Assembly (NCBI GenBank): GCA_951812955.1
Contig: OX638340.1
Coordinates: forward strand, 1,888,001-1,952,000
Reading direction: 5' to 3'
Length of the DNA: 64,000 bases
From: an uncultured Gemmatimonadota bacterium
GTDB lineage: Bacteria; JAAXHH01
Shown: positions 1 to 64,000 of the stretch, one piece after another
Layout of the letters: every line of letters begins with the position of its first letter
Numbering within the stretch: position 1 is the stretch's first letter
The notes under the pieces: model-generated
The model's database searches: none
Told to the model about the DNA's origin: nothing
The model's input: only the letters and a program-made list of their open reading frames with translations
Translations under genes and position numbers: made by a program

Positions 1-170
1 CGCTGGCGTCAGCAACGCTCTTGGCGATGTTCTGACTGTTAGACTCGTATTCCGCCGTCAGTTGTGTATCTACGGTGTATATGCACAGGGCCGAGGTGGA
101 GAGGACGATGACGCCGAAGAGCAGAAAGATCCCGAAACGGGTGCGCTGGAACAGTTTTTGTATTTTCATG

Positions 171-1550
171 TCAGGAAAGCCAGCTTTGCCAGTCGTCCAG
201 AGTAACGAACCGGCCCTCTTCTACGACGGTATAGTAGACGGTTTGCAGCCCCTGCCGGCGGTCAGGACCGAAGGAGACCCGCTCGCTGATCCCGAGATCG
301 TAGTTTTCGACCGAGAACACCGCATCCTCCAACCCGTCCCTTTCTGGATTTCCTCCCAGGCGCCGCAGGATCTCGGTCATCAGCTTGGCGTCCAGAAAAC
401 CCTCGAGACTGACGAAACTCTGCGGAAACGGGCTGTATGCCTCCTTGACGAGTTCCTCGGGAACTGCGGGATCATAGCGTTCCATCAGTTCGCGATATTC
501 CTGCACTGCGGGAATGGACGTGTCCTCGTAGCTCGGGACCACCTGGGAGTTGACGAGATAACGTGAGTAGGTCTCCACGTCCTCTCCCAGATCGCCGAGC
601 AATTGGAGCATGTTCTCGCTTCCCACGAATGAAAGGTTGGCGATGGGAACCCGCAGGTCGCGGTCGACGGCGTCGCGTGCGAAGGCCGCGCAGGCCGCGT
701 ACGACCCGATGCAGATGACGGCGTCCGGAGAATTCGCCTTGAGGATTTCCACCTGTTCCCGCATGCTGCCCGTGAATCGCTGGCCCCTGCGGTAGGTCGC
801 TTCGCCCGCGAGTCGTTCGCCGTGCCTGTCGAGTGCCGCCCGTACCCCGGCCCAGCCGCTTCTGCCGTAGGCATCCGCCTGGTAGAATACGCCGATTTTC
901 CTTTTGCCCGCGGCGAGGAAATTGTTCACGAGTCCGGCTGTCTCCTGCCGGTAGGAAGCCCGGAGGTTGAAGGCGAAATCACCATACGGCGGTTCCCGCT
1001 GGGGCTGGGCGCCGGTGAAAGGGAAGAAAAGGTAGACCTGCTCATCCTGGAACTTCTTCAGAAGAGGAAGCACGCGCGTTACGGTCGGCGTGCCCACGTA
1101 CCCGAAGAGCAGGAACACGTTGTCCTCGAGCATGAGATTCATGGTGTTCCGTACACAGGGATCCGGCTGGTACCCGTCGTCGTATAGCTTCAGGGTGATC
1201 TTGCGACCCGCTACACCTCCGTTGTCGTTGACGTAGTTGAAATACGCCATCGCCCCGCGGTACAACTCGCTTCCAAGGCCCCTGGAAGGACCCGAAAAGG
1301 CGGCCGACATGCCCAGGACGATTTCATCGTCCGTGGCGCCTTCAAAGCCGGTTTCGATTTCCTGTGCTGAGACCATGTTCGCTCCTCCCAGTACGGTATC
1401 GGCGCCCCTCCAGCCCGCGCCGGAAACCGCCAACAATCCCGCGAGGCCTCGGCGCAGCATGGTCCTTCGCGTTAACAACGGCAAAGGAGACTCGGGTTTT
1501 TTCCCGGATTGACCGTTACCGTCACGCACATTCATACGTTTCCTCGTCAT
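171..1550 (-). CDS. ABC transporter periplasmic solute-binding protein, branched-chain amino acid (LivK/Peripla_BP_6) type, with twin-arginine signal
   Basis: 459-aa ORF. N-terminus RRTMLRRGLAGLLAVSGAG is Tat-like. Body is typical of type-I periplasmic binding proteins for amino acids/amides. Exact start uncertain (several in-frame Met). Confidence 0.8.
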   Translation of the reverse strand: MTRKRMNVRDGNGQSGKKPESPLPLLTRRTMLRRGLAGLLAVSGAGWRGADTVLGGANMVSAQEIETGFEGATDDEIVLGMSAAFSGPSRGLGSELYRGAMAYFNYVNDNGGVAGRKITLKLYDDGYQPDPCVRNTMNLMLEDNVFLLFGYVGTPTVTRVLPLLKKFQDEQVYLFFPFTGAQPQREPPYGDFAFNLRASYRQETAGLVNNFLAAGKRKIGVFYQADAYGRSGWAGVRAALDRHGERLAGEATYRRGQRFTGSMREQVEILKANSPDAVICIGSYAACAAFARDAVDRDLRVPIANLSFVGSENMLQLLGDLGEDVETYSRYLVNSQVVPSYEDTSIPAVQEYRELMERYDPAVPEELVKEAYSPFPQSFVSLEGFLDAKLMTEILRRLGGNPERDGLEDAVFSVENYDLGISERVSFGPDRRQGLQTVYYTVVEEGRFVTLDDWQSWLS

Positions 1551-1834
1551 CTCATGAGCCGCAAATAGTCTGCCAACCGTAAATTACGGCAGTCTGTCAG
1601 CCACGACCTGGCTGAAATGTTGACTAAACCGGAAACCGCTGAATTGAAGTCTGATATTCGAAATGTAGTGATTGTTACCGCGTCAGATGCAGTTGTGTTG
1701 AATCAAAATGATAAAACCGGAACAACTTCGTTGCAAGGTATTTTTGTGTCCTTGCTCAAGGTCCCGCGGGACTTTGAGCCGCTTCAATATCGAATAGGAT
1801 ACGCAATATCTTCTTTGAAATTCAACCGGCGAAA

Positions 1835-3289
1835 TCAATCCTCTGCAGGGCCGTATCCGCTGTAAGGTTCCGGAAGACCCTTACTCGCCACATCTTCCAT
1901 CACATCGCAGAAGTAATCCAGCTCGGGCAACGTAGTGTACAGATTCGACGAGATACGGACCCACCGCCGGCTGGAGTCCGTCCTGTCGTAACGGCCCCGG
2001 GACGTCTGGATCTGATGTTCATCCCATAGATAGTCTCGCATCCCGGTCGGATCAACCCCATCAATCCCGACCCCGGCAATACAGCAACTCATTTCAGGGG
2101 CCGTCGGCGTGTATACTTGAATCCTCGGATGCGTCTGAAGCCGTTCCGCCCAGTGGTTCTTCAGATACCGGAGCCGTTCTTCCTTGCGTTTCGATCCAAT
2201 GGCGTTGTGGAAGGCGAGGGCTTCGCCGATGGCAAGAAACGGCGCATGGGACAGGGTTCCGACGGACTCGTATTTCAGCATGCTTGTTCTGGGGTTGTAA
2301 CGGCGGCTCCTGGCCGGACCGTACAACGGCTCTATCTTCTCAACGTGATCGCGTTTCATGTAAAGCATCCCGGTCCCTTTCGGCGCGCTGAGCCACTTGT
2401 GCAGACTCGTACCGTAATAATCGCAACCCAGTTCCGAGACCTTGAAGTCTAGTTGGCCGACCGCATGGGCGCCGTCCACGACGACTTCGATACCGTACCG
2501 GTGCGCCAGGTCGCAGATACGCCGGACCGGGAACACCTGTCCGGTGGTATAGGTGATGTGGGACACGAGGATCAATCGCGTCTTCGGTGTGATGGCGCGC
2601 TCGAAGATCCCCACCAGGTCGTCCAGCGACTGTGCGGGCAGCGGCACCGGCGCCTGAACCAGCTTGATCCCCTCCTGCTTTTCCCGGTTCCTCAAGGCGC
2701 TCACCATGGAAGAGTAATCATGCGTCGTGGTAAGTACCTCGTCTCCCGGGTTCAGGGGAATGCCGTACAGGACCGTCTTGAGCGCCTCGGTCGTATTGCG
2801 TACGAGGGCGATTTCATCGGGACTGCTCCCGAAGAGGCGCGCCAGGGACCTCTTCACGGTACTCTCCTGGTCTCTGGCCTTTTGAACGTACAGGCCGTAC
2901 GGTCCCTGTTCCTGTTCCCATATGTACCGCACAACCGCTTCCGTGACGACGCGGGGCGACGGGCAGGTATAGCCGTTGTCCAGGTTGATCAGGCTTCGGT
3001 TCACGGTAAAGGCCTGCTTGACTTCGCTCCAGAGCCCTTCGTCACGGGCGGCCTGCTGCGGCGTCAGGTCCGAGATTTCGCTTACCGCCGCCTCGACTCC
3101 CCGGAACGAAGCGGGACCGAGGAACGTTGCCAGCCCTGCGGTCATGCCGGCGGTTTTCAGGAAGTGACGCCGTTCCATGGCATTCGGGCGTTCCACGGGA
3201 CGGTCGTTTTCTTCGAGACGGTCGTTTTCTTCGTTTTGCGGTCTCATCGTGCTTCTCCTTTTCCGGGCCGTTTCTGCCATCCCGGTCAT
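1835..3289 (-). CDS. PLP-dependent aminotransferase class V-fold enzyme (cysteine desulfurase / isopenicillin-N-epimerase-like), Tat signal
   Basis: 484-aa ORF. MERRHFLKTAGMTAGLATF twin-arginine motif at residue 38 (alternative start ~3178). Conserved SLHKWL PLP-lysine region and class-V fold signature. Confidence 0.75.
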   Translation of the reverse strand: MTGMAETARKRRSTMRPQNEENDRLEENDRPVERPNAMERRHFLKTAGMTAGLATFLGPASFRGVEAAVSEISDLTPQQAARDEGLWSEVKQAFTVNRSLINLDNGYTCPSPRVVTEAVVRYIWEQEQGPYGLYVQKARDQESTVKRSLARLFGSSPDEIALVRNTTEALKTVLYGIPLNPGDEVLTTTHDYSSMVSALRNREKQEGIKLVQAPVPLPAQSLDDLVGIFERAITPKTRLILVSHITYTTGQVFPVRRICDLAHRYGIEVVVDGAHAVGQLDFKVSELGCDYYGTSLHKWLSAPKGTGMLYMKRDHVEKIEPLYGPARSRRYNPRTSMLKYESVGTLSHAPFLAIGEALAFHNAIGSKRKEERLRYLKNHWAERLQTHPRIQVYTPTAPEMSCCIAGVGIDGVDPTGMRDYLWDEHQIQTSRGRYDRTDSSRRWVRISSNLYTTLPELDYFCDVMEDVASKGLPEPYSGYGPAED

Positions 3290-3570
3290 CCAATGAGGTA
3301 TTCAGCGAAATGAGTGCTACTGACTCAATGAAAAGTGTCCTTGACTCGCATCCTACTGTTTTTAAACTGATGACATCGGACCCGCTCGACGGATAGAAGA
3401 ACCGGGAAACCCGCTTCCCCTTACCTTTTTACACCGTGACCCCATATAAACTTGTGAAAAACATGGCTTCAAGCGCAGCATCCCGTCAGGTCAACGTTTA
3501 CACCGATTTCATTAACGACGAATCGAAGTGATCTGCCCGTCCAGATGTTAACCAGGAAAGAGAATCATCC

Positions 3571-4254
3571 ATGAACCCAAGCCTGCGACAGAGCATGAAC
3601 GAGTATTACGATGAACGAGCGGCCGAGTTCGACGAGATCTACACACTGGGCAAGCCGCCTGGTACGGTCACAGATCCGGAGCTATACAAAAAAGAGGCCC
3701 GGTCGCTGGCGCATCTCGTCCGGGTACACTGTCGCGGCAGCATCCTCGATATTCCCTGCGGAACGGGCTACTGGCTTCAGTTCTACGCCGCAAACTGTTC
3801 GGCGATCACGCTCGTGGACCAGTCGGAGAACATGCTGCGGGAAGGAAGAGAAAAAGCGCGCAAGCATGGCGTCGAGCCAATCACCACGTTCGTGGAGGCC
3901 GATGCCCTTGAAGTGCCGTTGGAAGACCGGTCATTCGATACCGTCCTGGTGGGCTTCTTCCTCAGTCACGTCACGGATAGCCAGATTGCGCTGTTTTTCA
4001 ATACACTGCGAAACCTGCTGAAACCGGACGGCCGCATGCTCATCCTGGACTCCAACTGGACCCGCTACCGCGGATCACGGCCCAAGGAAGGGACCACGTT
4101 GCGTACGCTCAATGACGGACGTAAATTCGAGATCTACAAGCGGTACTTTGAAGGGACCGATTTCGACCGGATGTCGGAGACCTGCGGAATGGATTTCACC
4201 GTGCGGCACGACGGCAAGCTTTACCTCGGCGTCACAGGCACGCTGCGTGATTGA
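3571..4254 (+). CDS. class I SAM-dependent methyltransferase
   Basis: 227 aa. Motif I ILDIPCGTGYW, post-I acidic residue, motif II/III spacing. ATG preceded by GGAAAGAG RBS. Confidence 0.8.
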   Translation: MNPSLRQSMNEYYDERAAEFDEIYTLGKPPGTVTDPELYKKEARSLAHLVRVHCRGSILDIPCGTGYWLQFYAANCSAITLVDQSENMLREGREKARKHGVEPITTFVEADALEVPLEDRSFDTVLVGFFLSHVTDSQIALFFNTLRNLLKPDGRMLILDSNWTRYRGSRPKEGTTLRTLNDGRKFEIYKRYFEGTDFDRMSETCGMDFTVRHDGKLYLGVTGTLRD

Positions 4255-4262
4255 ATCAGATT

Positions 4263-4973
4263 ATGCGAATCAAGCCAGTACCTGAAAAGCTGAAACCGGA
4301 GAACCTGAATCGGGCAACCATCGCCTATTACAACCTGCGGCAGGTTCATGGCGACATGCCTCACAGGATCCCAAGGGGGCCCTCGCCTGATCTGCCTGAC
4401 GAACAAGCCAGGATGATCCGGGAATCTCGGGAGGCCATGCGGGGCCGAAGGGTACTCGAGGTAGCGAGCGGTACGGGATCGGCGTCCAGGGAAATCGCGG
4501 TGACCGCAGTGTCTGTCACGGGCGTGGAGATCGCTTCCAATATGTTGAGCATCGCTAAAGAAAGCGATAACCCGTCCAACGTAAGTTACCTGGCTGGCGA
4601 CGCATTCGACCTTGAATCCATAGCGTCAGGTGAGCGCTTCGACGGTGGATTCGCATCTGGGTTTATGCACACCTGTCCTTCCTCGAGGTATTTGGAATTC
4701 CTGGATGGTTTTCACGGGCGGCTCGAGAAGGGCTCTACCGTATTCATGCGGTCGTCCAGACCGACAAGTCCTGATGCGGTAAGCAGGCTTTTCCGGGTTG
4801 AAGGTCACGCGGACCAGTTCATGACACGGCAGTTGTCCGATGGCTCCGAATATGTCATGGTCGAGAACGATCCGACCGAAGACGAACTCAGGCGCATATT
4901 CGAACCCCTGTCGAAGAACCTCATGGTGCATATCGGAAACTACTGGTGGTGGATCAGGTACGAACTGCCCTGA
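4263..4973 (+). CDS. class I SAM-dependent methyltransferase (second, tandem)
   Basis: Motif VLEVASGTGSAS. ORF begins at a TTG at 4251 overlapping the upstream stop; first ATG is 4263. Confidence 0.65.
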   Translation: MRIKPVPEKLKPENLNRATIAYYNLRQVHGDMPHRIPRGPSPDLPDEQARMIRESREAMRGRRVLEVASGTGSASREIAVTAVSVTGVEIASNMLSIAKESDNPSNVSYLAGDAFDLESIASGERFDGGFASGFMHTCPSSRYLEFLDGFHGRLEKGSTVFMRSSRPTSPDAVSRLFRVEGHADQFMTRQLSDGSEYVMVENDPTEDELRRIFEPLSKNLMVHIGNYWWWIRYELP

Positions 4974-4982
4974 GGCGGCTTC

Positions 4983-5864
4983 ATGCATGAGATCGTGCAA
5001 CATGATCACGCGCAAGATCTCCTCACGCTTTCCGGACCCTGCCTGGAATCACGCGAGAGCGAGAACAACCTGCCTCTGGGCCTTGCGCATACGCTGGCCA
5101 GGGATCCCCGGTACTTCGGCGATGATCCACCACTGCTCCTGAGCATACTGGAAAACGGCATTCCCGTCGGCGTAGCGGTCAGGACGCCGCCGCGTAAAAT
5201 CGTCCTGAGCCGATTCGATGCCGAAATCGAAGCGGCCGTGAACCGGCTAGTCAAACACCTGCGCAGCAATCCAATGATGGTTCCCGGCATCGTCGGACCG
5301 GAACGGGAATCACAGTGTTTCGCGGACCGCTGGTCGGAAGCCATTCCCGGACTTGCCGCAACGATTTCCACTCGGTTGCGGGTATTCGAGGCGCGCAGAA
5401 TTGTCGACGTGCCTCTTGCGCCGGGCTGCCTGCGCCGGGCCGGGATGGAGGACCTTCCGTTAATGTCCGAGTGGATCGAGGGCTTCGCCCGGGAAGCGTT
5501 AGGAGAAAAATCCGATCCCGGCAAGGCGCTGGACAAAGCGGAGAAATACATTGAAGAAAGGAATCTGTTCGTCTGGGACCATGGGGGACCGGTATCGATT
5601 GCCAGGGAATCCCGGCCCATGAAGCACGGCACGGTGATCTCGCTGGTGTACACGCCACCGGAACGCCGCGATCGGGGCTACGCGACTTCGTGCGTATACC
5701 GGTTGACGAAGAAACTGCTTGCGGGACGGTATCAGTTCTGTAGCCTGTTTACCGATCTGGCGAATCCGACCTCCAACCACATCTATCCGAGGGTCGGTTA
5801 CGTACCCTTAGGCGATACTTTGGAATTCGATTTTGATCACGCGGCAGGACCTACCGAACGCTGA
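4983..5864 (+). CDS. GNAT-family acetyltransferase-like protein (two-lobed)
   Basis: 293 aa. C-terminal FCSLFTDLANPTSNHIYPRVGYVP resembles the GNAT motif A/B acetyl-CoA region. N-terminal half may be a degenerate second GNAT lobe. Confidence 0.5.
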   Translation: MHEIVQHDHAQDLLTLSGPCLESRESENNLPLGLAHTLARDPRYFGDDPPLLLSILENGIPVGVAVRTPPRKIVLSRFDAEIEAAVNRLVKHLRSNPMMVPGIVGPERESQCFADRWSEAIPGLAATISTRLRVFEARRIVDVPLAPGCLRRAGMEDLPLMSEWIEGFAREALGEKSDPGKALDKAEKYIEERNLFVWDHGGPVSIARESRPMKHGTVISLVYTPPERRDRGYATSCVYRLTKKLLAGRYQFCSLFTDLANPTSNHIYPRVGYVPLGDTLEFDFDHAAGPTER

Positions 5865-5950
5865 CCCTGTGCCTGCATCGCGCCATTTAGCGCCACAAAA
5901 CGAGCGTCTACCGCACGGCGAAGATCACTGAGTTCATAGGAGTACTGGTT

Positions 5951-6787
5951 ATGGGATATCAACTAAATGAGCAGCAACTCGCTTTCTTTGACACCTTCGG
6001 ATACCTGGGGTTTCCAGGTCTGCTTGATGATCGTATCGACGAGATCATCAACGACTTCGAGGAGGTCTGGGCAAGTCGCGGGGGCGGCCATCACGGGCGG
6101 CCCCATGACGGTAAGGAGCGCTCCTGTATTGTACCGTTCATTGACCAGCAAGAACGGCTTTCCAGCCTGCTGGACGACGACCGGATCAGGGGCATCGCGA
6201 CCAGTCTGTTGGGCGATGACTTCAACTATATGGGCAGCGATGGCAACTACTACGCTGGAGATACCCGGTGGCACTCCGATGGATGGCACCCTGAAACACT
6301 GCACATAAAGATCGCCTTTTACCTGGACGAATTAACACGGGACACCGGCTGTCTGCGGGTCATTCCCGGCAGCCACAAGCGGGATGACGCCTATGCGGAT
6401 TCACTGCAGCAGCATGTCGGAGAGAGTTCGTCCGTGTGGGATACGGACCCGCGGGATGTGCCTGCGATGGCGCTGGAGACCCGTCCGGGCGACATCGTCT
6501 GTTTCAATCACAATACCAAGCACGCCTCATTCGGCGGCGGCGGGCACCGGCGCATGTTTACCATGAACCTGTGTCAGCGCTATCCCGAGCATCGCCTCCA
6601 GGAACTGCGCGATTACATCAGCGGCGGAGCCCGTTTCTGGTTGGACGAAGCATACGGTGAGGCGATGATCCGCACCGCTACTCCGGATCGCAAGCGTCAC
6701 CTGGAGCAGGTCATGGCCAACGACGATCACTTGCCGGAGTTGAGCCGCCAGGCCAGGGAAAGCATGAGCGAACCGTCAAGGGGCTGA
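5951..6787 (+). CDS. phytanoyl-CoA dioxygenase (PhyH) family Fe(II)/2-oxoglutarate oxygenase
   Basis: 278 aa. WHSDG (HxD) and distal His (NHNTKHAS) facial-triad spacing typical of PhyH. Confidence 0.75.
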   Translation: MGYQLNEQQLAFFDTFGYLGFPGLLDDRIDEIINDFEEVWASRGGGHHGRPHDGKERSCIVPFIDQQERLSSLLDDDRIRGIATSLLGDDFNYMGSDGNYYAGDTRWHSDGWHPETLHIKIAFYLDELTRDTGCLRVIPGSHKRDDAYADSLQQHVGESSSVWDTDPRDVPAMALETRPGDIVCFNHNTKHASFGGGGHRRMFTMNLCQRYPEHRLQELRDYISGGARFWLDEAYGEAMIRTATPDRKRHLEQVMANDDHLPELSRQARESMSEPSRG

Positions 6788-6877
6788 TCTCGCAGCTCGT
6801 TCGTCGACTAACCAGTTAGAATGAACGGCCAGTATACGTGGCGGTACACTGGGTATTCGTTGCGCGCACGCCTCAGT

Positions 6878-7735
6878 TCAGGTCATCTTCCATTTCGTGT
6901 CGGGAATATCGCCGTGCTGGACGCGCCGCTCCAGTATGGGCGTCTGACGCAACTCGCGAATCAGTTCGATCAGGCCGTTGATGGCGGCCTCCAGGAACTT
7001 TTCTCCCTTCTCTTTCGTCGCTTTGGTGGCATCCCCCATGACCCCGCTGGGCGATATCGAACTCCAGTAGGGCACCATGCGGGCGTCGGATCCCTCGGGA
7101 TGCCCGCTGGCCAGGAGATCGGTCTTAAAACTGTTTGGCAGGGGACTCCTGTTGTCCACAGCCTTGTCCATTTCAACCAGATCGGGCTTGAGGGCAAGGT
7201 ATAGAGACGTCTCGTATTCCCCTCCATGAGACGTGCCGCCATAGTCCGAGTCGCGTAACGCCTTGCCCACCTCCCTTGCCTGCCTCAGTCCCCAGTGGTT
7301 GGCGCTGGCGCACAGTATCTTCCCTTCGAAATCGATGACGGTAAGGCGGGCGGCCAGGTCGAGGGGCGAGGTGTTGCTTCCGTGGCCGTTGATGATCAGG
7401 ATGCGCTTGAAGCCGTGATAGGCCAAACTGCTGCACACGTCCCGGACGTAGTTGATGAAGGTGTCCCACCGAATGGTGATCGTCCCGTGGAAATCCATGT
7501 GATGGGGACTGTAACCGTGGGTCACCGGAGGGGCGAGCACGACCTCCTCCGGTATGCGTGCCGCGGCCCGCCGGCAGATCTCCGTCGCCAGGACCACGTC
7601 CACGTCCACGGGCAGATGGGGACCGTGGTCCTCGTAGGTCGCCACCGGGAGGAGTGCGACCCGGTCCTGGGCGGCCGCGTCCCTTATCTCGTTCCAGATC
7701 ATCTCCGAGTAGTCGTACTTGACCGACGCCATCAA
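6878..7735 (-). CDS. creatininase-family amidohydrolase
   Basis: 285 aa. Hallmark EDHGPHLP and INGHGSN metal-binding motifs of the creatinine amidohydrolase family. Confidence 0.8.
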   Translation of the reverse strand: MMASVKYDYSEMIWNEIRDAAAQDRVALLPVATYEDHGPHLPVDVDVVLATEICRRAAARIPEEVVLAPPVTHGYSPHHMDFHGTITIRWDTFINYVRDVCSSLAYHGFKRILIINGHGSNTSPLDLAARLTVIDFEGKILCASANHWGLRQAREVGKALRDSDYGGTSHGGEYETSLYLALKPDLVEMDKAVDNRSPLPNSFKTDLLASGHPEGSDARMVPYWSSISPSGVMGDATKATKEKGEKFLEAAINGLIELIRELRQTPILERRVQHGDIPDTKWKMT

Positions 7736-7815
7736 GGCCTCCTTTTCACTGGTTCTTTCACCTTTACGGGTTCAGGTTATACTACCGTTACGCTTGCTTG
7801 TACATGCTTTTCATA

Positions 7816-9063
7816 TCAGATCAACTCCATGTATTTCAGCGACTTGCGGTATAGATCCAACGTCTCGTCGTATTGGGCGTGACGACCCTCGGCAACGATC
7901 TGTTTTCCCGCGACCGAGACGGATCTCACCGCCCGCGGCGTGGCGCCGAAGAGGATGGCGTCAGGAGCGTGATCGGGATCCATGGCAGCAATGGATGGAT
8001 CGTCGGGATCCAGGTGGACATGATCATCCCGCCAGGATTCATCCAGACCGCAGGCCGCGTATCCCAGTCTCGTAGCCGCGTCAAGCAGCACCTGCGCCTC
8101 AGCCACTGTATGCCGCTTCTCCAGCCGTGACCGCTCGTCCAGCTCCACGGCCCGGATTTCCTCGAAGGCGTTCTCGCATGAGTGGCTGTCCACGCCCACG
8201 CAGAGGTGGGTTCCGGCCCTGAGCAGCTCGGCCGCGGGCGGGAGCCCATCGCCGAGATCTCTTTCCGTGGTACGACAGATGCACACCATGCACTTGTAGT
8301 CTCCCAGCGCTTCGATTTCACCTTCATCGAGATGCGTGGCGTGCACGGCCACGAACCGCGGGGACAAGACACCTTCATTGGTAAGTAACGCGACGGGCGT
8401 GGTCCCGTATTCAGACCTGCATGCTGCAAGCTCGGCCCGTTGTTCGCAGACGTGCATGTGGTATGGAAGTTCATGTTCTTCGGCGTAGGCCGACAGAATG
8501 CGGATATCGGGGAGGGGCACGGCCCGAATGCTGTGGGCGGCCACGGCCACGGAGACGTCGGAATCATCCGCGTAGCGCGATCTCAGCACATCGAGATCCC
8601 TTAACACGTCATCGATCGACGGGTCGATGAACCGTTTCTGCGCCGGTACCGCGGACCGCCGGTAACCTGCTCTCAGGTAGGCGGTACGGATCAGGCAGAT
8701 ACGCAGGCCGACATCCCTGGCAGCACGCACGACTGCATCCGCCAGTTCGGTGCGGTCTGCATAGGGACGCCCCCCGGGACCATGATGCACGTAATGGAAC
8801 TCACCGACGGCCGTAACCCCGGACATCGCAAGTTCGGTATAGGCGAACCGCGCGATCGCGTACAGGTCATCCGGTCGGAGCCTTTCGACCAACCGGTACA
8901 TCTCGTCCCGCCAGCCCCAGAACGTGCCCGCGCGGGTCGCGCGGCGCTGGGTCCGCCCACGAAGCGCACGCTGGAAAGCGTGGGAATGGGCCGTAGCGAG
9001 ACCGGGCATGACCCAGTGGCCTTCTTCGTATTGAACGGAAGGCAGGTTATTCCCGGAATTCAT
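7816..9063 (-). CDS. hutF: formimidoylglutamate deiminase (HutF-like amidohydrolase)
   Basis: 415 aa. HSHAFQR and FHYVHH metal-ligand motifs. Start overlaps hutI stop by 4 nt. N-terminus ~35 aa shorter than classical HutF. Confidence 0.65.
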   Translation of the reverse strand: MNSGNNLPSVQYEEGHWVMPGLATAHSHAFQRALRGRTQRRATRAGTFWGWRDEMYRLVERLRPDDLYAIARFAYTELAMSGVTAVGEFHYVHHGPGGRPYADRTELADAVVRAARDVGLRICLIRTAYLRAGYRRSAVPAQKRFIDPSIDDVLRDLDVLRSRYADDSDVSVAVAAHSIRAVPLPDIRILSAYAEEHELPYHMHVCEQRAELAACRSEYGTTPVALLTNEGVLSPRFVAVHATHLDEGEIEALGDYKCMVCICRTTERDLGDGLPPAAELLRAGTHLCVGVDSHSCENAFEEIRAVELDERSRLEKRHTVAEAQVLLDAATRLGYAACGLDESWRDDHVHLDPDDPSIAAMDPDHAPDAILFGATPRAVRSVSVAGKQIVAEGRHAQYDETLDLYRKSLKYMELI

Positions 9064-10343
9064 GGGTTCAACACCTGCCCGTTCTTGATCACGGTATGCA
9101 CCGGGTTTCCGCCAAAGAAATAGGGTATGTGGCGGTAATCGGCCTCGTTCAGAATCAGTATATCGGCCCGCTTGCCGACTTCAATGGAACCGGTCCGGTC
9201 CCCCTGGCCGATGGCGAAAGCCGCGTTGATGGTGGATGCGTTCAGCGCTTCCGCGGGGGTGAACCGCTGGTACCTGCAGGCTATGGCCATGACCGTGGGC
9301 ATGGATGGACAGGGTGCCGAACCGGGATTGAGGTCGGTGGCGAGGGCTACGACGGCGCCGGCTTCCATCATTGCCCGCCCATCGGCGTAATCTGCCATAC
9401 CTAGGTTGAAGTTCACCGCCGGTAGCAGGACGGCGATCGTGTCCGAGCGGGCCAGCGATTCGATCGCCTCCCGGCCCGTCACATCGAGGTGGTCCACCGA
9501 GGCGGCGCCGAGTTCCATGGCCATGGCGACTCCGCCGAAATCGTTGAACTGGTCCACGTGCATCTTCGCTTTCAAACCGGCATCAATCCCGGCCTCCAGC
9601 ACCCGCCGGGACTGGGCGAGATCGAATGCGTGGTCTTCGCAGAACACGTCGACGTGCAAGGGAACTTCGCGATCCGAGAAGCGCGAGGACTGGTACCAGG
9701 CCGCCGCTTCCGGCAGGATCTTCTCGATCACGCACCGTGTATACGCTTCGGAATCTCCCTCGAATTCCGGTGGCACCGCGTGAGCGCCCAAAAAAGTGGG
9801 CACGATGTCGCAGGGATGGTCCCGGTCTAGCTGTTCGATGACACGCAGCATCTTCAGTTCGTCGGGAGCGCTCAGACCGTAACCGGTCTTGATCTCCACG
9901 GTCGTTGTGCCCAGTGCGAGCATCTCGTCGAGACGGGTGGAAGCGGACGATACGAGTTCGTCCACGGTTGCGGCCCGCGTGTACCGGACCGTATTCACAA
10001 TTCCCCCGCCTGCAGCCATGATCTCCAGGTAGGAAGCCCCCTTGATCCGCATCTCGAATTCCGCGGCGCGGGCTCCGCCGAAGACCGTGTGGGTGTGGGC
10101 GTCTACGAAACCGGGACAGAGGGATCTCCCACGGCAATCTATCGTGCGCTTGCCCGCGTACCTGCCATCCAGGTCCTCGGCCGGTCCGACCGCCGCGATC
10201 ACCCCGGCCTCTACCGCCACCGACCCGTGCTCGATCATGTGCACCGAGGCCATGTCCGAACCGCGCCGAGGTGTCCCGGGCGACCGTGGCGTGCAGGTCA
10301 CGACCTGATCCGCGTTGTGGAGGTAAAGATCGACGGGTTTCAT
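9060..10343 (-). CDS. hutI: imidazolonepropionase
   Basis: 427 aa. Amidohydrolase with DAHTH motif. Global similarity to HutI, in hut context. Confidence 0.85.
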   Translation of the reverse strand: MKPVDLYLHNADQVVTCTPRSPGTPRRGSDMASVHMIEHGSVAVEAGVIAAVGPAEDLDGRYAGKRTIDCRGRSLCPGFVDAHTHTVFGGARAAEFEMRIKGASYLEIMAAGGGIVNTVRYTRAATVDELVSSASTRLDEMLALGTTTVEIKTGYGLSAPDELKMLRVIEQLDRDHPCDIVPTFLGAHAVPPEFEGDSEAYTRCVIEKILPEAAAWYQSSRFSDREVPLHVDVFCEDHAFDLAQSRRVLEAGIDAGLKAKMHVDQFNDFGGVAMAMELGAASVDHLDVTGREAIESLARSDTIAVLLPAVNFNLGMADYADGRAMMEAGAVVALATDLNPGSAPCPSMPTVMAIACRYQRFTPAEALNASTINAAFAIGQGDRTGSIEVGKRADILILNEADYRHIPYFFGGNPVHTVIKNGQVLNP

Positions 10344-10459
10344 ATGCCCGCTCGATGAAAGATGGGTGGTCTTGTCGGTCTCGGAGGTTTCATTGCGGCG
10401 CCGGCGTTAAAATGTCAAAAGAAAGGGCCCGAAGCTCGTTGCCCAACTTGCGGTACGTC

Positions 10460-12049
10460 TCAGTCCAGCGTCGGACCCGGAATCTCCAACTTCTCCCCGA
10501 CCGCACCGACCACGTCCCCCCGTGCGACCAGACCACGCATGATTTCGATCAGCGGCGCAAGCGGTACGTCGCGGTCCAGGAAGGGCACGTGCCGGCGGAT
10601 CATTCGGTACGCCGCGCCGGTCCCCCGTCCCATTCCATCCGGCGTGACGCCCGGTTCCCGGCACCTGAAATCGATGGCCTGTGCCGCGTCAATCAGTTCT
10701 ATGGCAACGATGGTCTCTACGTTTTCCAGGACCTGTTGCGTATGATGCACCGACGCCGCACCCATGCTCACGTGATCTTCCGTATTCGCGCCGCTCGGTA
10801 TCGAGTCCGCGCTGGCCGGGTGGGCCAGCACCTTGTTCTCCGACGCAAGGGCCGCCGCCGTGTACTGGGTGAGCATCAACCCGCTTTCCAGTCCGCCATG
10901 GTCCGTGAGGAACATGGGCAGGATGCCGCCGTTGGAGTCGGCGTCTACGAGCCGGGCCGTACGCCGCTCGCTCATGTTGCCCATGTCTACGATCGACAGC
11001 TTCATGCTGTCCATCGCCACGGCGATGGGTTCGCCGTGGAAGTTGCCCGCGCTGATGATCTCCGTGTCTTCGGGATCATCCCCGGCGAAGACCAGGGGAT
11101 TGTCGTTCGCGGAGTTCAGCTCGATGTTGATCATCCAGCGGGCGTAATCGATCGTGTCCCGGACCGCTCCGTGCACCTGGGGGACGCAGCGCAACGTGTA
11201 GGGATCCTGTACGTTGCCGGGATCGTCGGAACGGAGCAAACGGCTGCCGTGCAGCATGTCCCTCAGGAAGGCCGCGCAGGCGACCTGCCTGGGATGGGGA
11301 CGGATGGCGTGCACGCGGGCGTCGTACGCACGGTCGGTGCCGATCAGCGCTTCCAGGGTCATGGCGGCCGCGATGTCCGCCGTAAGCGCGAGATTTGTGG
11401 CCCGGTGTACCAGCAGGGCGCCGAGTCCCGCCATGAGGGTCGTGCCGTTTGTGAGGGCCAACCCCTCCTTCGCCCCCAGGATAACCGGTTCAAGCCCCGC
11501 CTTCCGGAGGGCCGTTGCGCCGTCGAGACGGCGGGAACGGTACATGGCCTCACCTTCTCCGATCAGCACCAGGGACATGTGCGCCAGGGTCGCCAGGTCT
11601 CCACTTGCGCCAAGGGAACCCCGGCCGGGGATGCAGGGGTGCACGCCCTCGTTGAGCATGTCCACCATCAGCTGGACGACTTCGGGCCGGATGCCCGAAT
11701 AGCCCATGGCGAGCGTATTGGCCCGGACGATCAGCATGGCGCGTACGGTCTCCTCGTCCAGTTCGGGCCCTGCACCGGCCGCGTGGCTTCTTATCAGATT
11801 GAGTTGCAATTCGGCGACCTGTTCGGAAGAGATCAGCTTGTCCTTGAATCGGCCGAAACCGGTGGTGATCCCGTAGGCGATCCGGCCCTCCGAGACCAAT
11901 CGATCCACCACTTCCCGGGAGCGTTTCATGCCGGGGAGGGCATCGGGGTGTATTGCGACGGGGCGGCCCTTCGAGACGGCGACCACCTCGTCGATGGTGA
12001 GATTGTAACCCGTGAGAGGCAGGACATCCTGGGAACGATCCATATCCAA
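10460..12049 (-). CDS. hutH: histidine ammonia-lyase
   Basis: 529 aa. ASG tripeptide (GASGDLATLAHM) that forms the MIO cofactor. Aromatic-amino-acid-lyase fold. Confidence 0.9.
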   Translation of the reverse strand: MDMDRSQDVLPLTGYNLTIDEVVAVSKGRPVAIHPDALPGMKRSREVVDRLVSEGRIAYGITTGFGRFKDKLISSEQVAELQLNLIRSHAAGAGPELDEETVRAMLIVRANTLAMGYSGIRPEVVQLMVDMLNEGVHPCIPGRGSLGASGDLATLAHMSLVLIGEGEAMYRSRRLDGATALRKAGLEPVILGAKEGLALTNGTTLMAGLGALLVHRATNLALTADIAAAMTLEALIGTDRAYDARVHAIRPHPRQVACAAFLRDMLHGSRLLRSDDPGNVQDPYTLRCVPQVHGAVRDTIDYARWMINIELNSANDNPLVFAGDDPEDTEIISAGNFHGEPIAVAMDSMKLSIVDMGNMSERRTARLVDADSNGGILPMFLTDHGGLESGLMLTQYTAAALASENKVLAHPASADSIPSGANTEDHVSMGAASVHHTQQVLENVETIVAIELIDAAQAIDFRCREPGVTPDGMGRGTGAAYRMIRRHVPFLDRDVPLAPLIEIMRGLVARGDVVGAVGEKLEIPGPTLD

Positions 12050-12065
12050 CCGATTCCTTCCGGGT

Positions 12066-13715
12066 TCAGTCCATCATGGGGATCTTCACGCCACGGGCTT
12101 TCGCAACTGCCTCGGCCTCTTCGTAACCGGCGTCGACGTGCCGGGCCACGCCCATGCCCGGATCGTTGGTGAGCACACGCTCCAGGCGCGCGGCCGCCTC
12201 CGGTGTGCCGTCGGCGACGATGACCTGTCCGGCGTGCAGGCTGTATCCGATGCCCACGCCGCCGCCGTGATGGTAACTCACCCAGGTGGCTCCGCTGGCC
12301 GTATTGATGAGCGCGTTCAGCACGGGCCAGTCCGCGATGGCGTCCGACCCGTCTTTCATGGCCTCGGTTTCGCGGTTCGGGCTGGCGACGGACCCGCTGT
12401 CCAGGTGATCCCGGCCGATGACGATGGGCACACTGATCTCGCCCGAGGCAACCAGTTCGTTGAATTTGAGCCCGGCCCTGGCCCGCTCCCCGTAACCCAG
12501 CCAGCAGATTCGGGCCGGCAGCCCCTGGAATTCCACGTGCCGCCGGGCCATCGTGATCCAGCGGAACAGGTGGTCGTCCTCGGGAAACAGTTCGAGGACG
12601 GCCTGGTCCGTCCGGTAGATATCCTCGGGATCCCCCGAGAGGGCGACCCAGCGAAAGGGCCCCCTGCCTTCGCAGAACAGGGGCCGGATGTAGGCCGGCA
12701 CGAAACCGGGATAGTCGAAGGCCTCTTTCAGCCCGTTGTCGTATGCGCGTTGCCGGAGGTTGTTGCCGTAGTCGAAAACCACGGCCCCTCGCTTCTGCCA
12801 TTCGAGCAGGGTCCGTACGTGCACAGTCATGGATGCGATCGAGCGTTCCTGGTATGCGTCCGGATCGCGGTCGCGCAGCATTGCCGCCTCGTCAGGCGAC
12901 AGACCTGCGGGTATATAACCGTATAGCGGATCGTGGGCCGCGGTCTGATCGGTAACTACGTCGGGCGCCAATCCCCGGTCCAGCAGTTCGGGAAGTACCT
13001 CCGCGGCGTTACCGATCAGGGCGATCGACCGGGCTTCACCCGCGCTGAGTGCCTCGTTCACCCAGGTCAGCGCCAGGTCGAGGTTTTCCGCCACGGTATC
13101 CACCTGGCGCAGTTCGAGGCGCCGCCGCGCCCGCCGGGGATCCACCTCCACCAGCAGGCCCACGCCGCCGTTCATGGTGATGGCCAGCGCCTGGGCGCCG
13201 CCCATCTCTCCCAGGCCGGCCGTGACTACGAGCTTTCCCGCCAGGCTGCCCCATCCTTGCTTGCGGGCCAGCGCGCCGAAGGTCTCGTAGGTGCCCTGCA
13301 GGATGCCCTGCGTTCCGATGTATATCCAGCTTCCGGCCGTCATCTGGCCGTACATGATCAGGCCTTCGCGCTCCCAGGTATCGAAGTGCTCCTGTGTGGC
13401 CCAGGCCGGTACCATGTTGGAGTTTGCGATCAGAACGCGCGGCGCGTCTGCATGGGTGCGAAAAACCGCCACGGGTTTGCCCGACTGCACCATGAGGGTT
13501 TCGTCGGGTTCCAGGTCGCGCAGGGCGCGCAGTATGGCGTCGAAGGCTTCCCAGTTCCGGGCGGCCTTTCCCCTGCCGCCATACACGACAAGGTTGTCAG
13601 GATCGAAAGCGACCAGGGGGTCCAGGTTGTTCTGGATCATGCGGTAGGCCGCTTCGATGAGCCAGTTCTTACAACTCAGCTTCGTCCCCGTGGGGGCTTT
13701 CACGTTTCGTTTCAC
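12066..13715 (-). CDS. hutU: urocanate hydratase
   Basis: 549 aa. Full-length urocanase similarity, including the NAD-binding glycine-rich region. Confidence 0.9.
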
Positions 13716-13808
13716 ACCTGAACTTACGCGTTCCTTTCACGGTTCTTCCACTCTTCGTGGGCTAAACCTGAACTTACGCGTTCCTTTCACGGTTCTTCCA
13801 CTCTTCGT
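13716..13808. repeat. perfect 43-bp tandem direct duplication (period 50 bp) at the RraA-like/hutU junction
   Basis: ACCTGAACTTACGCGTTCCTTTCACGGTTCTTCCACTCTTCGT at 13716-13758 and 13766-13808. The second copy encodes the last 10 codons plus stop of the RraA-like gene. Confidence 0.9.
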
Positions 13809-14448
13809 AGATGAAATCTGGGCTGGTGATCATGTCGAAATGGGACCGCTCCCAGGTCCTGATTTCCCCCGCCTTTCTCAGCGTGTCTGCCGCGATGTCG
13901 AGGGGGATCTTCACCACGCCGTCGACGTCGGCGAGCAACAGGTCGCCGGTCTGAACCAGCAACTGGCCGGCGACGAGGGGACGGCCGACTGCCCGCACGT
14001 TGAAGGGACCGTGGCCCGATACCGTGCCGATGCCCCATATGGGCAGTCCCGCCCCCCGGATTCCCTCGAGATCGCGCACGCAGCCTTCGACAACGGCGCC
14101 CACCACGCCGAGCTTTCGGTGGATATGCGCCATGCCGTCACCGAAAAGGGCGGCACGCTTTGGGCGGGTGTCGACGTCCTTCATCACCGCGATCTTGGGA
14201 CCCGGTGTCTCGTTGAGCACGTCGTAGTAGTCGGACCAGTTCATGTTGGGGGGAGTGGGGTCCAGCGGCGTGACCTCGGAAGTCACGGCATACCCGACCA
14301 CGGTGCCGAATTCGGGCGTCAGGTACTGTATCTCCGGTCCGGTGTAATCGTCATTGGAAACGCCCTGTACTTTTTCTACGGCGTTGTATACCGTGGCCGA
14401 GTCGAATTCGGCCAGTCCGGTCAATACGGCGTTGTCCACGCGGGTCAT
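13774..14448 (-). CDS. RraA-like / 4-hydroxy-4-methyl-2-oxoglutarate aldolase-family protein
   Basis: 224 aa. RraA/demethylmenaquinone-methyltransferase-like fold signature (GDxxxA...GxxVxG pattern). AAGGAG RBS 8 nt upstream. Confidence 0.6.
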   Translation of the reverse strand: MTRVDNAVLTGLAEFDSATVYNAVEKVQGVSNDDYTGPEIQYLTPEFGTVVGYAVTSEVTPLDPTPPNMNWSDYYDVLNETPGPKIAVMKDVDTRPKRAALFGDGMAHIHRKLGVVGAVVEGCVRDLEGIRGAGLPIWGIGTVSGHGPFNVRAVGRPLVAGQLLVQTGDLLLADVDGVVKIPLDIAADTLRKAGEIRTWERSHFDMITSPDFIYEEWKNRERNA

Positions 14449-14677
14449 TCAGGTAACTCCTTTAATTGAAGAAAGAACAGATATTTGACGTATATAAAAC
14501 CGTCGCTGAGGGGAAGGTGAGTCGAGCGCTGTGCCTCGTAGGCTATAATCGATACGGGATGATCAAAAATCAAGGGAATTACGGAACTTACACCGCGTAA
14601 TCCACGGCCACCCGCGTCAGCAATTTGACCTGGTCCTCTCACCAAGTCGAATGAATCAATCGTTCGACGTAAATGCG

Positions 14678-14701
14678 TTGACACAGGCACGTACTTGTGT
14701 C
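14678..14701 (+). promoter_or_regulatory. 22-bp near-palindrome GACACAGGCAC|GTACTTGTGTC overlapping a TTGACA -35-like hexamer upstream of the DUF2911-like gene
   Basis: Dyad symmetry 9/11 per half-site, 70-90 bp upstream of the ATG at 14770. Confidence 0.3.
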
Positions 14702-14769
14702 ATTTTCTCCTGGCAAAGCCAACTTCAATGGCGTGTCAGAACAAGAACCGTATTCAGGAGGTTTTTTTT

Positions 14770-15330
14770 ATGCTTCGCATTACCCGTTTATTCAGTGTAC
14801 TGGCGCTTTCCGCGGCTTTCGTGGCCATGGGTAGCGGCGCCGTCGACGCTCAGACGACCATGCCTTCGGGCGAAGACAGTGCGGACATGGGCCGTGGCAT
14901 GGTGGAAGTATCGTTGATGGGCGGCAAGGTGTCCATCGACTACGGCCGTCCGGAAATGAAGGGCCGGGATATGCTGGCCATGGCGCCTGATGGATTCGTC
15001 TGGCGCTTCGGCAGCAACAAATCCACCACCTTCACTACGGAAGCCGATCTTATGTTCGGCGACCAGTCGCTGGCCAAGGGTTCCTACAGCGCGTGGATCA
15101 AGCACGTCGAAGGCGATTCCTGGACGCTCATTTTCAATAGCGAAGTGGGGATCTGGGGCGCACCCGGCGCCAGTCGGGAGAACGACGTGCTGGAAGTACC
15201 GCTGACCTACACCGTGGAAGATGAGATGGTCGAACGGCTCACCGTGAGACTCATGGTCATGGAAGACAAGGGTTTCGTGGGAGTCGGGTGGGGTACCCAC
15301 CGCCTGATTGTCAGTTTCTCGGCCAAGTAG
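14770..15330 (+). CDS. secreted DUF2911-like protein
   Basis: AGGAGG RBS at 14754-14759. Sec signal MLRITRLFSVLALSAAFVAMGSGAVDAQ. WRFGSNKSTT motif recalled from DUF2911. The upstream extension to 14695 lacks an RBS. Confidence 0.45.
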   Translation: MLRITRLFSVLALSAAFVAMGSGAVDAQTTMPSGEDSADMGRGMVEVSLMGGKVSIDYGRPEMKGRDMLAMAPDGFVWRFGSNKSTTFTTEADLMFGDQSLAKGSYSAWIKHVEGDSWTLIFNSEVGIWGAPGASRENDVLEVPLTYTVEDEMVERLTVRLMVMEDKGFVGVGWGTHRLIVSFSAK

Positions 15331-15360
15331 CTGCCGCGGCAAACGCGCGATGTAATCGTA

Positions 15361-15396
15361 AAAGGGACAGGTGCAATTCGCCTGTCCCTTTTCTTT
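15361..15396. terminator. bidirectional rho-independent terminator between convergent genes
   Basis: Perfect 11-bp stem AAAGGGACAGG / CCTGTCCCTTT with a 9-nt loop. T-runs follow on both strands. Confidence 0.6.
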
Positions 15397-16453
15397 ACCA
15401 GTTTTCAGGATTCAAGCCGACGCGGATTCCCGCTTCTTCGATCTGCCGCCAGGTGGTATCGTCGATGCTGATCCCTTCACGGCGCCGTTCCTCCGCCAGC
15501 CTGAATTCCGGTTCTCCCGGAACGAGAATCTCTTCGAATCCCGGCGCGGTCCGGCTGGATTTCACGTGCCGGATCAATCCCTCGATCTCCTGGTAGTACC
15601 AGTCCAGGTCCGAGAAGAACGAAATATCGAAGACGGTGAAGAGCACGCCGTTGCTTTCCACGATCTGTTCGCCCTGCGCGCAACCCTGTCCGCTCAGCGC
15701 ACCGCCCAGGACCTCCACCATCAAACCCAGGCTGTAACCCTTATGGGCGACGATTCCGCCCATGGGCAGGATGGCGCCGTTGGGGGGCGGTCCCTTGATG
15801 ACCGTGGGATCCGTGGTGGAGTTGCCTTCGTGGTCGATCAACCATCCTTCCGGAACCCGCACCCCCTTGTTCGCGGCGACCCGGACCTTCCCTTCGGCGA
15901 CGACGGAGGTAGTCAGGTCCACCATGATGGGATCGGCGTCTCGACGGGGCGCCGAAAAGGCGATTGGGTTGGTGCTGATTCGTCCGTCGATACCGCCAAA
16001 AGGCGGAATCTGGCGTCCGAAGCGGCCCGCGTTGACGAAGGCCAGCCCGATCAGACCTTCCCGGGCCGCCATGAGGGGATAGGCGCCTACGCGGCCCACG
16101 TGGCTCGTACGCCGGAGCGTAACCGTGGCCGTGCCGTGCTTACGTGCTTTCTTCATGGCGAGCCGCATGGCGATGGTGCCGCCAACCTGGCCGAGGGCGC
16201 CGCCGTTGTCCACCAGGGCCGTGCAGGGACTTTCTCTCACGATGCCCACGTCGGCCCGGGCCTTGAATCGTCCCTCGTCCATAATGGCCTTGACGTACTC
16301 CGGTATCCGAATGGCGCCGTGGGAATCATGGCCGAAGAGATTCGAGTCCACGAGGTGGTCCACGACGCTGCGGGCATCGTCCTCGGTACAGCCGGCCGCT
16401 TCCAGCACCTCGCAACCGATGCGATGGAGTTTATCGGGGGTAATTACGGGCAT
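15395..16453 (-). CDS. Ldh_2 family (malate/L-lactate/sulfolactate/ureidoglycolate dehydrogenase-like) NAD(P)H oxidoreductase
   Basis: 352 aa. Global match to the Ldh_2 fold (HDSHG, GGxxAxHKG motifs). Confidence 0.8.
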   Translation of the reverse strand: MPVITPDKLHRIGCEVLEAAGCTEDDARSVVDHLVDSNLFGHDSHGAIRIPEYVKAIMDEGRFKARADVGIVRESPCTALVDNGGALGQVGGTIAMRLAMKKARKHGTATVTLRRTSHVGRVGAYPLMAAREGLIGLAFVNAGRFGRQIPPFGGIDGRISTNPIAFSAPRRDADPIMVDLTTSVVAEGKVRVAANKGVRVPEGWLIDHEGNSTTDPTVIKGPPPNGAILPMGGIVAHKGYSLGLMVEVLGGALSGQGCAQGEQIVESNGVLFTVFDISFFSDLDWYYQEIEGLIRHVKSSRTAPGFEEILVPGEPEFRLAEERRREGISIDDTTWRQIEEAGIRVGLNPENW

Positions 16454-16535
16454 TGTCTTCCTTTCCAGGTCTTACGTGTGTACCGACTCTTCAAACGCGC
16501 GATCTGCAACCCGCGGGCGAATGAAACCGGTCGGG

Positions 16536-17570
16536 TCAGGTTCTGTATTTCTCCAGTTTCTTCTGTAATCCCGGCCGTTCGAGCACAGCCCTGTTCACCA
16601 CGTAGGGCGGCTCTTCGCCCCTGGAGACGGCCAGGGCCGCCTTGACGCAGTCGTGGCCGATATCACGAAACAGCTCATGGGTCCAGCACGACGCGTGGGG
16701 CGCCAGGATGACATTCGGGAGCGTGAGCAGCTCATCATCGGGATCGGGCGGCTCCCGTTCGAAGACATCGATGGCCGCGCCCTTGATCCAACCGTCCCGC
16801 AGGGCCCGGGTCAGCGCTTCCTGGTCGACGATCGCGCCACGGGCCGTGTTGACCAGGAAGGCGTCCTCCCTCATGAGGCGCAGTTCCCGCGCGCCGATCA
16901 GGTGCCGGGTGTGTTCGTTCAACGGGCAGTGGATGGTCACGAACGTGCTGCGCCGCAACAGGGTCTCACGGTCCACCAGTACAACGCCCAGTTGCGCGGC
17001 CTCTTCCGCGGACACCGCCGGATCGCTGATGAGGACTTCGGACGGCTCGAAGGGCGCCAGCATGCGCACCACCTCGCGGCCGATCATGCCCATGCCAATC
17101 AGGCCGACCACGCGGCCGCGGATCTCGCATCCCATGTGATCGAACCGGACACCCCAGTCGTCATTCCGTACGATGGCGTCCTTAATCGTCACCCGGTGGC
17201 AGAGTCCGAGCATCAGGGCCATCGTGGCGCTGGCCACGGGCCTCCGGGTGGCCTCCGGAGTGATGGTAATCATGACGTCCGCGTCTGTCGCCGCAGCGAG
17301 ATCGATCATGTCGTAGCCCACGCCGGTTCGCGCGATGAGCGCCAGGCGTTCGACGCCCGCGAAGCTTTCACGCGTGTAGGCCTGTCCCATGGATACGACC
17401 ACGTCGAAGTCTGAAAGCTGATCCGGGGTGACGGGACTCCGGTCTTCGGCAAGGTACGCGTGAGAGACTCCGGCCTTGTCCAGCAGGTCGACTCCGAAAT
17501 CGTCGAACACGACCCCGCCGTCTGGACCCAGCAGGTCGGCGACCAGGGCTACGCGGAATTCATCGGTCAT
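16536..17570 (-). CDS. D-isomer-specific 2-hydroxyacid dehydrogenase (NAD-binding)
   Basis: 344 aa. GLIGMGMIGREV Rossmann motif. Catalytic R/E/H pattern of D-2-HADH. Confidence 0.85.
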   Translation of the reverse strand: MTDEFRVALVADLLGPDGGVVFDDFGVDLLDKAGVSHAYLAEDRSPVTPDQLSDFDVVVSMGQAYTRESFAGVERLALIARTGVGYDMIDLAAATDADVMITITPEATRRPVASATMALMLGLCHRVTIKDAIVRNDDWGVRFDHMGCEIRGRVVGLIGMGMIGREVVRMLAPFEPSEVLISDPAVSAEEAAQLGVVLVDRETLLRRSTFVTIHCPLNEHTRHLIGARELRLMREDAFLVNTARGAIVDQEALTRALRDGWIKGAAIDVFEREPPDPDDELLTLPNVILAPHASCWTHELFRDIGHDCVKAALAVSRGEEPPYVVNRAVLERPGLQKKLEKYRT

Positions 17571-17598
17571 ATAATGTGTTCCAGGATTGCGGTGCGTG

Positions 17599-19656
17599 TC
17601 AGAACAGGATCTGGGACGTCGACTTGGCGATCAAGACCAGGGAGACGGCCGCCATGCCGATCAGCCCAAGGCCGCACCCGTACCCGGCGAGGATCACCGG
17701 CGCGTAGGCGCGCCATCGTTTCTCTCCGTAGCGCCGTCCGAAATAGAACCTTCCCAGCATGGCGCCGATGAACGTGGGCAGCGTGTAGTGAATCCACGCG
17801 CCCGTGCCCAGTCCGGCCACCAGGCCGTAGAAAAGCAGCGGCGGCGCTTTGAGCAGGCTCAGCACCCCGTACAGCGCGAACGTGAACCCCATTCCGGCGC
17901 CGATATACTCCCAGCGGATCAGTTGCCCGATCACGTCTGAGCCGCCCGGCAGGGTAGACTTGATCCAGATCGTCTCCATCGTGGCCTGCAGCGGCCACAT
18001 CTTCTCGACGAAAGGATAGGCCGCGGACGGTATGGGCGCCAGTTTCCAGATCAGGGCGTAGAACACGAAACTGAATACGATAAGCAGTATCAGGCTCAAT
18101 ATATAGAGTTTGACCAGGCTTGGAAATCGCGTTCGGGTGAGTTCCAGCTGCCGGAAAGTCGCCACGACGCCGCTGTGATCGAAGAGGGGAACCGGGGCGA
18201 ACCAGATCGCCACCCCCTTGTAGCCCGACAGGTAGAAGGACCCCTCTCTGGCGTAGGGGAAGGATGACCCGTAGGGAGAGCCCGTCAAACCTATCATGCG
18301 GGCGCCGATGTAGGAGAAAAAAGGCGTCCACAGAAACCCGAACACCACGGAGATCCACACGGGAAACGCCGGTTCAAGGTAGTAGACCAGGGCAATAAAG
18401 CACAGGGTCGAAACCACCCAGAGCGCGATGGGGATGGGCAGCCTGAAATCACCCCTTTCCGGCGGCGGTTTGCGGGGGCCCTGCCCGCCGGACGCCCCAT
18501 CCGGGTCTCTCCTCAACGCGCGGGCGAAGGCGACCAGGCCGATCAGGCCGATGACCAGCGAAGTGCCGATGGAAGAAAAACTCAGCCAGAAGTCGATGGT
18601 GTTGTTGATGGAGGTGGGTATGGTGCTCATCCCCGGCGTCCAACTGTGCAACAGGCCGAAGTGGTAGAGGAGCGGATTGGCAATAAAGGTGATGACGAAG
18701 GAACTGATGAAGGTGCCGACCACGATCCAGAAGGGCAGGACGAATCCCACCAGGAGGGTGGCCATGTCCGTTCCGATGCCGATGGGCGACGCGGGCAGCA
18801 CGTCCCGGAACCGCGGCGTGAAGTCCGCGAAGGGAATGGGGAAGACCTCCACACCCTTGGTCAGCACCACGCCGGAAATGGTGGGGACGACGACATATAA
18901 TATGCCCCAGCCCAGTCCGATCATGGCGCCGACGGTGAACATTCGCCATCGCCAGGTCTCTTCCCCCGCCGACGATTCGGCCAGGGCGGTAGCGCCGGCC
19001 GCCTGCACGGGCGCCAGGGGGAAGGGCAGGCGTTCGGTGTCGGCCGTAATCCGGAAGAGCACGTATCCCAGGGAGAGCGCGTTGACCAGGCCGAGGATGG
19101 ACACGAGGACGGCCAGGAGAATGGGCTCCAGCCACTCCATGGAGAAGAGGGTCCGGGTGATCAACGAATCGGCACCCCGGGGCGGGGAAACCCACTGTGG
19201 AAGAAGCTGGGCCAGGCCGTCCGCCTGGGGAGACTGGATCAGGTACTGGAACCAGATCATCTTGGCGAAGGGCGCGCCGTGCACCGACGACCCGGCCGCC
19301 ATACCGCTGGCGCCCAGTCCCGTGGCCGCAAGCCCGGCGGCAAGCCAGTAGAGGATGATGGCTTCCTGAGGCTTGAGCTTTATAAACAGGCGCTTGCCGA
19401 TCTCGATGAACATGATGATGGTGACCCATTCCGCGGCGCCCGCGAAACTCTTGCCCGTCACCAGTTCCAGGTAGATCGCGCCGGGGAGCATGACCAGCCC
19501 CACGAAGAAGGCGGCCCAGATGATGCGGCTGCTGAACCCGTCCTCGTAGGGCAGGTTGTCCGGAACGATCTGCCACCGGTCATCCTGTTCGGCTCCGGTG
19601 GGAATCGCTTCCCGATCCCGCTGTTCGTGCTGCTCGCGTCTGTTTTCGTCGCTCAT
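17599..19656 (-). CDS. polytopic integral membrane protein, uncharacterised family (paralog 1 of 3)
   Basis: 685 aa, at least 14 predicted TM helices. Shares ERLPFPLAP and aromatic-rich loop motifs with ORFs 25513-27615 and 34391-36388. Confidence 0.7.
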   Translation of the reverse strand: MSDENRREQHEQRDREAIPTGAEQDDRWQIVPDNLPYEDGFSSRIIWAAFFVGLVMLPGAIYLELVTGKSFAGAAEWVTIIMFIEIGKRLFIKLKPQEAIILYWLAAGLAATGLGASGMAAGSSVHGAPFAKMIWFQYLIQSPQADGLAQLLPQWVSPPRGADSLITRTLFSMEWLEPILLAVLVSILGLVNALSLGYVLFRITADTERLPFPLAPVQAAGATALAESSAGEETWRWRMFTVGAMIGLGWGILYVVVPTISGVVLTKGVEVFPIPFADFTPRFRDVLPASPIGIGTDMATLLVGFVLPFWIVVGTFISSFVITFIANPLLYHFGLLHSWTPGMSTIPTSINNTIDFWLSFSSIGTSLVIGLIGLVAFARALRRDPDGASGGQGPRKPPPERGDFRLPIPIALWVVSTLCFIALVYYLEPAFPVWISVVFGFLWTPFFSYIGARMIGLTGSPYGSSFPYAREGSFYLSGYKGVAIWFAPVPLFDHSGVVATFRQLELTRTRFPSLVKLYILSLILLIVFSFVFYALIWKLAPIPSAAYPFVEKMWPLQATMETIWIKSTLPGGSDVIGQLIRWEYIGAGMGFTFALYGVLSLLKAPPLLFYGLVAGLGTGAWIHYTLPTFIGAMLGRFYFGRRYGEKRWRAYAPVILAGYGCGLGLIGMAAVSLVLIAKSTSQILF

Positions 19657-19756
19657 GGATTACACTCGGCCCCGGCCCGGTACCTACCTATTCGCTCTTC
19701 CAATCTTCACTCCCCGATCACTGCTTATAATGCGCCATACGCGCCCATTCTCCCGC

Positions 19757-20914
19757 CTACTCCGCCCTGATATAGTTGCCCGCCTTGTCCCAGTCCGGCC
19801 GCGTCAGGCCGTTCAGGTCCCATACCACCTGTCCGGCGCGCACGGTCAGCAGGCATCGCAGCCGCCGGTCGCCGCGCATGCGGGCGAGGCCCGAATCGAC
19901 GAAGCCGAATTCCCCGTATTCCAGTTCCAGCACGGCGACGTCCGCCTCCGCGCCGATGCTCAGGGTACCCAGTTCCGGCCGCCGTATGGTCCGGGCGGGA
20001 TTGCGCGTGGAGCGCATGACCACGTCCTCCAGGGTCATCCCCATGTTCAGGCATTTCGACATGGTCGTGATCATGCTCGCGTTCGGCATAAGGGCACTGT
20101 ACTTGTGGAAATCCGTGCTGACCGTATCCGGCAGGAAGCCCTGCTCGATGGCCGGCACGGCGATGCGGAACCAGAAGCTGCCGCCGCCGTGGCCCAGATC
20201 GAACAGGATGCCCTTGTCCCGCGCCTCCCGGACGTAGTCGTTCACCCTGCCGCGATGGTCCAGCAAGGGGATGTGCTGTGCGTACAGGTGGGTGTGTATG
20301 TCGCCCGGACTCAGTTTCTTCAGCAGCAGGTCCCGGTAGCTGCGGTTCGGCTTCGGTGCGAAATCGATCATGGCAATGGCGCCGCTCCGCCGGGCCGCCT
20401 CGACGGCGCCGTCGACCGCCTCCCACCCCGGTCCGTTGAAATGGGCGGTCTTGGATCCCACGACGTGTTCCGGATACCTGCTGATCATGTCCGCGCAGGG
20501 CACGGGGTCCATCTCCGACACGTCCTGTTCCACGGCGCCTTCCATACCGGCGCCCACGATGTTGATCAGGGCCAGCACCCGGGTTATGGACTCGGCGATG
20601 ACCGTGTCCTTGAAGTCTTCGAATTTCTTCCACCCGGCGCCCCCTGTATCGAGCACCGTGGTCACGCCGTTGGGGAGCACGTGGGCATCGGGGAACACCC
20701 ATCCCCGGTAGCCGCCATAGGCGTGCATGTGGATGTCGATCAGGCCAGGCGTGACGTAATGGCCGTGGACGCGGGCGACCTGTCTCCCGTGCTCCGCCGG
20801 GATGTCGTGTCCAACCGCCGCAATCAGTCCGTCGTTGACGGCGACGTCCCGGCTATCGTTGATGCCGTTTTGGGGATCGATGACCTGTCCGCCCTTGATT
20901 ATGAGATCGTACAT
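19757..20914 (-). CDS. amidohydrolase-family metallohydrolase (dihydroorotase/deacetylase-like)
   Basis: 385 aa. GLIDIHMHAYGG N-terminal HxH metal motif. TIM-barrel amidohydrolase pattern. Confidence 0.8.
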   Translation of the reverse strand: MYDLIIKGGQVIDPQNGINDSRDVAVNDGLIAAVGHDIPAEHGRQVARVHGHYVTPGLIDIHMHAYGGYRGWVFPDAHVLPNGVTTVLDTGGAGWKKFEDFKDTVIAESITRVLALINIVGAGMEGAVEQDVSEMDPVPCADMISRYPEHVVGSKTAHFNGPGWEAVDGAVEAARRSGAIAMIDFAPKPNRSYRDLLLKKLSPGDIHTHLYAQHIPLLDHRGRVNDYVREARDKGILFDLGHGGGSFWFRIAVPAIEQGFLPDTVSTDFHKYSALMPNASMITTMSKCLNMGMTLEDVVMRSTRNPARTIRRPELGTLSIGAEADVAVLELEYGEFGFVDSGLARMRGDRRLRCLLTVRAGQVVWDLNGLTRPDWDKAGNYIRAE

Positions 20915-20924
20915 CGCTGCTCCT

Positions 20925-23900
20925 TCAGGTCAATTGCGGCGCTTCCGCGGGCGCTCGTTCCTCGACTTTCCGGTACTGGTCCTTGATGGACTCGGAAAGG
21001 GTACGCCACACGAGGAAACGTTTCCGCAGCACGGTGAAGAACCGGCGGTTGATGGTCTGCCACTGCGCAAGGTCCCCGCTGCGCCGGCGGATTGCGATCA
21101 TGATCCGGTACAGGCTTTCACCCGGTACGGGCTCCAGTTCCAGCGCCACGTCCTGGCTGATGGCGAGATCGTAGGGCGCGAGCCATACCGTCGCAGATAC
21201 ACGGTAGCCTTCTATAGGCCGGGCCGGTACCACGTCATGCGCCGTTCCCTCCGCGACGAAATCCTCGGCCGAACTGTCCTCGTGGGTCTGGAAAATGTGT
21301 GCCAGGTATCCCGCCAGCGGATAGGCCTCCGGGATGGTGACGGTAAAGGGAAACTCGAAGCGCCAGTCGTCGCCGTCGGGCGTTGGTGGCGCCCAGCGCC
21401 GGGTCACGTCCTCCACCGTCATGTCCGCGGCCTTTTTGGCCGGGTAGAGGGTGGACAGGAACACGACGACCATGACGACCACCGTCGCGTATACGGTCGA
21501 CAACGAGGAATAGTTCAGCGACAGGCCGCCCAGCAGGTCCCACTGCGACAGGCCCATGGTGATGATCTGGCCGGTGAGGTACCCGAACACAGCGCCTAGG
21601 GTGGCGAATACGGCCGCTTCGGCGATGAACAGCGCGGCAACGTGGTTCGGCGCCAGGCCCACGGCGCTGTATACGCCGATCTCCCGGAACCGTTCGAACA
21701 CGGCGCCCATCATGGTGTTCAGAACCAGGAACGCCGCGATGAGCACCGGGATGATCAGGTTGGCCAGGCCCGAGACCGAAGTGGCGCCAAGGGAGCTGTA
21801 GACCTTCACCTCGTCTTCCGTTCCGACAAACACGGCCAGGAGGACCCGTGACATGAAGGCCTCCACGGAATCGCGGAGTTGATCGCCATCCGCGAACCCC
21901 GTGATCGCCACGGACCGCGTGGATCCGTTCAGGTCGAGGGTCTGGCGGTAGGGCAGGACCAGCACGTTGCGGGATGGCAGGTGTTCGGAGGCCTGGATCG
22001 TTGACATGAATACCTCCACGTCCATTTCGGTCAACGAACGGGTCATGGAAAAACTGGCGGGCATGATGCTTTCGTCGTCCATGTCCCGGTAGGCGTCCAG
22101 GCCATCGGATTCGAGCAGTCCGATCACGGTATAGCGGCCGCCCAGGATCTCCACGACCGCCGTACCTACGTCCTCGGGCTCCACGTCCAGCCTTTCGGCC
22201 AGTTCCGTGGGCAGCAGACACACCGCCCTTTCGTCAGGACCGAACCATCGCCCGCCCGGTACCAGGTAGCGGTCCAGCCCGGAAATGGCCGGTTCGTCGG
22301 CGTGAAGTCCGAGCAGGGACTGTACCGTGGTGGAGGTTCCCCGGCCCGGCGCCCGCAGGTCTATGTAGGGGCTGGTGAGATCCTCGGGCTCGTACCACGA
22401 CCTGGGCACGACCTCGGCCTGCGCTTTGAAGGCGTTTTCCACGTAGGGCAGGAAAGAAGAGGGCAGCGAGTGCCACGACAGGTTGCGCATGAGGACGCCG
22501 TCGTACGGGGGGGCGTTCTCGCGGTCCAGCGTATAGAACTGGATGCCGGTCCTGAAGGAGGTGAAGGAAAGCACGGTAAAGGTCAGCAGGGTCAGCGTCA
22601 CCGCCGTCAGAGCCGTGCGCAGCTTCCGCTTGCGAAGGTTCGAAATCCCGAGCGATATGGCCACCGCCGTGGCGCTCAGCCGGCCGATGTCCGCCTCGTG
22701 AAGGCCGGCCGCCGACCGGGTCAGGTTCTTCATCTCCGTGTCGAACCGCGTGACGATCATGGTAATGATAATCAGCGCCATGGCCAGGATGATGAAGGCG
22801 AGGAAAACCATGTAGGGCGTCAGGCTGAGTTGAAAGGCCGGATGCACGTTCTGCAGCAACAAAAAGACCGCCGCGAAGATCACGCCCACCGCGAGCAGCC
22901 GCTTGCGAATGTCCGGGAACCCGAAGAACAGTCGCTCGAGGAAGAAGCAGAAGGGTACCAGCAGCATGAAGTAGAAAACGATGCCGTCCACCGTGTCGTC
23001 CGCGGCGTACCGTACATCGGGATAGGCGCGGGCCTCGTAGCCCCACGCTTCCCTCGACCGGGCCACGAAGGCATCGTAGCGGCGGTCTTCCAGGGCTTCC
23101 CGCGCCGCCCGAAGCGCCTGCGTGCTTTCTTCATGCAACTCGGCTGCCCGGGCGTTCGTCACGCCGTGGTCCTCCAGTTTCATCAGCCGCGCCCTGTTGA
23201 GCGACCACAGGTCCAGGGCGCTCTGGTAGAAGGGATAGAGAATCGGCCCCCGGTCCGCCGTGAAGCCTTGTCCCTGTGCCAGGGCCATGACGTCGTCGGA
23301 GATGCTTTCCGGCGGATCGTCGAGCCAGGACTCCGGCGTATTGGTCAGCAGGTACTTGACGCCCCGGGGACCCGCGCTCATGAACATCTTGACGCGGTCC
23401 TCGGGCTTTGCGAAGACCACCGCGGCGTTGGTCATCCAGTTGCCGAAGAAACTCTGGTCTTCCACGAAGGCCGCCCCGTACTTTCGCAGTGGGCTGTTGT
23501 CCCGTCCGAGCACGGTCAGGTTGTCGAGAGCGACGAAGACGCCGGGATCGACGATATCGAAGAGGTTGATCTCCTCGCACGGAAAGAGGACCTGTATGGT
23601 ATTGTTCACCTTGGACGAATTCGGCACCGCGAGAGGGAAGGTGGCGTCGCCCTCCTCCCCCAGGTCCGGCGCGTACACGACCCTGCCTGTGTCGTCCAGG
23701 CCATAGCTGCGAACCTCGGTCGGGCCCTTGGAGTCGCGGACCATGGAAAAACGGAAGTAACCCATCGAATCCGCGTGGGTGACCATGAACCCCCGCACGC
23801 CGCTGTGGCTCTGGTAGCCCGGCTCGTAGACGACCAGGGCATCGGATACCGGGGTGTTGGGCTTGAAGAAATCCACGGTGCGGTCGAACTCGAGGACCCG

Positions 23901-25511
23901 GCCCTCGATGTCGCGGCCGTCGTCTTTCAGCCGAATGGACTCGTCCACGTCGAAGGCCTCGGGGTCCGACAGCATGGCCGGCAGCAAGGTGCCGATGGTC
24001 CTGATCTGCCGGACCAGGTTGGGGAAATCGACGTGCTCGACCCGGTCGACAGGCGTATCGATCAGCAGCCTGTTGTCGTTCACCGTGGAGAAGGTCATGC
24101 CATGCAGCCCCGCGAGCGTGACCATCTCATGATCGAAGGCTGGACCCGCGGGCATGTAGCTTTCCTGGGACCTGAGCGAAGGCGTCAGCGTATTGAGGTA
24201 GGCCGTCCGGCTGTCCTCCCGATCGTACACGCCGGCCTTGCGTGCGTAATTCATGTACCGGTCCGCATAGGGTTCGTACAGTATATCCAGATTCGAGGCG
24301 AAGAAGATGTAATCGCCGTAGCTGAACAGCCCGACCTGGTCCATCCGGCTGGTCAGGTCCAGACCCAGGAAAAGCGTGAAGGGGATCCGGTCCGCCTCAG
24401 GTATGCGTTCCAGGAAAAAATCGTCCGTCCGATAGTGGCGGTCCAAGAAGTCGTTTATGCCCTGCATGCCGTGGAAATGGGCGGACGTGGCCAGAAACAG
24501 CACGGTGTATCCGGGAGGATGGGCGCGGAACACGTCCAGCAGTTCCAGCATCGCCGCGATGCCGCCCGCGCTCTCGGCGCCCGGGGCCTGTCCGGGTACG
24601 ACCGACATGGCGTCATAGAATGCCGACAACACGACGACGCGGTCCTTCCACTTTTCTGTCCCGTCGCCGCCGGGAATCGGTTCGTCCCGACCCTGTATCC
24701 ACCCCATGACGTTCCAGGTTTCAGCCCGTTCCCACGACATGCGACCCCGGATCGTCACGTCGATGTTGCCGGGTCCTTCGGACCGGGCGGCCTGCAGCAC
24801 CTTCGCCGCGTGGGGATCGGGAATCCAGAACCGCGGGACGTCTGCGGGCACGTCCAGGATCTTGCGCTGGGCCTGGTTGTTGGTCACCGCGCCCGGACCG
24901 CTGTCGTAGAACAGGATAGCCTGCGCGCCCAGCATCCGCGCGTTGAGATACTGGTCTCGCCCGTCGAAATCGATCAGGACGATGCTTCCCTCGATCTCTT
25001 TCCCGTTGAAGGCCTGGAATTCGCCCCGGCGTCCATAGTGCAGTGGGCCTTTGATGCCGTTGGGAAAGGAATTCAGCCGGACCAGATTGGGCCAGAACTG
25101 GTACACCGGGATTTCGGTTTCAACTGAATCGTGCAGGGTAAGCGTGAACCCGTGGTCGACCGGCGAGGAAACGGTGAAGGTATCGATGGTTACTTCGGAC
25201 AGTCCCCCTGCATGGAACGCGTCGACCACGTACTCCATGGCCGCGCGGTTCCCCGGGTAGCCCACGACGCGCGACGGATGTGCGCTCATCGACCGGACGT
25301 GGGCCTCGACGCCCTCCACGGTCACGATTTCGGAGACTTCTTCCCAGGTCACTGGAGCTTCTTCGAGGGGCCTGGGAGTCACGTCATCGGGAAGCGAGAC
25401 GAACCTCAGGATCACGTGCTCCGTGACCCAGGCCGGACCGGCCACGGCCACGGCGAGGAAGAGCAGGACGCCCACGACAAGAAAGAAAGTTCCGAAAATC
25501 CGAGAATACAC
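20925..25511 (-). CDS. giant membrane protein: N-terminal TM anchor + PA domain + M28-like (apparently non-catalytic) domain + two FtsX/MacB-like permease units
   Basis: 1528 aa. PA-like SIVLIDFDGRDQYLNARMLGAQAILFY. M28-like block with SAFYDA / GAESAGG / SAHFHG where catalytic H, D, EE are substituted. TM cluster at ~880-960. LRKRKLRTALTAVTLTL TM plus periplasmic domain. C-terminal FtsX 4-TM with FERFREIGVYSAVGLAPN. Confidence 0.75.
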   Translation of the reverse strand: MYSRIFGTFFLVVGVLLFLAVAVAGPAWVTEHVILRFVSLPDDVTPRPLEEAPVTWEEVSEIVTVEGVEAHVRSMSAHPSRVVGYPGNRAAMEYVVDAFHAGGLSEVTIDTFTVSSPVDHGFTLTLHDSVETEIPVYQFWPNLVRLNSFPNGIKGPLHYGRRGEFQAFNGKEIEGSIVLIDFDGRDQYLNARMLGAQAILFYDSGPGAVTNNQAQRKILDVPADVPRFWIPDPHAAKVLQAARSEGPGNIDVTIRGRMSWERAETWNVMGWIQGRDEPIPGGDGTEKWKDRVVVLSAFYDAMSVVPGQAPGAESAGGIAAMLELLDVFRAHPPGYTVLFLATSAHFHGMQGINDFLDRHYRTDDFFLERIPEADRIPFTLFLGLDLTSRMDQVGLFSYGDYIFFASNLDILYEPYADRYMNYARKAGVYDREDSRTAYLNTLTPSLRSQESYMPAGPAFDHEMVTLAGLHGMTFSTVNDNRLLIDTPVDRVEHVDFPNLVRQIRTIGTLLPAMLSDPEAFDVDESIRLKDDGRDIEGRVLEFDRTVDFFKPNTPVSDALVVYEPGYQSHSGVRGFMVTHADSMGYFRFSMVRDSKGPTEVRSYGLDDTGRVVYAPDLGEEGDATFPLAVPNSSKVNNTIQVLFPCEEINLFDIVDPGVFVALDNLTVLGRDNSPLRKYGAAFVEDQSFFGNWMTNAAVVFAKPEDRVKMFMSAGPRGVKYLLTNTPESWLDDPPESISDDVMALAQGQGFTADRGPILYPFYQSALDLWSLNRARLMKLEDHGVTNARAAELHEESTQALRAAREALEDRRYDAFVARSREAWGYEARAYPDVRYAADDTVDGIVFYFMLLVPFCFFLERLFFGFPDIRKRLLAVGVIFAAVFLLLQNVHPAFQLSLTPYMVFLAFIILAMALIIITMIVTRFDTEMKNLTRSAAGLHEADIGRLSATAVAISLGISNLRKRKLRTALTAVTLTLLTFTVLSFTSFRTGIQFYTLDRENAPPYDGVLMRNLSWHSLPSSFLPYVENAFKAQAEVVPRSWYEPEDLTSPYIDLRAPGRGTSTTVQSLLGLHADEPAISGLDRYLVPGGRWFGPDERAVCLLPTELAERLDVEPEDVGTAVVEILGGRYTVIGLLESDGLDAYRDMDDESIMPASFSMTRSLTEMDVEVFMSTIQASEHLPSRNVLVLPYRQTLDLNGSTRSVAITGFADGDQLRDSVEAFMSRVLLAVFVGTEDEVKVYSSLGATSVSGLANLIIPVLIAAFLVLNTMMGAVFERFREIGVYSAVGLAPNHVAALFIAEAAVFATLGAVFGYLTGQIITMGLSQWDLLGGLSLNYSSLSTVYATVVVMVVVFLSTLYPAKKAADMTVEDVTRRWAPPTPDGDDWRFEFPFTVTIPEAYPLAGYLAHIFQTHEDSSAEDFVAEGTAHDVVPARPIEGYRVSATVWLAPYDLAISQDVALELEPVPGESLYRIMIAIRRRSGDLAQWQTINRRFFTVLRKRFLVWRTLSESIKDQYRKVEERAPAEAPQLT

Positions 25512-25512
25512 G

Positions 25513-27507
25513 TCAGTCTATCCCGTAGATATGATGCCCCGCGTGGGGGAACCATATGTAATCAACGAACATGGAGATGACCACGCCGGTAGCCACACCG
25601 AAGATAAGGCCCAGGAAGAAGGGCTGACCCTTTCGGTACAGCTCGATACCGCCGACCCACATCATGATGCTCTTGATGACCCAGCAAACGAACATGGACG
25701 ACACGATAGCGCGTGCGGGCCACGAGTAGGAAAGGAAGAAACCGAGGGGATGCAGCGGCCAGCCGGGCAGCCGGGCCCTCAGGGTCATGAGCAGGAACAT
25801 GAGCCAGCCGCCCACCATGAAGAACATGAGGCGGGCCGTGTCCGGTCCGAAGGGATCCCGCATCTTGGTGAGCGTTTCGTTGTAGGGGATGGTCGATCCG
25901 ATCCTTCCGAACCACCATCCGTTGGTGAACTGCCGCGTGCCCTGGTCGAATCCCAGGTAGATCGTCCAGATCAGCGCGATCACCACGCCGATCACCGCGG
26001 CGGACAGGACTGTCCAGCCCAGTCCACGGTGCCAGCGCGCACCGATCTCTGAAAGCTTGGCCACCTGCATGAAGGCGGGCATGAAGGTCGATTTGATCTC
26101 GCTGACGGGTCCATAGGTCTGGGCCATCGCCGTCATGGTGGACATGGACAGGTTCGCCGACCCGACCGAGTAGAATACGAGCACCTGGGCGATCATGGGC
26201 GAACGCACGTAGGGCAGCCCGGCTTCGGCGATGATGCGGGAGACGCCGATATAGATGACGAAGACGCCCGCGAGGAGGAACACGGCAATGGGCACGCTCA
26301 TGCCCAGCTGGTTCAGCCACACGATCCCGTAGACGAACCCGCCGAGAAAGCCGAAGACGGCGACCCGGTAGGGCAGCATCTCATCGGAGTCGTCCAGGTC
26401 CGATCTGCGGCCGAACGCATGGGAGAACACCGCGCGGATGTGAAACCTGGCCCGCCACAGCCCCCAGGCTACGAACACGATGAAGGCGCCCATGTTCTGC
26501 CAGTCCAGCATGGGGTGGATTGACGTGTAGTTGTCCCTGCCAGGTATGTCGTAACCGATCCGTTGTGCGATGCCTACCTGGATGATCCCGATCATGTAGA
26601 ACACCCAGAACCCGGCCAGCACGTCCAGGTTGACGAAGTAGGAAATACCGAGGATGGCTGGCCGGAAGTTGATCTCCAGCGGAGGGAATCCTTCGCCGAA
26701 GACAATGGGCGGCGCCGACCCGAAATAGGGAAACTGGGGCACGACCGGTGTGAAGTATCCGATAATGTTGTACATCATCACGCAGAAAGGGATGGAAAAG
26801 CCGATCCAGAAACGTTTCTCGGTCATAAATTCCGGGATGCGTCCCGACGATTCCATGCCTCGCGTCAAGGCGAGGGGGATCTGCATCATGGGGAATACCA
26901 GTTTCTCGTGTTCGACCCACTGTCTTCTGAGGATCACCACGAGACACAGCCCCATGAAGATGATCGGTACGATGAAGGTCAGCCACCAGAACAGGGGAAT
27001 GCCCCACACGCTCCAGGGTATGGACTCACCGGGCGGGATACCGTCGACGAACCAGGTCAGCGCATTGCCCTGGTTGGTGACGTTCGCCCAGGGTTTCAAA
27101 TAGGGATAAAAGTATTCTGCCCACTGGTTCTCGGGCGTCGCCAGGAGATTCGGCGCCATGAGCGTGGAGATAAACGGGGCGCCCATGCCGTTGGTCGACA
27201 GCCCGGAAGCCGCCATGCCCATGGCCAGGGGGATGACGAACTCGTGGGACGTCAGGGCCCAGTCTTTCTTCCACCGGGCCAGTATCACGTTGAACAGGAT
27301 GAGATACGCAAAGGCCAGGAACAACGCACCGATGTGAAGATGGTCCGCGCCGAGTTGAGACGAGGCCATGGTGTACTGAAAATAGGGGACGATCAGGGAA
27401 ATCAGGACGACGCTCGTCAGGCCCAGGAGGATGGATCTCGGCGTAATGATCCGGGTCGCGGTCGTCGGGCCGGCGGAAGAGGATACACTTTGCTGGGCTG
27501 AGGCCAT
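25513..27507 (-). CDS. polytopic integral membrane protein, uncharacterised family (paralog 2 of 3)
   Basis: Start taken at MASAQQ (ORF extends to 27615). Stop is 1 nt from the start of the giant gene. C-terminal YRKGQPFFLGLIFG...DYIWFPHAGH matches paralog 3. Confidence 0.7.
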   Translation of the reverse strand: MASAQQSVSSSAGPTTATRIITPRSILLGLTSVVLISLIVPYFQYTMASSQLGADHLHIGALFLAFAYLILFNVILARWKKDWALTSHEFVIPLAMGMAASGLSTNGMGAPFISTLMAPNLLATPENQWAEYFYPYLKPWANVTNQGNALTWFVDGIPPGESIPWSVWGIPLFWWLTFIVPIIFMGLCLVVILRRQWVEHEKLVFPMMQIPLALTRGMESSGRIPEFMTEKRFWIGFSIPFCVMMYNIIGYFTPVVPQFPYFGSAPPIVFGEGFPPLEINFRPAILGISYFVNLDVLAGFWVFYMIGIIQVGIAQRIGYDIPGRDNYTSIHPMLDWQNMGAFIVFVAWGLWRARFHIRAVFSHAFGRRSDLDDSDEMLPYRVAVFGFLGGFVYGIVWLNQLGMSVPIAVFLLAGVFVIYIGVSRIIAEAGLPYVRSPMIAQVLVFYSVGSANLSMSTMTAMAQTYGPVSEIKSTFMPAFMQVAKLSEIGARWHRGLGWTVLSAAVIGVVIALIWTIYLGFDQGTRQFTNGWWFGRIGSTIPYNETLTKMRDPFGPDTARLMFFMVGGWLMFLLMTLRARLPGWPLHPLGFFLSYSWPARAIVSSMFVCWVIKSIMMWVGGIELYRKGQPFFLGLIFGVATGVVISMFVDYIWFPHAGHHIYGID

Positions 27508-27729
27508 GGAAAGGGCCGGATTGTGATACTTGCGGTGACTGAAATACGGTAATGAATCTAGTCTGCGGGTCCAGAATATGTAAAATGGCAGACGGTATAA
27601 GTCAAAGAAAAACAAAGTTCCATGAGGTCCTGAGCCACCATCGGCCAGACCTTTTCGTTGTTGACACGATTCCGGTTTGCGGGGATATTTCCATACCTTG
27701 ATGTACCCGTTTCATACGAGGGATTTACA

Positions 27730-30270
27730 GTGAAGGCCGAAACGAGAGCCGCCATAGACCGCTTGCTGAACAGGTACATCGCCTTCATCTGCCGCCATCC
27801 GGCGAAGATCCTCCTGGGTGCGCTGCTGACCGCATTGCTCTCCGCGCATTTCGCATCCAGGCTTCAGCTTAAAACCGACTTCGTGGAACTGCTCCCGGAA
27901 GGCTACCGGAGCGTCGACGACATTCACCGGATCACGGAGCGCGTCGGCGGCATCGGCAACCTGACCGTCGTCATTGAAACGGAAGACCTGACTTCGGCAC
28001 AGCGGTTCGCCGACGACCTCGCCGGCAGGATCCATTCCGATCTTCCCGAGGGGTATATCCGGTATATCGAGTACCGGGTGGACGAGGAGAAGCGCTTCTA
28101 CGAAGACCACAAATATCTGTATGCGGATCTGGAGGACCTGGAAGAGATCCAGAACCGCCTGAGCCGACAGATCCTGAAGACGAAACTGGAGCAGAACCCC
28201 CTCTTCGTTTCCGAGGAAGACCTCGGGCTGGAAACGGAAGACGAACCGTTTACCTTGAGCGATCTGGAAGAGAAGTACGAAAAGAAAGCGGGGGAGAAGC
28301 TGGACAAGTGGGTCGACGGCTATTTCACGGGGCACGACGAGCAGGGGCAGTTTCTCGTCATGGTCCTGAAACCCTTCGGTTCGTCGACCGGCGTTTCCTT
28401 TTCGCGGGACCTGTGCGAACGGGTACTCGCCATCGTAGAAGGGCTTGACCCCCCGTCATACCATCCATCGCTGAAAGTGGGCCTCACCGGCAAGTACCGC
28501 CTGATCCTGGACCAGTACTCTTCCGTCCAGCGGGAGATCTTCTCGTCCGCCGCCTTCACACTGACCCTGGTGGCCCTGGTCATCTTCCTCTACTTCCGCA
28601 CCATCGTCCCGGTCATCAACATCACGCTGGTCGTGGTCGTCGGCATACTCTGGACGTTCTGCCTGACCTATTTCCGCATTGGCTACCTCAACATGCAGAC
28701 CGCCTTCCTGGGCGCCATCATCATTGGGAACGGCATCAACTACGGCCTGATCCTCATGGCCAGGTACAAGGAAGAAAGGCTGCAGGGAGCGGACGCCCTT
28801 GAAGGCGTGCAGATCGCCTTTCGGAATACGATTACCGCGACGGTCACAAGCGCGGCGTCCACGGGCCTCGCATACGGCACGCTCATGATCACTGATTTTC
28901 GCGGCTTCAATCACTTCGGGTTCATCGGCGGCCTCGGCATGCTGCTGTGTTGGATTTCCACCTTTTCTATCATGCCGGCGCTGCTGATGCTGTGGGACCG
29001 CACCCGTTTCGGGCGGAAGACCTGGACGCGGAAGGTCTCGCGGGGCGGGTCGCTGACCCATCTCGCCAACCTGGTGCAAAAGGCGCCGCAGGCCGTGGTG
29101 GGCACGAGTATCTCCCTGGTCGTGCTGGGTACCGCCCTCCTGGTGTGGTGGCTTCCGAATTCCTTCGAATACGACTTCTCGAAACTGCGAAACGAACCGC
29201 GGGGCGATACTTACGAGCGGATCCTCAACCACCGCGTAAACGCCCTGTTCGGTATATCGCAGTCTCCCGCGGTTATCCTCGCGGACCGCCTGGACCAGGT
29301 CCCGGGCATCCGGCGCGCCGTGCTGGACAAGAAAGAAGCGGAGAAAGAGGGTCCCAAACCGACCATCGACCGGGTGCGAACCATCTTCGATCTGCTGCCG
29401 GAGGACCAGGAAGACAAGATCGACGTGCTCTGGGACATAGATTACATGCTGGACACCAATCCGCCCGACGAACTTGGCATACCGCCCGACCAGCTCGAAA
29501 GGATCAACGCGTTCCGAGAGAACCTGAGCCTGGATGAAATCACCGTTGATGACCTGCCCCAGGCGCTCACGCGTCCCTTCGAGGAGCGGGACGGGACAGT
29601 GGGCAGGCTCGTCTACGTCTACCCGAGGTCGGACGCCGGACTCTGGAACGGCAGGAACCTGATCCGGTTCGCGGAAGTCGTCCGTTCCAACCGCCTGCCA
29701 GACGATGAAGTCATCTATTCCTCCGGTGAGGCCGTGGTATTCGCCGACATGCTGAAGGCCGTGGACCGCGACGGCCCCATTGCCACGGTCGCCTGCTTCG
29801 TGGGCGTTATCGCGCTACTCTTACTGGCATTCCGCAGCGTCCACGCGTCGGTCGTGATCCTGGCTTCCCTGCTGGGCGGCATGCTGGTCATGGGCGGCGT
29901 CATCGCCGTCTTCGACATCAAGGTGAATTTCTTCAACTTCATCGTCATACCCACTACGCTGGGGATCGGCGTGGACTACAGCGTGAACCTGTATCAACGC
30001 TACCGCCTTGACGGACGCGGTTCCATACGTAATATGGTACAGCATACAGGCGCGGCCCTGGTCATGTGTTCGTCCACGACGCTGATCGGTTACACTTCTC
30101 TCATGCTCACGTCCAACCGGGGCCTGCATTCCTTCGGCATCATGGCCAACGTGGGAGAGATCGCCACGCTGGCAACGGCCCTGGTCGCGCTGCCCGCCTA
30201 TCTGCTTATTATGGAAAAGCGGATGAGGAACAAGGCGCCTGGAACGCGGAGTCCGGTTCACGCCGCTTGA
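27730..30270 (+). CDS. MMPL/RND-superfamily exporter (HpnN/MmpL-like, two SSD-type 6-TM bundles)
   Basis: GTG start after GAGGGA RBS (ORF extends to ATG 27658). Two 12-TM halves with large periplasmic loops. Typical MMPL N-terminus. Confidence 0.8.
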   Translation: MKAETRAAIDRLLNRYIAFICRHPAKILLGALLTALLSAHFASRLQLKTDFVELLPEGYRSVDDIHRITERVGGIGNLTVVIETEDLTSAQRFADDLAGRIHSDLPEGYIRYIEYRVDEEKRFYEDHKYLYADLEDLEEIQNRLSRQILKTKLEQNPLFVSEEDLGLETEDEPFTLSDLEEKYEKKAGEKLDKWVDGYFTGHDEQGQFLVMVLKPFGSSTGVSFSRDLCERVLAIVEGLDPPSYHPSLKVGLTGKYRLILDQYSSVQREIFSSAAFTLTLVALVIFLYFRTIVPVINITLVVVVGILWTFCLTYFRIGYLNMQTAFLGAIIIGNGINYGLILMARYKEERLQGADALEGVQIAFRNTITATVTSAASTGLAYGTLMITDFRGFNHFGFIGGLGMLLCWISTFSIMPALLMLWDRTRFGRKTWTRKVSRGGSLTHLANLVQKAPQAVVGTSISLVVLGTALLVWWLPNSFEYDFSKLRNEPRGDTYERILNHRVNALFGISQSPAVILADRLDQVPGIRRAVLDKKEAEKEGPKPTIDRVRTIFDLLPEDQEDKIDVLWDIDYMLDTNPPDELGIPPDQLERINAFRENLSLDEITVDDLPQALTRPFEERDGTVGRLVYVYPRSDAGLWNGRNLIRFAEVVRSNRLPDDEVIYSSGEAVVFADMLKAVDRDGPIATVACFVGVIALLLLAFRSVHASVVILASLLGGMLVMGGVIAVFDIKVNFFNFIVIPTTLGIGVDYSVNLYQRYRLDGRGSIRNMVQHTGAALVMCSSTTLIGYTSLMLTSNRGLHSFGIMANVGEIATLATALVALPAYLLIMEKRMRNKAPGTRSPVHAA

Positions 30271-30323
30271 GACCGACTTCTACAGCCCTGCCGTTCGGAA
30301 ATGAGTCGAACAAGGCCGGTTAC

Positions 30324-31958
30324 ATGAACCTTCATGCAGTGGACTACCGCCAGGTGTTGCCGGATCACCTGCTGCATACCTTTCTCGACGATTTCGAGTC
30401 ACTGCGGCACTTCTATACTTACGATCCCCGCGACCCGGACGTCTGGCCGCGCGCGATCGATGCAGTAAGATCCCGGTCAAATCCCCCACCGAGAAAGGCC
30501 GTATCCCGGACGCTCGAGGCGCAGAACGGCCGCTACGGGGCGGACGAAAGCGTCCTCGAAAACGCCCGTGCCCTTGGCGGCGAGGATACCTTCGTGATCT
30601 CCACGGGTCAGCAGACCGGACTATTCACCGGTCCGCTCTATACGATTTACAAGGCCATCACGGCCGTCAAGCTGGCGAAGCGGGTATCGGAAGAAACGGG
30701 CGTGCGGGCCGTACCGGTTTTCTGGATGGCCTCCGACGACCACGACTACGCCGAGATCAACCATGTCCACGTCTGCCGAGCGGACGGGGACGCCTTGCGC
30801 TTTGAACTGAGTCCCGACGACCCCAATGACCGCCGTTCCGCGAGCGACCGCCTGCTTGGACCCGAAATCGCGGCGCTGCTCGAGCAGTTTGCCGATGCCC
30901 TGCCCGATTCGGAATACAGCTCCTCCGCCATCTGCGCGCTTCGGCAGCACTGTACCGCCGGAACTTCGCTTTCCGAAGCCTTTGCCCGGCTGATGACACT
31001 GCTATTTCAGGGACAGGGCCTGGTTCTCGTAGACCCCACCGACCCGGCACTGAAACCCCTTATGAGCCCCGTGTTCGAACAGGAAATCCGCGATCCGCTC
31101 GCATCCACGCGCTCGGTCCTGTCTACTTCAGAAAAACTGTCCGACGCCGGGTTCGATTCCCAGGTCTCCCGTCTCCCCGAGGCGGTAAACCTGTTTCTCT
31201 ACCAGGACGGACAGCGGAACGCCCTGAGCTACGGGAATGGACGGTTCAGCAACCGGGACGGCAGCCTGTCCTTTACGGAACGGGACCTGCTGCGCGTGCT
31301 CGAGGATTCGCCCGAGCGATTCACCCACAACGTCATCACGCGTCCCCTGGTGCAGGACAGCCTGTTTCCGACGCTGACCTATATCGGCGGTCCGGCGGAA
31401 ATCGCCTACTACGGTCAGCTTGGCGGAGTCTATCGCCAGTTCGGTCTGCCTTTCCCCGTGGTCTATCCCCGCGCTTCCCACACGCTGGTGGGCGCCAGGA
31501 CCGCCCGGATACTGGAGAAGCACGGCCTCACGATCTCCCATTTCGTCCAGGGGATAGAGTCCGTGGTCGACCGGAAACTGCGGGACGACATGCCGGTACA
31601 TATCACCGAGGGACTTCGTGCCGCCCGTGGCGACGCGGAAGCCCATTACCGGAACCTGAAGGGACACGTGACGGCGCTCGACCCCGGGTTGAGCCGGATC
31701 GTGGACGCTTCGGAAAGAAAGACCAACTTCGCCCTGGGCAAGCTGGAGGAAAAGACCCTCCGGGCCATGAAGAGAGCGGACGGAGTCATGCGCGGCCAGA
31801 TCATGCGGGCGGACCGCATGATCTATCCCAACGGTCATCTCCAGGAACGGGTGGCCAACATCTGGCAGTACGTCGCCCTCTACGGAGTCGATGTCATGAA
31901 GACACTCTTCGAAGCCACGGATGAAACGGACTTCAGGCACAGGATAACCCCGCTATGA
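30324..31958 (+). CDS. bshC: bacillithiol biosynthesis cysteine-adding enzyme BshC
   Basis: 544 aa. Block VISTGQQTGLFTGPLYTIYKAITAVKLA...VFWMASDDHDYAEINHVH closely parallels B. subtilis BshC. Stop overlaps bshB start. Confidence 0.8.
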   Translation: MNLHAVDYRQVLPDHLLHTFLDDFESLRHFYTYDPRDPDVWPRAIDAVRSRSNPPPRKAVSRTLEAQNGRYGADESVLENARALGGEDTFVISTGQQTGLFTGPLYTIYKAITAVKLAKRVSEETGVRAVPVFWMASDDHDYAEINHVHVCRADGDALRFELSPDDPNDRRSASDRLLGPEIAALLEQFADALPDSEYSSSAICALRQHCTAGTSLSEAFARLMTLLFQGQGLVLVDPTDPALKPLMSPVFEQEIRDPLASTRSVLSTSEKLSDAGFDSQVSRLPEAVNLFLYQDGQRNALSYGNGRFSNRDGSLSFTERDLLRVLEDSPERFTHNVITRPLVQDSLFPTLTYIGGPAEIAYYGQLGGVYRQFGLPFPVVYPRASHTLVGARTARILEKHGLTISHFVQGIESVVDRKLRDDMPVHITEGLRAARGDAEAHYRNLKGHVTALDPGLSRIVDASERKTNFALGKLEEKTLRAMKRADGVMRGQIMRADRMIYPNGHLQERVANIWQYVALYGVDVMKTLFEATDETDFRHRITPL

Positions 31959-32680
31959 AACTCGACGTCCTGGCCGTATCCCCGCATCCGGATGACGTGG
32001 AGTTGCACTGCGGCGGCCTGATGGTCCGATTCGCCGACCTGGGATACGTCACCGGTATTGTCGATATGAGCCTGGGAGAGAAAGGCACCCGCGGCACGGT
32101 CGACGACCGGAGACTGGAAGCGGCGGCAGCGGCGAAGGTGCTCGGGCTGTCCGAAAGGCTGAATCTCGAACTGCCGGATTCCCGCATCGGGGCCTGCGAG
32201 TCGCACCGCGACGCCCTCGTCGACGCCATACGCCGGTTCCAACCGGACTTGCTTCTCGTTCCCCACGAAGTCGCCCGTCATCCGGATCACGGGGCGACCG
32301 CCCGCCTGGCCAGGGACGCGGCCTTCCTGGCGGGCCTGGAGAAAATCGAAACGGACCACCCGGCCTTCCGGCCCCGGCAACTGGTCTTCTACCTCACGCA
32401 CCACCGCTATCAAGAACCCAGGCCTTCCTTCATCGTCGACATATCCTCCTCCTTCAACCGGAAGATCGAAGCCGTGAAGGCCCACCGGTCGCAGTTCCAT
32501 GACCCGGACTCCGGCGAGCCGGAAACCTACATCAGCCGTCCGGAGTTCCTCGATGAGGTTGAGGCCCAGAGCCGTTACTACGGCACGCTGATCGGCGCGC
32601 GGTACGGGGAGCCCTTCGTAGTGCGGGAATACCTTTCGATCGACGATCCCCTGGCCCACTTCACGGGGCGCGCGGGATAG
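31955..32680 (+). CDS. bshB1: N-acetylglucosaminyl-malate deacetylase BshB (LmbE/PIG-L family)
   Basis: 241 aa. VLAVSPHPDDVELHCGG and HPDH zinc-binding motifs. Confidence 0.8.
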   Translation: MKLDVLAVSPHPDDVELHCGGLMVRFADLGYVTGIVDMSLGEKGTRGTVDDRRLEAAAAAKVLGLSERLNLELPDSRIGACESHRDALVDAIRRFQPDLLLVPHEVARHPDHGATARLARDAAFLAGLEKIETDHPAFRPRQLVFYLTHHRYQEPRPSFIVDISSSFNRKIEAVKAHRSQFHDPDSGEPETYISRPEFLDEVEAQSRYYGTLIGARYGEPFVVREYLSIDDPLAHFTGRAG

Positions 32681-32723
32681 TGGATCGAGCGGGACGGTAC
32701 ATACGGAAGTAGAGGCGAATCCC

Positions 32724-33845
32724 ATGAACATCGGTATCACCTGCTATCCCACCTACGGAGGAAGCGGCGCTATCGCCGCCGAACTGGGACAGGTCCTGGC
32801 GCGAAAGGGACATAAGGTCCATTTCGTGAGCTATTCGATTCCATTCCGCCTGCAGGAATACAGCCAGAACATCTACTTCCACAATGTCGAGGTCATGCCC
32901 TACCCGCTGTTCAAGTATCCGCCCTACACCCTGGCGCTAGCGGCGAAAATGGCCGACGTGGCACTGGAGGCGGAGCTGGACATCCTGCACGTGCACTACG
33001 CCGTTCCCCACGCCACCTGCGCCTTCCTGGCGCGGCACATGCTGCGGGACCGGGACATCAAGGTCATCACGACCCTTCACGGAACCGATATCACCCTCGT
33101 GGGCAGCGACAAGTCCTTCTACCGGATCACCAGATTCAGCATCGAGGAAAGCCAGGGAGTCACGGCCGTCTCCGAGTCCCTCAAGCGAGATACGCAGTCG
33201 CTCTTCGAGATCGACACGGATATCCGCGTAATTCCCAATTTCGTCGATGTCAACCGGTTCCGCCGGGGGGACGGTCACTGCGACATCAGCAATTTCGTCG
33301 ACGATGACGAGAAAGTCATCGTCCACGTCTCGAATTTCCGGCCCGTCAAGCGCATCGGGGATATCATCCGCATGTACGCGGAGGTGCGGAGCAAGGTCAA
33401 GTGCAAGCTGCTGCTGGTGGGGGAGGGACCGGAACGTATACCGATGCAGGAACTGGCCCGCGACCTGGGACTGCAGGACGGCGTGGTTTTTCTCGGTGAG
33501 CAGGAGGGAGTCGACCGGATCCTGTCCTGTTCCGACCTGTACCTGCTTCCCAGCGAACAGGAGAGTTTCGGCCTGTCGGCCCTGGAGGCCATGAGCTGCG
33601 GCGTACCGGTCATCGGCGCCAATGCGGGCGGTCTTCCGGAACTGGTGCGCCACGGGGAGACGGGATTCATCACCGAGGTAGGGGACATCCACCAGATGGC
33701 CCGCCACGCCACGGAACTGCTGGCCGATGACGACTTCAGGCAAACCATCGGGCGGCAGGCGCGGCAGCGGGTACTGGACAACTTCGCGGAAGAGGCCGTC
33801 GTCCCGCAGTATGAGGCATATTACGAGGAGGTATTGCGCGGATAA
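32724..33845 (+). CDS. bshA: N-acetyl-alpha-D-glucosaminyl L-malate synthase BshA (GT4)
   Basis: 373 aa. N-terminus MNIGITCYPTYGGSGAIAAELGQVLARKGHKVHFVSYSIPFRL nearly matches the BshA consensus. GT-B fold EX7E region. Confidence 0.85.
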   Translation: MNIGITCYPTYGGSGAIAAELGQVLARKGHKVHFVSYSIPFRLQEYSQNIYFHNVEVMPYPLFKYPPYTLALAAKMADVALEAELDILHVHYAVPHATCAFLARHMLRDRDIKVITTLHGTDITLVGSDKSFYRITRFSIEESQGVTAVSESLKRDTQSLFEIDTDIRVIPNFVDVNRFRRGDGHCDISNFVDDDEKVIVHVSNFRPVKRIGDIIRMYAEVRSKVKCKLLLVGEGPERIPMQELARDLGLQDGVVFLGEQEGVDRILSCSDLYLLPSEQESFGLSALEAMSCGVPVIGANAGGLPELVRHGETGFITEVGDIHQMARHATELLADDDFRQTIGRQARQRVLDNFAEEAVVPQYEAYYEEVLRG

Positions 33846-33922
33846 CCGCCCGCGGCGGAATCCAGTGGGGCCCTCCGGACCGTTCAGTAGCCAGCGGACC
33901 GTCCAGAATCCGCGGCCGCCCG

Positions 33923-34369
33923 TCAGGAACCCTCCGATTTCTCCGCCAGCGACGCGTAACTCACCCCTTCGCCGCTGTCGTGACTCACCGGCAGGCCCAC
34001 TTCCTCCCATCCCGGATTGACCACTTGTCCGAATGGGGTCATCTCTCCGCTGAACCCGCATCGCATGTTCACGACCGTCTGGTATCCCATCGATTGCAGC
34101 AACTGGGCGGCATGGTCGGACCGCTGGCCGGTCCGGCAGCCCAGCACGAGTTTGGCATCCTCCGGATAGTTCGCTTTAACCACCTGGACGAAATCGGGAT
34201 TGGGCGTCATCTGCCCGGACTGCTCGTCCGCGTGCAGGAGCGGGATGTTCACCGCCGGCGCGGGGTGTCCCTGGTCGAATTCCGGAACGGACCGGACATC
34301 GATGTACACGTAGCCCTCTGATTCGACCAGCCTGGCCGCTTCATCGGGCATGACCTGATCCACGCTCAT
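33923..34369 (-). CDS. rhodanese-domain sulfurtransferase
   Basis: 148 aa. Active-site loop CRTGQRS. Immediately downstream of paralog 3 membrane protein (22-nt gap). Confidence 0.8.
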   Translation of the reverse strand: MSVDQVMPDEAARLVESEGYVYIDVRSVPEFDQGHPAPAVNIPLLHADEQSGQMTPNPDFVQVVKANYPEDAKLVLGCRTGQRSDHAAQLLQSMGYQTVVNMRCGFSGEMTPFGQVVNPGWEEVGLPVSHDSGEGVSYASLAEKSEGS

Positions 34370-34390
34370 CTAAAGCTCCTTTTCTTTTCG

Positions 34391-36388
34391 TTACCATGTT
34401 TCCACGATGTGGCCCGAATTCGGAAACCAGATTACATCGACGCAGTAGGAAAGCGCCACGCCCAGCACGTAACCCACCAACATGCCGATGAAGAAGGGCT
34501 GCGTCTCCCGGTACAATCTCGTGCCCCCCAGTTTAAGGATAATGGCCTTAACGAGCCAGACCAGGAAGATCGACGTGGCGATCATACCGATTCCCCAGGT
34601 CTTGGCAACAGCCCAGCCGATGGGATGCAGCGGCCACCAGTGGAAATTGTGGTGGGCCAGGATCAGCAGCCAGGCTATGAAGGCGCCGACCCCCAGGCCC
34701 AGGTACTCCCCGCCGGTCAACTGGGTCTGGTTATTGATCCATGTCGTCAGCGTGTTGTAACCCGCCTTCGCGTTTCCGAATGCGTCCCTGAACCCATCCG
34801 CGCCCGTGGTTTCGTAACCCAGGAAGACAGTATATACTACGGAAATGATGGCGGCCATGACCAGCGCCGAGACGATGACGGGGAAGATGCCGCGCCGGGC
34901 GCCGCCAATCTCGTCGCCCATCTTGTTTACGTGGGCCATGGCGCACATGCCCAGCGTACGCCAGTTCCGTGAGAATGTCTGCGACAGGGTCAGGATGGTG
35001 AGATCCGCGCGGTGCAGGTTCGCCGATCCGAAGGAGAACACCGTAAAGTCATGGGCGTTATATGGCAGGTCGAGATTAATCAGGCCCGCTTCCGCGACCA
35101 CGCGGGTGACCCCAAGAAAGAGGAGCATGCAGGTGGCCAGCAGCGTGGCCGCGGCGGCGAAGGACATGCCCATGCTGATCAGGAAGAAGAACATGTACGT
35201 GATGCCGAGTACCACGCCGCACATGGCGGTCCTGTAGGAGAAAAACTCCCCCGAATCGTCGATGTCGTTTCCCCTTCCGATGGCCTTACGCACCACGTCG
35301 TAGAGGTGGCGCCGGGCCATCCAGAGCCCGAACAGGGTGAACATGAAAAACCCGCCCAGGTGCTGGGCCGTGACGATCTCGGTCGTCTTCGGAATGCCGA
35401 ATCGACTCATGATGCCGATCTGGATCGTGGCCAGCAGGAAGAACACCCAGATGCTGAACAGGATGTTGAGATTCGTAAAGAATCCGATGCCGATGAAGGC
35501 GAAATTGATCTTGAACTGGATCGGCGGGAAGGATTCGGCCAGGGTGATCGGTATGCGGTAATCCCCGCCCAGTCTGATGGGCACCACAGCGTCCCAGTAC
35601 GAGACGATGTTCCAGAGAATGATGAAGAGGGGGATGGAGAATCCGTACCAGAAAACCCTGGACCGGGCGATCCGGGGCAGTACGGAGCCGCTTTGGTCAT
35701 CTTCGATGAGCAACAGGGGCACGCGGGCCAGCGGAAAGGTCAGACGTTCCCGCTCGATCCACTGTTTACGCAGGATCACCATGAGCGACGCGCTGGCGAA
35801 GAAAAGGGCCAGAAAGAAGGTGCCCCACCAACTCATGGGGATGATCCAGTCCCGCCAGGGAATGACGCCGGTGGAGGGCAGCCCCTCGTAGAACCAGTGC
35901 ACCGCCCGCCGTTCATCCGGGATGATGAGCCAGGTCGGGAGATACTCGAAAAACAATTCGACATACCTGTTCTCGGAGTTGGCATAGTAGTGCGGAATGG
36001 ATGGAACGGCGACCCAGTAGGTCGTAAATGCCCATCCGGGAATAGCCGAGGCCGTAAACACGATGAAAAAGATTATCATCAGTTCAGGAGCTGTGAATAT
36101 TCGAGTCGGTGCGAATCGCTTCAACAGGCCGTTTACGACGAAGACGACCAGCATGAAGGGGAAGAGCGCCGCCATGGGCATGTGGGTAATGGACAGGTAG
36201 GATGAATGAGCCTCGAAGGCGGAATGCACGACCCACCACGCCATGGCCGCGGACAGGAAGAGTCCCAGACCCACGGCACGAAGGGTCATGCCCGAAGCAA
36301 GCCCACCGGTTCTGCCGGGAGGACCTACATCGGGAGGATAGGAATCCGGCCTGCCTGCAGACGGGGGAGTCCGCTCTTTAACACTCAT
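34391..36388 (-). CDS. polytopic integral membrane protein, uncharacterised family (paralog 3 of 3)
   Basis: 665 aa. Colinear with paralog 2 (RKQWIERERLTFPLARVP; YRETQPFFIGMLVG...DVIWFPNSGH). Confidence 0.7.
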   Translation of the reverse strand: MSVKERTPPSAGRPDSYPPDVGPPGRTGGLASGMTLRAVGLGLFLSAAMAWWVVHSAFEAHSSYLSITHMPMAALFPFMLVVFVVNGLLKRFAPTRIFTAPELMIIFFIVFTASAIPGWAFTTYWVAVPSIPHYYANSENRYVELFFEYLPTWLIIPDERRAVHWFYEGLPSTGVIPWRDWIIPMSWWGTFFLALFFASASLMVILRKQWIERERLTFPLARVPLLLIEDDQSGSVLPRIARSRVFWYGFSIPLFIILWNIVSYWDAVVPIRLGGDYRIPITLAESFPPIQFKINFAFIGIGFFTNLNILFSIWVFFLLATIQIGIMSRFGIPKTTEIVTAQHLGGFFMFTLFGLWMARRHLYDVVRKAIGRGNDIDDSGEFFSYRTAMCGVVLGITYMFFFLISMGMSFAAAATLLATCMLLFLGVTRVVAEAGLINLDLPYNAHDFTVFSFGSANLHRADLTILTLSQTFSRNWRTLGMCAMAHVNKMGDEIGGARRGIFPVIVSALVMAAIISVVYTVFLGYETTGADGFRDAFGNAKAGYNTLTTWINNQTQLTGGEYLGLGVGAFIAWLLILAHHNFHWWPLHPIGWAVAKTWGIGMIATSIFLVWLVKAIILKLGGTRLYRETQPFFIGMLVGYVLGVALSYCVDVIWFPNSGHIVETW

Positions 36389-36523
36389 GGGAATGTACTT
36401 CTGAAGGGATTAAAACTACCGGTATTACAGGCTGTTCCGCGGTTTCCCGGGATGCGCACAATTTACCTTCAAAACGGGGGTTCAGCAAGGACTAAAACGG
36501 CTGCCGGCAGGCGGCTGTTTCCC

Positions 36524-36552
36524 TTGACACCGGCCCTTGCGCGCCGTACAAT
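36524..36552 (+). promoter_or_regulatory. consensus sigma70-type promoter TTGACA-N17-TACAAT upstream of the epimerase gene
   Basis: TTGACA at 36524-36529 and TACAAT at 36547-36552. An AAGGAAGG RBS sits before the ATG at 36600. Confidence 0.45.
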
Positions 36553-36599
36553 GCCCGAGGTTTTAAGCCCCCTGGTTTTCCGTTCAAAGGAAGGTCGCC

Positions 36600-37571
36600 A
36601 TGCAATATCTACTCACCGGCGGATATGGCTGTATCGGTTCGTGGATCGTGAAGAACCTGGTCGACGAAGGGCACGATGTCGCGATCTACGACCTGGTGGA
36701 ACATACCGCCCGCATGGCATTGATCATGGACGAGGAAGAGATCGCCCGGGTCCGGTTCATCGAGGGCGACATCGCCGACGGGACCCAATTCACGCGGGTG
36801 GTAGGTGAAACAGGCGCGTCCCGCATCATCCACCTGGCCGGACTGCAGGTGCCCGTGTGCAAGGCCGATCCCATCAAGGGCGCTACGGTCAACGTAATCG
36901 GCACCCTGAACGTCTTCGAAGCGGCCAGAACCCACGACGACATCGTCCGGCGTATCGTCTACGCGAGTTCCGCGGCCGTCTACGGAATGGAAGACGACTA
37001 CGACTCCGGACCGGTCGGGAACGACGCGGTGCTGAGGCCGGTCACCCACTACGGCGTATTCAAGCAGTGCAACGAAGCCAACGCGCGGGTGTACTTTCTC
37101 GATCACGGTATTTCAAGCTTCGGCCTGCGGCCGTGGACCGTGTACGGACCGGGCCGGGACTTCGGATTGACCTCCGATCCCACCAAGGCGGTCAAGGCGG
37201 CCCTGTTGAACCGGCCGTACGTGATTGGATACGGCGGGCGGAACAACATGCAGTACGTGAACGACACCGCCCGGACGTTCATCCGCTGCGCAGAGGCAGC
37301 CACCGAAGGCGCCGGGGCCTATAGCATACGTGGCGACGTCGTGACCATCGACGAGGTGATCGCGTCCATCGAGCGCGTCGTTCCCGATTCGAAGGGACTC
37401 ATCTCCCACCTGGACATGAACCTTCCCATCGCGCCGGACCTCGATGACCGCGCCATCCAGGAAGACGTGGGCGAGATCCCCTACACGCCGCTGGACGACG
37501 GGATCAGGGAGACCTGGGAAGTGTTCAGCCGCCACCAGGAGGCCGGAACGCTGAGCACGGACGACCTGTAG
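36600..37571 (+). CDS. NAD-dependent epimerase/dehydratase (extended SDR)
   Basis: 323 aa. TGGYGCIGSW glycine-rich NAD motif. YxxxK catalytic pattern. Confidence 0.85.
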   Translation: MQYLLTGGYGCIGSWIVKNLVDEGHDVAIYDLVEHTARMALIMDEEEIARVRFIEGDIADGTQFTRVVGETGASRIIHLAGLQVPVCKADPIKGATVNVIGTLNVFEAARTHDDIVRRIVYASSAAVYGMEDDYDSGPVGNDAVLRPVTHYGVFKQCNEANARVYFLDHGISSFGLRPWTVYGPGRDFGLTSDPTKAVKAALLNRPYVIGYGGRNNMQYVNDTARTFIRCAEAATEGAGAYSIRGDVVTIDEVIASIERVVPDSKGLISHLDMNLPIAPDLDDRAIQEDVGEIPYTPLDDGIRETWEVFSRHQEAGTLSTDDL

Positions 37572-37702
37572 GGCCGGTTATTCCGTACCCTGCCCGGTTG
37601 CGATCGCTAAACAATGGGCCACCAATCCCCGGTCAATCGGATCCTGATCAAGAGAATCCAGGTCCGTCGAACCATAACGAATAACATCAGGGCGAATAGG
37701 TC

Positions 37703-38497
37703 ATGACGCTGGAACAGCAGATTCAGGCCATGCAGCTCGATGGCTGGTGCGTGCTGGACAACATCATTCCCGGGGACCGGCTTGACGAGGTACGCGGCCG
37801 GGTCATCGCTTCGACGAACCGGCACCGGAATCCCGACGCACCCGAAAACATCGGCCACGTGAGCGGTTTCCTGAAATACGACCAGTCGCTGGCGCCCTGG
37901 CTCGCGGACCGGCGGCTCCTCTGCCTGGTCGAGGCGCTGCTCGGACACCATTTCCGCATCTCCTTCACCACGGCCACCATCAACGAGCCGGGGAACGACC
38001 GCGGTGGATGGCACGCGGACTGGCCCTTCAACCAGCGGAACGCCGGCTATGTGCCCGCGCCGTACCCGGACGCGGTCATGCACCTGACGACCATCTGGAT
38101 GCTTTCTTCCTTCACCGGCGATAACGGCGGCACCCTCATCGTCCCGGGCAGTCATCGAGACTCCAACAACCCGACCGGAAATAACGGGGTTCTGCCCGAA
38201 GCACCCCATTCGACCGAGTTGAACGTGACCGGCGAGGCCGGAAGCGTCCTCGTCATGGACAGCCGTTTGTGGCATTCGACTGCCGCGAACACCTCGAAGG
38301 ATCCCCGCGTCGCCGTTGTCGTCCGCTACGCGCCCTGGTGGCTGAACCTGAACGTGCTGAAACCCGGCTCGGAAGACCGCAGGATCCTGGTAGACGAGAC
38401 CGGCGGAACGGAGAACCTGGTTCCCGCCCTTCCCCGCGACGTGTATGACGGACTACCCGGCGAATTGAAGCCCCTCGTAAGTCACTGGGTGGAGTAG
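37703..38497 (+). CDS. phytanoyl-CoA dioxygenase (PhyH) family oxygenase (second copy in window)
   Basis: 264 aa. WHADWP (HxD) and LWHS distal His. Confidence 0.75.
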   Translation: MTLEQQIQAMQLDGWCVLDNIIPGDRLDEVRGRVIASTNRHRNPDAPENIGHVSGFLKYDQSLAPWLADRRLLCLVEALLGHHFRISFTTATINEPGNDRGGWHADWPFNQRNAGYVPAPYPDAVMHLTTIWMLSSFTGDNGGTLIVPGSHRDSNNPTGNNGVLPEAPHSTELNVTGEAGSVLVMDSRLWHSTAANTSKDPRVAVVVRYAPWWLNLNVLKPGSEDRRILVDETGGTENLVPALPRDVYDGLPGELKPLVSHWVE

Positions 38498-38745
38498 GCG
38501 GCATTCCTTATACATTAAAATCCTCTGATCTATTTCTGTGGCATGTTCAAGGTTGCATTCCGTCTTCGTAACGGTGTTGACCTGAACCAGATCCGTTAAG
38601 GTCGAGTATACCTGCCTGGAAGATTCCAAGGTCCTGGAATCACACTACGTGGAACCAGGAAACATTTCTTCCGTCGCCACGGTCCAATGTGTTGGTTATT
38701 TGTCGATAACTTTTCCGATTCTGAATACTGCGATTGGAGGAGGTT

Positions 38746-40314
38746 ATGAGCCGGACTGGATTTGTCACGATTTTATGTGCGTGTTTAGGGCTTTCAAGCG
38801 CGTGCAGCATGCAGGAGTTCGGATTCGAGCGAGACGAACGAGAGATCGAATTTGAGCACGACGGGCAAGACTATATCGATAGCACCAGGCAGAAATACGA
38901 GGTGAACTCCGGTGGGACACTGACGGTCGATGCCAAATTTGGGGCAATTCGCATCAGAAGCTCGATCAATGATGAAGTAGATGTCCTGGTGAGAAAGCGA
39001 TTTCGGGCAACCGATGCTGACCAGGTTCGAAAAGCCTTCAGTAATATCGAAGTCGTAATCGAACAGACGTACAACGGGGTACGAATCGAAGTCGATCAGA
39101 TCAGGTACCCCACGTACACGAAATGGTTCTGGCAGGAAGACTGGCCGGATCGGGTCTATGTCGAAATCAATGTTATAGTGCCTGAGGAATACAACCTCGA
39201 CCTCATTACCATAAGCGGTGATATCCAGACGGGGAATATCGCAGGAAATGTGACGGCTGAGACTCTTACCGGGGAAATTTCGACCGGTCCCACCGAAGGT
39301 GACTTGAGCATAAAATCGAACAGCGGGAATATAGAAACCAGCCGCGTGGTAGGCAGGTTGCACACCACTACACTGACAGGTAACATCAAGATCGGCCCAG
39401 TGGATGGTGATGCCACGGTCGATTCAAACTCTGGTAGAATAGAAACAGGTACCGTAGAGGAGGATCTGCAAGCCAAGACCCTAACAGGTAACATCAAGAT
39501 CGGCCCAGTGGATGGTGAGGCCACGGTCGGTTCGAACTCTGGCAGTATAGAAACAGGTACCGTAGTGGGGAATCTGCACGCCAAGACCCTAACAGGTAAC
39601 ATCGAAACCGGCCCAGTGTTTGGTGATGCGACGGTCTCTTCGAACTCTGGCAGAATAGAAACAGGTGCCGTAGCGATGGATCTGCACGCCAAGACCCTAA
39701 CAGGTAACATCGAAACCGGCCCCGTGGATGGTGATGCGACCGTCTCTTCGGCGACTGGCAGAATAAAAACAGGTACCGTAGAGGGGGATCTGCACGCTAG
39801 GACCTCAACAGGTAAAATCGAGATCGGTCCTGTGGATGGTGATGCAAACGTCAGTACGACATCTGGTATGGTCGAGGCCTCAAACGTGTTAGGGGTTTTC
39901 GAAACCAGATCCCTGAGCGGAGATATCAGACTAGGCCCCACAAGTGGCGACATTGTTGCTAGTTCAACCAGTGGTGATATCGAGGGGGAATTGATCGTAA
40001 CCGATCCATCCGTCGAGGCCAGGTACGACATGCAGACTCTGAGCGGAGATATAACCATTCAAATGCCAGTTGACATCCCGTCTGTTATTGATGCGCAGAT
40101 CACTATCGGGGAGATCATTGATCCGTGGTTGCCAAATTGGTGGCATGTCCAAAGGCGAATTAAATCCGATTTCGACCTGAACTTTAGTAGAATAGAATCT
40201 AGCCCAGGGAACTATGCAATTAAAGCTATCGGTGAAACGAATGGCGGTGGAAACAGAATCAAGCTGGTATCTACCGCTGGTAACATACGTATCCGAAGTA
40301 AAGACGATGAGTAG
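38746..40314 (+). CDS. DUF4097 (putative adhesin, beta-helix repeat) lipoprotein, paralog 1
   Basis: GGAGGAGG RBS. Signal/lipobox-like LGLSSAC. Five or more 36-aa repeats of LTGNIKIGPVDGDATV-SNSGRIETGTV. Lower GC than surroundings. Confidence 0.7.
   Translation: MSRTGFVTILCACLGLSSACSMQEFGFERDEREIEFEHDGQDYIDSTRQKYEVNSGGTLTVDAKFGAIRIRSSINDEVDVLVRKRFRATDADQVRKAFSNIEVVIEQTYNGVRIEVDQIRYPTYTKWFWQEDWPDRVYVEINVIVPEEYNLDLITISGDIQTGNIAGNVTAETLTGEISTGPTEGDLSIKSNSGNIETSRVVGRLHTTTLTGNIKIGPVDGDATVDSNSGRIETGTVEEDLQAKTLTGNIKIGPVDGEATVGSNSGSIETGTVVGNLHAKTLTGNIETGPVFGDATVSSNSGRIETGAVAMDLHAKTLTGNIETGPVDGDATVSSATGRIKTGTVEGDLHARTSTGKIEIGPVDGDANVSTTSGMVEASNVLGVFETRSLSGDIRLGPTSGDIVASSTSGDIEGELIVTDPSVEARYDMQTLSGDITIQMPVDIPSVIDAQITIGEIIDPWLPNWWHVQRRIKSDFDLNFSRIESSPGNYAIKAIGETNGGGNRIKLVSTAGNIRIRSKDDE
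39373..39912 (+). repeat. intragenic 108-bp tandem repeat, ~5 near-identical copies (36-aa beta-helix rungs)
   Basis: Copies begin at 39373, 39481, 39589, 39697 and 39805. Nucleotide identity of adjacent copies is very high. Confidence 0.85.
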
Positions 40315-40406
40315 TAGAGCGAAGACACAACCATTGAATCCCTACGGAAGTCTCAATGACAACTCCGGTAGATGTCTTTACTACACAACCGTGGGAGTGG
40401 AATAGT

Positions 40407-41171
40407 ATGAAGACGATATGGATCACAGCGATTACGTGTATAGGTATTTATCCGGTTCTTGATTCCGGCGCGCAGACCACAGAGGTCATTCAAGTTGGGC
40501 AAGGATACGCGGCAACCATTGAAGAAACATTTACTGTGGAACCGGGCGGCGAACTGACCATCGATGCCGACTTCGGATCCGTCCGGATCGAGACTTCGAC
40601 GAGCAACACCGTGGAGGTTCTTGTGGAAAAGCGCCTGAAAGAGGGCACCGAAGACCAGGCACGCCGAGCCTTCGAAGAAGTGGAGGTAACAACAGAACAG
40701 CGGGGCAACGACGTACACATCGACGTTGACAATTCGCGATGGTTCAAGCGCGCCAGGGTTTCCGTAGCTATGACCGTGCAGGTGCCTTATACATACAGTC
40801 TGGATATCAAGACGGCAGGAGGCGGCATCGAAATCGGGAACCTGGACGGCGAGATCACGGCGAAGACTGCAGGCGGAAGCATCAGGACAGGAACCACGAA
40901 AGGGGACGTGACCGCCAAGACCCTGGGCGGAAGCATCCGTATCGGCCCGACTGAGGGAGGCGTGTCTGCCAAGACGATGGGCGGAAATATCGCTATAGGG
41001 GATACGAATGGGGACGTGTCGGCCCACACGCTGGGTGGAAGCATCCGCATCGGCATTGCGGACGGGGATGTACTTGCCAGGACGATGGGCGGAAACATCA
41101 CCGTTGAAGAAGCCTCGGGTAAAGTGTCTGCCAAGACCCTGGGCGGAAAAGTCCGGGTCGGTTCCACGTAA
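40407..41171 (+). CDS. DUF4097 beta-helix repeat protein, paralog 2
   Basis: N-terminal domain colinear with paralogs 1 and 3 (GGELTIDADFGSVRIE...VEVLVEKR). 19-aa TLGGSIRIG rungs. Sec signal. Confidence 0.65.
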   Translation: MKTIWITAITCIGIYPVLDSGAQTTEVIQVGQGYAATIEETFTVEPGGELTIDADFGSVRIETSTSNTVEVLVEKRLKEGTEDQARRAFEEVEVTTEQRGNDVHIDVDNSRWFKRARVSVAMTVQVPYTYSLDIKTAGGGIEIGNLDGEITAKTAGGSIRTGTTKGDVTAKTLGGSIRIGPTEGGVSAKTMGGNIAIGDTNGDVSAHTLGGSIRIGIADGDVLARTMGGNITVEEASGKVSAKTLGGKVRVGST

Positions 41172-41219
41172 CATATCTCTGGCGAAGACAACACCGCCTG
41201 TTTAGACATAAAGGGAGGG

Positions 41220-42506
41220 ATGATGCGTTTGTTATTGGTCGTGGTCAGTGTCAGTCTGCTCGTTGCCTCGGCATATGCATGCAGCGCACAGGAGGTCACG
41301 TTTATGCGCGACGATATGAGTCACGTAGAAAGAACCCACCAGAAATACATGGTGGATGGAACCGGCACGTTGACCGTAGACGCCGACTTCGGTTCGATTC
41401 GGATCGAGAGCTGGCCGAACGATGAAGTGGACGTCGAGGTAGAAAAACGCCGGACTGGAGTCAGCGAAGACAGCGCACGCGACGACTTCAACGACGTTGC
41501 CGTGGATATCTCACAACGGGAGAACGACGTCGACATCCAGATCGACCGGAAAAGCCGTTTCGGGTCGGAGAGGGTATCAGTGGATATACAGGTCCGGGTG
41601 CCGGAATCGTATAGCCTGGACCTCAAGACCTCGGGCGGGGATATCGATATCGGAGACCTGCGGGGCGACGTTTCCGCCCGCACCTCGGGAGGCGACGTCA
41701 ACGTCGGCACAGTGACGGAAGCGCTGCTCCGCGTTCACACGTCAGGAGGCGATGTGACCGTGAAAGGGGGCGGACGGGAAACGAAGGTATCCACCTCCGG
41801 CGGGGATATTGAGATCCGGGACGCCCGGGGCACAGTGGATGCGACCACCTCGGGCGGTGATATCACGATCGGCGGCACGGCCGGCGAAGTGACGGTGAGA
41901 ACATCGGGCGGCGATATCGAAATAGATCGGGCTGCGGGAAACACAGAGGCGACTACCTCGGGCGGCGACATAACGATAGGCCATACCACAGGGGACGTGA
42001 AGGCGAAGACCTCCGGCGGCGATATCACGATCGAGCGCGCAAACGGTGAGGTGGACGTTCATACTTCGGGTGGCGATGTGACCATCGACAGCGCTGAAGG
42101 AACCCTGAGGGCGGGCACTTCGGGTGGTGATATATCGATCAGCAATGCGCCGGGTGCCGGCTTAACGGCGAAAACCTCGGGTGGCGATATCGAAGCCCGT
42201 TTGAGCCCGACAGCAAGTGCATTGGAAGAAGAATGGATACTGAAGTCGTCCGGTGGGGAACTGACCATCCGCATTCCCGAGGATCTGTCCGCTACAGTCG
42301 AGGCGGAGATCCATCATGAGCGTTCCTGGTTCGGAAGCGACCGGGGGGATTATCAAATCGACTCGGATTTCGACCTGGACGAAGAGGTAGATGACGGTCG
42401 GGACCGAAGGACGATCCGGGCCACCGGCGATATCAACGGGGGCGGCAATCGCATCCGGCTCGAAACCAGCGGCGGCGATATTCGGATTCGTAAGGTGACT
42501 TCCTGA
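41220..42506 (+). CDS. DUF4097 beta-helix repeat protein, paralog 3
   Basis: AAGGGAGGG RBS. Signal MMRLLLVVVSVSLLVASAYAC. At least nine 19-aa TSGGDITI rungs. Confidence 0.7.
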   Translation: MMRLLLVVVSVSLLVASAYACSAQEVTFMRDDMSHVERTHQKYMVDGTGTLTVDADFGSIRIESWPNDEVDVEVEKRRTGVSEDSARDDFNDVAVDISQRENDVDIQIDRKSRFGSERVSVDIQVRVPESYSLDLKTSGGDIDIGDLRGDVSARTSGGDVNVGTVTEALLRVHTSGGDVTVKGGGRETKVSTSGGDIEIRDARGTVDATTSGGDITIGGTAGEVTVRTSGGDIEIDRAAGNTEATTSGGDITIGHTTGDVKAKTSGGDITIERANGEVDVHTSGGDVTIDSAEGTLRAGTSGGDISISNAPGAGLTAKTSGGDIEARLSPTASALEEEWILKSSGGELTIRIPEDLSATVEAEIHHERSWFGSDRGDYQIDSDFDLDEEVDDGRDRRTIRATGDINGGGNRIRLETSGGDIRIRKVTS

Positions 42507-42532
42507 GCCCGTGCCGGACGCGGTTTTGCGGA

Positions 42533-43493
42533 TCAGGCCGCGCCCAGATACCCAGCGAGTTGAGCGGGCATGATGTTCCCGCCGCTGAGCAGAACCACGA
42601 CTTTCTTGCCTTCCAGCGAAACGATGCCGTTCAACAACGCTGCTACGCCCACGGCGCCGCCCGGTTCAACCACGAGCTTGGTTGCCCCGATGAGGTACTT
42701 CACCGCGTCGATCGCCTGCGCGTCGGAAACCAGGACCATTTCATCCACGTAGGCCATTACGTGTTCGAAGGTAAGGTTGCCGGGGCGCGGCGCCACGAGC
42801 GAGTCGCACACCGTGTTCGGTTCCTGTACCTCGCAGATCTCTTTCTTCAGAAAAGATTGATAAACCGCTTGTGACCCTTCGGGTTGCACCCCGATCACTT
42901 TCACCGCGGGGTTCAGCGTCTTCACGGCCGTGGCGACACCGCCGATAAGGCCGCCGCTACTCACGGGCACGATGACCGCGTCCAGATCCTGTGCCTGCGC
43001 CATGATCTCGGCGCCGATGCTGCCGTGACCCCGAACGACGTTTTCGTCCTCCCACGTGTTGATCGCGGTGATTCCCCGTTCTCTGCCCAGCCGGCCCAGC
43101 GTGTCCCACCGGGCCTGGTTGTGGTTCTCGCACAGAACCGCTTCGCCCCCGTAGTCCCTGGTGCGCCGGATCTTGTACGGCGAGGTTTTCTCCATCATCA
43201 CTATGGCGGTTGGTATCTCGAGCAAAGTTCCCATGAAGGCGAAGGCCGTGGCGAAGTTGCCGGAGGACGAAATGGCGGCGCCTTTTTCCTTCTGAACATC
43301 TGATAGGCGGTTCAGGATGGTAAATGCTGCTCGCGTCTTATACGATCCGGTCACCTGCAGGTTCTCCGCCTTGAACCAGACGTCCGCGCCCGATAGATCG
43401 GAGACCGATGGAGACCGGAGGAGGGGCGTGTATACGATCTCCGGTGGTAGTTCCCGCCGTGCCTGTTCGATTTCTACCAACGTGACCATCATG
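42533..43493 (-). CDS. PLP-dependent threonine/serine dehydratase-like (fold type II) enzyme
   Basis: GGAGGT RBS then ATGATG. TGSYKTRAA lysine motif and SSGNFA glycine loop. ~320 aa typical. ORF extends upstream, but the N-terminal 120 aa looks non-coding. Confidence 0.7.
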
Positions 43494-43878
43494 ATACCTC
43501 CGGTTCGCTCAACGTCCCGGGTTGTGTCCGTGTCCGGTGGCCCACGGCAGACAGTTCGACCGACTGTTCCGCTTCCGGACAATCTGTTCAGCCAACTTGC
43601 GGAGTCAAGCGATTTTAACCTGTAACAAGGCACAGGACATCCGGCGCAACAGCTCAGGACATCCGGCGCAAAGGTGCGGGACATCCGACGCAAGGCAGCC
43701 AAAGAAAACACGGAAAGGTCTGTCTGGACATCCCGGTCATGAACGCCTATATTGCGCCCTTCGTTGTCACCTGGCGCTTCAGTTGAAGAAACAGGGGCAC
43801 TGAATTGTAGAATATAAGATCGAACGTTGCTGTCTGTATCTGGGGAACCAAACTCGTTGTTCGACACTGGAGGATTGA

Positions 43879-46443
43879 ATGTTATTTCGCCTGACCGCCC
43901 GAATATCCGGCGGCCTGCTATGTGCTTTTGCCGGTCTCCAATTGAATCATGCCATTGCGTCAGCTCAATCTACAGACGATCAGGCTACGCTGAACAAAGG
44001 CATAGCGGAAACCGTGGCGGCGATATCGGAAGAAACCGAACGGACCTCTGACCCGCGGCCTTTCAGCGTTCCCCTTCCCGTATCCAAAACACTCTTCGAC
44101 TACGGAAATCTAGATTCCGACGACTACATACTTTCGGCCAAGCGGGCTGTTTCGACTATCGAGGTGGACGGACACCTGGATGAAGCCGAATGGCAACAGG
44201 CTGAAGTCGCCGGCGATTTCTTCCAGCTTGAACCCGTCGAAGGCGCCCCGGCAACCTTCCCCACCGAAGTCAGAGTGCTGTACGACGACAATAATCTGTA
44301 CGTGGGATTCGTCTGTTTCGACCCCAATCCGGAGAACATCATGGCCCCGGACATGCAACGGGACACCCGGATGAGTTTCTCCAACGACATGGTTACGGTC
44401 GTTATCGCATCCCTCGACCACTACCGCGAAGCCTTCGAATTCCAGACCAATCCCAACGGCGCCCGGTCCGATTCCTTCGTCAGCGCTGAAGGTAACAACT
44501 CGGACCGTGACTGGAACGGATTGTGGAATGCGGCCAGCCAGGTGTACGATTACGGTTGGTCGGCCGAATACGTGATCCCCTTCCACACGCTGCGGTTTCC
44601 CAAGCGCCAGAACCAGACCTGGGGCATAAACTTCGGACGCCGAATCCAGCGCAGCAGGGAGGAATCCTACTGGGTTCCCCTGAGCCTGAAGGACGGCGAC
44701 CAGGCGCTGTTTCGATTCGGCAAGGGCGGCCGACTGACGGCCCTGTTCGATATCACGCCGGGCGGACGGGTCCAGGCGACCCCGTTTACCGTACTTGGCG
44801 CCCAGTCCTCACGGATTACCGAATCCGCCCCGACACCCGCTCGCCCGATCGCCGCGACGGACCTCGACAATGGTATGCAGCGGAGTTTGGGCGGCGACCT
44901 TAAGGTCAGTGTCACATCGGGTCTTACGTTAAATGCGACCGTCAATCCCGATTTCGCCCAGGTGGAAGCGGACGACGAGGTCGTGAACCTTTCCCGCTTC
45001 GAATTCCAGTTTACCGAAAAGCGCCCCTTCTTCCTGGAGCGCAGCGATATCTTCACCTTGAACCAGCGGCCGCAACGACGCGGACCGCAACGTGGCGGCG
45101 GCGACCTGACGCCCCAGCTGTTCTTCAGCCGGCGCGTCGGACGACAGTTGCCGGACGGTCAGTCCGTCCCCATCGACCTCGGCATGCGCCTGACGGGAAA
45201 AATCGGGCATACGACCATCGGGTTCCTGAACGTTCAAACCCGGGAGACCCAGTACGACGACGACGGGGAACAGAAGATGGAACCGCTGACCAACTGGCAA
45301 GCCCTGCGTGTAATACGGGACTTCGGGTCACGGTCGAGCGTCGGCATGATGGCTACCTTCAAGGAACCGAATCCCCGATTCGATGACCGGGTCGGGATGG
45401 CCATACCCCGTTACGCCGAGACCGACTATAACCGCGTGATGGGATTCGACCTGAACCTGGCCTCGCGGGGGACGAATCACCGGGGGCAGATTACTTTCGC
45501 CAAAAGCTGGACCGATACGCTGAGCACCAGCAACCAGGACTGGACTTTTCGGATTATCGAGCGGTGGCAGAACCGGTGGCTTATGTACGGGATTTCCTAC
45601 CTCGACATCGGCGAGGATTTCATCGCCCAGTCCGGCCTGGTCAGAGACGAAGGCCTGCAGCGGGTAGGGGGCGGCATGACGGCCAATACCTTTCTCCGCC
45701 GGTTTGGCATTCGGCGGATCAACGGGGGGTTCAGGAGCAATTATGTGACCCGCAAGAACACGGGTTTCTCCGATGCCGATTCCTGGTCATTCCAGCCCAA
45801 TGTATTCCTGGAACTGGAACGGGGAATGTGGATCTCCGCGTCATATAACATGAATTTCGATACACTCAGCGAAACGACGCGCATAGCCGGCGTTCATTTC
45901 ACCGAAGGATCCTATTCCTTCAACCAGGGCAGTCTCTTCCTCTTTACCGACAGTGGCCGGAAGATCTCCTATCAAGGCAGCGTCCGGTACGGCAGGTTCT
46001 ACGGCGCCGACCTCCTCAGCCTGTCGAGTGAACTGTCCATCAAGCCGAATCCCCGTTTCGCGCTGGAACCTGGCATTACCCGCAGCCGGGTCGACCGGGG
46101 CAATCGCCTGGGTCTGGAGGACGACGAATACGATCATCGTACGCAACTCATACCCAGTGTCCGAATGAGTTACGCCTTCACGCCGAATCTGTCGTTCTCC
46201 TCCTTCGTCCAGTTGAACGCGGATCGGCAGCGGGAGATCGACGATTACCACATGAATACGGTAACGATGAACCTCCTCCTCGCCTACCGGTCGCCCTTCG
46301 GTCACTCGTTCTTCCTGGCTTTCAACCAGTTCCGCGATGACGACCTCGATACCGACGGTACCTTCGGCGTCTACGAACGAACGCCCCTGCGCCTGAGGGA
46401 CCAGCAGATCGTCGCCAAGGTGTCATACCTGCTGAACCTGTAG
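43879..46443 (+). CDS. DUF5916 / CBM9-like domain outer-membrane protein
   Basis: 854 aa. Sec signal. N-terminal carbohydrate-binding family-9-like block (DGHLDEAEWQQAEVAGDFFQLEP...YVGFVCFD). Beta-rich C-terminus ending with aromatic residues. Confidence 0.65.
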   Translation: MLFRLTARISGGLLCAFAGLQLNHAIASAQSTDDQATLNKGIAETVAAISEETERTSDPRPFSVPLPVSKTLFDYGNLDSDDYILSAKRAVSTIEVDGHLDEAEWQQAEVAGDFFQLEPVEGAPATFPTEVRVLYDDNNLYVGFVCFDPNPENIMAPDMQRDTRMSFSNDMVTVVIASLDHYREAFEFQTNPNGARSDSFVSAEGNNSDRDWNGLWNAASQVYDYGWSAEYVIPFHTLRFPKRQNQTWGINFGRRIQRSREESYWVPLSLKDGDQALFRFGKGGRLTALFDITPGGRVQATPFTVLGAQSSRITESAPTPARPIAATDLDNGMQRSLGGDLKVSVTSGLTLNATVNPDFAQVEADDEVVNLSRFEFQFTEKRPFFLERSDIFTLNQRPQRRGPQRGGGDLTPQLFFSRRVGRQLPDGQSVPIDLGMRLTGKIGHTTIGFLNVQTRETQYDDDGEQKMEPLTNWQALRVIRDFGSRSSVGMMATFKEPNPRFDDRVGMAIPRYAETDYNRVMGFDLNLASRGTNHRGQITFAKSWTDTLSTSNQDWTFRIIERWQNRWLMYGISYLDIGEDFIAQSGLVRDEGLQRVGGGMTANTFLRRFGIRRINGGFRSNYVTRKNTGFSDADSWSFQPNVFLELERGMWISASYNMNFDTLSETTRIAGVHFTEGSYSFNQGSLFLFTDSGRKISYQGSVRYGRFYGADLLSLSSELSIKPNPRFALEPGITRSRVDRGNRLGLEDDEYDHRTQLIPSVRMSYAFTPNLSFSSFVQLNADRQREIDDYHMNTVTMNLLLAYRSPFGHSFFLAFNQFRDDDLDTDGTFGVYERTPLRLRDQQIVAKVSYLLNL

Positions 46444-46629
46444 CCTGTTCGATCCGGGGGGGAACAGGCATTACTCCCGGATTGCTTGCGTTTACAGCCG
46501 GGAACTATACAAGTACCTGTGCGTTAAAATCGGGCAGGGAACCGTATTCTTGCCGTTACATAACGTCTTCCGCACGACGAACAACCGATTAGAGAGAACA
46601 TTTTCTCACTTCAGGTATACCCCGGATAC

Positions 46630-47535
46630 ATGATTATGAACCTGCAAAAATCAATAGCTGTGCCGTTGGCAATGACGATCTGCCTGGTCCTCGTCTCCGT
46701 TACCGAGGTATCGGCCCAGGATCGGAGGACTTCGGGCTGGTATGTTTCCGGTGGACTGGGCGGCAACCTGGTATACGGCCTCGACCAGGCGGGTTCGAAC
46801 ACGGAATCCACGTGCTATCCGACCAGCGCCTGCTTCGATTTGGTTCTACGGGAAATTCCCGGTTACCGGTGGCGTTACGATCCGTCCGTCGACCGGGGTA
46901 TCGGTTTCGAAGCTGCCGTCGGACGGGTGTTCGACCGTACCCGCATCGAGGTCTCATTCGCGCATAGGAGAAACAACGTCGACCAGGGACCGCCGCTTGA
47001 GATAACCTATCTCGATGGCACCACCGCGGGAGTGAGTACCTATCTCGGACAGGGACTGGCGCAGACCATCAGCAGCAGTTTCATTGAGGATCAGGTTACT
47101 CGTTCGGTTTCATTGAACGCCTACTACGATCTGCCCTTCGGTCCGCAAAGAATCACGCCCTACGTGGGGGTGGGGACCGGTGCCGCCTTCGTTGAACTGA
47201 CCAGGATCTTCTTTTCGATAGAATACACCGACCCTTCAGGAGAAGGCACGCACTACGATCCCCCCCTGTCATTCTACAACAGCAAGCAGGATACGAGGTT
47301 ATCCAATACAGTCTTCGCGGGGCACGTGTACGCGGGAGCAGCCTACAGTCTGGGCGACCGTACTGCCATCGACCTGAAGATGGCCTACTCCAGGGTGGAC
47401 GACGTCGAACACACCGGTACCTACGAGTATCATCCTTATTTAGAGACGGACCCTGCCTTCACGAATAAAAACACGTTCAGCGCCATGAACCAGTGGTCCG
47501 TGACGGTGAACGTCCGTTTCCTGTTTGGAAACTGA
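46630..47535 (+). CDS. outer-membrane beta-barrel protein (OmpA/OmpW-like porin family)
   Basis: 301 aa. Sec signal ending VSAQ. Alternating amphipathic beta strands. C-terminal VRFLFGN. Confidence 0.55.
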   Translation: MIMNLQKSIAVPLAMTICLVLVSVTEVSAQDRRTSGWYVSGGLGGNLVYGLDQAGSNTESTCYPTSACFDLVLREIPGYRWRYDPSVDRGIGFEAAVGRVFDRTRIEVSFAHRRNNVDQGPPLEITYLDGTTAGVSTYLGQGLAQTISSSFIEDQVTRSVSLNAYYDLPFGPQRITPYVGVGTGAAFVELTRIFFSIEYTDPSGEGTHYDPPLSFYNSKQDTRLSNTVFAGHVYAGAAYSLGDRTAIDLKMAYSRVDDVEHTGTYEYHPYLETDPAFTNKNTFSAMNQWSVTVNVRFLFGN

Positions 47536-47590
47536 CGCGGGATCGGCAGACAGCGTCAAGATCAACCAAACCGAGCAGTATTCCGCCGAA

Positions 47591-47606
47591 CGAACGCGTA
47601 CGCGTT
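47591..47606. repeat. perfect 16-bp palindrome GAACGCGTACGCGTTC upstream of the arginase-family gene
   Basis: Self-complementary sequence. Overlaps a copy of the ACGCGT-core motif also seen at 13721, 13771 and 48548. Confidence 0.8.
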
Positions 47607-47637
47607 CCACCGACGCTCACTGAACCGAAATAGATAC

Positions 47638-48477
47638 ATGATTCTCGAATCGCTCAAAGCGGCTCTGGAAAAATCGGATCGGCAAAAACTTGCGCTGGTG
47701 GGGATCCCCGACGACGCCAATTCCACTTTCCTCCGTGGCGCGGCCGAAGCGCCTCCGAAGATCCGTGCGCAACTCTTCTCCGATGCCTTCAACATGTGGA
47801 CTGAGACGGGTGTCGATCTCGGCGAGGACGTTTTACTCGACGCGGGCGACCTGGACCTGGGCGAGGTCCCCGATGCCTGGGCCGCGATCCAGCACGCCGT
47901 CGAAGCGGTGCTCGATCATGGGCTCACACCCATCTGCCTCGGCGGTGACCACGCCATAACCTGGCCGATCGTTAAGGGGTTCCGGCGCAAGTACGACACG
48001 CTCAGCATCCTTCACTTCGATGCGCACCCTGATCTCTACGACAATTTCGGGGACAACCCCCGCTCCCATGCGTCTCCCTTCGCTCGGATTATGGAAAACC
48101 ACCTGGCGGACCGGCTCGTCCAGGTGGGTATCCGCACCGCAAATGGCCATCAGCGGAAGCAGGCCAGACGGTTTGGGGTCGAGATGATCGAGATGCGGGA
48201 GTTGACCGGGGATCTAAGTCTGGCATTCGACTCGCCCGTCTATATATCGGTGGACGTCGATGGTCTGGATCCGGCGTACGCGCCAGGCGTCTCTCATCCC
48301 GAGCCCGGCGGCCTTTCCCCGCGGCAGGTGATCGACACGATTCAGCGTTTGGACGGCAGAATCGTCGGGGCGGATATCGTCGAGGTCAATCCGCGGAGGG
48401 ATTTCCACGATCTGACGGCGGTCGTCGCGGCTAAGATCGTGAAGGAAGTCGCCGCAAAGATGCTGGTGCATGCATAG
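47638..48477 (+). CDS. arginase/agmatinase/formiminoglutamase-family ureohydrolase
   Basis: 279 aa. Mn-binding motifs GGDHAIT, HFDAHPD, SVDVDGLDP. Confidence 0.85.
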   Translation: MILESLKAALEKSDRQKLALVGIPDDANSTFLRGAAEAPPKIRAQLFSDAFNMWTETGVDLGEDVLLDAGDLDLGEVPDAWAAIQHAVEAVLDHGLTPICLGGDHAITWPIVKGFRRKYDTLSILHFDAHPDLYDNFGDNPRSHASPFARIMENHLADRLVQVGIRTANGHQRKQARRFGVEMIEMRELTGDLSLAFDSPVYISVDVDGLDPAYAPGVSHPEPGGLSPRQVIDTIQRLDGRIVGADIVEVNPRRDFHDLTAVVAAKIVKEVAAKMLVHA

Positions 48478-48587
48478 TCGTGCATAGTCGTCCGCACCGG
48501 AATCAGGTGATCTGCAGCAACTGCGCGCTATAGTTACGCGAATTCGGAACTTACGCGTACCTTCCACTTTTCGCGGCGAATCGGGCG

Positions 48588-48653
48588 TTCACAAACAAAA
48601 ACACGTCCAGCGCCACGAACCAACCTGTCCGTGACACTGAACGTGCGTTTCTG
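48588..48653 (+). pseudogene. degenerate duplicate of the 3' end of the OMP gene (46630-47535)
   Basis: ~80% nucleotide identity to 47458-47523 (FTNKNTFSAMNQWSVTVNVRF vs FTNKNTSSATNQPVRDTERAF). No upstream ORF. Confidence 0.5.
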
Positions 48654-48720
48654 CAGGTAATTGACACGGGACGGCGTTACCCAGGACGGTTCAATTCAGC
48701 CCGTACGCCTGCCCAGCCCC

Positions 48721-50091
48721 CTATCCCGTCGAATCCACGAAGACGCTGTGCGCGCTGCGGTCCTTGCCCGCGTCCTGCGTGTGCTGGTACGACCGATGCT
48801 CGGAAGGTTTGCCAAGTGAGGTGAGGTCAAGCATCTTCTCCGCGGTTCTCGTCGCCACATAGGGCCGCCGGATGTCGGTCGGATTGGCCTGGATGTGCTG
48901 CTTCCAGGCGCCCAGGTCCGTCTTCGCCTGGATCAGCCCCTTGATCATGCCCATGTCGTTCAGCATGGCCACGTCGTCCGCGGGTCCGAGGATGACTGCT
49001 CCGGTGATCGTGGAGCCGTTCCAGATCAGCTTGCGGTAGACCGGCCGGTTGGCGTTGATCACCTCGGTTACGTCGCCGTCCCCCGACCAGTCGCCGAAGC
49101 TCGCGCATTGGAGCCCGCACACGTCGAGGATATTGATCAGCAGGCTGCCGCCATATTCCACGTCCTGGCCGGCCATGTTGGCCCCGGCGATCCGGCCGTG
49201 ATCGACCGCGGTCGGCTGGATGGCGTGCACTGCCTGCCCGCCCGTGGACAGGTCCGGTCCCTCGGCCACGTCGCCCGCGGCGTACACGTTCGCCGCGCTG
49301 GACTGGCAACGGTTGTTGACCAGGACGCCCTGGTTGGTCTCGATACCCGAGCCTTCGAGAAAGCCGATGTTGGCCCTGATCCCGGTGGCCACGATGACCA
49401 CATCCGCCCGGGTGGACGACCCGTCGGAAAGCTGCAGGGTCTTGACGCCGTCGTGGCCGTGATCGATTCCCTGCACGCTTACGCCGGTGTGGACTTCAAC
49501 GCCCTGCGACTCGAGCCAGGAGTTCACGAGGGACGCGCCCTGGGCGTCCAGCATGCGGGGCAGCACCTGCCCTTCGAGCTCGATCACCTTCAGGCGGGCG
49601 CCGCGTTTGTGCATCGCGTTCAGAATGATGAAACCGATGAACCCGGCCCCGATGAAAGCCACCTCGGCATCGCTACCGAGGGCGCTCACGGTCTTTTCCG
49701 CGTCCGCTACGGTCCAGAGATTGTGGACCCCGTCGCCGTCCGCGCCGGGAATGTTCAACTGCTGGGCGGATGACCCGGTGGCGATCAACAGGTTGTCGAA
49801 AGGTACCATGGAGCCGTCGCTGAGCGAGACCATGTTCGCGTAGGGATTCACCTCGGTGACACTGACCCCGAAGCGGGTCTTCACTCCCAGCCTGCCGAAA
49901 TAGTCGTCGTCTCCGGTATTTACCTGTTCGACCGGGATATTCCCTGAGATGTAGTAAGGCAGGGCCATGCGGGAATAGGCCGGCTCATCGGAGATCAGGG
50001 TAATGGACGCGTCCGCATCGTAACCGCGTATCGTTTCGATAGCGTTCATCCCGCCCGGTCCGCCGCCTATAATCACGTGTTCTGTAGCCAT
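48721..50091 (-). CDS. FAD-dependent pyridine-nucleotide-disulfide-type oxidoreductase (AorC-like NAD(P)-binding subunit)
   Basis: 456 aa. IIGGGPGG FAD motif and FIGAGFIGF NAD motif. Last gene of the ferredoxin-AOR-AOR operon. Confidence 0.8.
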   Translation of the reverse strand: MATEHVIIGGGPGGMNAIETIRGYDADASITLISDEPAYSRMALPYYISGNIPVEQVNTGDDDYFGRLGVKTRFGVSVTEVNPYANMVSLSDGSMVPFDNLLIATGSSAQQLNIPGADGDGVHNLWTVADAEKTVSALGSDAEVAFIGAGFIGFIILNAMHKRGARLKVIELEGQVLPRMLDAQGASLVNSWLESQGVEVHTGVSVQGIDHGHDGVKTLQLSDGSSTRADVVIVATGIRANIGFLEGSGIETNQGVLVNNRCQSSAANVYAAGDVAEGPDLSTGGQAVHAIQPTAVDHGRIAGANMAGQDVEYGGSLLINILDVCGLQCASFGDWSGDGDVTEVINANRPVYRKLIWNGSTITGAVILGPADDVAMLNDMGMIKGLIQAKTDLGAWKQHIQANPTDIRRPYVATRTAEKMLDLTSLGKPSEHRSYQHTQDAGKDRSAHSVFVDSTG

Positions 50092-50154
50092 AATCCGCTC
50101 CTTCAGAGAAAGTACCGAAAATCGAAGTACAGGTCATCCGTGGTTTGGGTTCCG

Positions 50155-51984
50155 TTACGCGAGTCCCAGTTCCATCAGTTTCTCCGTGGTGGGCCGTCCG
50201 TCCGCCGACCAGCCCCTTGCCGCGTAGTAGTCCGGCAGCATGGCGTCGAGATCGACGGTCACCCCCGCGGAAGGACCATCCTTGTGGGCTTCTTCCATCA
50301 ATCGTTTAGGCAGCGTGTCATCGGCCGCGGTGAGGCCCGCCCTGAGATTCCACAGCCGTTCGATATTCCAGATGCGCTCGCCGATGTGCACGAAGTCTTC
50401 CATGGTATAGTCTACGCCGGTGGCTGCGGACAATACGGGGATCAGGTCTTCCAGCGGCGCGCCCGCCGTGGTGAACATGCAGATGCCCGTGGCGTCGTGG
50501 GCCGTGGTCCGGTTTTGTTCCTCGGCCACCCAGACCGACTTGCCCTCGGTGCCGTGGGGATCGTGCTCGCCGGTGGTCTCGATGCCGGGTGTCCAGGCCC
50601 TCAGGTGACAGGCGCCGCGGTTGCAGGTGGCATAGGCCACGCCCATGCCCTGGAATCCCCGTGGATCGTAAGCGGGGAATTCCTGTCCCTTGACGCCCAT
50701 GAAATACTCCGGATGCTCGAATTTCTCGGTCATCCGCTTTGACCCTTCGGCCAGTTCGTCGCCGAAACCCTCCCGGAATCCCGTGGCTTCCGTCATGGCG
50801 ACCAGAGCCTTGCCGTCACCGAACCGGAACGCCATGCCCGTCTGCCCATCGCTCAGCAGGCCCCGCTCATACATTTCCATGGCCGCGGCCAGCGTGGCGC
50901 CCATGGAAATGGGATCCATGCCGAGATCGTTGCACAGGTAGTTCGCCATGACGATGGCGTCCATGTCATCCACGCCGCAGTCGGCCCCGAGCGACCAGAG
51001 GTTCTCGTATTCGGGTCCTTCCCCGGCGACCTTCCAGTTGCGGGGATGCATGTTGACCATGTACTGGTCGGCATTGGGGGAAACCTGGGTCACACGGCCG
51101 CAGGCGATGTTGCAGGCGAAGCATGCCTTGTTGGCGACCAGCCAGTTATCCTTGATGCTCTCCCCGTTGATCGCCTCGGTGCCCTCGAACTGTCCGGCCG
51201 TGAAATTGCGCGTCGGCAGCCCGCCGAAAGCGTTGACGAGGTCGATCGTTGGCGCTGTGCCTAATTCCGTAAGGCCTTGCCGGCCAGGGCTTTCGGCCAG
51301 GTGTTCGTGATAAGGCCAGATGGCGGACATGTAGTCCCGGGGCCGGGCAATCCGGACCCCCTGGTTGCCGCGTACGGCGATCGCCTTGAGGTTCTTGGAC
51401 CCCATGACGGCGCCGACGCCGGAACGGCCCGCGGCACGGTGCTTGTCGTTGACGATGCACGCGAACCGCACCAGGTTCTCGCCCGCCGGTCCGATGCCGG
51501 CCACCCGTAGTTCGGGCATGCCGGTCTCGTCGCGGATGGCGTCCTCGGTTTCCGAGACCACCTTGCCCCACACATTGGAGGCGTCGCGGATCTCGACGCG
51601 GTCATCATCGACAAGGAGGTAGCACGGACGGTCCGACCGGCCTTCCACGATCACCATGTCGTAGCCGGCGAACTTGAGTTCCGGACCCCAGTGGCCGCCT
51701 GAATTGGACGTCGTGATGGCGCCCGTCAGCGGTCCCTTGGTCACCACCATGTACCTGGATCCGCAGGAGGCGTTGGTGCCCGTCAGCGGCCCGGTGGCCA
51801 TGATCAGCTTGTTGTCCGGTCCGAGGGCGTCGACAGAGGGGTCCATCTCCTCGTAGAGGTACCGCGCGGCCAGCCCGCGGCCGCCGATGTATTCCTCGGC
51901 CCAGTCGAGCCTCAGAGGCTCTTTGGTCGCCTTGCCCCGCGAAAGATCCACCCGCAGGATATGGCCGGCCCACCCGTGTGTCAT
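50155..51984 (-). CDS. aldehyde:ferredoxin oxidoreductase family (tungstopterin) enzyme, copy 1
   Basis: Start taken at MTHGWAGHILRVDLS (ORF extends to 52044). AOR N-terminal domain plus cluster-binding C-terminal domains. Confidence 0.9.
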   Translation of the reverse strand: MTHGWAGHILRVDLSRGKATKEPLRLDWAEEYIGGRGLAARYLYEEMDPSVDALGPDNKLIMATGPLTGTNASCGSRYMVVTKGPLTGAITTSNSGGHWGPELKFAGYDMVIVEGRSDRPCYLLVDDDRVEIRDASNVWGKVVSETEDAIRDETGMPELRVAGIGPAGENLVRFACIVNDKHRAAGRSGVGAVMGSKNLKAIAVRGNQGVRIARPRDYMSAIWPYHEHLAESPGRQGLTELGTAPTIDLVNAFGGLPTRNFTAGQFEGTEAINGESIKDNWLVANKACFACNIACGRVTQVSPNADQYMVNMHPRNWKVAGEGPEYENLWSLGADCGVDDMDAIVMANYLCNDLGMDPISMGATLAAAMEMYERGLLSDGQTGMAFRFGDGKALVAMTEATGFREGFGDELAEGSKRMTEKFEHPEYFMGVKGQEFPAYDPRGFQGMGVAYATCNRGACHLRAWTPGIETTGEHDPHGTEGKSVWVAEEQNRTTAHDATGICMFTTAGAPLEDLIPVLSAATGVDYTMEDFVHIGERIWNIERLWNLRAGLTAADDTLPKRLMEEAHKDGPSAGVTVDLDAMLPDYYAARGWSADGRPTTEKLMELGLA

Positions 51985-52070
51985 GAAGAAGGCTCCGTTC
52001 CTCGGCGCTAGCCGGGTGATGCAGGGCCGCGCCCTGTGGATCACCCTTCCGGCTCATGCCGGATGAAGCG

Positions 52071-53918
52071 CTAGGTCAATCCCAGCGACGACAGCTTCTC
52101 CTGGGTGGGTTCGCCTTCCGCGTTCCAACCGCGGAGTTCGTAGTATTCCGGCAGCATCTCGCCGAGCCGGTTTACTTCGCCCTTGGTCGGGCCATCGGGG
52201 ATCGGGTCTTCGAGCAGCCGCTTAGGCAGCGTGTCGTCCTTGCCCGAAAAGCCCGCCCGCTGGTTCCACATGCGTTCGATATTCCAGACGCGTTCTCCGA
52301 CTTCCATCAGTTCGGGTACGGAGTAGGAAATCCCGGTCACCGCCTCGAGCTGGGGCTGTATTTCGTCCAGGCCCACGCCGAAGGTCAGGAACAGGCAGAG
52401 TCCAGACGCGTCCACGGTGCAGGTGGCGTCCTGGAAGATCTTCGTGATCTCTGCTTTACCTTCCGTCACGGCCGGATCCATCTTCTCCGGAATCCCCAGG
52501 ATCTCGGGGGCGACCGTGTAGCTTTTCAAATGGCAGGCGCCTCGGTTCGAGGTCGCGTAACCCAGCCCCATACCCTGGATCGCGCGGGCGTCATAGGCTG
52601 GGAATTCCTGGCCGCGCACGCCCATGAAGTACTCCGGATGATTGAACTTGGCGGTCATGCGCTTCGATCCTTCAGCCAGTTCGTCGCCGAAGCCTTCGCG
52701 ATAGGCCGCCTTCTCCACCATGGCGACCAGCGCTTCGCTGTTACCGAAGTTGAGCGCCATGCCGGTTTGCTCGTCGGTGACTGCGCCGTTTTCGTATAAC
52801 TCCATGGCCGCGGCCAGGGTGGCTCCGAAGGAGATCGGATCCATGCCGAGTACGTTGCAAAGGGCATTGGCCTTGATGAGCGCATCCAGATCGTCGATGC
52901 CGCAATCGGCACCCATGGCCCAGGCGTTCTCGTACTCCGGTCCCTCGACCGCGATCTTCCAGTTGTGCGGCCGCGTGGTCACGGTGAACTTGTCCTGCGC
53001 CTCGCCCGGAAGCTGCGACACCCTCCCGCAGGCTATCGTACAGCCAAAACACGCCTTGTTGGCCACCAGTCGCGTATCGGCAAGGGTCTCCCCGCTGATG
53101 TTGTCCGCGCCTTCGAGCTGGGATACCTGGTGGTTGTTTGTCGGCAGTGCGCCGCTCTCATTGATGATATTGACCAGCACCGCGGTGCCGTATGCGGCCA
53201 GACCCTCACCCGTTACCGGATGCTCGACCAGCTTGCTCTTCATCTCCCACATGGCCGACATGAACTTCTGCGGGTCGGCGATGGGTACGCCCCCGGTACC
53301 GCGTACGGCAATGGCTTTGAGGTTCTTGGAACCCATGACCGCGCCGACGCCGGATCGTCCGGCGGCCCGGTGCCGGTCATTGATGATGGCGGCGAAACGC
53401 ACGAGGTTTTCGCCAGCTGGACCAATACAGGTAACGACCGTGTCGTGCTGTCCCGACTCTTCCCGGACGATGTCGTCCGTCTCCCATACCGTCTTGCCCC
53501 ACAGGTGTTCTGCAGAGCAGATGCGGACGTCGTCATCACAAATGGATATGTAGGACGGAACCGGCGCCCGGCCTTCCACGATCAGCATGTCGTAGCCGGC
53601 AAACTTCAGTTCCGGCCCCCAGTGGCCGCCGGAGTTGGACGTGGTAATGGCGTTCGTCAACGCCCCCTTGGTGATCACCATGTAACGGGAACTCGTCGAT
53701 GCGTTCGTGCCGGTCATGGGACCGGTCGCGAAGATCATCTTGTTGTCCGGGCCCAGCGCTTCCGCCGCCGGGTCCATCTCTTCATAGAGGTACTTGGCCC
53801 CGAGACCGCGCCCGCCAACAAAAGACGTGGCCCAATCCATGTTGAGGGGCTCTTTGGAGATCCGACCGGTGGTCAGATCGACGCGCAGAATCGTGCCTGT
53901 CCATCCGCCGTTGCTCAT
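52071..53918 (-). CDS. aldehyde:ferredoxin oxidoreductase family enzyme, copy 2
   Basis: Start MSNGGWTGTILRVDL overlaps the ferredoxin stop as ATGA. Paralogous to copy 1. Confidence 0.9.
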   Translation of the reverse strand: MSNGGWTGTILRVDLTTGRISKEPLNMDWATSFVGGRGLGAKYLYEEMDPAAEALGPDNKMIFATGPMTGTNASTSSRYMVITKGALTNAITTSNSGGHWGPELKFAGYDMLIVEGRAPVPSYISICDDDVRICSAEHLWGKTVWETDDIVREESGQHDTVVTCIGPAGENLVRFAAIINDRHRAAGRSGVGAVMGSKNLKAIAVRGTGGVPIADPQKFMSAMWEMKSKLVEHPVTGEGLAAYGTAVLVNIINESGALPTNNHQVSQLEGADNISGETLADTRLVANKACFGCTIACGRVSQLPGEAQDKFTVTTRPHNWKIAVEGPEYENAWAMGADCGIDDLDALIKANALCNVLGMDPISFGATLAAAMELYENGAVTDEQTGMALNFGNSEALVAMVEKAAYREGFGDELAEGSKRMTAKFNHPEYFMGVRGQEFPAYDARAIQGMGLGYATSNRGACHLKSYTVAPEILGIPEKMDPAVTEGKAEITKIFQDATCTVDASGLCLFLTFGVGLDEIQPQLEAVTGISYSVPELMEVGERVWNIERMWNQRAGFSGKDDTLPKRLLEDPIPDGPTKGEVNRLGEMLPEYYELRGWNAEGEPTQEKLSSLGLT

Positions 53919-54406
53919 GCCGCGTTCCCTCCCTCGATGGACTGCAGATAGGAAGCATTGACCTTTTCGGCCCAGCCACCCAGCCAGTCGGCCGATTCGC
54001 TCTCGGTGTATTCGATCGCGCCGGTGGGACAGGCGACCGCGCAGGCGGGATTGCCGTCGCACAGATCGCACTTGAAGGCCTTCTGCGTATCCGGATTGTA
54101 GAACACCGTGCCGAAGGGACAGGCAATGGTGCACAACCCGCATCCGACGCAGTTTGCATCGGCCACGACCTTGGCGCCGGTATCCGCGTCGACACTGATG
54201 GCGTTAACGGGGCAGGCCGTCATGCACCAGGCTTCGTCGCACTGAAAACAGGTGTACGGCGCGTAACTGGCCTGCTCATCGAAAATGTTCACGCGAATCA
54301 GCGACCGGGATGGTTGAAACATGCCGGTCTGCACCCAGGAACATGCCAGTTCGCACTGCATGCACCCGGTGCATTTTTCGGGTATAATGCGTAGAGATTT
54401 AGCCAT
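53915..54406 (-). CDS. 4x[4Fe-4S] polyferredoxin (AorA-like electron-transfer subunit)
   Basis: 163 aa with four CxxCxxCxxxCP motifs. Confidence 0.9.
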   Translation of the reverse strand: MAKSLRIIPEKCTGCMQCELACSWVQTGMFQPSRSLIRVNIFDEQASYAPYTCFQCDEAWCMTACPVNAISVDADTGAKVVADANCVGCGLCTIACPFGTVFYNPDTQKAFKCDLCDGNPACAVACPTGAIEYTESESADWLGGWAEKVNASYLQSIEGGNAA

Positions 54407-54665
54407 ACCGACTCCCTTCTGTAACGATGAGCTGGGTTTGGAGGCGTTTCTTTCTGCAGTCCAAAAAACGATAACGAGAGCCTCTTAGACGGGCCTCAAT
54501 TACGGGGTCTTAAGCCCGTCATCACGAGACGACTGCGATGTGATTCTTAAGGTGGTATCCTTAGAGACTACAGGGGTTACCAATCAGTATAATGACCCTG
54601 AAAAGGATTGGCAACAGCAAAACTTGCGACCGTTCGATTTATCCGCGGAGTCCGGCCGGAATCGA

Positions 54666-54986
54666 TCAGGCTCCGGGCAGCCTGTACGGCACGCTCTTGT
54701 TTACCGCGTCGTCGATCGTTTCCGGCGATAAAAGGACCGTGGTGGAGACTTCGAGCGCGCCTGCCGCGGCCACGTTCAGGGCAATCGCGGTCGCGGTCGC
54801 TTCGTCGGGAACCTCGGCGATGAGAATAAGATCGTCGTCGCCCAGGGCGTAGTAGAATCCTTCCAGCGCACCGCCCATCCCCTCGATCGTCTGCGAAAGC
54901 GCCGCACGCCGCCCGGTTCCGCCTTCCTTAAGAAGTCCCTGCAGGCCGGTTTGCGTGTACTTGGTACGGAACATGTACTTCGCCAT
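54666..54986 (-). CDS. GYD-domain protein
   Basis: 106 aa. GGALEGFYYALGDDDLILIAEVPDEATATA matches the GYD family core. Confidence 0.75.
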   Translation of the reverse strand: MAKYMFRTKYTQTGLQGLLKEGGTGRRAALSQTIEGMGGALEGFYYALGDDDLILIAEVPDEATATAIALNVAAAGALEVSTTVLLSPETIDDAVNKSVPYRLPGA

Positions 54987-55301
54987 GGCACCTACCTCCC
55001 ACGGTAGCAGTTATTTGAATCGTGTTGCGCATCCGCCGGACGCGGATAACGGTTTAATTCACAATTGCATGTGCATTTAACAAGGCATGGTCGCGCGCCA
55101 CCTGTCAAGCGGATTTTTGGTCCTGCAGGCAGGCCGAAAACCCTGGATTGCACGGGTTCTGATACGTGGTCGTATTCTGAAGCACTTCCCTTGCGGCAAC
55201 GATGCGTCCCAACCTATATTAAATATACCGGAAACAGTTGATTCCTTGCAAACCCCGGGCAAACAAACAGAATAGACAACTCCCAGACCAGGCCGGCTAC
55301 T

Positions 55302-56123
55302 ATGTCCGCCAAGGATCCCGCCCAGACTTACCGCATGCACGACGCCAATCGCCTTCACTGGGACAAGTCCGCCGGTTACTGGGCTGATATGCGCGAGCGG
55401 GACGGAATGTGGCGCCGCTGTCCGCTGGAACCCGAATTGGGATTCGCGGGCGGCGCCTTCGAGTTGATCGGATCCTTCGCCGGCGACCTGGAAGGAAAGG
55501 AAGTATGCGTCGTCGGCAGCGGGGACAATCATGCCGTCTTCGCCCTGGCGGGCATGAAGGCCCAGGTCACTTCCATCGACATATCGGAAAGGCAACTGGA
55601 AACAGCTTCCGAACGCGCGAAGCACCTGGGCCTGGCGATCGACTTCGTCCAGGCAGACGTGATGGACCTTAAGCCGCTTTGTGACAGGAAGTTCGACCTG
55701 GTCTGCTCGACCAACGGTTTCTTCGTCTGGATCGCGGATCTTCGTGCGGTATTCGAGGAGATCTTTCGCATCCTGAAACCGGGCGGACACTACGTTTTCT
55801 ACGATGTACATCCCTTCCAGAGACCCTGGAAAGACGGGAATCGGACGGTCGAAGTGGACAAACCTTACTGGCAAACCGGACCGTTACTAGACGAAAAAGA
55901 GGGCACCTTCGAATTCAACTGGACGCTCGGCGACCTGCTGAATCCGTTGGCGGATTCGGGATTCGTCCTGGGGCGTATCCTGGAACATCCCGCCGGGAAT
56001 TCGAGCTTCTGGGAAGGATCTTCCTACTTGCCCGGGGAGAAAGACAGCTTGCTCGACTGGAAGGAGAATCCCAGGGCCGCCCTGCCGGTCTGGCTTTCGG
56101 CGGCTCTGCAGCGACCGGGATAG
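55302..56123 (+). CDS. class I SAM-dependent methyltransferase
   Basis: 273 aa. VCVVGSGDNHAVFALAG motif I. Acidic post-I residue. Confidence 0.7.
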   Translation: MSAKDPAQTYRMHDANRLHWDKSAGYWADMRERDGMWRRCPLEPELGFAGGAFELIGSFAGDLEGKEVCVVGSGDNHAVFALAGMKAQVTSIDISERQLETASERAKHLGLAIDFVQADVMDLKPLCDRKFDLVCSTNGFFVWIADLRAVFEEIFRILKPGGHYVFYDVHPFQRPWKDGNRTVEVDKPYWQTGPLLDEKEGTFEFNWTLGDLLNPLADSGFVLGRILEHPAGNSSFWEGSSYLPGEKDSLLDWKENPRAALPVWLSAALQRPG

Positions 56124-56197
56124 CTCCTGGAGGTCCGACCATACAGCATGGCTATTTTAGTTCAGCAATCCTTTGAATCACTATCCCCGGATGGGCC

Positions 56198-56797
56198 ATG
56201 GGCATGAACGGCGTCGCATACTACCGCGGCCTGCCCATTGGCCGCCGGATCCACGTCACCGGAAACAGTTGTTCCGGGAAATCCACCCTGGCGAACCAGT
56301 TGGCGGCCGCGCTCGAGGTCCCCCGGGTAGAGTTGGACGCCCTCAACTGGCAGCCCGGATGGGTCAGCCTGGCTGATACGGAACCGGAGGAACTGGAATG
56401 TCGTATGACGGTAGCCACGCATGGTGAAGCCTGGGTGGTCTCCGGCTCCTACATGGGGTTTTCCCGGAAAGTCTTCTGGCCGCGCGTGGAGACGGTCGTC
56501 TGGCTGGACCTGCCGAGATACCGGCTTATCTGGCGCGTGCTGATTCGGAGTTGGAAACGCTGGCGGTCGAAGGAGTTGCTATGGGGAACGAATTACGAAC
56601 GATTCTGGCCCAACCTCAAGGTATGGAACCGGGAAGACTCGCTGATCTGGTGGATCATTACGCAGCAGCGCAGAAAGCAGCAGCGCATGCATGCCCTGAT
56701 GGGCGATCCGGCCTGGAACCATATCACGTTCATCCGGCTCGGGTCCGCGGCCGAGATCGACGCGTTCGGGAGGGAAGTAGGGCTTTCAAATGACTGA
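56198..56797 (+). CDS. P-loop NTPase (adenylate-kinase/topology-modulation-like kinase fold)
   Basis: 199 aa. Walker A GNSCSGKST. Small NMP-kinase-like size. Confidence 0.55.
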   Translation: MGMNGVAYYRGLPIGRRIHVTGNSCSGKSTLANQLAAALEVPRVELDALNWQPGWVSLADTEPEELECRMTVATHGEAWVVSGSYMGFSRKVFWPRVETVVWLDLPRYRLIWRVLIRSWKRWRSKELLWGTNYERFWPNLKVWNREDSLIWWIITQQRRKQQRMHALMGDPAWNHITFIRLGSAAEIDAFGREVGLSND

Positions 56798-56996
56798 ATG
56801 GGACCCTTCGATCCTTTTCAAACGCCGATTAGATAGTACGGCTCTATCAGCGTACATATCCATCTGCTCCGCGCCTTACCTTTCAAACACATACGCTTGC
56901 CTAATCAGATTCAGATACGAGTAGAACAGAAGACGTATCAGGCTAATTCAAAATTAAACTTTGATTTGGCCTAATTTGATGTTTAACTTGCAGATT

Positions 56997-58181
56997 ATGA
57001 TTAAACGAGACCTTGCCGAGGAGTTGAAAAAGGCGGCACGGCGGTTCCCTTCAATCACGCTTACCGGACCACGGCAAAGTGGGAAGACCACACTGTGTCG
57101 AGCGCTATTTCCCCGTCTGCCCTACGCGACCCTTGAAGCGACGGACGTACGCTCTTTTGCAAGGGATGATCCCCGGGGGTTCCTGGCTCAGTTCGCCGGA
57201 GGCGCGATCATCGACGAGGTACAGCGCGTCCCCGACTTGCTGTCCTATTTGCAGGGCGTTATCGACGAAGAACCGGCGCCCGGCCGTTGGATTCTGACGG
57301 GTTCGCAGAACCTGTCTTTGCTCGAATCGGTCAGCCAATCGCTGGCCGGAAGGACCGCCATATACCATCTGCTTCCCTTGAGCCGATGTGAGATCCTGCG
57401 CTTTGACCGATATCCAGTCAGTCTCGAAGAGACGCTGTTCGCCGGGACGTACCCACGGGTTTTCGATCGCGGACTTGAACCGGCTGACTGGTTCAGGTCC
57501 TATGTCGCCACGTACGTCGAGCGTGACGTGCGCTCCACTAACAACGTAGGGGACCTGACGACGTTCCAACGATTCGTAGAGCTCTGCGCCGGGAGAACGG
57601 CGCAACTTGTCAACTATTCGTCACTGGCCAACGACTGCGGCATATCACAACCGACAGCCAAGGCGTGGCTCAGCATACTCGAGACCAGTTTTCTCGTTTT
57701 CCGCCTGCCGGCATTTCACTCGAATCTGCGAAAGCGACTTGTGAAGATGCCCAAACTGCACTTCTACGATACGGGTCTCGTCTGCTGGCTGCTGGGAATA
57801 CGCACGCCCGATCAACTGCGAAGCCATCCGTTGCGGGGTTCCGTCTTCGAAACCTGGGTTGTCTCGGAAATCACGAAACACAGACTCAACCGCGGCGAAT
57901 CGCCGAGGCTAAGTTTCTATCGCGATCGCAATGGCGTCGAAGTCGATCTCATCATCGAACAACCTTCTCATCGAACACTGGTCGAGGCAAAGTCGGGCGA
58001 AACGGTATCCGCGAATCTGTTCGCCGGAGCGCAGAGGGTCCAGAAACATATCACCCGGCCAACCCGCCCGGATTCCATAGCCGTGGTCTACGGCGGCGAC
58101 CAGTTCCAACATCGAACGCCGGGGTCTCTGGTACCCTGGAGTGGGCTTCACGAAGCGGATTTCTGGAAAACGGGGTCCTGA
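56997..58181 (+). CDS. AAA+ ATPase with C-terminal DUF4143 (PD-(D/E)xK-like) domain
   Basis: Walker A GPRQSGKTTL, Walker B IIDEVQ. C-terminal GVEVDLIIE...VEAK matches the D...ExK nuclease motif. ORF begins at TTG 56961; first ATG is 56997. Confidence 0.8.
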   Translation: MIKRDLAEELKKAARRFPSITLTGPRQSGKTTLCRALFPRLPYATLEATDVRSFARDDPRGFLAQFAGGAIIDEVQRVPDLLSYLQGVIDEEPAPGRWILTGSQNLSLLESVSQSLAGRTAIYHLLPLSRCEILRFDRYPVSLEETLFAGTYPRVFDRGLEPADWFRSYVATYVERDVRSTNNVGDLTTFQRFVELCAGRTAQLVNYSSLANDCGISQPTAKAWLSILETSFLVFRLPAFHSNLRKRLVKMPKLHFYDTGLVCWLLGIRTPDQLRSHPLRGSVFETWVVSEITKHRLNRGESPRLSFYRDRNGVEVDLIIEQPSHRTLVEAKSGETVSANLFAGAQRVQKHITRPTRPDSIAVVYGGDQFQHRTPGSLVPWSGLHEADFWKTGS

Positions 58182-58762
58182 TGAGTCGGCTCGGTTTGCC
58201 GGATCCCAAACCGGTGCTTTACCGCATCATGCACCTGGCGGTCTGCGTCGCCATAGTGGTATCCTTACCTGCCGCCGCCCAGGAAACAGCGGAGAATAAC
58301 ACCATGTTCTGGTCGACGACGCTGAAGATGATCCGTGCGAAGTTCCCCGGGGTCGCCCAGCTTTCCACCGACAGCCTGCAGGTTTGGCTCGAAGCGGCGC
58401 CGGACCGGCCGGGCCGGGAAAGCCCGTTGCTTCTCGACGTGCGGGAAAAGGAAGAATACGAGGTCAGCCACCTGGAAGGCGCCCTGCTCGCCACCTCGGA
58501 AAAAGAAGCACTGCAGGCGCTGGAAGACGTTCCCCCGGACCAGCCCGTCGTGCTGTACTGTTCCGTGGGCTACCGCTCATCGGAAATGGCCGGCTATCTG
58601 GAGAAGAAGGGGTTCAGGAAAGTCTTCAACCTGGAGGGGTCGATCTTCGCCTGGGCGAACGAGGGACGGCCCGTATACCGGGGCGACGATCGCGCGCATG
58701 TCGTCCATCCCTACGACCGCGTATGGGGCAAGCTGCTGAAGAAGGCGCTTCGGGCTAGGTAA
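58181..58762 (+). CDS. secreted rhodanese-domain protein
   Basis: Start overlaps the upstream stop (TGATG). Signal peptide LAVCVAIVVSLPAAAQE. Active-site YCSVGYRS. Confidence 0.75.
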   Translation: MSRLGLPDPKPVLYRIMHLAVCVAIVVSLPAAAQETAENNTMFWSTTLKMIRAKFPGVAQLSTDSLQVWLEAAPDRPGRESPLLLDVREKEEYEVSHLEGALLATSEKEALQALEDVPPDQPVVLYCSVGYRSSEMAGYLEKKGFRKVFNLEGSIFAWANEGRPVYRGDDRAHVVHPYDRVWGKLLKKALRAR

Positions 58763-58984
58763 GCCGAGGCTATTCGATTTTGGCTGTTGCATTGCTCCCT
58801 TTGGCCTAGTCACGAGAAAGGTGGATTGTTGACACGGAAAGGATGGTTCGTTGAAGAGTGGTACATTGTTGAAGCGTAACAGACGAACCGGGGCGGTTTC
58901 CCTAATCGATCGGCTCGGGTTCCCTGAACTGCGCTGACGTGACGAGCCAAGTCGCTAATTCAAAGGGTGATCCGTCTAAACGCG

Positions 58985-59014
58985 TTGACAGGATGGTTCT
59001 CAAATGCTTATAGT
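58985..59014 (+). promoter_or_regulatory. sigma70-like promoter TTGACA-N18-TATAGT upstream of the methyltransferase/endonuclease pair
   Basis: TTGACA at 58985-58990 and TATAGT at 59009-59014. The TTGACA-GGATGGTTC motif is also present ~155 bp upstream (58827). Confidence 0.35.
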
Positions 59015-59150
59015 CCGGTAGAGAACCACTCAGTTGTATCTCGGCCTCATGCGGTCACGTATTGCGCAGTCCAAAACCAGTAAAATGGCCGTGCGAACTG
59101 CCGATCATGGTATGTTACAGCACACATGCGATGACAAGCGAACGATTAAC

Positions 59151-60098
59151 ATGAACCATTCGCCAACCGATACGTCCGCGCCGACAGGTACGCTCGCGCC
59201 AACCAGGCACGACCCTATCGAAGTTTCTCCGATACGGGCGGTGAACGTGGCTTTGGTCCCTCAACGAAGTCCGCTGCGGTACCCCGGTGGAAAGACGTGG
59301 CTGATTCCGCATATCCGGTTCTGGCTCGGCAAGATCGACCCTTCGCCTCGACTTCTGATCGAACCCTTCGCCGGCGGCGGGATCGTCTCCCTGACAGCGG
59401 TCATGGAAGGACTGGCCGAGCGGTGCATCATGGCGGAACTGGACCCCGACGTGGCTGCTTTCTGGCAGGCGGCGCTCAGGTCCGGACCTGAGCTCTGCGA
59501 CAAGGTGCTGCGCTTCCGACCAACGCGGGAAGCCGTCGAAGCCGTGGCGAGTATCAGACCGAGCGACCCGGTAGACCATGGTTTCCGCACGCTCGTGCTC
59601 AACCGAACGCGAAGGGGTGGCATTCTGGCTCCCGGCGCGGCGCTCAGTCGGGCGGGAGAAAACGGGAAGGGCGTCGCGTCCCGCTGGTATCCCGAAACCA
59701 TCGTAGGCCGTTTACGAGAGATCGCGGAACACGCCGACCGCATCGGCTTTCGCGAAACCGACGGCATCGGGTTGTTGGAGGAGTTGCTGGAAGCACGCGC
59801 GGGATCGGCGCTGGAGAACCCTTCCGACCCGGTGGTCTTCGCCGACCCTCCGTACACGGCCGGCGGCAAGCGCGCGGGAAGGCGGCTGTACACCCACAAC
59901 GAGATCGACCATCACCGGTTGTTCGAACTGCTTGCGGACAGCGGTGCGCGTTTCCTGATGACCTACGACAGGTCGTCCGAGATCGTGGCTCTCAGCCGGA
60001 AGCATGGATTCCACGCGGTACAGGTGACCATGAAGAACACCCATCACGCACGGATACCGGAACTGATCATCACCCCCGAACCGGTGTTCGTCAGTTGA
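59151..60098 (+). CDS. Dam-like (D12 class, alpha-group) N6-adenine DNA methyltransferase
   Basis: RYPGGK N-terminal AdoMet motif and DPPY catalytic motif. ORF opens at 59034, so the exact start is uncertain. Confidence 0.8.
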   Translation: MNHSPTDTSAPTGTLAPTRHDPIEVSPIRAVNVALVPQRSPLRYPGGKTWLIPHIRFWLGKIDPSPRLLIEPFAGGGIVSLTAVMEGLAERCIMAELDPDVAAFWQAALRSGPELCDKVLRFRPTREAVEAVASIRPSDPVDHGFRTLVLNRTRRGGILAPGAALSRAGENGKGVASRWYPETIVGRLREIAEHADRIGFRETDGIGLLEELLEARAGSALENPSDPVVFADPPYTAGGKRAGRRLYTHNEIDHHRLFELLADSGARFLMTYDRSSEIVALSRKHGFHAVQVTMKNTHHARIPELIITPEPVFVS

Positions 60099-60973
60099 GT
60101 TCCCGTTACGGCATCGCGGAATGGTACGGGTTGCCATTCCCCTATCTCCCACCTGCTGCCCGCCATCATCTTGCAAAAAAAGCGTTACGGGAAGACCCCA
60201 ATGCTCCCGCGTGTCCGTTTCAAAACGGCCGGCCTCCATGCCGAAAGCGTGGCGGAATATGTTCCCTTGTTCGCTATGAACGGGATTCGGACGGAAGGCT
60301 TGGCTTGCCAAAAGGAAATCCGGTCATCGTTTGTCCGTCCCGATTCGAGGAAGAGCAACTGCTCGTTACCTGGTTGGCCGAGATCGTTGGCTTTGGACCG
60401 GACGAGGCGATGATCGCTCGCGAAGTAGCCTTCATGGAAGGAACCAGCACGGAGAGACCGGCTGGAAAAATCGATCTAGTCGTCGCCAGGGCCTCCAATG
60501 ACGATCTGAAATGGTTTGGACTGGAAATACAAGCCGTCTATTTCTCAGGTCAAGGCATGCCGTCCGAGTTCGCCAACCTACGGGACGACGATCATCGAAG
60601 ACCACCGTTTCCAAACGCGGTCCGTAGACCGGACTGGCGCTCTTCGAGCGCAAAGCGCCTCATGCCGCAGTTGCAAATCAAAGTGCCGACGCTACGCCGA
60701 TGGGGTTCGAAACTCGCCGTGTCGGTAGACCGGCCGTTTTTCGATTCGATTGGTGGTCCCAGTGCGCATCCCAGCCAGGACCTCAACGATGGGGACATCA
60801 TCTGGTTGATCCCGGAGTTGAAGCGGGAAGCCGGTGGTAACTTCAGGCTCACTCGGGGACATTGGGAAGTGCTCACGTTGGAGGATACGACCCGGAAACT
60901 CCTTGCGGCGGAAACGATCCGGCGGGAAGCGTTTGAGCAGGAGCTCCGCAGCAAACTCGAAGCGCTTCGGTGA
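60095..60973 (+). CDS. candidate type II restriction endonuclease (Cys-rich N-terminus, NotI-family-like)
   Basis: TTG start overlapping the methyltransferase stop (TTGA). Cys ladder ACPF...PCRK...GICS...VCPS. Possible D...E-x-Q/K region (KIDLVV...LEIQ). The NotI-family attribution is from memory and needs checking. Confidence 0.5.
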   Translation: MSSRYGIAEWYGLPFPYLPPAARHHLAKKALREDPNAPACPFQNGRPPCRKRGGICSLVRYERDSDGRLGLPKGNPVIVCPSRFEEEQLLVTWLAEIVGFGPDEAMIAREVAFMEGTSTERPAGKIDLVVARASNDDLKWFGLEIQAVYFSGQGMPSEFANLRDDDHRRPPFPNAVRRPDWRSSSAKRLMPQLQIKVPTLRRWGSKLAVSVDRPFFDSIGGPSAHPSQDLNDGDIIWLIPELKREAGGNFRLTRGHWEVLTLEDTTRKLLAAETIRREAFEQELRSKLEALR

Positions 60974-61073
60974 GGCAGCGGACGACACCCGGGATACTGG
61001 GGTTCAAGATCGACGACTCGGTGTTAACCTTATGTCATCGGATGTGTAGTGCACCCCAAAATGGGACAAGTAG

Positions 61074-61748
61074 TTAAGCTACAGTTTTAACACGTGTCAT
61101 CCTCTGCTCGAACTCGACCGGCGGTCTGTAGTCCAGGGCCGAGTGCAAGCGCTTGCGATTGTATAGTTTGTCGATGAAGTAGCCGATGCGTGATCGGGCT
61201 TCTTCCAGGGATTCGTACTCGTAGAGATAGACCTCCTCGTATTTGAGCGTCCTGATGAAGCGCTCTGCCCTGGCGTTGTCATAGGGGTTGCCTTGCCGGC
61301 TCATGCTGATCCGTATGCCAGCGTTCTTGAGCGTGTCTACATAGGCTTTCGAGGCATACTGCACGCTCCGGTCGGAGTGATGCACAAGCCCTTTCTGCGC
61401 TGGTCTGGCGGCCAGGGCGCTGTCGAGGGCGTTCAGGGCCAAGGTGGCATCGAGGGTTCGATCCAAGGCCCAGCCGATGCATCTTCTGCTGCAGGCGTCA
61501 AGGATCACCGCCAGATAGACCCATTCGCGAGCCAGCCTTATGTAGGTGATGTCGGATACCCAGAGCTGGTTGACATTGGTTACGTTCAGTTCCGGGACCA
61601 GGTTGGCGTAAACGGCGCGGTCGTGATTCGAGTCGGTGGTCGCTACGAAGGCTCGGCGCCGCAGGGCAAGCAGGTTGTCCTCGCGCATGAGACGCAGAAC
61701 GCGCTTGTGGTTCACATGGTATCCCATACGCTTTAGCGCGCGGGTCAT
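61074..61748 (-). CDS. IS3-family transposase OrfB (DDE integrase core)
   Basis: 224-aa frame with the rve-domain DDE pattern (...VSDITYI...LDACSRRCIGW...HSDRSVQY...). The N-terminal part lies in the -1 frame upstream. Confidence 0.85.
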   Translation of the reverse strand: MTRALKRMGYHVNHKRVLRLMREDNLLALRRRAFVATTDSNHDRAVYANLVPELNVTNVNQLWVSDITYIRLAREWVYLAVILDACSRRCIGWALDRTLDATLALNALDSALAARPAQKGLVHHSDRSVQYASKAYVDTLKNAGIRISMSRQGNPYDNARAERFIRTLKYEEVYLYEYESLEEARSRIGYFIDKLYNRKRLHSALDYRPPVEFEQRMTRVKTVA

Positions 61749-62064
61749 GGGACGGTAACCGTAGGCGGGTCAGGAAAGGGCGAGCCTGTGGATCTGATCC
61801 CGCAGTGCAAGGTCCGGATCCGTACGACCACGACGACCGCGGTAGTAGCTGGATCGACCGATCGAGAGCGTCCTGCACAGACGCTTGACCACGGCGCGGT
61901 CGGTGGACGCCTTTGATTGAGCGACCAGGCAGATCATGAGCTTCCTCCATTGCCTCGGGCTGAGCGTGGGATCTCCTCGAGCCGACTCAAGACTTTTTTT
62001 AACACATCGTTCTCCATGGTCAGTTGACCGACCTTGCGCTCAAGGGCCTAGGGTCCGGGCCTCG

Positions 62065-62259
62065 TCACTTACCGCCTTGCCATCCATTACCGGGGAAAGC
62101 GCGGTCGCCCTGGCGGCGAAGCTGCTGACGCCACCTGTGGATCAGCGTAGGATGGACCTGGTGTTCTCGGGCCAACTGGCTGATGGATTTGCCCGAATCG
62201 GCTTCCTGGAGAACCTGGAGCTTGAACTCGCGGGTGAACTGACGGCGTTTCAGGGACAT
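62065..62259 (-). CDS. IS3-family transposase OrfA (HTH)
   Basis: MSLKRRQFTREFKLQVLQEADSGKSISQLAREHQVHPTLIHRWRQQ is a typical IS3 OrfA helix-turn-helix. Confidence 0.75.
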   Translation of the reverse strand: MSLKRRQFTREFKLQVLQEADSGKSISQLAREHQVHPTLIHRWRQQLRRQGDRAFPGNGWQGGK

Positions 62260-62328
62260 GGGGTACCTCCTCGTTCAGAAGGAAGCTTAACTCACTGTCC
62301 CGGACAAGGGTGCAGTACACAGAACACG

Positions 62329-63252
62329 TTACAGAGGAAGTTTGTTGTAGCTGATTCCGAATCCAAACCGCACATCGTAAGAGCTCTGAGTCGGGACGGT
62401 GCTAAGCTCTTCGATATTCGAAGTATCGATCTTAGAGCCGCCCTGCATCGTCGGACCTTGACTTATATGAGCACCAAAGGTGAGCCAAGTAGACTTTCCG
62501 ATCTCCAAACTTGGACCGAAGATATATTCTAGAACCGTTCCCGGTTCGCCTCCGATTTCTGCGAGCGTTCCTAAACTCAAGTTTACATCCCAACCATTAC
62601 CAATCCGCAAAACGTGCGAATTAACAACGGTTCCTGGCATCACTTGGAAATCCGACCAACTTGTGAAGAAACCGACGCTAATAGAGAACGGGGACTCGCA
62701 AACGAACGTGACCAAAGGATACTCATTCTTCTTGGCGGCTTCGTTTTTCTCCCCGTCCTCATTATCTTGCGGGAACAAGTCGAAAACCACCAAGGTCCAC
62801 TCTTCTTTTCGAGATTTGAAGTCGCACTCGATCGACTGTGAGATTTCAGACTTGGTGCCCTTGTGCATCTCAATAGATGATTGAAGGTATCTTTTTAATG
62901 CCGTAATCTGATCGTTCGCTTGACTCCACTTACTTTCTGCTAATTCAATCTCTACAAGAGCACTGCCAGTCTGCGTCAACGCACTGTCAATCTGTGCCAA
63001 CAAAACACTGTCAGGTAATTGCAATGCACCGCCAAGTGCCTCCCTGTTGTTCCTATTTGCCAAGTTCATCAAACGATCCTGAAGGGAAACTTGGCGATCC
63101 TGAAGGGAAGATATCTGCGGCCAGTTTCCCTTCTCAATTTCACCTATGAGTTGACCGCTTCTGTATATCAGTGTGTCGCTTGGAAAATACATATTACTAA
63201 TATCAATGAAATCGCGCAGTTTCTTAATCTGATTAGAGGTTACTTGACGCAA
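62329..63252 (-). CDS. hypothetical protein (coiled-coil N-terminus, beta-rich C-terminus), lower-GC cargo
   Basis: 307-aa ORF in a ~47% GC segment. No recognisable motifs. May be the 3' part of a frameshifted larger gene together with 63240-63767. Confidence 0.4.
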   Translation of the reverse strand: MRQVTSNQIKKLRDFIDISNMYFPSDTLIYRSGQLIGEIEKGNWPQISSLQDRQVSLQDRLMNLANRNNREALGGALQLPDSVLLAQIDSALTQTGSALVEIELAESKWSQANDQITALKRYLQSSIEMHKGTKSEISQSIECDFKSRKEEWTLVVFDLFPQDNEDGEKNEAAKKNEYPLVTFVCESPFSISVGFFTSWSDFQVMPGTVVNSHVLRIGNGWDVNLSLGTLAEIGGEPGTVLEYIFGPSLEIGKSTWLTFGAHISQGPTMQGGSKIDTSNIEELSTVPTQSSYDVRFGFGISYNKLPL

Positions 63253-63767
63253 GCTGTTAGCCTGGTTTTGTGCAACGTCGGTTTCTTAAGCAAAGAGGCG
63301 GTTTCTCTAAATAAAGAATCGATGCCTTCAGGCGGTGTGCCAACGTTGCTTATATTAAACGAGGAATTGACGTTTTGAAACACACTATCAGCCTGGATTT
63401 CATTCGTCATCTCCCATTGGCATAGCTGGCGCAGGTAGTTGAGCGTATTGGGGGCGTCAAGCGCCTCAACCTGACGGCGGATTTCGTATCTATAGCGAAC
63501 TAAGTTAAGATCCACTACTGTGATGGATGCTTTGTAATGAACTTGCACTTCACCATAGGAACCTTGGGGCCTTTGAAGGGAGTAAGTCAAATCTTGTCCG
63601 GCAGCTACCGGCATATCTGATCCGACAAACAACAGCACACCGGCGATGTGGAAAAGAGCATTTAATAGACGATACTTCGTCCGAGATCCCCGTGGTGGTC
63701 CTAAGGAAACGAGCGGTATTCCTGAAATGACGGTTCTCACGTTTCGGTTCTCCGACATCCCTTTCAT
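63240..63767 (-). CDS. hypothetical secreted protein (possible 5' part of a split gene)
   Basis: 175-aa ORF with a signal-like LFHIAGVLLFVGSDMPVAAGQD. Ends 12 nt inside the start of the next ORF, in another frame. Confidence 0.35.
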   Translation of the reverse strand: MKGMSENRNVRTVISGIPLVSLGPPRGSRTKYRLLNALFHIAGVLLFVGSDMPVAAGQDLTYSLQRPQGSYGEVQVHYKASITVVDLNLVRYRYEIRRQVEALDAPNTLNYLRQLCQWEMTNEIQADSVFQNVNSSFNISNVGTPPEGIDSLFRETASLLKKPTLHKTRLTACVK

Positions 63768-63858
63768 AAACGACCTCCTGTAATTGGCCTCAAAAACTGG
63801 ATCTCGTCAAAGGTGGATGTACCATAGCAGACAACCCGGCACGCGGAAGGCCGATGGT

Positions 63859-64000
63859 ATGTTGAAAAGACGCAGACGGGCCCAGCGTCCGGTGCAAGTT
63901 TCAGGTGGCTCTCGAAGCGCTCATGGGACTGAAGGCCATCAGCCAGTTGGCCGCGGAGCATCAAGGCCAACACAATCAGATCACCAAATGGAAACGCCGG
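63859..64000 (+). pseudogene. second IS3-family orfA (5' end), apparent frameshift near codon 7-9, truncated by window edge
   Basis: Frame 0 MLKRRR... then frame +1 ...KFQVALEALMGLKAISQLAAEHQGQHNQITKWKRR. This aligns residue-for-residue with OrfA of the 61043-62321 element. The switch lies in CGGGCCCAG (63877-63886). Confidence 0.4.

Follow-up and report, generated by a model that had tools for sequence, protein, structure and literature searches.

A hutUHIF histidine-utilisation cassette probably inserted once into a pair of RraA-like and creatininase-family hydrolase genes in a Gemmatimonadota lineage

The window (the whole stretch of DNA that was analysed, 64 kb in length) contains six co-directional minus-strand genes at the positions given in the initial annotation: an RraA-like gene, which is the first of the operon, the four genes of a hutUHIF run, and a creatininase-family gene, which is the last and faces a PhyH gene in convergent orientation (Table 1). 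About 16 nt separate hutU from hutH and 116 nt separate hutH from hutI, and the reported 4-nt overlap between hutI and hutF is present, the hutI stop and the hutF start together reading ATGA (9063-9060). Because the gaps are short, ribosome-binding sites are present and terminators are missing, all six genes probably share a single promoter upstream of the RraA-like gene, and hutF and the creatininase-family gene are almost certainly co-transcribed. The operon is divided from a co-directional block upstream by a DUF2911 gene, which is also found in loci L008/L009 and L101 of relatives and is absent from L001. The operon and the 64-kb window yielded neither a hutC or hutD regulator nor a transporter.

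Table 1. Features of the hut locus and its surroundings, in window coordinates
Feature	Positions	Strand	Basis or remark
Creatininase-family gene, predicted binuclear-metal hydrolase	6878-7735, likely ATG 7732	-	PF02633, 243 bits
hutF/creatininase-like spacer	7733-7815	-	GGAGG ribosome-binding site, no terminator-like hairpin
hutF, formimidoylglutamate deiminase, short N-terminus, 415 aa	7816-9063	-	NF006681, 468 bits vs 362
hutI, imidazolonepropionase	9060-10343	-	TIGR01224, 454 bits vs cutoff 298
hutH, histidine ammonia-lyase	10460-12049	-	TIGR01225, 623 bits vs cutoff 539; PF00221
hutU, urocanate hydratase	12066-13715	-	TIGR01228, 932 bits vs cutoff 375; three urocanase Pfam domains
Tandem duplication, 2 x 50 nt, 92% identity, of RraA-like gene 3' end	13716-13815	.	
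RraA-like gene (aldolase/decarboxylase family)	13774-14448	-	PF03737, 77 bits
DUF2911 gene	14695-15330	+	PF11138, 100 bits; between Ldh_2 and RraA-like gene
Ldh_2 dehydrogenase	15395-16453	-	upstream co-directional block 15395-25511
2-hydroxyacid dehydrogenase	16536-17570	-	same block
685-aa protein without Pfam match	17599-19656	-	same block
Amidohydrolase/deacetylase	19757-20914	-	same block
M28 peptidase/FtsX-domain protein	20925-25511	-	same block
Agmatinase, arginase family	47638-48477	+	TIGR01230, 191 bits vs cutoff 174

In the five-step pathway of Pseudomonas, histidine is converted by way of urocanate, imidazolonepropionate and N-formiminoglutamate to N-formyl-L-glutamate, which is then deformylated. 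The hutUHIF genes are assigned to the route from histidine to N-formyl-L-glutamate by family membership: HutH, HutU and HutI each exceed their equivalog thresholds (TIGR01225, TIGR01228 and TIGR01224), with HutU scoring under the thiourocanate hydratase cutoffs, and HutF likewise exceeds its own, so that the identification of a HutF-type hut operon holds and the operon is, in its own right, one of ordinary histidine catabolism. The Pseudomonas-type pathway, with which it shares all four of these enzymes, differs in possessing an FGase-family HutG (COG3741/PF05013), which is found neither in this operon nor in the window; the cassette here is instead flanked by the RraA-like and creatininase-family genes, of which the former is, as had been remarked, an unusual head gene for a hut locus. 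The HutF protein is also shorter at its N-terminus, by about 30-35 residues, in agreement with the shortfall noted previously, since it covers positions 49-442 of the 451 in the NF006681 model and aligns from residue 15 with residues 45-439 of P. aeruginosa HutF (PA5106; 3MDU), with the motifs HSHAFQRA, HxHxxEQ, VHATH and DSH in register. The hutF reading frame cannot be extended, because the upstream DNA is taken by hutI as far as the last position of the TIGR01224 model, so that the shortfall is genuine; a whole subfamily shares it, with lengths of 405-420 aa in most of the best 120 matches.

Membership of the gene after hutF in the creatininase family, as first annotated, is confirmed by a full-length match to PF02633 (243 bits against 31; model positions 2-238 of 238) and by conservation of the five binuclear-metal ligands. 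The best solved homologue is the P. putida creatininase CrnA (1J2T, 3A6x; TIGR04448; E=1e-28), which belongs to the same fold family and whose ligands E34, H36, D45, H120 and E183 correspond to E34, H36, D45, H117 and E174 here, with the catalytic His178 represented by H169. This homology, together with the label “creatinine amidohydrolase” carried by the protein in the sequence sources, is what speaks for a true creatinine amidohydrolase, by which sponge and marine bacteria would feed on host creatinine and which would have no connection with hut. Such a function is nevertheless very improbable, because identity to CrnA is only about 30%, the TIGR04448 score of 128 bits falls below the cutoff of 235, and the aligned protein has Gly, Ser and Gly in place of Tyr121, Glu122 and Asp155 and deletions at Ser78 and Trp174, five residues which we take to be those of creatinine binding and catalysis in the P. 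putida enzyme; in addition, no creatinase or sarcosine oxidase gene lies nearby at the loci examined. The “creatinine amidohydrolase” reading that is routine in studies of sponge symbionts is thus one whose tests this gene fails.

The scores for other characterized members of the family also lie below the equivalog cutoffs: MftE (127 bits against 172), IolN (NF041098, 96 bits against 245) and ArfB (NF033501, 26 bits over 90 residues against 180), and no mft or iol genes occur among the neighbours at the loci examined. Archaeal ArfB does bear out the earlier statement that the family includes a formamide hydrolase, so that formamide hydrolysis, the type of reaction put forward in the initial annotation, is possible with this fold, but its substrate is a pyrimidine nucleotide and not an amino acid. 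IolN, the 3-dehydro-scyllo-inosose hydrolase, is a ring-opening member which works with Gfo/Idh/MocA-type dehydrogenases and keto-acid enzymes in the inositol pathway of Thermotoga; these partners resemble the neighbours of the hydrolase in relatives, although no inositol genes were identified at these loci.

The absence of an FGase from the operon, on which the initial annotation built its case, extends to the whole window: a Pfam scan of ORFs of at least 100 aa, three small ones excepted, contained no PF05013 protein and no M20 deacylase, and a tblastn search with Caballeronia HutG gave zero matches, both in the window and across 100 loci. FGase, M20 and HutG were likewise absent from every 20-kb locus of the relatives. 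The search for an arginase-family HutG that had been proposed did recover one arginase-family gene in the window (47638-48477), but this is an agmatinase, which passes the cutoff for that enzyme but, at 142 bits, falls short of the 229 required by the formiminoglutamase HutG model TIGR01227. Because none of the six short-HutF lineages surveyed has an FGase nearby, a non-canonical deformylase in the short-HutF phyla is plausible. Five other short-HutF loci have neither an orthologue of the hydrolase nor an FGase in the vicinity.

Orthologues of the hydrolase (67-98% identical) are present at about 150 surveyed loci in at least six phyla. Hut neighbours are confined to a single clade, represented by 12 of 80 species genomes and 2 of 64 metagenome contigs, while the orthologues in the other 68 species genomes, at 73-84% identity, have zero hut genes within 10 kb. 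Those at 79-84% identity keep the same flanks as the hut-linked copies, with the RraA gene and the hydrolase gene either side by side or with a Gfo/Idh/MocA gene between them. The nearest hut-free relatives share a block of 2-hydroxyacid dehydrogenase, Ldh_2, RraA-like and creatininase-like genes, and the order of the upstream block is repeated in hut-free loci L001/L002 and L101-L103 and on the P0013 contig; a Gfo/Idh/MocA gene fills the slot between RraA and hydrolase in L025 and on the P0013 contig, and in L101 a HAD IIA hydrolase gene is directly downstream of the creatininase-like gene. The other neighbours are wholly different between phyla. The hut-linked clade is marine and sponge-associated, and its MAGs are labelled Gemmatimonadetes or Latescibacterota. 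The U-H-I-F order itself is also found in an unrelated context (p450-hutUHIF-Gfo/Idh) that includes neither RraA nor the hydrolase.

The RraA-like protein matches PDB entries 3NOJ and 3K4I but lies below all NCBIfam equivalog cutoffs. It shares PF03737 with the family of LigK/PcmE-type HMG/CHA aldolases and oxaloacetate decarboxylases (3NOJ), from which it differs in its scores of 51 and 61 bits, far under the respective LigK cutoffs of 304 and 179, and in having no further genes of a meta-cleavage pathway beside it. Its orthologues (60-74% identical) adjoin the hydrolase without hut in L001, L024, L025, L026 and L101, and a second RraA-like subfamily (27-29% identical, PF03737) is found shortly after the hydrolase in about 19 more species. 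In 34 of the 80 species the hydrolase has an RraA-family gene no further than about 1.5 kb away; these genes belong to two subfamilies and stand in two different orders relative to it. By this comparison of gene neighbourhoods, the RraA-like gene is the ancestral neighbour of the hydrolase.

The phylogenetic placement that had been suggested as a check on the deformylase assignment was obtained from a neighbour-joining tree of the hydrolase alone, rooted with the other context groups and evaluated with 500 bootstraps. The hut-linked hydrolases are monophyletic in 96% of the replicates and are nested within a grade formed by RraA-linked lineages that lack hut (68, 85 and 84%). The linkage of hutF to the hydrolase was therefore found in one derived clade and not as an independently recurring arrangement, and, with the hut-linked copies nested among hut-free lineages, one gain of hut is more parsimonious than at least three losses. 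That the tree is a single-gene neighbour-joining tree is a caveat on this placement. The hut-linked hydrolases are set apart by four mild substitutions (R7D, C49A, V114I and V144A), which are largely common to the nearest relatives without hut at that place, and their active site is unaltered.

The explanation that we favour, with a probability of roughly 0.6, is that a single move brought hutUHIF into an RraA/creatininase-like operon, with which it is now transcribed. The RraA-like and creatininase-family genes would have been a pre-existing conserved pair in a larger dehydrogenase-containing block, between which the four-gene cassette was inserted in the ancestor of the clade, producing a composite operon of six genes read from the promoter upstream of the RraA-like gene. 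The hydrolase would retain the role of its hut-free orthologues, which is presumably tied to RraA-like aldolases or decarboxylases and not to histidine, and N-formylglutamate would be deformylated by an enzyme encoded elsewhere. Since the RraA-like gene and the hydrolase are neighbours without hut in related bacteria, the hydrolase is probably not the missing last enzyme of the pathway.

The initial annotation had proposed the opposite, namely that the hydrolase is a non-orthologous N-formylglutamate deformylase which releases glutamate and formate, and while its description of a HutF operon with a short HutF, an unusual RraA head and no FGase in the window stands, the proposed role is unlikely, whether as a property of the whole group or as a promiscuous activity exploited here. 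The gene runs in the same direction as hutF and is probably transcribed together with it, the two being separated in relatives by 19-135 nt, with GGAG(G) in every case (GGAGG here) and without a terminator, in an arrangement kept in at least 12 species; the metal ligands are intact, the family has a formamide-hydrolysing member, short-HutF clusters are generally without an adjacent FGase, and FGase, M20 and HutG are lacking around these loci. One related MAG, CAYYIS01, holds both hutF and the orthologue, but with hutI-hutF on one contig and RraA and the hydrolase on another. Against these points, the adjacency is a single evolutionary event in a single clade, hut linkage is lacking in 68 of 80 species and on 62 of 64 metagenome contigs, the conserved partner of the hydrolase is RraA-like, the few clade-specific substitutions are mostly shared with hut-free relatives, and the orthologue is not nearby at the five other short-HutF loci. 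A weaker point on the same side is that a 3.2-Mb hutUHIF contig has no exact match to the invariant HGYSPHHMDFHGT motif of the orthologues, a non-match which presupposes that this contig was included in the scanned collection; the motif was matched in two further contigs from that metagenome. The broader proposal, that the orthologue group is an unrecognised third, non-orthologous “HutG” with which Gemmatimonadota, Latescibacterota, Chloroflexota and relatives complete the short-HutF pathway, is equally doubtful, and would mean that the gene is mostly found apart from hut and that the hut cassette moved beside it here.

A slightly more probable, though still unlikely, possibility is that the RraA-like gene, the hydrolase and the 2-hydroxyacid and Ldh_2 dehydrogenases, joined in relatives by Gfo/Idh/MocA and HAD phosphatase genes, form a small catabolic module in which hut is a passenger. 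The hydrolase would open a ring or amide, either by cleaving a C-C bond of a cyclic diketone in the manner of IolN or by opening a lactam in the manner of creatininase, and the 4-hydroxy-2-oxo acid or oxaloacetate-type compound so formed would be cleaved or decarboxylated by the RraA-like enzyme. The recurrence of RraA-family genes close to the hydrolase, the synteny of the block with glyoxylate-reductase-like and Ldh_2 genes, the Gfo/Idh/MocA and HAD IIA genes at the loci named above and the 96-bit IolN score are consistent with such a module, but no substrate can be named for it, the scores with the creatininase, MftE and IolN models are similar and none reaches its cutoff, and the remaining neighbours change completely from phylum to phylum. 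The Gfo/Idh/MocA adjacency is possibly due to chance, because such genes are very abundant in these phyla.

Returning to the favoured insertion, several observations sit uneasily with insertion as the whole account: in relatives the hydrolase begins as few as 19 nt after hutF, behind a strong ribosome-binding site and without an intervening terminator, which implies co-expression with a pathway that is missing exactly one hydrolytic step; that step has no FGase, M20 or HutG candidate in the window or in the 20-kb loci of relatives; and ArfB provides a precedent for a formamide hydrolase in the creatininase family. The useful outcome is nonetheless a negative one, in that the adjacency of hutF and the hydrolase stems from a single rearrangement, so that a deformylase function should not be propagated as annotation. 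Interest now shifts to the N-formylglutamate-deformylating enzyme of the widespread short-HutF lineages and to the role of the creatininase-like/RraA-like pair, which is strongly conserved (at least 73% identity across phyla). At the upstream junction of the cassette, the 50-nt duplication lies directly before the hutU start, whereas in relatives the RraA-hutU gap is merely about 8-20 nt and has no duplication. In GC and GC3 the hut genes resemble the genes around them, in keeping with an old relocation or one within the lineage.

The six-gene operon described in the initial annotation is present on the minus strand at 6878-14448, with its co-directional genes identified by Pfam and NCBIfam models, and the 4-nt overlap claimed for hutI and hutF is an ATGA common to the stop of the former and the start of the latter.

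Genes of the operon, in order of transcription, with window positions and supporting model matches
Gene	Position	Strand	Evidence
RraA-like gene	13774-14448	minus	Pfam/NCBIfam; PF03737
hutU, urocanate hydratase	12066-13715	minus	932 bits, cutoff 375
hutH, histidine ammonia-lyase	10460-12049	minus	623 bits, cutoff 539
hutI, imidazolonepropionase	9060-10343	minus	454 bits, cutoff 298
hutF, formimidoylglutamate deiminase	7816-9063	minus	NF006681, 468 bits, cutoff 362
creatininase-family gene	6878-7735, likely ATG 7732	minus	PF02633, 243 bits

The gaps are about 16 nt between hutU and hutH and 116 nt between hutH and hutI. Throughout the hut-linked clade, which comprises the relatives that share this gene order, the creatininase-family hydrolase gene follows hutF after 19-135 nt, and because this spacer is short, a GGAG(G) ribosome-binding site always precedes the gene and no terminator-like hairpin was found between the two, the hydrolase and hutF are very likely carried on one transcript. 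The hut cassette itself is an ordinary one of the HutF type in an unusual, lineage-specific position; a role in thiourocanate or ergothioneine catabolism was ruled out, because the HutU score clears the hutU cutoff by a wide margin and reaches neither of the two thiourocanate hydratase cutoffs. No riboswitch or other RNA element was found at 6-16 kb of the window. A 50-nt tandem duplication (13716-13815, 92% identical) lies directly upstream of hutU and repeats the final codons of the RraA-like gene together with its stop, while in relatives the RraA-hutU gap is merely about 8-20 nt and the duplication is absent. This window-specific duplication, at the RraA end, is the only direct-repeat scar found flanking the cassette; the sequence upstream of the hydrolase resembles it faintly, and the resemblance is not kept in relatives.

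HutF enters the 451-position model NF006681 at position 49, and its alignment with P. aeruginosa HutF (3MDU) pairs the protein, beginning at residue 15, with residues 45-439 of the latter, with the HSHAFQRA, HxHxxEQ, VHATH and DSH motifs conserved. A frameshift or alternative start that would supply a long N-terminus was ruled out, since the ORF is maximal and the DNA before it is taken up by hutI, which matches its own model to the last position, so the N-terminal shortfall, put at about 35 residues in the initial annotation and at about 30-35 here, is genuine. Other loci share it: among the 120 best-matching relatives, which range from Gemmatimonadota to Chloroflexota, most have a HutF of 405-420 aa. 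In a near-identical metagenome contig (L010, 5912-7078) hutF appears disrupted, with only the first ~220 codons matching and small ORFs following, owing either to pseudogene formation or to misassembly. An FGase-family gene (PF05013, the Pseudomonas type of HutG) is missing from the operon, as had been stated, and neither FGase nor an M20 deacylase was found among the window ORFs scanned with Pfam, which were those of at least 100 aa minus three small ones. The only arginase-family gene in the window (47638-48477) was ruled out as HutG, being an agmatinase, and FGase was also absent from the neighbourhood of hutF in all six short-HutF lineages examined. On an Azospirillum plasmid (L092, NZ_CP029832.1, 7840-11413) an annotated formimidoylglutamate deiminase, at a locus lacking other hut genes, sits between genes for an agmatinase and an ArgE-type (M20) deacetylase, an arrangement which may represent a different guanidino/formimino compound pathway or an M20-type deformylase.

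The hydrolase matches PF02633 end to end, and it reaches the cutoff of none of the four curated equivalog models in the family (creatininase 128/235, MftE 127/172, IolN 96/245 and ArfB 26/180 bits). Five metal ligands (E34, H36, D45, H117 and E174) and the catalytic H169 align with P. putida creatininase, while of the residues described as contacting creatinine in that enzyme, Tyr121, Glu122 and Asp155 are replaced by Gly, Ser and Gly respectively, and the positions of Ser78 and Trp174 are deleted. Because the ligands are kept, the creatinine contacts are lost and the equivalog scores are below cutoff, the protein is predicted to be an intact binuclear-metal hydrolase and not a true creatininase.

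Orthologues of the hydrolase form a tightly conserved group of more than 120 clusters at 68-95% identity. A scan of species-representative genomes returned 593 relatives, and the contexts of the best 80 (73-95% identical; MAGs labelled Gemmatimonadota, Latescibacterota, Poribacteria, Acidobacteriota, Planctomycetota, Zixiibacteriota and others, many from sponge or seawater) were surveyed over 10 kb on each side using the window proteins as queries. The complete layout RraA-hutU-hutH-hutI-hutF-hydrolase occurs in 12 of these 80 species (hydrolase 87-95% identical), and no hut genes lie within 10 kb on either side in the other 68. An RraA orthologue stands directly upstream of the hydrolase in L024 (74% identical) and L026 (62%), it is separated from the hydrolase by a Gfo/Idh/MocA gene in L025 (60%), and a second RraA-like subfamily (27-29% identical, PF03737 confirmed) is encoded just downstream in about 19 further species; beyond this association, the neighbours are completely different between phyla. 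Look-ups of single proteins, with the neighbouring genes annotated by Pfam, agreed with the survey: relatives at 94-95% identity carry 2-Hacid_dh, Ldh_2, DUF2911 (opposite strand), RraA, hutUHIF and the hydrolase, an 84% relative carries 2-Hacid_dh, Ldh_2, RraA and the hydrolase, an 83% relative has the same series followed by a HAD hydrolase, and in an 80% relative a Gfo/Idh/MocA gene occupies the slot between RraA and the hydrolase. An upstream block of M28/FtsX, amidohydrolase, ~680-aa, 2-Hacid_dh and Ldh_2 genes is common to all of these and to the window, and is kept across relatives with or without hut. In the window it spans 15395-25511 and encodes a 1528-aa M28 peptidase/PA/MacB-FtsX fusion, an amidohydrolase/deacetylase (367 bits against an equivalog cutoff of 371), a 685-aa protein that matches no Pfam family, and two dehydrogenases, one of the 2-hydroxyacid and one of the Ldh_2 type. 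When metagenome contigs were scanned with a DNA pattern for the invariant motif of the group, HGYSPHHMDFHGT, 64 contigs were recovered, many of them short; only two of the 64 are hut-linked.

The phylogenetic placement suggested in the initial annotation, carried out as a single-gene neighbour-joining tree (262 ungapped columns, 500 bootstraps, rooted with other context groups), places the hut-linked hydrolases in one derived clade (96%) that is nested in successive hut-free RraA-linked lineages (68, 85 and 84%). Because of this nesting, one gain of hutUHIF is more parsimonious than at least three precise losses. The U-H-I-F unit is also found in another setting, flanked by a P450 gene and a Gfo/Idh gene, with neither RraA nor the hydrolase. 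Orthology of the Gfo/Idh/MocA genes beside hutF in L095 with those between RraA and the hydrolase in L025 is unsupported, there being no significant cross-match. In a MAG of the hut-free grade, CAYYIS01, hutI-hutF (HutF 68% identical) and RraA..hydrolase lie on different contigs. The GC and GC3 of the hut genes equal those of neighbouring genes, so that a recent foreign origin of the cassette is unsupported by composition, and the simplest reading is that the hut genes moved, within the lineage, to a permissive slot in an operon that was already there.

These results bear on the proposal, made in the initial annotation, that the hydrolase is a non-orthologous N-formylglutamate deformylase which completes the HutF route. 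The observation behind it is right, and it draws support from the adjacency and probable co-transcription with hutF, from a pathway that is short of exactly one hydrolytic step at the locus, from the lack of a nearby FGase in the short-HutF lineages, and from the presence of a formamide hydrolase in the creatininase family, to which the window protein likewise belongs. The comparative evidence nevertheless weakens the functional claim, which now seems quite improbable: the linkage of hut to the hydrolase reflects a single evolutionary event, the conserved partner of the orthologues is RraA-like, and the hut-linked hydrolases differ at just four positions (R7D, C49A, V114I and V144A), so that they give no sign of a new specificity, because these substitutions are mild and mostly present in the nearest hut-free relatives too. 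As hutG is usually hut-linked, a group-wide deformylase would be expected to show repeated linkage across phyla, and none was seen in the surveyed loci and contigs. A 3.2-Mb contig of another lineage that carries hutUHIF gave no HGYSPHHMDFHGT match, although two other contigs of the same metagenome did, which argues weakly in the same direction. In the literature searched, no paper links proteins of the creatininase family to N-formylglutamate, to hutF or to RraA, and a comparative study of the HutC regulon lists only the COG0010 and COG3741 types of HutG (PMC5343134).

In the most likely mechanism, HutH, HutU, HutI and HutF convert histidine to N-formylglutamate with the release of two ammonia molecules, the cassette is transcribed together with an older pair of RraA-like and creatininase-like genes, and the N-formylglutamate deformylase is encoded elsewhere. 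For the older pair, a ring- or amide-opening hydrolase might feed an RraA-like 4-hydroxy-2-oxo-acid aldolase or oxaloacetate decarboxylase, alongside the adjacent glyoxylate-reductase-like and Ldh_2 dehydrogenases and, in relatives, Gfo/Idh/MocA and HAD phosphatase proteins, a scheme which is speculative and on the unlikely side. In plasmid records from cultured organisms, the closest homologue of the hydrolase reaches only 48% identity (L169, Natronorubrum plasmid NZ_CP045489.1, 3004-12173); this haloarchaeal cluster encodes an ArgE/DapE deacylase, the creatininase-like protein, two CoA-transferases and an aminotransferase, with a PotD/F-type ABC transporter and a Xaa-Pro peptidase (creatinase fold) nearby, and it says nothing on hut.

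Convergent with the hydrolase, the window carries, at 3571-6787 (plus strand) and 1835-3289 (minus strand), a conserved set of genes for a pair of SAM methyltransferases, a GNAT/FR47 acetyltransferase, a PhyH-family dioxygenase and a class-V aminotransferase; the hut-linked clade retains this set, though its order varies. Two paralogous DUF6785/DUF6784 proteins of 700 and 665 aa (25513-27615 and 34391-36388) flank MMPL transporter, BshC-like (bacillithiol biosynthesis), GT4 glycosyltransferase and rhodanese genes. Just downstream of the agmatinase, 48721-54143 contains two tandem aldehyde:ferredoxin-oxidoreductase-like genes (629 and 690 aa, matching only the N-terminal ~220 model positions) beside a gene for a PadH-like NADH-dependent flavin oxidoreductase. 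The end of the window (56961-63767) is likely a mobile or defence island, encoding a DUF4143 AAA ATPase, a D12-class adenine methyltransferase with a NotI-family restriction endonuclease and an rve-family integrase/transposase; its last ORFs have no Pfam match and a GC content of 0.46-0.48, compared with about 0.6 elsewhere.

Follow-up and report, generated by a model that had tools for sequence, protein, structure and literature searches.

The hut locus described here lies on the minus strand of the window, by which we mean the whole 64-kb stretch of DNA that was analysed, and includes a RraA-like gene, hutU and hutH (Table 1). The gene order Ldh_2, DUF2911 (on the opposite strand), RraA-like, hutU, hutH, hutI is kept among relatives. 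These are metagenome-assembled genomes that bear the labels Gemmatimonadota or Latescibacterota, and their bin names suggest that many were recovered from sponge or coral metagenomes. Throughout this group (L001-L034) the hutU-hutH-hutI cluster begins with the RraA-like gene, and no paper that links RraA with urocanase came up in a literature search. An AAGGAG Shine-Dalgarno sequence is conserved upstream of the RraA-like gene in the same loci, where a promoter-like TTGATT...TATAGC is also present (region to 14690), and no comparably good Shine-Dalgarno sequence precedes hutU in any lineage compared. For the duplication, a search of the minus (coding) strand gave no promoter- or terminator-like site, the absence of terminators extending over 13400-14800.

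Table 1 Features of the hut locus and of the arginase-family flank, in window coordinates.
Feature	Position	Strand	Description
RraA-like gene	13774-14448	-	PF03737, 224 aa; first in the conserved RraA-like/hutU/hutH/hutI cluster
Copy 1	13766-13808	-	2 nt of a Tyr codon, last 10 codons of the RraA-like gene, TAA stop (13774-13776) and 8 nt of the original intergenic spacer
Spacer (filler)	13759-13765	-	7 nt, TTAGCCC (GGGCTAA on +); the same in every lineage that carries the insertion; unlike either repeat flank
Copy 2	13716-13758	-	Non-coding, in the hutU leader; 43/43 identical to copy 1
GTGAAACGAAAC	13704-13715	-	Last 12 nt of the ancestral 20-nt spacer; opens with the alternative in-frame start
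hutU (urocanase)	12066-13715	-	Three urocanase domains; ORF from GTG 13715
hutH	10460-12049	-	
Third GAACTTACGCGT site	48547-48558	+	Inside an approximately 85-nt window-only insertion (about 48486-48570) downstream of the arginase-family gene

The hutU start that is conserved in relatives is the GTG at 13703 (GTG AAA GCC, MKAPTGT). The alternative in-frame start at 13715 is GTG in the window and TTG in L006, L007, L033 and L034. In one of these, L006 (complete MAG chromosome OY762445.1), the conserved start reads GTT and not GTG (3690-3700), so hutU must there use the TTG that precedes it by 12 nt and follows the RraA-like stop at 8 nt. Two irregularities among the compared sequences should also be mentioned. 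In L029 hutU is split into ORFs of 479 and 85 aa (2120-5334) and the RraA-like gene is preceded by a run of N, both of which point to a problem of assembly quality. Two database versions of the RraA-like protein (P0126 and P0127) are extended by 85 aa at the N-terminus, apparently through a miscalled start codon.

Across the junction of the RraA-like gene and hutU lies a direct repeat of 43 nt, whose two copies are identical (43/43) and separated by 7 nt. This repeat was unmatched in every shuffle of the window and had a self-BLAST E-value of 3e-16. No further copy of the 43-mer was found in the window when up to three mismatches were allowed, nor did self-BLAST detect another family member. 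Tandem Repeats Finder did not report it, because fewer than two full periods are present. On the minus strand the 43-mer reads (T)AC GAA GAG TGG AAG AAC CGT GAA AGG AAC GCG TAA GTTCAGGT. An earlier note on this DNA had described two identical 43-bp copies with 7 bp between them, as well as the duplication of the 3' coding end of the RraA-like gene into the hutU leader, and we could confirm both, the duplicated part including the stop codon and the first bases of the spacer. The same note placed copy 2 directly upstream of the hutU start, which is correct for the first in-frame GTG (13715) but not for the conserved start at 13703, 12 nt further on.

The term tandem duplication used in that note also needs some qualification. 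The repeat itself is perfect, but the 7-nt contexts of its copies are all unlike, namely TTCATCT before copy 1, TTAGCCC between the copies and GTGAAAC after copy 2, and therefore there is no clean, seamless tandem unit of 50 nt. Base by base, TTAGCCC agrees with TTCATCT on the left at 3/7 and with GTGAAAC on the right at 2/7.

Of the orthologous loci, 23 more distant ones (L001-L005, L008-L025) have the sequence once only, and their RraA-like stop is followed at a distance of exactly 20 nt by the conserved hutU start, which has the form (A/G)TG AAA GCx CCx ACG and encodes MKAPTGT. When 50 nt are removed from the window the same ancestral layout is recovered (TAA, GTTCAGGTGTGAAACGAAAC, GTG AAA GCC, with a 20-nt spacer). 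The window therefore carries a 50-nt insertion, composed of copy 2 and the 7-nt spacer, which is missing in single-copy relatives. The same insertion, with the same TTAGCCC, is present in L007, L028, L032 and L034, which represent three other lineages and were obtained from separate samples, in separate studies and with different assemblers. One of them, L007, is a bin of Aplysina type, with 97% identity to the window in the RraA-like protein, and L028 is an independent assembly of the L007 type, found as one contig in a scan of metagenome contigs with a junction 23-mer; an exact 23-mer from the stop region of the window gave no metagenome match. The RraA-like and arginase-family proteins of the window had no exact match in a contig index, and L032, L034 and further relatives were reached through cluster members instead. 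Five other loci of the same clade, from three lineages (L006, L029/L030/L031 and L033), have one copy only.

The comparison of orthologous loci, proposed in the earlier note, thus shows a real lineage-specific duplication. That the duplication is an artefact of assembly or scaffolding, an alternative that the note had also raised, is hardly credible: overlap-joining errors can yield perfect repeats at short distance, but the identical 50-nt insertion and spacer occur in five carrier assemblies including the window, with L007, L028, L032 and L034 derived from separate samples, studies and assemblers, and in L007, L028 and L034 the two copies have diverged from each other.

Within the clade the RraA-like gene and hutU are 94-99% identical, as compared with about 85-91% identity to outgroups. 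Carriers and non-carriers of the insertion are interleaved on neighbour-joining trees built from the left (2.5 kb) and right (2.8 kb) flanks, and each allele of a [G/T]TGAAAC SNP located right after the repeat is found both with and without the duplication, so that all four combinations exist. As the spacer is identical in every carrier, the simplest account is that the duplication was gained once and then precisely lost several times, through recombination or slippage between the copies, and some exchange between lineages is possible.

The copies differ from each other at 0/43 positions in the window and in L032, at 2/43 in L007 and at 3/43 in L034. In the window both copies have AAG and CAGG, which are derived, while both copies of L032, the sister of the window on the left-flank tree, have AAA and CCGG, also the state of single-copy relatives. 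The presence of two derived substitutions in both window copies indicates that these were homogenised at least once in the window lineage, and from the pattern of substitutions we infer that gene conversion or unequal exchange must have been responsible, in one event or more. The 50-nt duplication is a real, heritable and recombinationally unstable allele at an operon junction, and belongs to an ordinary mutation class.

The earlier note had further connected the repeat with an arginase-family gene elsewhere in the window, through a 12-mer, GAACTTACGCGT, present in both copies and again near that gene, and had suggested a dispersed repeat, a recombination site or a shared regulator-binding motif. 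The 12-mer has three exact sites in the window against 0.25 expected, two of which are the duplication itself, and when one mismatch is allowed no site is added to these three. The third site does exist, at a position that we corrected (Table 1). The related sequence on the other side of the gene, ACGCGTTCCAC, is likewise present, but its place is 47600-47610, where it is part of a 16-bp palindrome (47592-47607). This palindrome, GAACGCGTACGCGTTC, precedes the start codon of the arginase-family gene by 31 nt and is perfect only in the window, relatives having GTACGCGTACGCGTTC or GAACGTGTACGCGTTC. The sequence GAACGCGTA occurs four times in place of the 0.44 expected, and all four sites are accounted for, two by the duplication and two by the two strands of one palindrome.

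That GAACTTACGCGT(T/A)CC is a dispersed repeat, a recombination site or a regulator motif common to the hutU leader and the flanks of the arginase-family gene is, in our judgement, very improbable. Besides the excess of sites just described, the idea draws on the best gapped match of the 43-mer, to 48547-48575 (score 16.5, 25/27 bases), which is equalled or beaten by 2.75% of real 43-mers (p about 0.03). Against it, an exact 12-mer that recurs in the window is found in 522 of the 1313 43-nt tiles (40%). When the 48.5-kb segment was used as the query its match scored 17.0, inside the range of the shuffles (maximum 18.8), and a similar match of 16.25 was found at 24637. The approximately 85-nt insertion that contains the 48547 site is missing, together with the 12-mer, in five orthologous loci (L035-L039), so that this site is specific to the window, and the imperfect state of the upstream palindrome in relatives also speaks against a shared site. 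Across the 39 fetched loci the 12-mer is found only at the RraA-like stop, where it represents the codons Asn-Ala-stop and is kept as coding sequence in relatives whose protein ends in Asn-Ala.

The repeat resembles REP/BIME elements and MITEs in being a short intergenic repeat with a small palindrome (ACGCGT, and GGAAC...GTTCC in the ancestral form), but differs from them in having two adjacent copies only in 64 kb and 39 related loci, in that half of each copy is coding sequence and in lacking terminal inverted repeats. The many intergenic copies typical of REP- or MITE-like repeats were found neither in the 64-kb window nor in the 39 loci, and the conserved position and over-representation expected of a shared transcription-factor operator were not seen either. 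We conclude that the GAACTTACGCGT match near the arginase-family gene is due to chance. We also considered whether the 48.5-kb site could be a decayed third RraA-like tail (CCCGATT...CGAAAAGTGGAAG-gap-GTACGCGTAAGTTCCG), and rejected this, as the resemblance is indistinguishable from chance and confined to the window lineage.

Some features of the surroundings of the arginase-family gene are worth recording in their own right. The approximately 85-nt insertion (region 48471-48570) replaces about 15 nt present in L035-L039, and opens with a 10-nt tandem repeat, TGCATAGTCG x2 (48471-48490), which spans the TAG stop of the gene. The gene itself (agmatinase-like, 47638-48477) stands between two related sequences, at 47414-47550 and 48590-48675. 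The first is the intact 3' end of an outer-membrane beta-barrel gene (46630-47535), and the second is a degenerate copy of that 3' end, approximately 70% identical (score 135, shuffle maximum 53) and conserved in the five related loci L035-L039. This arrangement suggests that the arginase-family gene may have been inserted into the end of the outer-membrane-protein gene, or have arrived with its replacement.

Integrating elements typically duplicate the 3' end of their target gene, and the two copies of the 43-nt repeat could accordingly be the attL/attR-like relic of an element whose integration site was the RraA-like 3' end and of which nearly everything has since been deleted. A direct repeat of a gene 3' end that leaves the gene intact is indeed what att-site duplications look like, and the arginase-family gene of the same window, flanked by intact and degenerate outer-membrane-gene 3' ends, speaks for the idea. 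What is missing is the element, given that the copies are separated by just 7 nt in all five carrier loci, that the locus has no integrase and no remnant of an element, and that nothing larger occupies the position in any lineage found. We therefore hold this origin to be highly unlikely.

The reading that we favour, and regard as probable, is that of a small insertion-duplication allele and not a functional motif, with one gain, repeated loss, homogenisation and a near-neutral effect. The ancestor of a narrow, sponge-associated, Gemmatimonadota-like clade would have gained the 50 nt between the RraA-like stop region and hutU, as a copy of the 43-45 nt that come immediately before it (32 bases from the end of the coding sequence, the stop and 8-10 bases from the beginning of the spacer) together with 5-7 filler bases, presumably through an error of replication or repair. 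Being in tandem, the copy would change neither how the RraA-like gene ends nor what directly precedes hutU, so that both ORFs would remain intact and the insertion could be tolerated. The allele would then have been inherited and would segregate within the clade, and recombination of the copies with each other would explain both the precise losses and the homogenisation, of which there was at least one event. Flank-copying insertions seem to be a common class of mutation, since in a survey of bacterial pseudogenes 34-51% of insertions made direct repeats of flanking sequence (PMC6054270).

How the junction arose is less simple. The locus has what defines a tandem duplication, namely head-to-tail copies of adjacent sequence that are missing in related genomes, and it shares with duplications produced by slipped strands or break repair the copying of a flank, the outgroups that lack it, the precise loss and the homogenisation. 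Slipped-strand mispairing is said to have been described as a source of short tandem duplications by Levinson and Gutman in 1987. However, simple slippage leaves a seamless junction, usually with microhomology, which is not what we find. The junction bases TTAGCCC are unlike the flanks, and in the T-variant lineages, which have a 45-nt repeat and AGCCC as filler, the boundary shares only TT. As these 5-7 junction bases match neither flank, one-step slippage of a 50-nt unit does not reproduce the junction, and, as far as can be judged from its sequence, a filler or a multi-step origin must be assumed in place of a simple slipped-strand duplication. AGCCC-CCACGGGG-ACGAAG is found near the beginning of hutU, in its start region, and ACGAAG also opens the repeat, in the RraA-like tail. 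A slippage of 73 nt between these two ACGAAG microhomologies, together with two internal deletions, would explain the AGCCC filler, but we set this aside as speculation, because three events without microhomology would be required.

The insertion increases the distance from the RraA-like stop to the hutU start from 20 to 70 nt, or from 8 to 58 nt if the alternative start is used. The lack of a Shine-Dalgarno sequence at hutU and the presence of AAGGAG on the RraA-like gene suggest that translation of hutU is normally coupled to termination at the upstream stop. The ancestral arrangement, in which 8 nt separate the stop from an in-frame [G/T]TG and 20 nt separate it from the conserved GTG/ATG, likewise resembles translationally coupled junctions, in which, as here, the downstream gene has no good Shine-Dalgarno sequence and the upstream one does. 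The duplication departs from such junctions in that it shifts the stop 50 nt away, which should weaken the coupling, itself recognised here from sequence alone. The longer gap would thus probably weaken termination-reinitiation coupling slightly. Given that three sister lineages and all outgroups manage without the duplication, its effect on hutU is probably neutral or slight.

Two ways in which ribosomes might bridge the longer gap, or read through it, were considered and rejected. A relay mini-ORF that would use the copy 2 stop and deliver ribosomes to hutU has no in-frame start codon after the upstream TGA, and an extension of the RraA-like protein into copy 2 by frameshifting lacks a slippery site. 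At the RNA level, an Rfam search of the leader matched no family, and the hutU leader does not have the GC-rich hairpin followed by a U tract that characterises an intrinsic terminator or attenuator.

A modest hairpin is predicted across the duplication, one arm being the spacer joined to the 3' half of copy 1, the other arm the 5' half of copy 2. It is conceivable, although we think it unlikely, that selection keeps the duplication as an intercistronic spacer and hairpin which uncouples or tunes hutU translation or mRNA processing. The extra 50 nt would then set the hutU start apart from ribosomes that terminate on the RraA-like gene, and the hairpin would be built from pairs of ACGCGU with ACGCGU and of UUCCGGUUU with AAACCG-GAA. 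The consensus hairpin is predicted at -35 kcal/mol, and the predicted fold of the duplicated allele of the window has a z-score of -2.25 relative to shuffles, compared with -0.6 for the single-copy allele. Such a z-score is nevertheless weak, and direct repeats which bear a palindrome (ACGCGT) pair trivially. Among the 35 predicted RNA pairs, in four carrier sequences only, there were no compensatory changes, three one-sided substitutions that keep the pair (in L007 and L034) and two pairs broken in the window, numbers which are far too small to weigh. The one-sided substitutions speak for selection on the structure, whereas the absence of compensatory change speaks against it, as does the C-to-A change of the window, which breaks a predicted pair in both copies.

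The persistence of the allele bears on the same question. Repeats of 43 nt placed 7 nt apart are expected to delete easily, through RecA-independent deletion between close direct repeats. Nevertheless, the allele persists in four lineages which have diverged by 3-5% in the flanking genes, though its copies recombine, and this could mean that selection retains it. The spacer is moreover invariant across all carriers, and translation of hutU, in the absence of a Shine-Dalgarno sequence, should depend on its spacing from the upstream stop. If the duplication were indeed selected, this would explain how a deletion-prone repeat outlasted such divergence, and gene conversion between the 43-nt copies would keep them identical in some lineages. 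On the other hand, the duplication is dispensable in three sister lineages and in the 23 more distant loci, and copy 2 gathers substitutions in L007 and L034.

Nothing supports either a new regulatory motif or a mobile element, and, in the sequences compared, the duplication appears to carry no sign of a sequence-specific function. Beyond the clade it matters little. What the small insertion-duplication allele does offer is a clean natural case, among closely related uncultured symbionts, in which the descent, repeated precise loss and homogenisation of a short tandem duplication between two operon genes can be traced. It could serve as a strain marker for sponge-associated populations and, if the alleles differ in hutU expression, would provide a simple natural test of stop-to-start distance against translational coupling.

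Other repeats are present in the window. A second perfect small tandem duplication, at 3199-3233, has an 18-nt unit (GACGGTCGTTTTCTTCGA) in 1.9 copies and lies less than 100 nt from the start of a 484-aa ORF on the minus strand (1835-3289). The regions 39359-39852, 40555-42194 and 50335-53793 contain tandem repeats of 108 nt (4.4 copies, 87% identical), accompanied by weaker arrays in the vicinity, as well as a pair of paralogous segments that are about 74% identical and roughly 1.9 kb apart.

What the first reader, a model, noticed from the sequence alone, without database searches (positions are those of the whole stretch)
15395..27615. 12-kb co-directional operon mixing dehydrogenases, an amidohydrolase, the giant FtsX fusion and two paralogous 680-aa membrane proteins
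All genes are on the minus strand with 1-100 nt gaps. Order is: membrane paralog 2, then the giant PA/M28-FtsX protein (1-nt gap), then amidohydrolase (10 nt), membrane paralog 1, D-2-hydroxyacid dehydrogenase and Ldh_2-family dehydrogenase, ending at a bidirectional terminator. This combination does not correspond to any pathway I can name. The membrane paralogs might act as substrate channels or sensors linked to hydrolase/oxidoreductase chemistry, for example peptide or amide catabolism.
Basis: inference. Interest (0 to 1): 0.6.

Follow-up and report, generated by a model that had tools for sequence, protein, structure and literature searches.

The report
Giant peptidase-like permease with OPT-like transporters
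The six-gene cluster is real, but its conserved core is an unstudied membrane module: a 1,528-residue protein (peptidase-like outer domain fused to an FtsX/MacB-type permease with no ATPase nearby) that almost always sits beside distant relatives of oligopeptide (OPT) transporters, while the three soluble enzymes are lineage-specific additions.

Summary
Six minus-strand genes (15395-27507) have gaps of 1, 10, 100, 28 and 82 nt, a promoter-like site upstream and a strong bidirectional hairpin downstream.

The two ~680-aa membrane proteins are only remote homologues (hhalign 93.8%, 19% identity). One is DUF6785/DUF6784. The other ("famX") has no Pfam hit, but is a divergent OPT-family transporter: its model matches barley YS1, and intermediate sequences pass Pfam OPT.

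The giant protein has a PA/M28-like ectodomain whose zinc ligands are replaced by a different, strictly conserved residue set. It also has a MacB-type permease unit and an unassigned C-terminal domain. The 64-kb window encodes no ABC ATPase.

Of 59 giant-gene loci with at least 5 kb on both sides (Gemmatimonadota, Latescibacterota and other phyla), 58 carry DUF6785 or famX within 10 kb. The amidohydrolase and both dehydrogenases occur only in the window's own clade (11/11, versus 0/48, 0/48 and 2/48 elsewhere). One clade member lacks the dehydrogenases.

Best reading: this is an accessory capture or processing protein coupled to OPT-like importers of peptide-like substrates, with clade-specific cytoplasmic enzymes. 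The substrate and the energy coupling are unknown. No paper in the searched library mentions either DUF.

The parts
27555..27584 (-). Promoter-like site (TTTACA, 18 nt, TAGATT), 48 nt upstream of the probable ATG of the first gene
   Evidence: Consensus scan and sequence. A consensus match only, and Gemmatimonadota promoters may differ.
25513..27507 (-). Gene 1: DUF6785+DUF6784 polytopic membrane protein (664 aa from ATG 27507; the ORF as listed runs to 27615). Remote homologue of famX, so probably an OPT-superfamily secondary transporter.
   Evidence: Pfam DUF6785 369 bits and DUF6784 78.5 bits. Homologues are 655-664 aa. hhalign against famX gives 93.8%. It lies beside giant homologues in 48 of 59 loci.
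20925..25511 (-). Gene 2: giant 1528-aa fusion protein with 8 hydrophobic segments, at residues 5-23, 840-858, 868-886, 902-920, 968-986, 1246-1264, 1291-1309 and 1332-1350
   Evidence: Pfam FtsX, Peptidase_M28, MacB_PCD and PA. 356 homologues of about 1500 aa. Hydropathy scan.
23982..25346 (-). Giant protein residues ~56-510: extracytoplasmic PA + M28-like domain with a remodelled, strictly conserved former metal site (Y299, D300, E313, H345, D385, E462)
   Evidence: Profile alignment to the PA-bearing M28 aminopeptidases 2ek8 and 6hc6. Residue counts in 112 homologues.
22752..23981 (-). Giant protein residues 511-920: an extracytoplasmic region with no family assignment (511-830), then three extra membrane helices
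   Evidence: No Pfam match even at E <= 5. The AlphaFold model is low-confidence here. Hydropathy scan.
21417..22616 (-). Giant protein residues 966-1365: MacB/FtsX-type unit (TM1, extracytoplasmic core domain, TM2-4)
   Evidence: Pfam MacB_PCD 28.0 bits and FtsX 51.3 bits. PDB sequence hits YtrF, MacB, LolC and LolF. Foldseek hits 5xu1 (E = 2e-7) and the MacB periplasmic domain.
20928..21416 (-). Giant protein residues 1366-1528: conserved cytoplasmic C-terminal domain with no family assignment. Weak fold resemblance to SRPBCC/Bet v 1/START ligand-binding domains. It is not an ABC ATPase.
   Evidence: No Pfam match. Model pLDDT is about 60-85 here. Foldseek hits at E = 3e-3 to 6e-2, which I assign to this domain by inference. 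Many invariant residues.
19757..20914 (-). Gene 3: amidohydrolase/deacetylase-type metallohydrolase (cog3964 group), inserted between the two core membrane genes in this clade only
   Evidence: NCBIfam PRK09237 367 bits against a cut-off of 371. PDB 8je0, 2ogj, 8wzy and 2ics. Present in 11/11 clade loci plus L084 and L085, and in 0/48 outside the clade.
17599..19656 (-). Gene 4: 'famX', a 685-aa divergent OPT-family transporter with no Pfam assignment
   Evidence: No Pfam hit. NCBI records name homologues 'peptide transporter'. The AF2 model (pTM 0.79) matches barley YS1 at E = 3e-8. Second-tier profile hits pass Pfam OPT. 51% identical to the gene next to the giant homologue in a Latescibacteria locus.
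16536..17570 (-). Gene 5: D-isomer-specific 2-hydroxyacid dehydrogenase family (nearest: glyoxylate reductase and phosphoglycerate dehydrogenase types). A clade-specific 3' addition.
   Evidence: Pfam 2-Hacid_dh_C 185 bits. PDB 1wwk and 6bii. Absent in L085 and in 0/48 distant loci.
15395..16453 (-). Gene 6: Ldh_2-family (type 2 malate/L-lactate/sulfolactate) dehydrogenase. A clade-specific 3' addition.
   Evidence: Pfam Ldh_2 353 bits. PDB 1v9n, 2g8y and 2x06. Absent in L085.
15360..15392 (.). Bidirectional intrinsic-terminator hairpin, shared with the convergent DUF2911 gene (14695-15330, +)
   Evidence: Sequence. RNA fold dG -22 kcal/mol, z = -4.5, and 0 of 200 shuffles fold as well.

Best explanation
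The cluster is one operon built around a conserved inner-membrane module. The module has (i) a giant protein and (ii) one or two secondary transporters of the OPT (oligopeptide transporter) superfamily, here DUF6785/6784 and famX.

The giant protein's large extracytoplasmic PA/M28-like domain is held in the membrane by three extra helices plus a MacB/FtsX-type four-helix unit. It ends in a cytoplasmic domain of unknown type.

I infer that the giant protein is an accessory to the transporters. Its ectodomain would bind, and possibly trim, peptide-like substrates outside the cytoplasmic membrane and pass them to the OPT-like carriers, which import them using the proton gradient.

In the window's clade, a cog3964-type amidohydrolase/deacylase has been inserted inside the module, and two 2-hydroxyacid dehydrogenases (one of the D-specific family, one Ldh_2) have been added at the 3' end. 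The most economical reading is that these enzymes deacylate or hydrolyse the imported compound and oxidise the resulting 2-hydroxy (or reduce 2-oxo) acids.

Shown: gene structure, domain content, remote homology to OPT, loss of the canonical M28 zinc ligands, absence of a nearby ATPase, and the linkage statistics.

Inferred: direction of transport, substrate class, physical contact between the giant protein and the transporters, and the role of the enzymes.
For: - **Linkage.** In 59 loci with at least 5 kb on both sides of a giant homologue, 58 have DUF6785 or famX within 10 kb and 32 have both. They are often directly adjacent on the same strand, 27-210 nt away, although gene order varies. 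Unbiased ORF clustering of 85 loci finds only these three families widely shared (80, 59 and 47 loci; the next cluster has 19).
- **Asymmetry.** Distant DUF6785 genes occur without a giant gene (L087, L088), whereas the giant gene almost never occurs without an OPT-like gene. That fits an accessory role.
- **OPT assignment.** The famX model matches YS1 (Foldseek E = 3e-8, prob 1.0, TM 0.56-0.65). Proteins that hit the famX profile at E = 1e-64 to 1e-93 pass Pfam OPT over the full model. One famX member hits OPT at 7e-7. NCBI records name the family 'peptide transporter'. DUF6785/6784 aligns end to end with famX.
- **Topology.** Eight hydrophobic segments place the PA/M28-like region and the MacB core domain outside the membrane and the C-terminal domain inside.
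- **The former metal site is conserved, not decayed.** Y299, D300, H345 and E462 are invariant, E313 occurs in 109/112 and D385 in 111/112.
- **Operon.** A 1-nt TGA-c-GTG junction, short gaps, no internal terminator signal above chance, and a strong terminal hairpin.
- **Enzymes.** The six-gene order is kept down to 66% giant identity (L014, L084). The amidohydrolase sits between the two core genes in every clade member examined.
Against: - No experiment exists for any member of the giant, DUF6785 or famX families. The full-text searches for DUF6785 and DUF6784 returned no papers.
- The M28-like domain lacks most of the canonical ligands: three of the five positions are replaced by residues of a different type, the bridging Asp is a conserved Glu, and the catalytic Glu is a His. 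Peptide trimming is therefore doubtful, and binding is only a guess.
- MacB/FtsX units normally work with an ABC ATPase and act outward (efflux, lipoprotein release, hydrolase activation). That argues against an uptake role for the giant protein itself.
- The OPT-like assignment of DUF6785 rests on a single profile-profile match at 93.8%.
- The enzymes are absent from all 48 distant loci. Within the clade, neighbouring unrelated genes (MMPL, bshC, DUF2911, RraA) are conserved too, so conserved order there is weak evidence of function.
- Distant DUF6785 genes sit beside sulfatases and sugar-type oxidoreductases, so the substrates need not be peptides.
Confidence: 0.45

Rival explanations
1. Mosaic operon. 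Only the membrane trio is a functional unit. The amidohydrolase and the two dehydrogenases are unrelated metabolic genes that landed in or next to it in one lineage, and they share a transcript at most.
For: The amidohydrolase and the 2-hydroxyacid dehydrogenase occur in 0/48 distant loci, and Ldh_2 in 2/48 on the opposite strand. L085 keeps the module but not the dehydrogenases. Other clades have quite different neighbours: pyrimidine genes, a PPIase, FGE-sulfatase, NHL proteins and TPR proteins. Flanking unrelated genes are as well conserved within the clade as the enzymes are. The amidohydrolase-famX spacer varies from about 8 to 160 nt and is poorly conserved.
Against: The amidohydrolase lies between two core genes with gaps of 10 and 100 nt, and it stays there in every clade member, including the most divergent ones (L014, L084, L085). 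An insertion that interrupts a co-transcribed module and is kept this way usually serves it. An esterase/amidase plus D- and L-type 2-hydroxyacid dehydrogenases is a chemically coherent set.
Confidence: 0.3
2. Envelope-directed machine. The giant protein would be a type VII ABC (FtsEX/MacB/LolCDE-like) mechanotransmission device, driven by an ATPase encoded elsewhere. It would control or deliver its own hydrolase-like ectodomain for cell-wall or surface-protein processing, or for export. The OPT-like proteins would recycle the released peptides or export a substrate.
For: The FtsX and MacB_PCD domains are the best-supported membrane part. Known FtsX systems activate extracytoplasmic hydrolases. 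One Latescibacterota subclade has a small FtsX + ABC_tran pair about 4 kb downstream. The ADOP-type orphan permeases of related phyla also lack adjacent ATPases (NCBIfam TIGR03434 weak hit; an ADOP-like gene in L085).
Against: The 64-kb window has no ABC ATPase, and 67 of 85 loci have none within 10 kb. Where one is present it is clade-specific. The cytoplasmic side carries a non-ATPase domain. The M28-like site is not that of a standard peptidase. Genomes carry two or three paralogous modules, which is more typical of nutrient uptake than of a housekeeping envelope function.
Confidence: 0.17
3. Metal-chelate (nicotianamine- or phytosiderophore-like metallophore) uptake. The OPT-like carriers would work like YS1/YSL, and the M28-like domain, with its altered but conserved carboxylate/histidine cluster, would act as the extracytoplasmic receptor for the metal complex.
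For: The only solved structures matching famX are of the Fe(III)-phytosiderophore transporter YS1 (PMC9691689). The remodelled site keeps metal-friendly residues (E313, H345, D385, E462).
Against: YS1 is simply the only OPT-family structure among the significant hits, so the match says nothing about substrate. No metallophore synthesis, TonB-receptor or metal-regulator genes lie in the cluster. NCBI records and the Pfam-positive intermediates point to the general OPT family.
Confidence: 0.08

Closest known systems
MacB / FtsEX / LolCDE (type VII ABC transporters; Pfam FtsX PF02687 + MacB_PCD PF12704)
   Same: A four-helix FtsX unit with a large extracytoplasmic domain between TM1 and TM2. Supported by sequence and fold matches to MacB, YtrF, LolC/LolF and Spr0694-0695.
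   Different: No fused or neighbouring ABC ATPase. About 960 extra N-terminal residues: a signal-anchor, the PA/M28-like domain, an unassigned domain and three more helices. A 160-aa non-ATPase cytoplasmic tail. An obligate genomic partnership with OPT-like secondary transporters, which to my knowledge is not known for any type VII system.
OPT oligopeptide transporter family (TC 2.A.67, Pfam PF03169), e.g. barley YS1 (PDB 7wst/7wsr)
   Same: The famX model has the YS1 fold. The famX profile reaches proteins that pass Pfam OPT over the whole model. The size is similar, about 620-690 aa.
   Different: famX itself scores nothing against PF03169. DUF6785/6784 is linked only through famX, at 19% identity. 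No transport data exist. No known OPT transporter is paired with a FtsX-type protein (my knowledge).
PA-domain M28 aminopeptidases (Aneurinibacillus aminopeptidase 2ek8; Bacillus YwaD 6hc6), and inactive M28-like domains (Nicalin 7tm3/6w6l; transferrin receptor, from my own knowledge)
   Same: The same PA-inserted M28 fold at sequence level (E = 6e-17 to 2ek8). Like Nicalin, it is a membrane-anchored M28-like domain without the canonical zinc site.
   Different: The ligand positions read F/Y/H298, E313, F/H346, D385 and E462, and the catalytic Glu is H345. Unlike a typical decayed pseudoenzyme, the replacement residues are nearly invariant across 112 sequences. This points to a new binding or catalytic site.
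ADOP family duplicated orphan permeases (NCBIfam TIGR03434)
   Same: FtsX-type permeases from related phyla that lack an adjacent ATPase gene. There is a weak NCBIfam hit (21.7 bits), and an ADOP-like gene neighbours the module in L085.
   Different: ADOP proteins have two MacB_PCD+FtsX repeats and no peptidase-like domain. The score is far below the cut-off of 622 bits, so the giant protein is not a member.
cog3964 amidohydrolases (Atu3266, PDB 2ogj; EF_0837, PDB 2ics; NCBIfam PRK09237)
   Same: The window amidohydrolase aligns over its full length and scores 367 bits against PRK09237. Its nearest solved relatives are 8je0, 2ogj, 8wzy and 2ics.
   Different: The score is 4 bits below the equivalog cut-off. 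The only activity I recall for this group is hydrolysis of acetyl-(R)-mandelate-type esters by Atu3266 (Ornelas et al. 2013). That paper is listed but was not readable. This is recollection, not something tested here.

Membership tests
Peptidase M28 (active co-catalytic zinc aminopeptidase) | M28 fold / sequence homology | tested here: met
   Pfam Peptidase_M28 30.2 bits against a cut-off of 21.3. Profile hit to 2ek8 at E = 5.9e-17.
Peptidase M28 (active co-catalytic zinc aminopeptidase) | Five metal ligands (His, Asp, Glu, Asp, His) and the catalytic Glu | tested here: not met
   The aligned positions are F/Y/H298, E313, F/H346, D385 and E462, and the catalytic Glu is replaced by invariant H345 (alignment; counts over 112 homologues).
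Peptidase M28 (active co-catalytic zinc aminopeptidase) | PA (protease-associated) insert | tested here: inconclusive
   Pfam PA scores 21.9 bits, below the cut-off of 23.9, in the window protein. However, PF02225 is recorded for many homologues, and the alignment to PA-bearing 2ek8 and 6hc6 spans the insert.
Type VII ABC transporter (MacB/FtsX/LolC) | C-terminal FtsX membrane domain | tested here: met
   Pfam FtsX 51.3 bits against a cut-off of 25.5. PDB hits YtrF, MacB, LolC and LolF.
Type VII ABC transporter (MacB/FtsX/LolC) | Extracytoplasmic core domain between TM1 and TM2 | tested here: met
   Pfam MacB_PCD 28.0 bits against a cut-off of 27. Foldseek hits to the MacB periplasmic domain at E = 7e-5, prob 1.0.
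Type VII ABC transporter (MacB/FtsX/LolC) | Cognate ABC ATPase, fused or encoded alongside | tested here: not met
   No ABC_tran domain in the protein. No ABC ATPase in the 64-kb window, and none within 10 kb in 67 of 85 loci. An ATPase encoded elsewhere in the genome cannot be excluded.
OPT oligopeptide transporter family (PF03169) | Match to the family model | tested here: inconclusive
   The window famX has no hit even at E <= 10. One of 28 famX members hits at 7e-7. Second-tier famX-profile hits score 30-56 bits against a cut-off of 25.8 over the full model.
OPT oligopeptide transporter family (PF03169) | OPT fold (as in YS1) | tested here: met
   famX AF2 model (pLDDT 72, pTM 0.79) against 7wst/7wsr: E = 3e-8 and 7e-8, prob 1.0, TM 0.56-0.65. 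For DUF6785/6784 the support is only indirect, through hhalign at 93.8%.
OPT oligopeptide transporter family (PF03169) | Proton-coupled uptake of oligopeptides or related compounds | not testable with these tools
   Needs transport assays.
DUF6785/DUF6784 | Match to both Pfam models | tested here: met
   Met for 25513-27507 (369 and 78.5 bits) and for 34391-36388 (375 and 81 bits). Not met for famX, which has no hit.
cog3964 amidohydrolase (NCBIfam PRK09237) | Score at or above the equivalog cut-off | tested here: inconclusive
   367.2 bits against a cut-off of 371, aligned over the full length. Nearest PDB chains all belong to this group.
Ldh_2 and D-2-hydroxyacid dehydrogenase families | Pfam family match. 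Substrate-level equivalog assignment is a separate question. | tested here: met
   Ldh_2 353 bits, 2-Hacid_dh_C 185 bits. No NCBIfam equivalog cut-off is reached, so the substrates stay open.
Operon (single transcription unit) | Same strand, short gaps, no internal terminator, terminal terminator | tested here: met
Operon (single transcription unit) | Gene order conserved in relatives | tested here: inconclusive
   All six genes are kept in 11/11 loci of the clade plus L084, and four of six in L085. None of the three enzymes occurs beside distant homologues.
Operon (single transcription unit) | One transcript | not testable with these tools
   Needs RNA data.

The most novel reading that the evidence does not exclude
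The giant protein and the OPT-like carriers form one physical machine of a kind not yet described. In it, a MacB/FtsX-type mechanotransmission scaffold has lost its ABC ATPase and is coupled instead to a proton-driven secondary transporter. Conformational cycling of the carrier would then drive, or be gated by, substrate capture at the remodelled M28-like ectodomain. The cytoplasmic SRPBCC-like tail would sense the imported ligand.
Probability: 0.12. Interest if true: 0.8.

Novelty: new variant of a known kind. Interest (0 to 1): 0.55.

Why it matters
Gemmatimonadota, Latescibacterota and Zixibacteria are abundant, mostly uncultured heterotrophs of sediments, soils and sponges. Their genomes carry two or three copies of this module, so it is probably a major route by which they handle an external substrate.

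The module joins three things not normally seen together: a FtsX/MacB-type permease without an ATPase, a peptidase-like domain with a rewritten but conserved active site, and two divergent branches of the OPT transporter superfamily.

Working out its function would do three things:
- give a function to DUF6785/DUF6784;
- show what an orphan FtsX-type unit does when no ATPase is attached;
- give a concrete handle on nutrient acquisition in these phyla.

Tried and rejected
- **Regulatory RNA in the spacers.** Rfam found nothing at E <= 1 over 14400-28400. The amidohydrolase-famX spacer is not conserved.
- **Internal promoters and terminators.** Matches are not above the shuffled expectation, so they argue neither way.
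- **A dedicated ATPase.** tblastn with two ABC ATPases found none in the window and only clade-specific ones in 18 of 85 loci.
- **A further universal partner gene** (a TPR protein and an AP_endonuc_2 protein looked recurrent). Unbiased clustering shows that nothing beyond the three families is widely shared.
- **Family assignment for the giant protein's middle region, extra helices and C-terminal domain.** No Pfam hit at E <= 5.
- **Whole-protein structure prediction of the giant protein.** The 511-1528 fragment gave a poor model (pLDDT 58, pTM 0.34). Only the MacB-type core domain and the C-terminal domain are usable, and the SRPBCC-like resemblance is weak.
- **Sequence-only search of famX against the PDB.** Nothing found.
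- **Literature.** No paper mentions DUF6785, DUF6784 or PDB 8je0, and a combined search for FtsX, M28 and Latescibacteria returned nothing relevant. The cog3964 paper could not be read.
- **Recent paralogy of the two membrane proteins.** Rejected: 19-23% identity.
- **'Active M28 aminopeptidase'.** Rejected as a membership claim.

Full report
**1. Is it there?**

Yes. ORF listing gives six minus-strand genes exactly as described. Pfam and NCBIfam identify them as follows:
- Ldh_2 dehydrogenase, 15395-16453.
- D-2-hydroxyacid dehydrogenase, 16536-17570.
- A 685-aa membrane protein with no family, 17599-19656, called famX here.
- An amidohydrolase close to NCBIfam PRK09237, 19757-20914.
- A 1528-aa protein with PA, Peptidase_M28, MacB_PCD and FtsX matches, 20925-25511.
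- A DUF6785+DUF6784 protein, 25513-27615.

The gaps are 82, 28, 100, 10 and 1 nt. The last junction is TGA-c-GTG.

Downstream of the Ldh_2 stop codon is a perfect 12-bp hairpin with an A-run on one side and a U-run on the other (15360-15392). Its dG is -22 kcal/mol and z = -4.5. It faces the convergent DUF2911 gene, so 'bidirectional terminator' is correct.

The first gene most likely starts at ATG 27507. That gives 664 aa, the length of its closest homologues. It also leaves a promoter-like TTTACA-18-TAGATT at 27584-27555 upstream of the gene.

Internal promoter- and terminator-like matches do not exceed the shuffled expectation. Rfam finds nothing.

**2. The two membrane proteins**

They are not close paralogues. 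BLASTP gives 23% identity over 150 residues, E = 0.003, and famX gets no DUF6785 hit even at E <= 10. Profile-profile comparison of 28 famX and 29 DUF6785 sequences nevertheless aligns them end to end: 554 columns, probability 93.8%, E = 1.8e-7.

- NCBI records call its homologues 'peptide transporter'.
- One member hits Pfam OPT at 7e-7.
- An AlphaFold model (pLDDT 72, pTM 0.79) matches the barley Fe-phytosiderophore transporter YS1, an OPT-family member (reference list of PMC9691689). Foldseek gives E = 3e-8, probability 1.0, TM 0.56-0.65, and nothing else is significant.
- A famX profile search of 1.84 billion cluster representatives finds 1054 relatives. Second-tier hits pass Pfam OPT over the whole model, at 30-56 bits against a cut-off of 25.8.

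A third DUF6785/6784 gene lies at 34391-36388.

**3. The giant protein**

Hydropathy shows eight membrane segments. The resulting topology puts residues ~30-830 outside the membrane. These are followed by three helices, a cytoplasmic stretch, a MacB-type unit (TM1, core domain, TM2-4; residues 966-1365) and a 163-residue cytoplasmic tail.

The MacB/FtsX assignment is solid. It rests on Pfam, PDB sequence hits to YtrF, MacB, LolC and LolF, and Foldseek hits to 5xu1 and the MacB periplasmic domain.

The tail, the 320-residue middle ectodomain and the extra helices match no Pfam family. The tail model resembles SRPBCC/Bet v 1-type ligand-binding domains only weakly, at E = 3e-3 to 6e-2.

The N-terminal domain is homologous to PA-bearing M28 aminopeptidases (2ek8, E = 6e-17), but the catalytic machinery is rewritten. 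Using that alignment and 112 homologues:

| Canonical M28 position | Residue in the giant family |
|---|---|
| First His ligand | Y, H or F (56/29/27) at 298 |
| Bridging Asp | E313 (109/112) |
| Catalytic Glu | H345 (112/112) |
| Neighbouring ligand Glu | F or H (85/24) at 346 |
| Second Asp | D385, kept (111/112) |
| Last His | aligns with invariant E462 |

Y299 and D300 are also invariant. This is not a standard di-zinc aminopeptidase, but the site is under strong constraint. It could be a remodelled metal or catalytic site, or a binding site.

No ABC ATPase is encoded anywhere in the 64-kb window. Only 18 of 85 related loci have one within 10 kb, and always as clade-specific neighbours.

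**4. What is conserved across genomes**

The giant family has hundreds of ~1500-aa members in Gemmatimonadota, Latescibacterota, Zixibacteria, Handelsmanbacteria and planctomycete-labelled bins. I fetched 80 genomic loci from that scan, 85 in all. The count below uses the first 83. I then searched them with the window's proteins.

Results for the 59 loci with at least 5 kb on both sides:
- 58 carry DUF6785 or famX within 10 kb, and 32 carry both.
- The order varies: DUF6785-giant-famX, giant-DUF6785-famX, famX-DUF6785-giant, tandem DUF6785-giant-DUF6785-giant, or divergent pairs.
- The genes are often separated by only 27-210 nt.

An unbiased all-against-all clustering of every ORF in the 85 loci finds only these three families widely shared (80, 59 and 47 loci). 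The next cluster is in 19 loci.

The link is asymmetric:
- A famX homologue chosen independently again has a giant gene 1 kb away.
- Two distant DUF6785 genes have no giant gene nearby. They sit in pairs beside sulfatases, PhyH, AP_endonuc_2 and GFO/IDH/MocA enzymes.

So the transporter can stand alone, but the giant protein almost never does. Genomes usually hold two or three such modules.

**5. The enzymes**

The amidohydrolase, the 2-hydroxyacid dehydrogenase and Ldh_2 accompany the module only in the window's own clade (giant identity at least 60%). They occur in 11/11 loci there, against 0/48, 0/48 and 2/48 elsewhere. L084 (66% identity) keeps all six genes. L085 (69%) keeps DUF6785-giant-amidohydrolase-famX but has a convergent ADOP-like permease in place of the dehydrogenases.

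Flanking unrelated genes (MMPL, bshC, DUF2911, RraA) are conserved in the same genomes, so conserved order inside the clade is weak evidence of function. The exception is the amidohydrolase, which is wedged between two core genes.

The amidohydrolase belongs to the cog3964 group: PRK09237 scores 367 bits against a cut-off of 371, and the nearest structures are 8je0, 2ogj, 8wzy and 2ics. From memory, the only characterised member, Atu3266 (2ogj), hydrolyses acetyl-(R)-mandelate-type esters (Ornelas et al. 2013). The reference is confirmed, but the text was unavailable.

The Ldh_2 protein is nearest to type-2 malate, L-lactate and sulfolactate dehydrogenases. The other dehydrogenase is nearest to glyoxylate reductase and phosphoglycerate dehydrogenase types. 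Neither reaches any equivalog cut-off. A deacylase followed by D- and L-type 2-hydroxyacid dehydrogenases is chemically coherent, for example for acylated or depsipeptide-like compounds. That is inference only.

**6. Most likely mechanism (confidence 0.45)**

The giant protein is an accessory of OPT-like proton-driven importers. Its PA/M28-like ectodomain binds, and perhaps modifies, a peptide-like substrate at the outer face of the cytoplasmic membrane. The OPT-like carriers import that substrate. In this clade the embedded deacylase and the appended dehydrogenases process it.

Rivals:
- The enzymes are unrelated passengers (0.30).
- The giant protein is an outward-acting FtsEX/MacB-like machine with an ATPase encoded elsewhere, and the OPT-like proteins recycle or export material (0.17).
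- The module takes up metal-chelates, as YS1 does (0.08).

**7. Comparison and novelty**

Each domain family is known. The following have no description that I could find:
- the architecture (a PA/M28-like domain, an unassigned domain and three helices, a MacB-type unit, and a non-ATPase tail);
- the rewritten but conserved M28 site;
- the near-obligate pairing with two divergent OPT branches, one of them DUF6785/6784.

Searches for DUF6785 and DUF6784 returned no papers, and a combined FtsX/M28/Latescibacteria search returned nothing relevant.

The giant protein fails membership as an active M28 peptidase and, on present evidence, as a complete type VII ABC transporter. I rate it a new variant of known kinds.

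**8. Source organism**

The closest loci (up to 98% protein identity) come from Gemmatimonadota metagenome-assembled genomes. Related bin names trace to sponge MAG collections (PMC10469786). A sponge- or sediment-associated Gemmatimonadota origin is therefore likely, but I did not test it further.

Noticed in passing
window 34391-36388 (-): A third DUF6785+DUF6784 gene (665 aa, 375 and 81 bits), about 9 kb from the giant gene and only 32% identical to the operon copy. Its orthologues are conserved at this position in related genomes. Its closest relatives elsewhere (35-37% identity) sit divergently upstream of the second giant paralogue in the same genomes.
   Followed up: partly
window 50155-52044 and 52071-54143 (-): Two tandem aldehyde:ferredoxin oxidoreductase (AFOR, tungsten-type) genes, followed by a pyridine nucleotide-disulphide oxidoreductase at 48721-50091. 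This is an unexpected set for a Gemmatimonadota genome, which is generally described as aerobic or facultative.
   Followed up: no
window 7816-13715 (-): Histidine-utilisation genes lie immediately downstream of the cluster's neighbourhood: hutH 10460-12049, hutU 12066-13715, and an Amidohydro_1 protein at 7816-9063 that may be hutI. An RraA-like gene sits at 13774-14448.
   Followed up: no
window 27658-33845 (+): Divergent from the operon are an MMPL/RND-type membrane protein, then a bacillithiol synthesis set: bshC, a PIG-L deacetylase (bshB-like) and a GT4 glycosyltransferase (bshA-like). The listed bshC ORF overlaps the MMPL 3' end by about 200 nt, so its true start is probably later.
   Followed up: no
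L002 1241-14545: A tandem duplication of the module, DUF6785-giant-DUF6785-giant, in an 8-Mb genome. Other genomes carry up to three giant paralogues (one 5.46-Mb contig holds P0040, P0048 and P0106).
   Followed up: partly
proteins P0361-P0367, P0373, P0385 (famX-profile hits): Some famX-family representatives are 810-1083 aa and match the profile in two stretches. This implies a large domain inserted or appended near profile position ~560. One of them has a weak Reg_prop match.
   Followed up: no
L087 and L088: DUF6785 genes that are independent of a giant gene occur as pairs beside sulfatases, PhyH dioxygenases, AP_endonuc_2 and GFO/IDH/MocA oxidoreductases. This hints that this transporter family also serves non-peptide substrates, possibly sulfated or sugar-derived ones.
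   Followed up: no
L003 16788-19583 (also L031, L036, L062): In one Latescibacterota subclade the module is followed by a 281-aa protein, a PqqD-like protein, a small 228-aa FtsX protein and an ABC ATPase. This is the only case where an ATPase is regularly near the giant gene.
   Followed up: partly
window 38734-40314 and 41220-42506 (+): Two DUF4097 'toastrack' proteins lie close together, with overlapping 270-aa ORFs on both strands between them (40353-41174).
   Followed up: no

Follow-up and report, generated by a model that had tools for sequence, protein, structure and literature searches.

The OPT family (TC 2.A.67, PF03169) comprises importers that couple the uptake of oligopeptides, glutathione or metal chelates to cations, and it has barley HvYS1 (PDB 7wsr/7wst) as its solved representative. 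HvYS1 consists of core plus scaffold domains, moves by an elevator motion and is an H+ symporter, and it is the only solved relative of the proteins described below. In the accessible text of a 2011 review, the prokaryotic transporters of the OPT superfamily are described as not biochemically characterised, their subclusters contain proteins of 642-665 aa, and 'many' OPT proteins are said to contain the motifs NPG and KIPPR (Koh et al. 2002, cited in PMC3061005). A second group of described systems consists of the type VII ABC transporters MacB, LolCDE and FtsEX and the orphan duplicated FtsX permeases (ADOP family), which have a MacB periplasmic core and an FtsX transmembrane domain. The domain families DUF6785 (PF20581) and DUF6784 (PF20580), by name or accession, are mentioned nowhere in the literature searched, and a function or fold assignment is absent from these sources.

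In the window, the 64,000-nucleotide stretch of DNA analysed here, three genes encoding large polytopic membrane proteins, P1, P2 and P3, are present on the minus strand (Table 1). In the first-pass annotation, these were described as three paralogs of an unrecognised family. The three open reading frames were confirmed at the stated coordinates, as were the lack of a characterised function and the operonic arrangement with the genes named at the time, with the amidohydrolase gene and the giant FtsX-type gene both located between P2 and P1. The P2 frame is open to a TTG at 27615, and the ATG at 27507 agrees with the lengths of homologs. Neither Rfam families nor tRNA genes were found in the window.

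Table 1. Features of the P1/P2 and P3 loci, in window coordinates.
Feature	Coordinates	Strand	Length (aa)	Description
Ldh_2-family dehydrogenase	15395..16453	(-)		Next same-strand gene; Pfam PF02615, E 1.5e-105; syntenic in L089, L090
D-isomer 2-hydroxyacid dehydrogenase	16536..17570	(-)		28 nt downstream of P1; Pfam 2-Hacid_dh_C, E 1e-54; syntenic in L089-L095
P1	17599..19656	(-)	685	Predicted OPT/YS-fold protein of its own highly conserved family; NCBI name 'peptide transporter'
Amidohydrolase/deacetylase-family metallohydrolase	19757..20914	(-)	385	Between giant gene and P1; Pfam Amidohydro_1, Amidohydro_3
Giant membrane protein	20925..25511	(-)	1528	Pfam PA, Peptidase_M28, MacB_PCD, FtsX; conserved partner of P1-/P2-type genes
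P2	25513..27507	(-)	664	DUF6785+DUF6784 protein, predicted OPT/YS-fold superfamily; subgroup accompanying giant FtsX and P1-type genes
Rhodanese, single-domain	33923..34369	(-)	148	Downstream of P3; Pfam Rhodanese, E 8e-16
P3	34391..36388	(-)	665	DUF6785+DUF6784 protein, predicted OPT/YS fold

P2 and P3 do belong to a recognised family, as both are full-length members of DUF6785+DUF6784. P2 matches PF20581 with E 3.5e-110 (369 bits) and PF20580 with E 4.4e-22 (78.6 bits), and P3 scores 375 and 81 bits, all above the gathering cut-offs of 25 bits for PF20581 and 26.4 bits for PF20580. The two proteins share 33% identity over 640 aa (BLASTP, E 1e-114), and both carry the blocks RxQW[IV]ExE[KR]LxFP, WF[VY][DE]G[IL]P, YR[KE][GT]QPFF and D[YV]IWFPxxGH. 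P2 and P3 are paralogs within this family, and probably ancient ones. The local triplication proposed earlier is contradicted, since P2 and P3 are only 33% identical while each has orthologs of 86-92% identity in other genomes. In addition, P2 is missing beside the MMPL gene in four close relatives of P3 (about 91% identity). The close spacing of P2 and P3 is not a conserved feature, and the presence of all three genes within 19 kb is a lineage-specific arrangement. The DUF6785 genes most similar to P2 in sequence are those linked to the gene module described below. The family contains 7,210 clusters at 50% identity (E<=1e-3), with several copies per genome in many Latescibacterota and Gemmatimonadota MAGs.

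P1 is a member of another family and has no Pfam match at E<=1, including to DUF6785/DUF6784 and PF03169. Its homologs range from 52 to 96% identity, and with a mean column identity of 66% the family is unusually conserved. The claim of three paralogs with shared blocks holds for P2 and P3 but is overstated for P1, because P1 contains ERLPFP alone of these blocks and its BLASTP matches are marginal (E 0.004 over 150 aa to P2, E 0.13 to P3). With hhalign, the P1 family aligned end to end to DUF6785 across 544 columns (probability 91.9%, E 6.8e-7); reversed alignments and an unrelated membrane protein, used as controls, gave at most 1.2%. P1 is therefore a remote homolog of DUF6785 that is related at the superfamily level only. 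Two P1-family relatives, P0115 (28.7 bits) and the L169 homolog (32 bits), exceed the PF03169 gathering score of 25.8 bits, and most members of the family are below it. The P1 family is separate from DUF6785, more conserved, and located at the fringe of Pfam OPT.

The first-pass annotation also held that no known transporter family could be assigned, and at the level of fold this did not stand. Both AF2 models match the OPT-family transporter HvYS1 and nothing else, and the YS-core plus scaffold fold of HvYS1 is found in them. The P1 model, of moderate confidence (pLDDT 70.8), matches HvYS1 with a probability of 1.00 and a TM-score of 0.59/0.66. The GT-C glycosyltransferase and Wzy-like O-antigen polymerase folds were considered and rejected, as the fold searches returned HvYS1 only. 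KLVYP at residues 195-199 of HvYS1 is an instance of the (K/R)Lx(Y/F)P motif common to P1, P2 and P3. For prokaryotic OPT members, 16-17 transmembrane segments and about 640-690 aa would be expected. The lengths of 664-685 aa are compatible with those of the prokaryotic OPT subclusters; crude hydropathy profiles give 11-14 peaks, and the AF2 models contain about 20 helices including hairpins. Compared to the OPT family, the three proteins have only 11-14% identity, fall outside PF03169 and lack the NPG and KIPPR motifs. PF03169 is matched by 0 of 28 DUF6785 proteins even at E 10 and by P2 and P3 at no E<=1, and the HvYS1 sequence is matched by neither the DUF6785 nor the P1 family profile. PDB sequence searches with P1, P3 and both family profiles gave nothing useful, NCBIfam has no match for any of the three proteins, tblastn against plasmids found no match, and P3 itself is not represented in the contig collection searched. 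The link of P2 and P3 to OPT thus rests on the fold and on a chain via P1. Taken with the models, this places P1, P2 and P3 as putative distant bacterial relatives of the OPT/Yellow-Stripe importers. An assignment to OPT had been named beforehand as a refutation if it came with a known function explaining the context; the fold match was found and such a function was not. If DUF6785/DUF6784 proteins and the 'peptide transporter' family do adopt the Yellow-Stripe fold, its core plus scaffold domains, elevator movement and H+ coupling would serve as a mechanistic template for them. DUF6785 alone comprises thousands of clusters, and it is present in many copies in genomes of Latescibacterota and Gemmatimonadota, among them sponge- and coral-associated MAGs.

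The giant gene starts with a GTG located 1 nt from the P2 stop. Based on Pfam and hydropathy, its product consists of an N-terminal TM anchor, a PA domain, an M28-like ectodomain, a TM bundle, a MacB periplasmic core domain, an FtsX domain and a C-terminal tail of about 160 aa. The FtsX (E 1.5e-13) and MacB_PCD (E 3e-6) domains are as in type VII ABC transporters and ADOP proteins, and matches to PDB sequences (YtrF, MacB and LolC) are confined to residues 1250-1369 in the FtsX region. Unlike these systems, the giant protein has no cognate ABC ATPase nearby, consists of a single chain that carries a PA/M28-like ectodomain at its N-terminus, and has OPT-fold proteins as neighbours. A regex search for Walker A plus ABC signature found an ABC ATPase for 0 of 36 full-length giant homologs, either within five genes or in the protein itself, though one could be encoded elsewhere in the genome. 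The M28 match is weak (Pfam E 4e-7). Canonical M28 peptidases carry their metal ligands and catalytic Glu in the motifs HxD, GAxD and EE. In 34 giant homologs, the equivalent motifs, mapped by eye and not by structural alignment, read [FYH]YD, GAE and HF. A scenario in which a peptidase feeds a transporter is doubtful, because the metal ligands and catalytic residue typical of M28 enzymes are apparently missing from the M28-like domain.

P1, P2 and the giant PA/M28-like/MacB-PCD/FtsX protein form a previously undescribed gene module that is conserved across phyla. Among 42 informative P1-type loci, a giant gene is present within three same-strand genes at 31 and a DUF6785 gene at 21, with both at 18 and neither at 8; many loci combine giant and P1 genes without a DUF6785 gene. 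The genes occur in permuted order and are separated by a median of 12.5 nt; start sites and gaps are approximate, as neighbouring genes were called with home-made callers using a codon-usage score. The module is also found in Planctomycetes DG_23 (L085). In the accessible text of two OPT papers (PMC3061005, PMC9691689), no mention is made of a giant FtsX-type protein as a constant genomic partner. At some loci, an ExbB-ExbD-ExbD cluster is located directly upstream of P1; it has no adjoining TonB-dependent receptor and was taken as lineage synteny.

At the locus studied here, the module is accompanied by catabolic genes. The amidohydrolase matches NCBIfam NF006689 with E 6.9e-110 and 367 bits, below the 371-bit cut-off, and is found only in relatives at 76-98% identity. 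The two dehydrogenase genes follow P1, and histidine-utilisation genes are located further down in this genome. No universal partner gene was found in 41 dereplicated groups of DUF6785 genes, where neighbours are heterogeneous and include PhyH dioxygenases (9/41), sulfatases (5/41), sigma-54 regulators and glycosyltransferases, with PhyH the most frequent and the others after sulfatase fewer.

It is considered probable that the three proteins are OPT/Yellow-Stripe inner-membrane importers, with the P1/P2 module serving the uptake of peptides or amino-acid conjugates and P3 acting separately. By analogy with HvYS1, each would most likely import a small organic solute by proton-coupled secondary transport. 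The P1/P2 module may capture such peptides or conjugates at the envelope and take them up, after which they would be broken down in the cytoplasm. This substrate class is favoured because the module is wired to the amidohydrolase, the two dehydrogenases and the histidine-utilisation genes, and it is a local and weak reading because the DUF6785 neighbours are so heterogeneous across the 41 groups. The more distant module loci, where catabolic enzymes are missing from the neighbourhood, also speak against it. Metal-chelate import, of nicotianamine- or siderophore-like complexes as in the Yellow-Stripe branch of OPT, is very unlikely. HvYS1, the sole structural match, transports Fe(III)-phytosiderophore, and the accessible text of PMC3061005 assigns prokaryotic OPT members to the iron-siderophore subdivision of the tree and also reports that peptides have been inferred as substrates for many of them. 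However, the HvYS1 match is silent on the substrate, because no other OPT structure is available, and despite the ExbB-ExbD-ExbD cluster at some P1 loci, genes for metallophore biosynthesis, a TonB-dependent receptor or a metal regulator are absent from the window operons. The original idea of a new membrane module with no relationship to known transporters, or of a GT-C- or O-antigen-polymerase-like enzyme, locally triplicated and diversified, would fit the lack of a functional Pfam or NCBIfam family for P1, the DUF-only assignment of P2 and P3 and the absence of a PDB sequence match, but it is contradicted by the fold searches and is exceedingly improbable.

If these were simple independent importers, the persistent association of two OPT-fold proteins with an ATPase-less FtsX protein would be unexplained. 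Alternatively, the giant protein could form one membrane machine with P1 and P2 as further subunits, which is considered unlikely. Possibly, P1 and P2 form a heterodimer via their scaffold domains, in the way that the HvYS1 homodimer forms via its scaffold domain according to the accessible text of PMC9691689, and their proton-driven movement is coupled to a MacB/FtsX-type mechanotransmission protein with an M28-like ectodomain. Such a machine could act in envelope remodelling, substrate extraction or export. The tight co-occurrence in permuted order across phyla, the missing ATPases and the unusual conservation of the P1 family are in line with this, as are distant module loci, where T9SS-tagged proteins, TPR proteins and proteins without a recognised family are the neighbours and catabolic enzymes are missing. 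Against it are the P1 loci without either partner, the many giant and P1 pairs without a DUF6785 gene and the several giant paralogs per genome; the components of one uptake pathway would equally be expected to be co-transcribed. The more specific form, in which Latescibacterota, Gemmatimonadota, Zixibacteria and Planctomycetota share a previously undescribed three-component envelope machine in which an OPT-fold heterodimer, by elevator movements driven by protons, would take the place of the ABC ATPase as motor of the giant protein with its degenerate PA/M28 ectodomain, is quite unlikely. The conserved pairing with an orphan FtsX-type giant raises the question of what drives ATPase-less FtsX/MacB-like proteins or what they are used for.

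Under the preferred reading of separate importers, P3 would be an independent unit that is co-transcribed with a cytoplasmic rhodanese and probably imports a different solute, possibly sulfur-containing. The translational closeness of the two genes noted earlier was borne out, with the rhodanese ATG located 21 nt past the P3 stop and preceded by AAGGAG. A 129 aa ORF after P3-like genes of about 50% identity was considered as a diverged rhodanese and rejected, as it gave no alignment at E<=100. The pairing of P3-type and rhodanese genes is retained down to 66% identity (L013). The N-terminus of the rhodanese has no obvious hydrophobic signal sequence, and its active-site loop, CRTGQRS, fits the CRxGxR[ST] type that marks active sulfurtransferases.

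The three membrane proteins of about 680 aa, here called P1, P2 and P3, are encoded on the minus strand, at the coordinates given in the first-pass annotation. They had been described as three paralogs with common blocks, which holds for two of them. P2 and P3 share 33% identity end to end (BLASTP, E 1e-114) and all of the motifs listed at the time, whereas P1 contains ERLPFP alone, and its BLASTP matches to P2 (E 0.004) and P3 (E 0.13) cover a short stretch around this motif. In a profile-profile comparison, the P1 family was matched to the DUF6785 family, which includes P2 and P3, over 544 columns from the N- to the C-terminus (probability 91.9%, E 6.8e-7), with controls (reversed sequences and an unrelated membrane protein) at 1.2% or below. 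Given these controls, P1 is remotely homologous to P2 and P3, at the level of the superfamily. As judged by sequence comparison, P2 and P3 are real paralogs and P1 is something else, distantly related.

All three fall within a known transporter superfamily, as divergent members of it. P2 and P3, which had been presented as an unrecognised family, are full-length members of Pfam DUF6785 and DUF6784 (E about 1e-110 and 1e-22), and P1 belongs to a fringe family of OPT transporters (Pfam PF03169). NCBIfam gave no match for P1, P2 or P3, and a literature search found no paper mentioning DUF6785 or DUF6784. A 28-member DUF6785-family profile was searched against 1.84 billion proteins; among representatives of clusters at the 50% identity level, it matched 7,210 with E ≤ 1e-3, of which 2,504 had E ≤ 1e-30. 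DUF6785 relatives are encoded in at least 585 stretches of GTDB species genomes; the best 80 of these are almost all from Latescibacterota and Gemmatimonadota MAGs, with a few from Planctomycetota, Zixibacteria and Desulfobacterales, and often show several copies per genome. For P1, 1,342 homologs at E ≤ 1e-3 were found among the candidates scored. This family is strongly conserved, as the mean column identity is 66% in an alignment of 25 sequences that are 53-87% identical to P1, and its members are named 'peptide transporter' by NCBI. The Pfam OPT cut-off of 25.8 bits is passed by two P1 relatives only, P0115 (28.7) and a homolog at locus L169 (32); P1 itself and most family members score below it.

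Several of the DUF6785-bearing MAGs have isolate names that hint at sponge or coral metagenomes. Loci L009, L011 and L091 hold the nearest relatives of the window genes (92-98% identity) and are inconsistently labelled as Latescibacterota or Gemmatimonadetes MAGs, and several isolate names among such MAGs carry the same hint. The window probably originates from a sponge or coral symbiont lineage.

AlphaFold2 models were built on family alignments for P3 (pLDDT 83, pTM 0.82) and P1 (pLDDT 70.8, pTM 0.78). In Foldseek searches of the PDB, both had barley Yellow Stripe 1 (HvYS1, 7wsr/7wst), an OPT-family transporter, as their sole match, with a probability of 1.00 in each case (P3: E 2e-9, TM-score 0.63/0.69; P1: E 6e-8, TM-score 0.59/0.66). 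The next matches had E values above 0.02 and TM-scores of about 0.1, and no GT-C or O-antigen-polymerase fold was among them, which speaks against those two earlier options. In the first pass, no known transporter family could be assigned from sequence alone; the models allow an assignment at the level of the fold. Neither the P1-family nor the DUF6785-family profile matches the HvYS1 sequence, and PF03169 likewise matched none of 28 DUF6785 members. One link between the sequences is the (K/R)Lx(Y/F)P motif, noted in the first pass for each of the three ORFs and found in HvYS1 as KLVYP (residues 195-199), a match by motif and not by structural alignment. The protein sizes (664-685 aa) agree with those of prokaryotic OPT subclusters, given as 642-665 aa in a 2011 review, which describes these subclusters as being without biochemical characterisation at that time (PMC3061005).

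As had been reported, P1 and P2 flank the amidohydrolase gene and the gene for a giant FtsX protein (1528 aa, with PA, M28-like, MacB_PCD and FtsX domains, hereafter the giant), in the minus-strand order P2-giant-amidohydrolase-P1. Between P2 and the rhodanese-P3 pair, Pfam matches to BshC domains, PIG-L and GT4 in the genes after the MMPL transporter point to a bacillithiol biosynthesis cluster, apparently complete (bshC-bshB-bshA), and the MMPL-bsh arrangement persists in relatives of at least 81% identity. The rhodanese gene (148 aa, CRTGQRS loop) starts 21 nt after P3, behind AAGGAG, consistent with the translational closeness noted earlier. Epimerase and PhyH dioxygenase genes are divergent from P3.

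Coordinates of P1, P2, P3 and neighbouring genes in the window
Feature	Position	Strand	Remarks
Histidine-utilisation cluster: HutU (urocanase), HutH (histidine ammonia-lyase), HutI-like (imidazolonepropionase-like), another amidohydrolase	7816-13715	-	downstream of P2-P1 operon
RraA-like gene	13774-14448	-	between P2-P1 operon and hut cluster
DUF2911 gene	14695-15330	+	opposite strand to P2-P1 operon
Ldh_2-family dehydrogenase	15395-16453	-	after 2-hydroxyacid dehydrogenase
2-hydroxyacid dehydrogenase	16536-17570	-	after P1
P1	17599-19656	-	685 aa
Amidohydrolase/deacetylase	19757-20914	-	100-nt gap to P1
Giant (PA / M28-like / MacB_PCD / FtsX)	20925-25511	-	1-nt spacer after P2
P2	25513-27507	-	664 aa from ATG; ORF reaches TTG at 27615
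MMPL/RND-type transporter, then bshC-bshB-bshA candidates	27658-33845	+	between P2 and rhodanese-P3 pair
P3	34391-36388	-	665 aa

The most interesting residue of the analysis is a conserved, undescribed module of P1-type, P2-type (DUF6785) and giant genes. Genes were called by codon-usage score in 170 retrieved loci and labelled with local HMMs; 42 P1-type loci had enough flanking DNA for partners to be scored within three same-strand genes. The giant was near P1 in 31 of these, DUF6785 in 21, both in 18 and neither in eight, and in the two of these eight that were inspected (L115 and L127) both partners are found at a distance of five to seven genes. Among all P1 loci, short contigs included, the order is permuted: giant-P1 (23), giant-DUF-P1 (10), DUF-giant-amidohydrolase-P1 (4), as well as DUF-P1-giant, P1-DUF-giant and others, with a median gap of 12.5 nt between module genes. 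Loci with properly called genes bear this out: the window order recurs at L089 (76% identity to P1), DUF6785-P1-giant is found at L088 (56%), and giant-P1-DUF6785-DUF6785 in Planctomycetes DG_23 (L085). Among DUF6785 genes, those with the highest similarity to P2 are linked to the module, which makes P2 a representative of a subgroup specific to it.

In one module variant (L098, 4412-5308), an Asparaginase_2 (isoaspartyl peptidase/asparaginase) gene lies between DUF6785 and the giant; by comparison, the window lineage has the amidohydrolase between the giant and P1. In a metagenomic subset (L115, 2434-9882, also L127, L100 and L107), genes for a TPR protein, ExbB, ExbD, ExbD, a 259 aa ORF and a PPIase-domain protein are directly upstream of the P1-type gene and FGE-sulfatase-domain genes downstream; no TonB-dependent receptor was seen at these loci.

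By hydropathy and Pfam, the giant has an anchor at its N-terminus (residues 5-23), followed by about 800 aa of ectodomain (PA 168-213, M28-like 287-502). Transmembrane segments lie between residues 840 and 986; the MacB periplasmic core domain covers 966-1159 and the FtsX domain 1255-1364, and some 160 aa form the C-terminal tail. Canonical M28 ligand motifs are HxD, GAxD and EE. In 34 homologs these motifs, placed by eye, are seemingly replaced by [FYH]YD, GAE and HF, so the domain may be non-catalytic. Homologs, named 'FtsX-like permease family protein' or 'M28 family peptidase' in their sources, occur in the same phyla as the module, with several paralogs in some genomes.

The analysis shows to which families the proteins belong, their remote homology, their fold and the linkage of the genes; by inference from HvYS1, P1, P2 and P3 would each act as a proton-coupled, elevator-type importer. 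The amidohydrolase, the dehydrogenases and the downstream hut genes, together with the peptide cargo that the review infers from genome context for many prokaryotic OPTs (PMC3061005), weakly suggest that P1 and P2 in the window may carry peptides or amino-acid conjugates. This suggestion is weakened by the distant module loci, where no such catabolic enzymes were found, and by the degenerate-looking M28-like domain. The trio could instead form a single multi-subunit machine. In its favour, the three genes persist together without an ATPase, and no ABC-ATPase-like gene lies within five genes of any of 36 full-length giant homologs; even so, this is considered unlikely. Its strong form, in which proton-driven elevator movements of an OPT-fold heterodimer replace the ABC ATPase as motor of the giant, is more improbable still.

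For P3, read as a separate importer, the adjacent rhodanese may point to a solute that contains sulfur. Glutathione-carrying OPT members are mentioned in the review (PMC3061005). A low-molecular-weight thiol would be an attractive guess from the nearby bacillithiol genes, limited by a synteny confined to relatives of at least 81% identity. P3-type genes remain paired with the rhodanese at identities as low as 66%; near 50%, its place is taken by a 129 aa ORF unrelated to rhodanese. In four close P3 relatives (90-92% identity), the bsh/MMPL neighbourhood is as in the window but no P2 operon adjoins it, so the 19-kb clustering is lineage-specific and the proposed local triplication is rejected. 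Overall, the first-pass observation was confirmed in part and its interpretation supported in part.

Very unlike the P1-type genes, the DUF6785 family as a whole has no universal partner: after dereplication at 75% identity to 41 groups, neighbours within four genes included PhyH (9), a second DUF6785 (7), sulfatase (5) and 2-hydroxyacid dehydrogenase (5), and Pfam matches of 125 neighbours were equally scattered, as would be expected for a diversified solute-transporter family. At L005-L007 (e.g., L007, 2145-9995), from MAGs whose DUF6785 genes share 38-50% identity with P3, two copies of DUF6785 alternate with a pair of sulfatase genes and with PhyH dioxygenase genes, with formamidase/acetamidase, PLP enzyme and gamma-glutamyltranspeptidase genes nearby. 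This context hints that other members import sulfated or nitrogen-rich organics.

The window also encodes tandem aldehyde:ferredoxin oxidoreductase paralogs (AFOR_N and AFOR_C; 629 and 690 aa) at 50155-52044 and 52071-54143 on the minus strand. At 38734-42506 on the plus strand, three adjacent genes (526, 271 and 428 aa) form one BLAST cluster, the first with a DUF4097 'toastrack' domain, and in the relatives L009, L010, L016 and L034 the corresponding position holds two to four such paralogs in a row.
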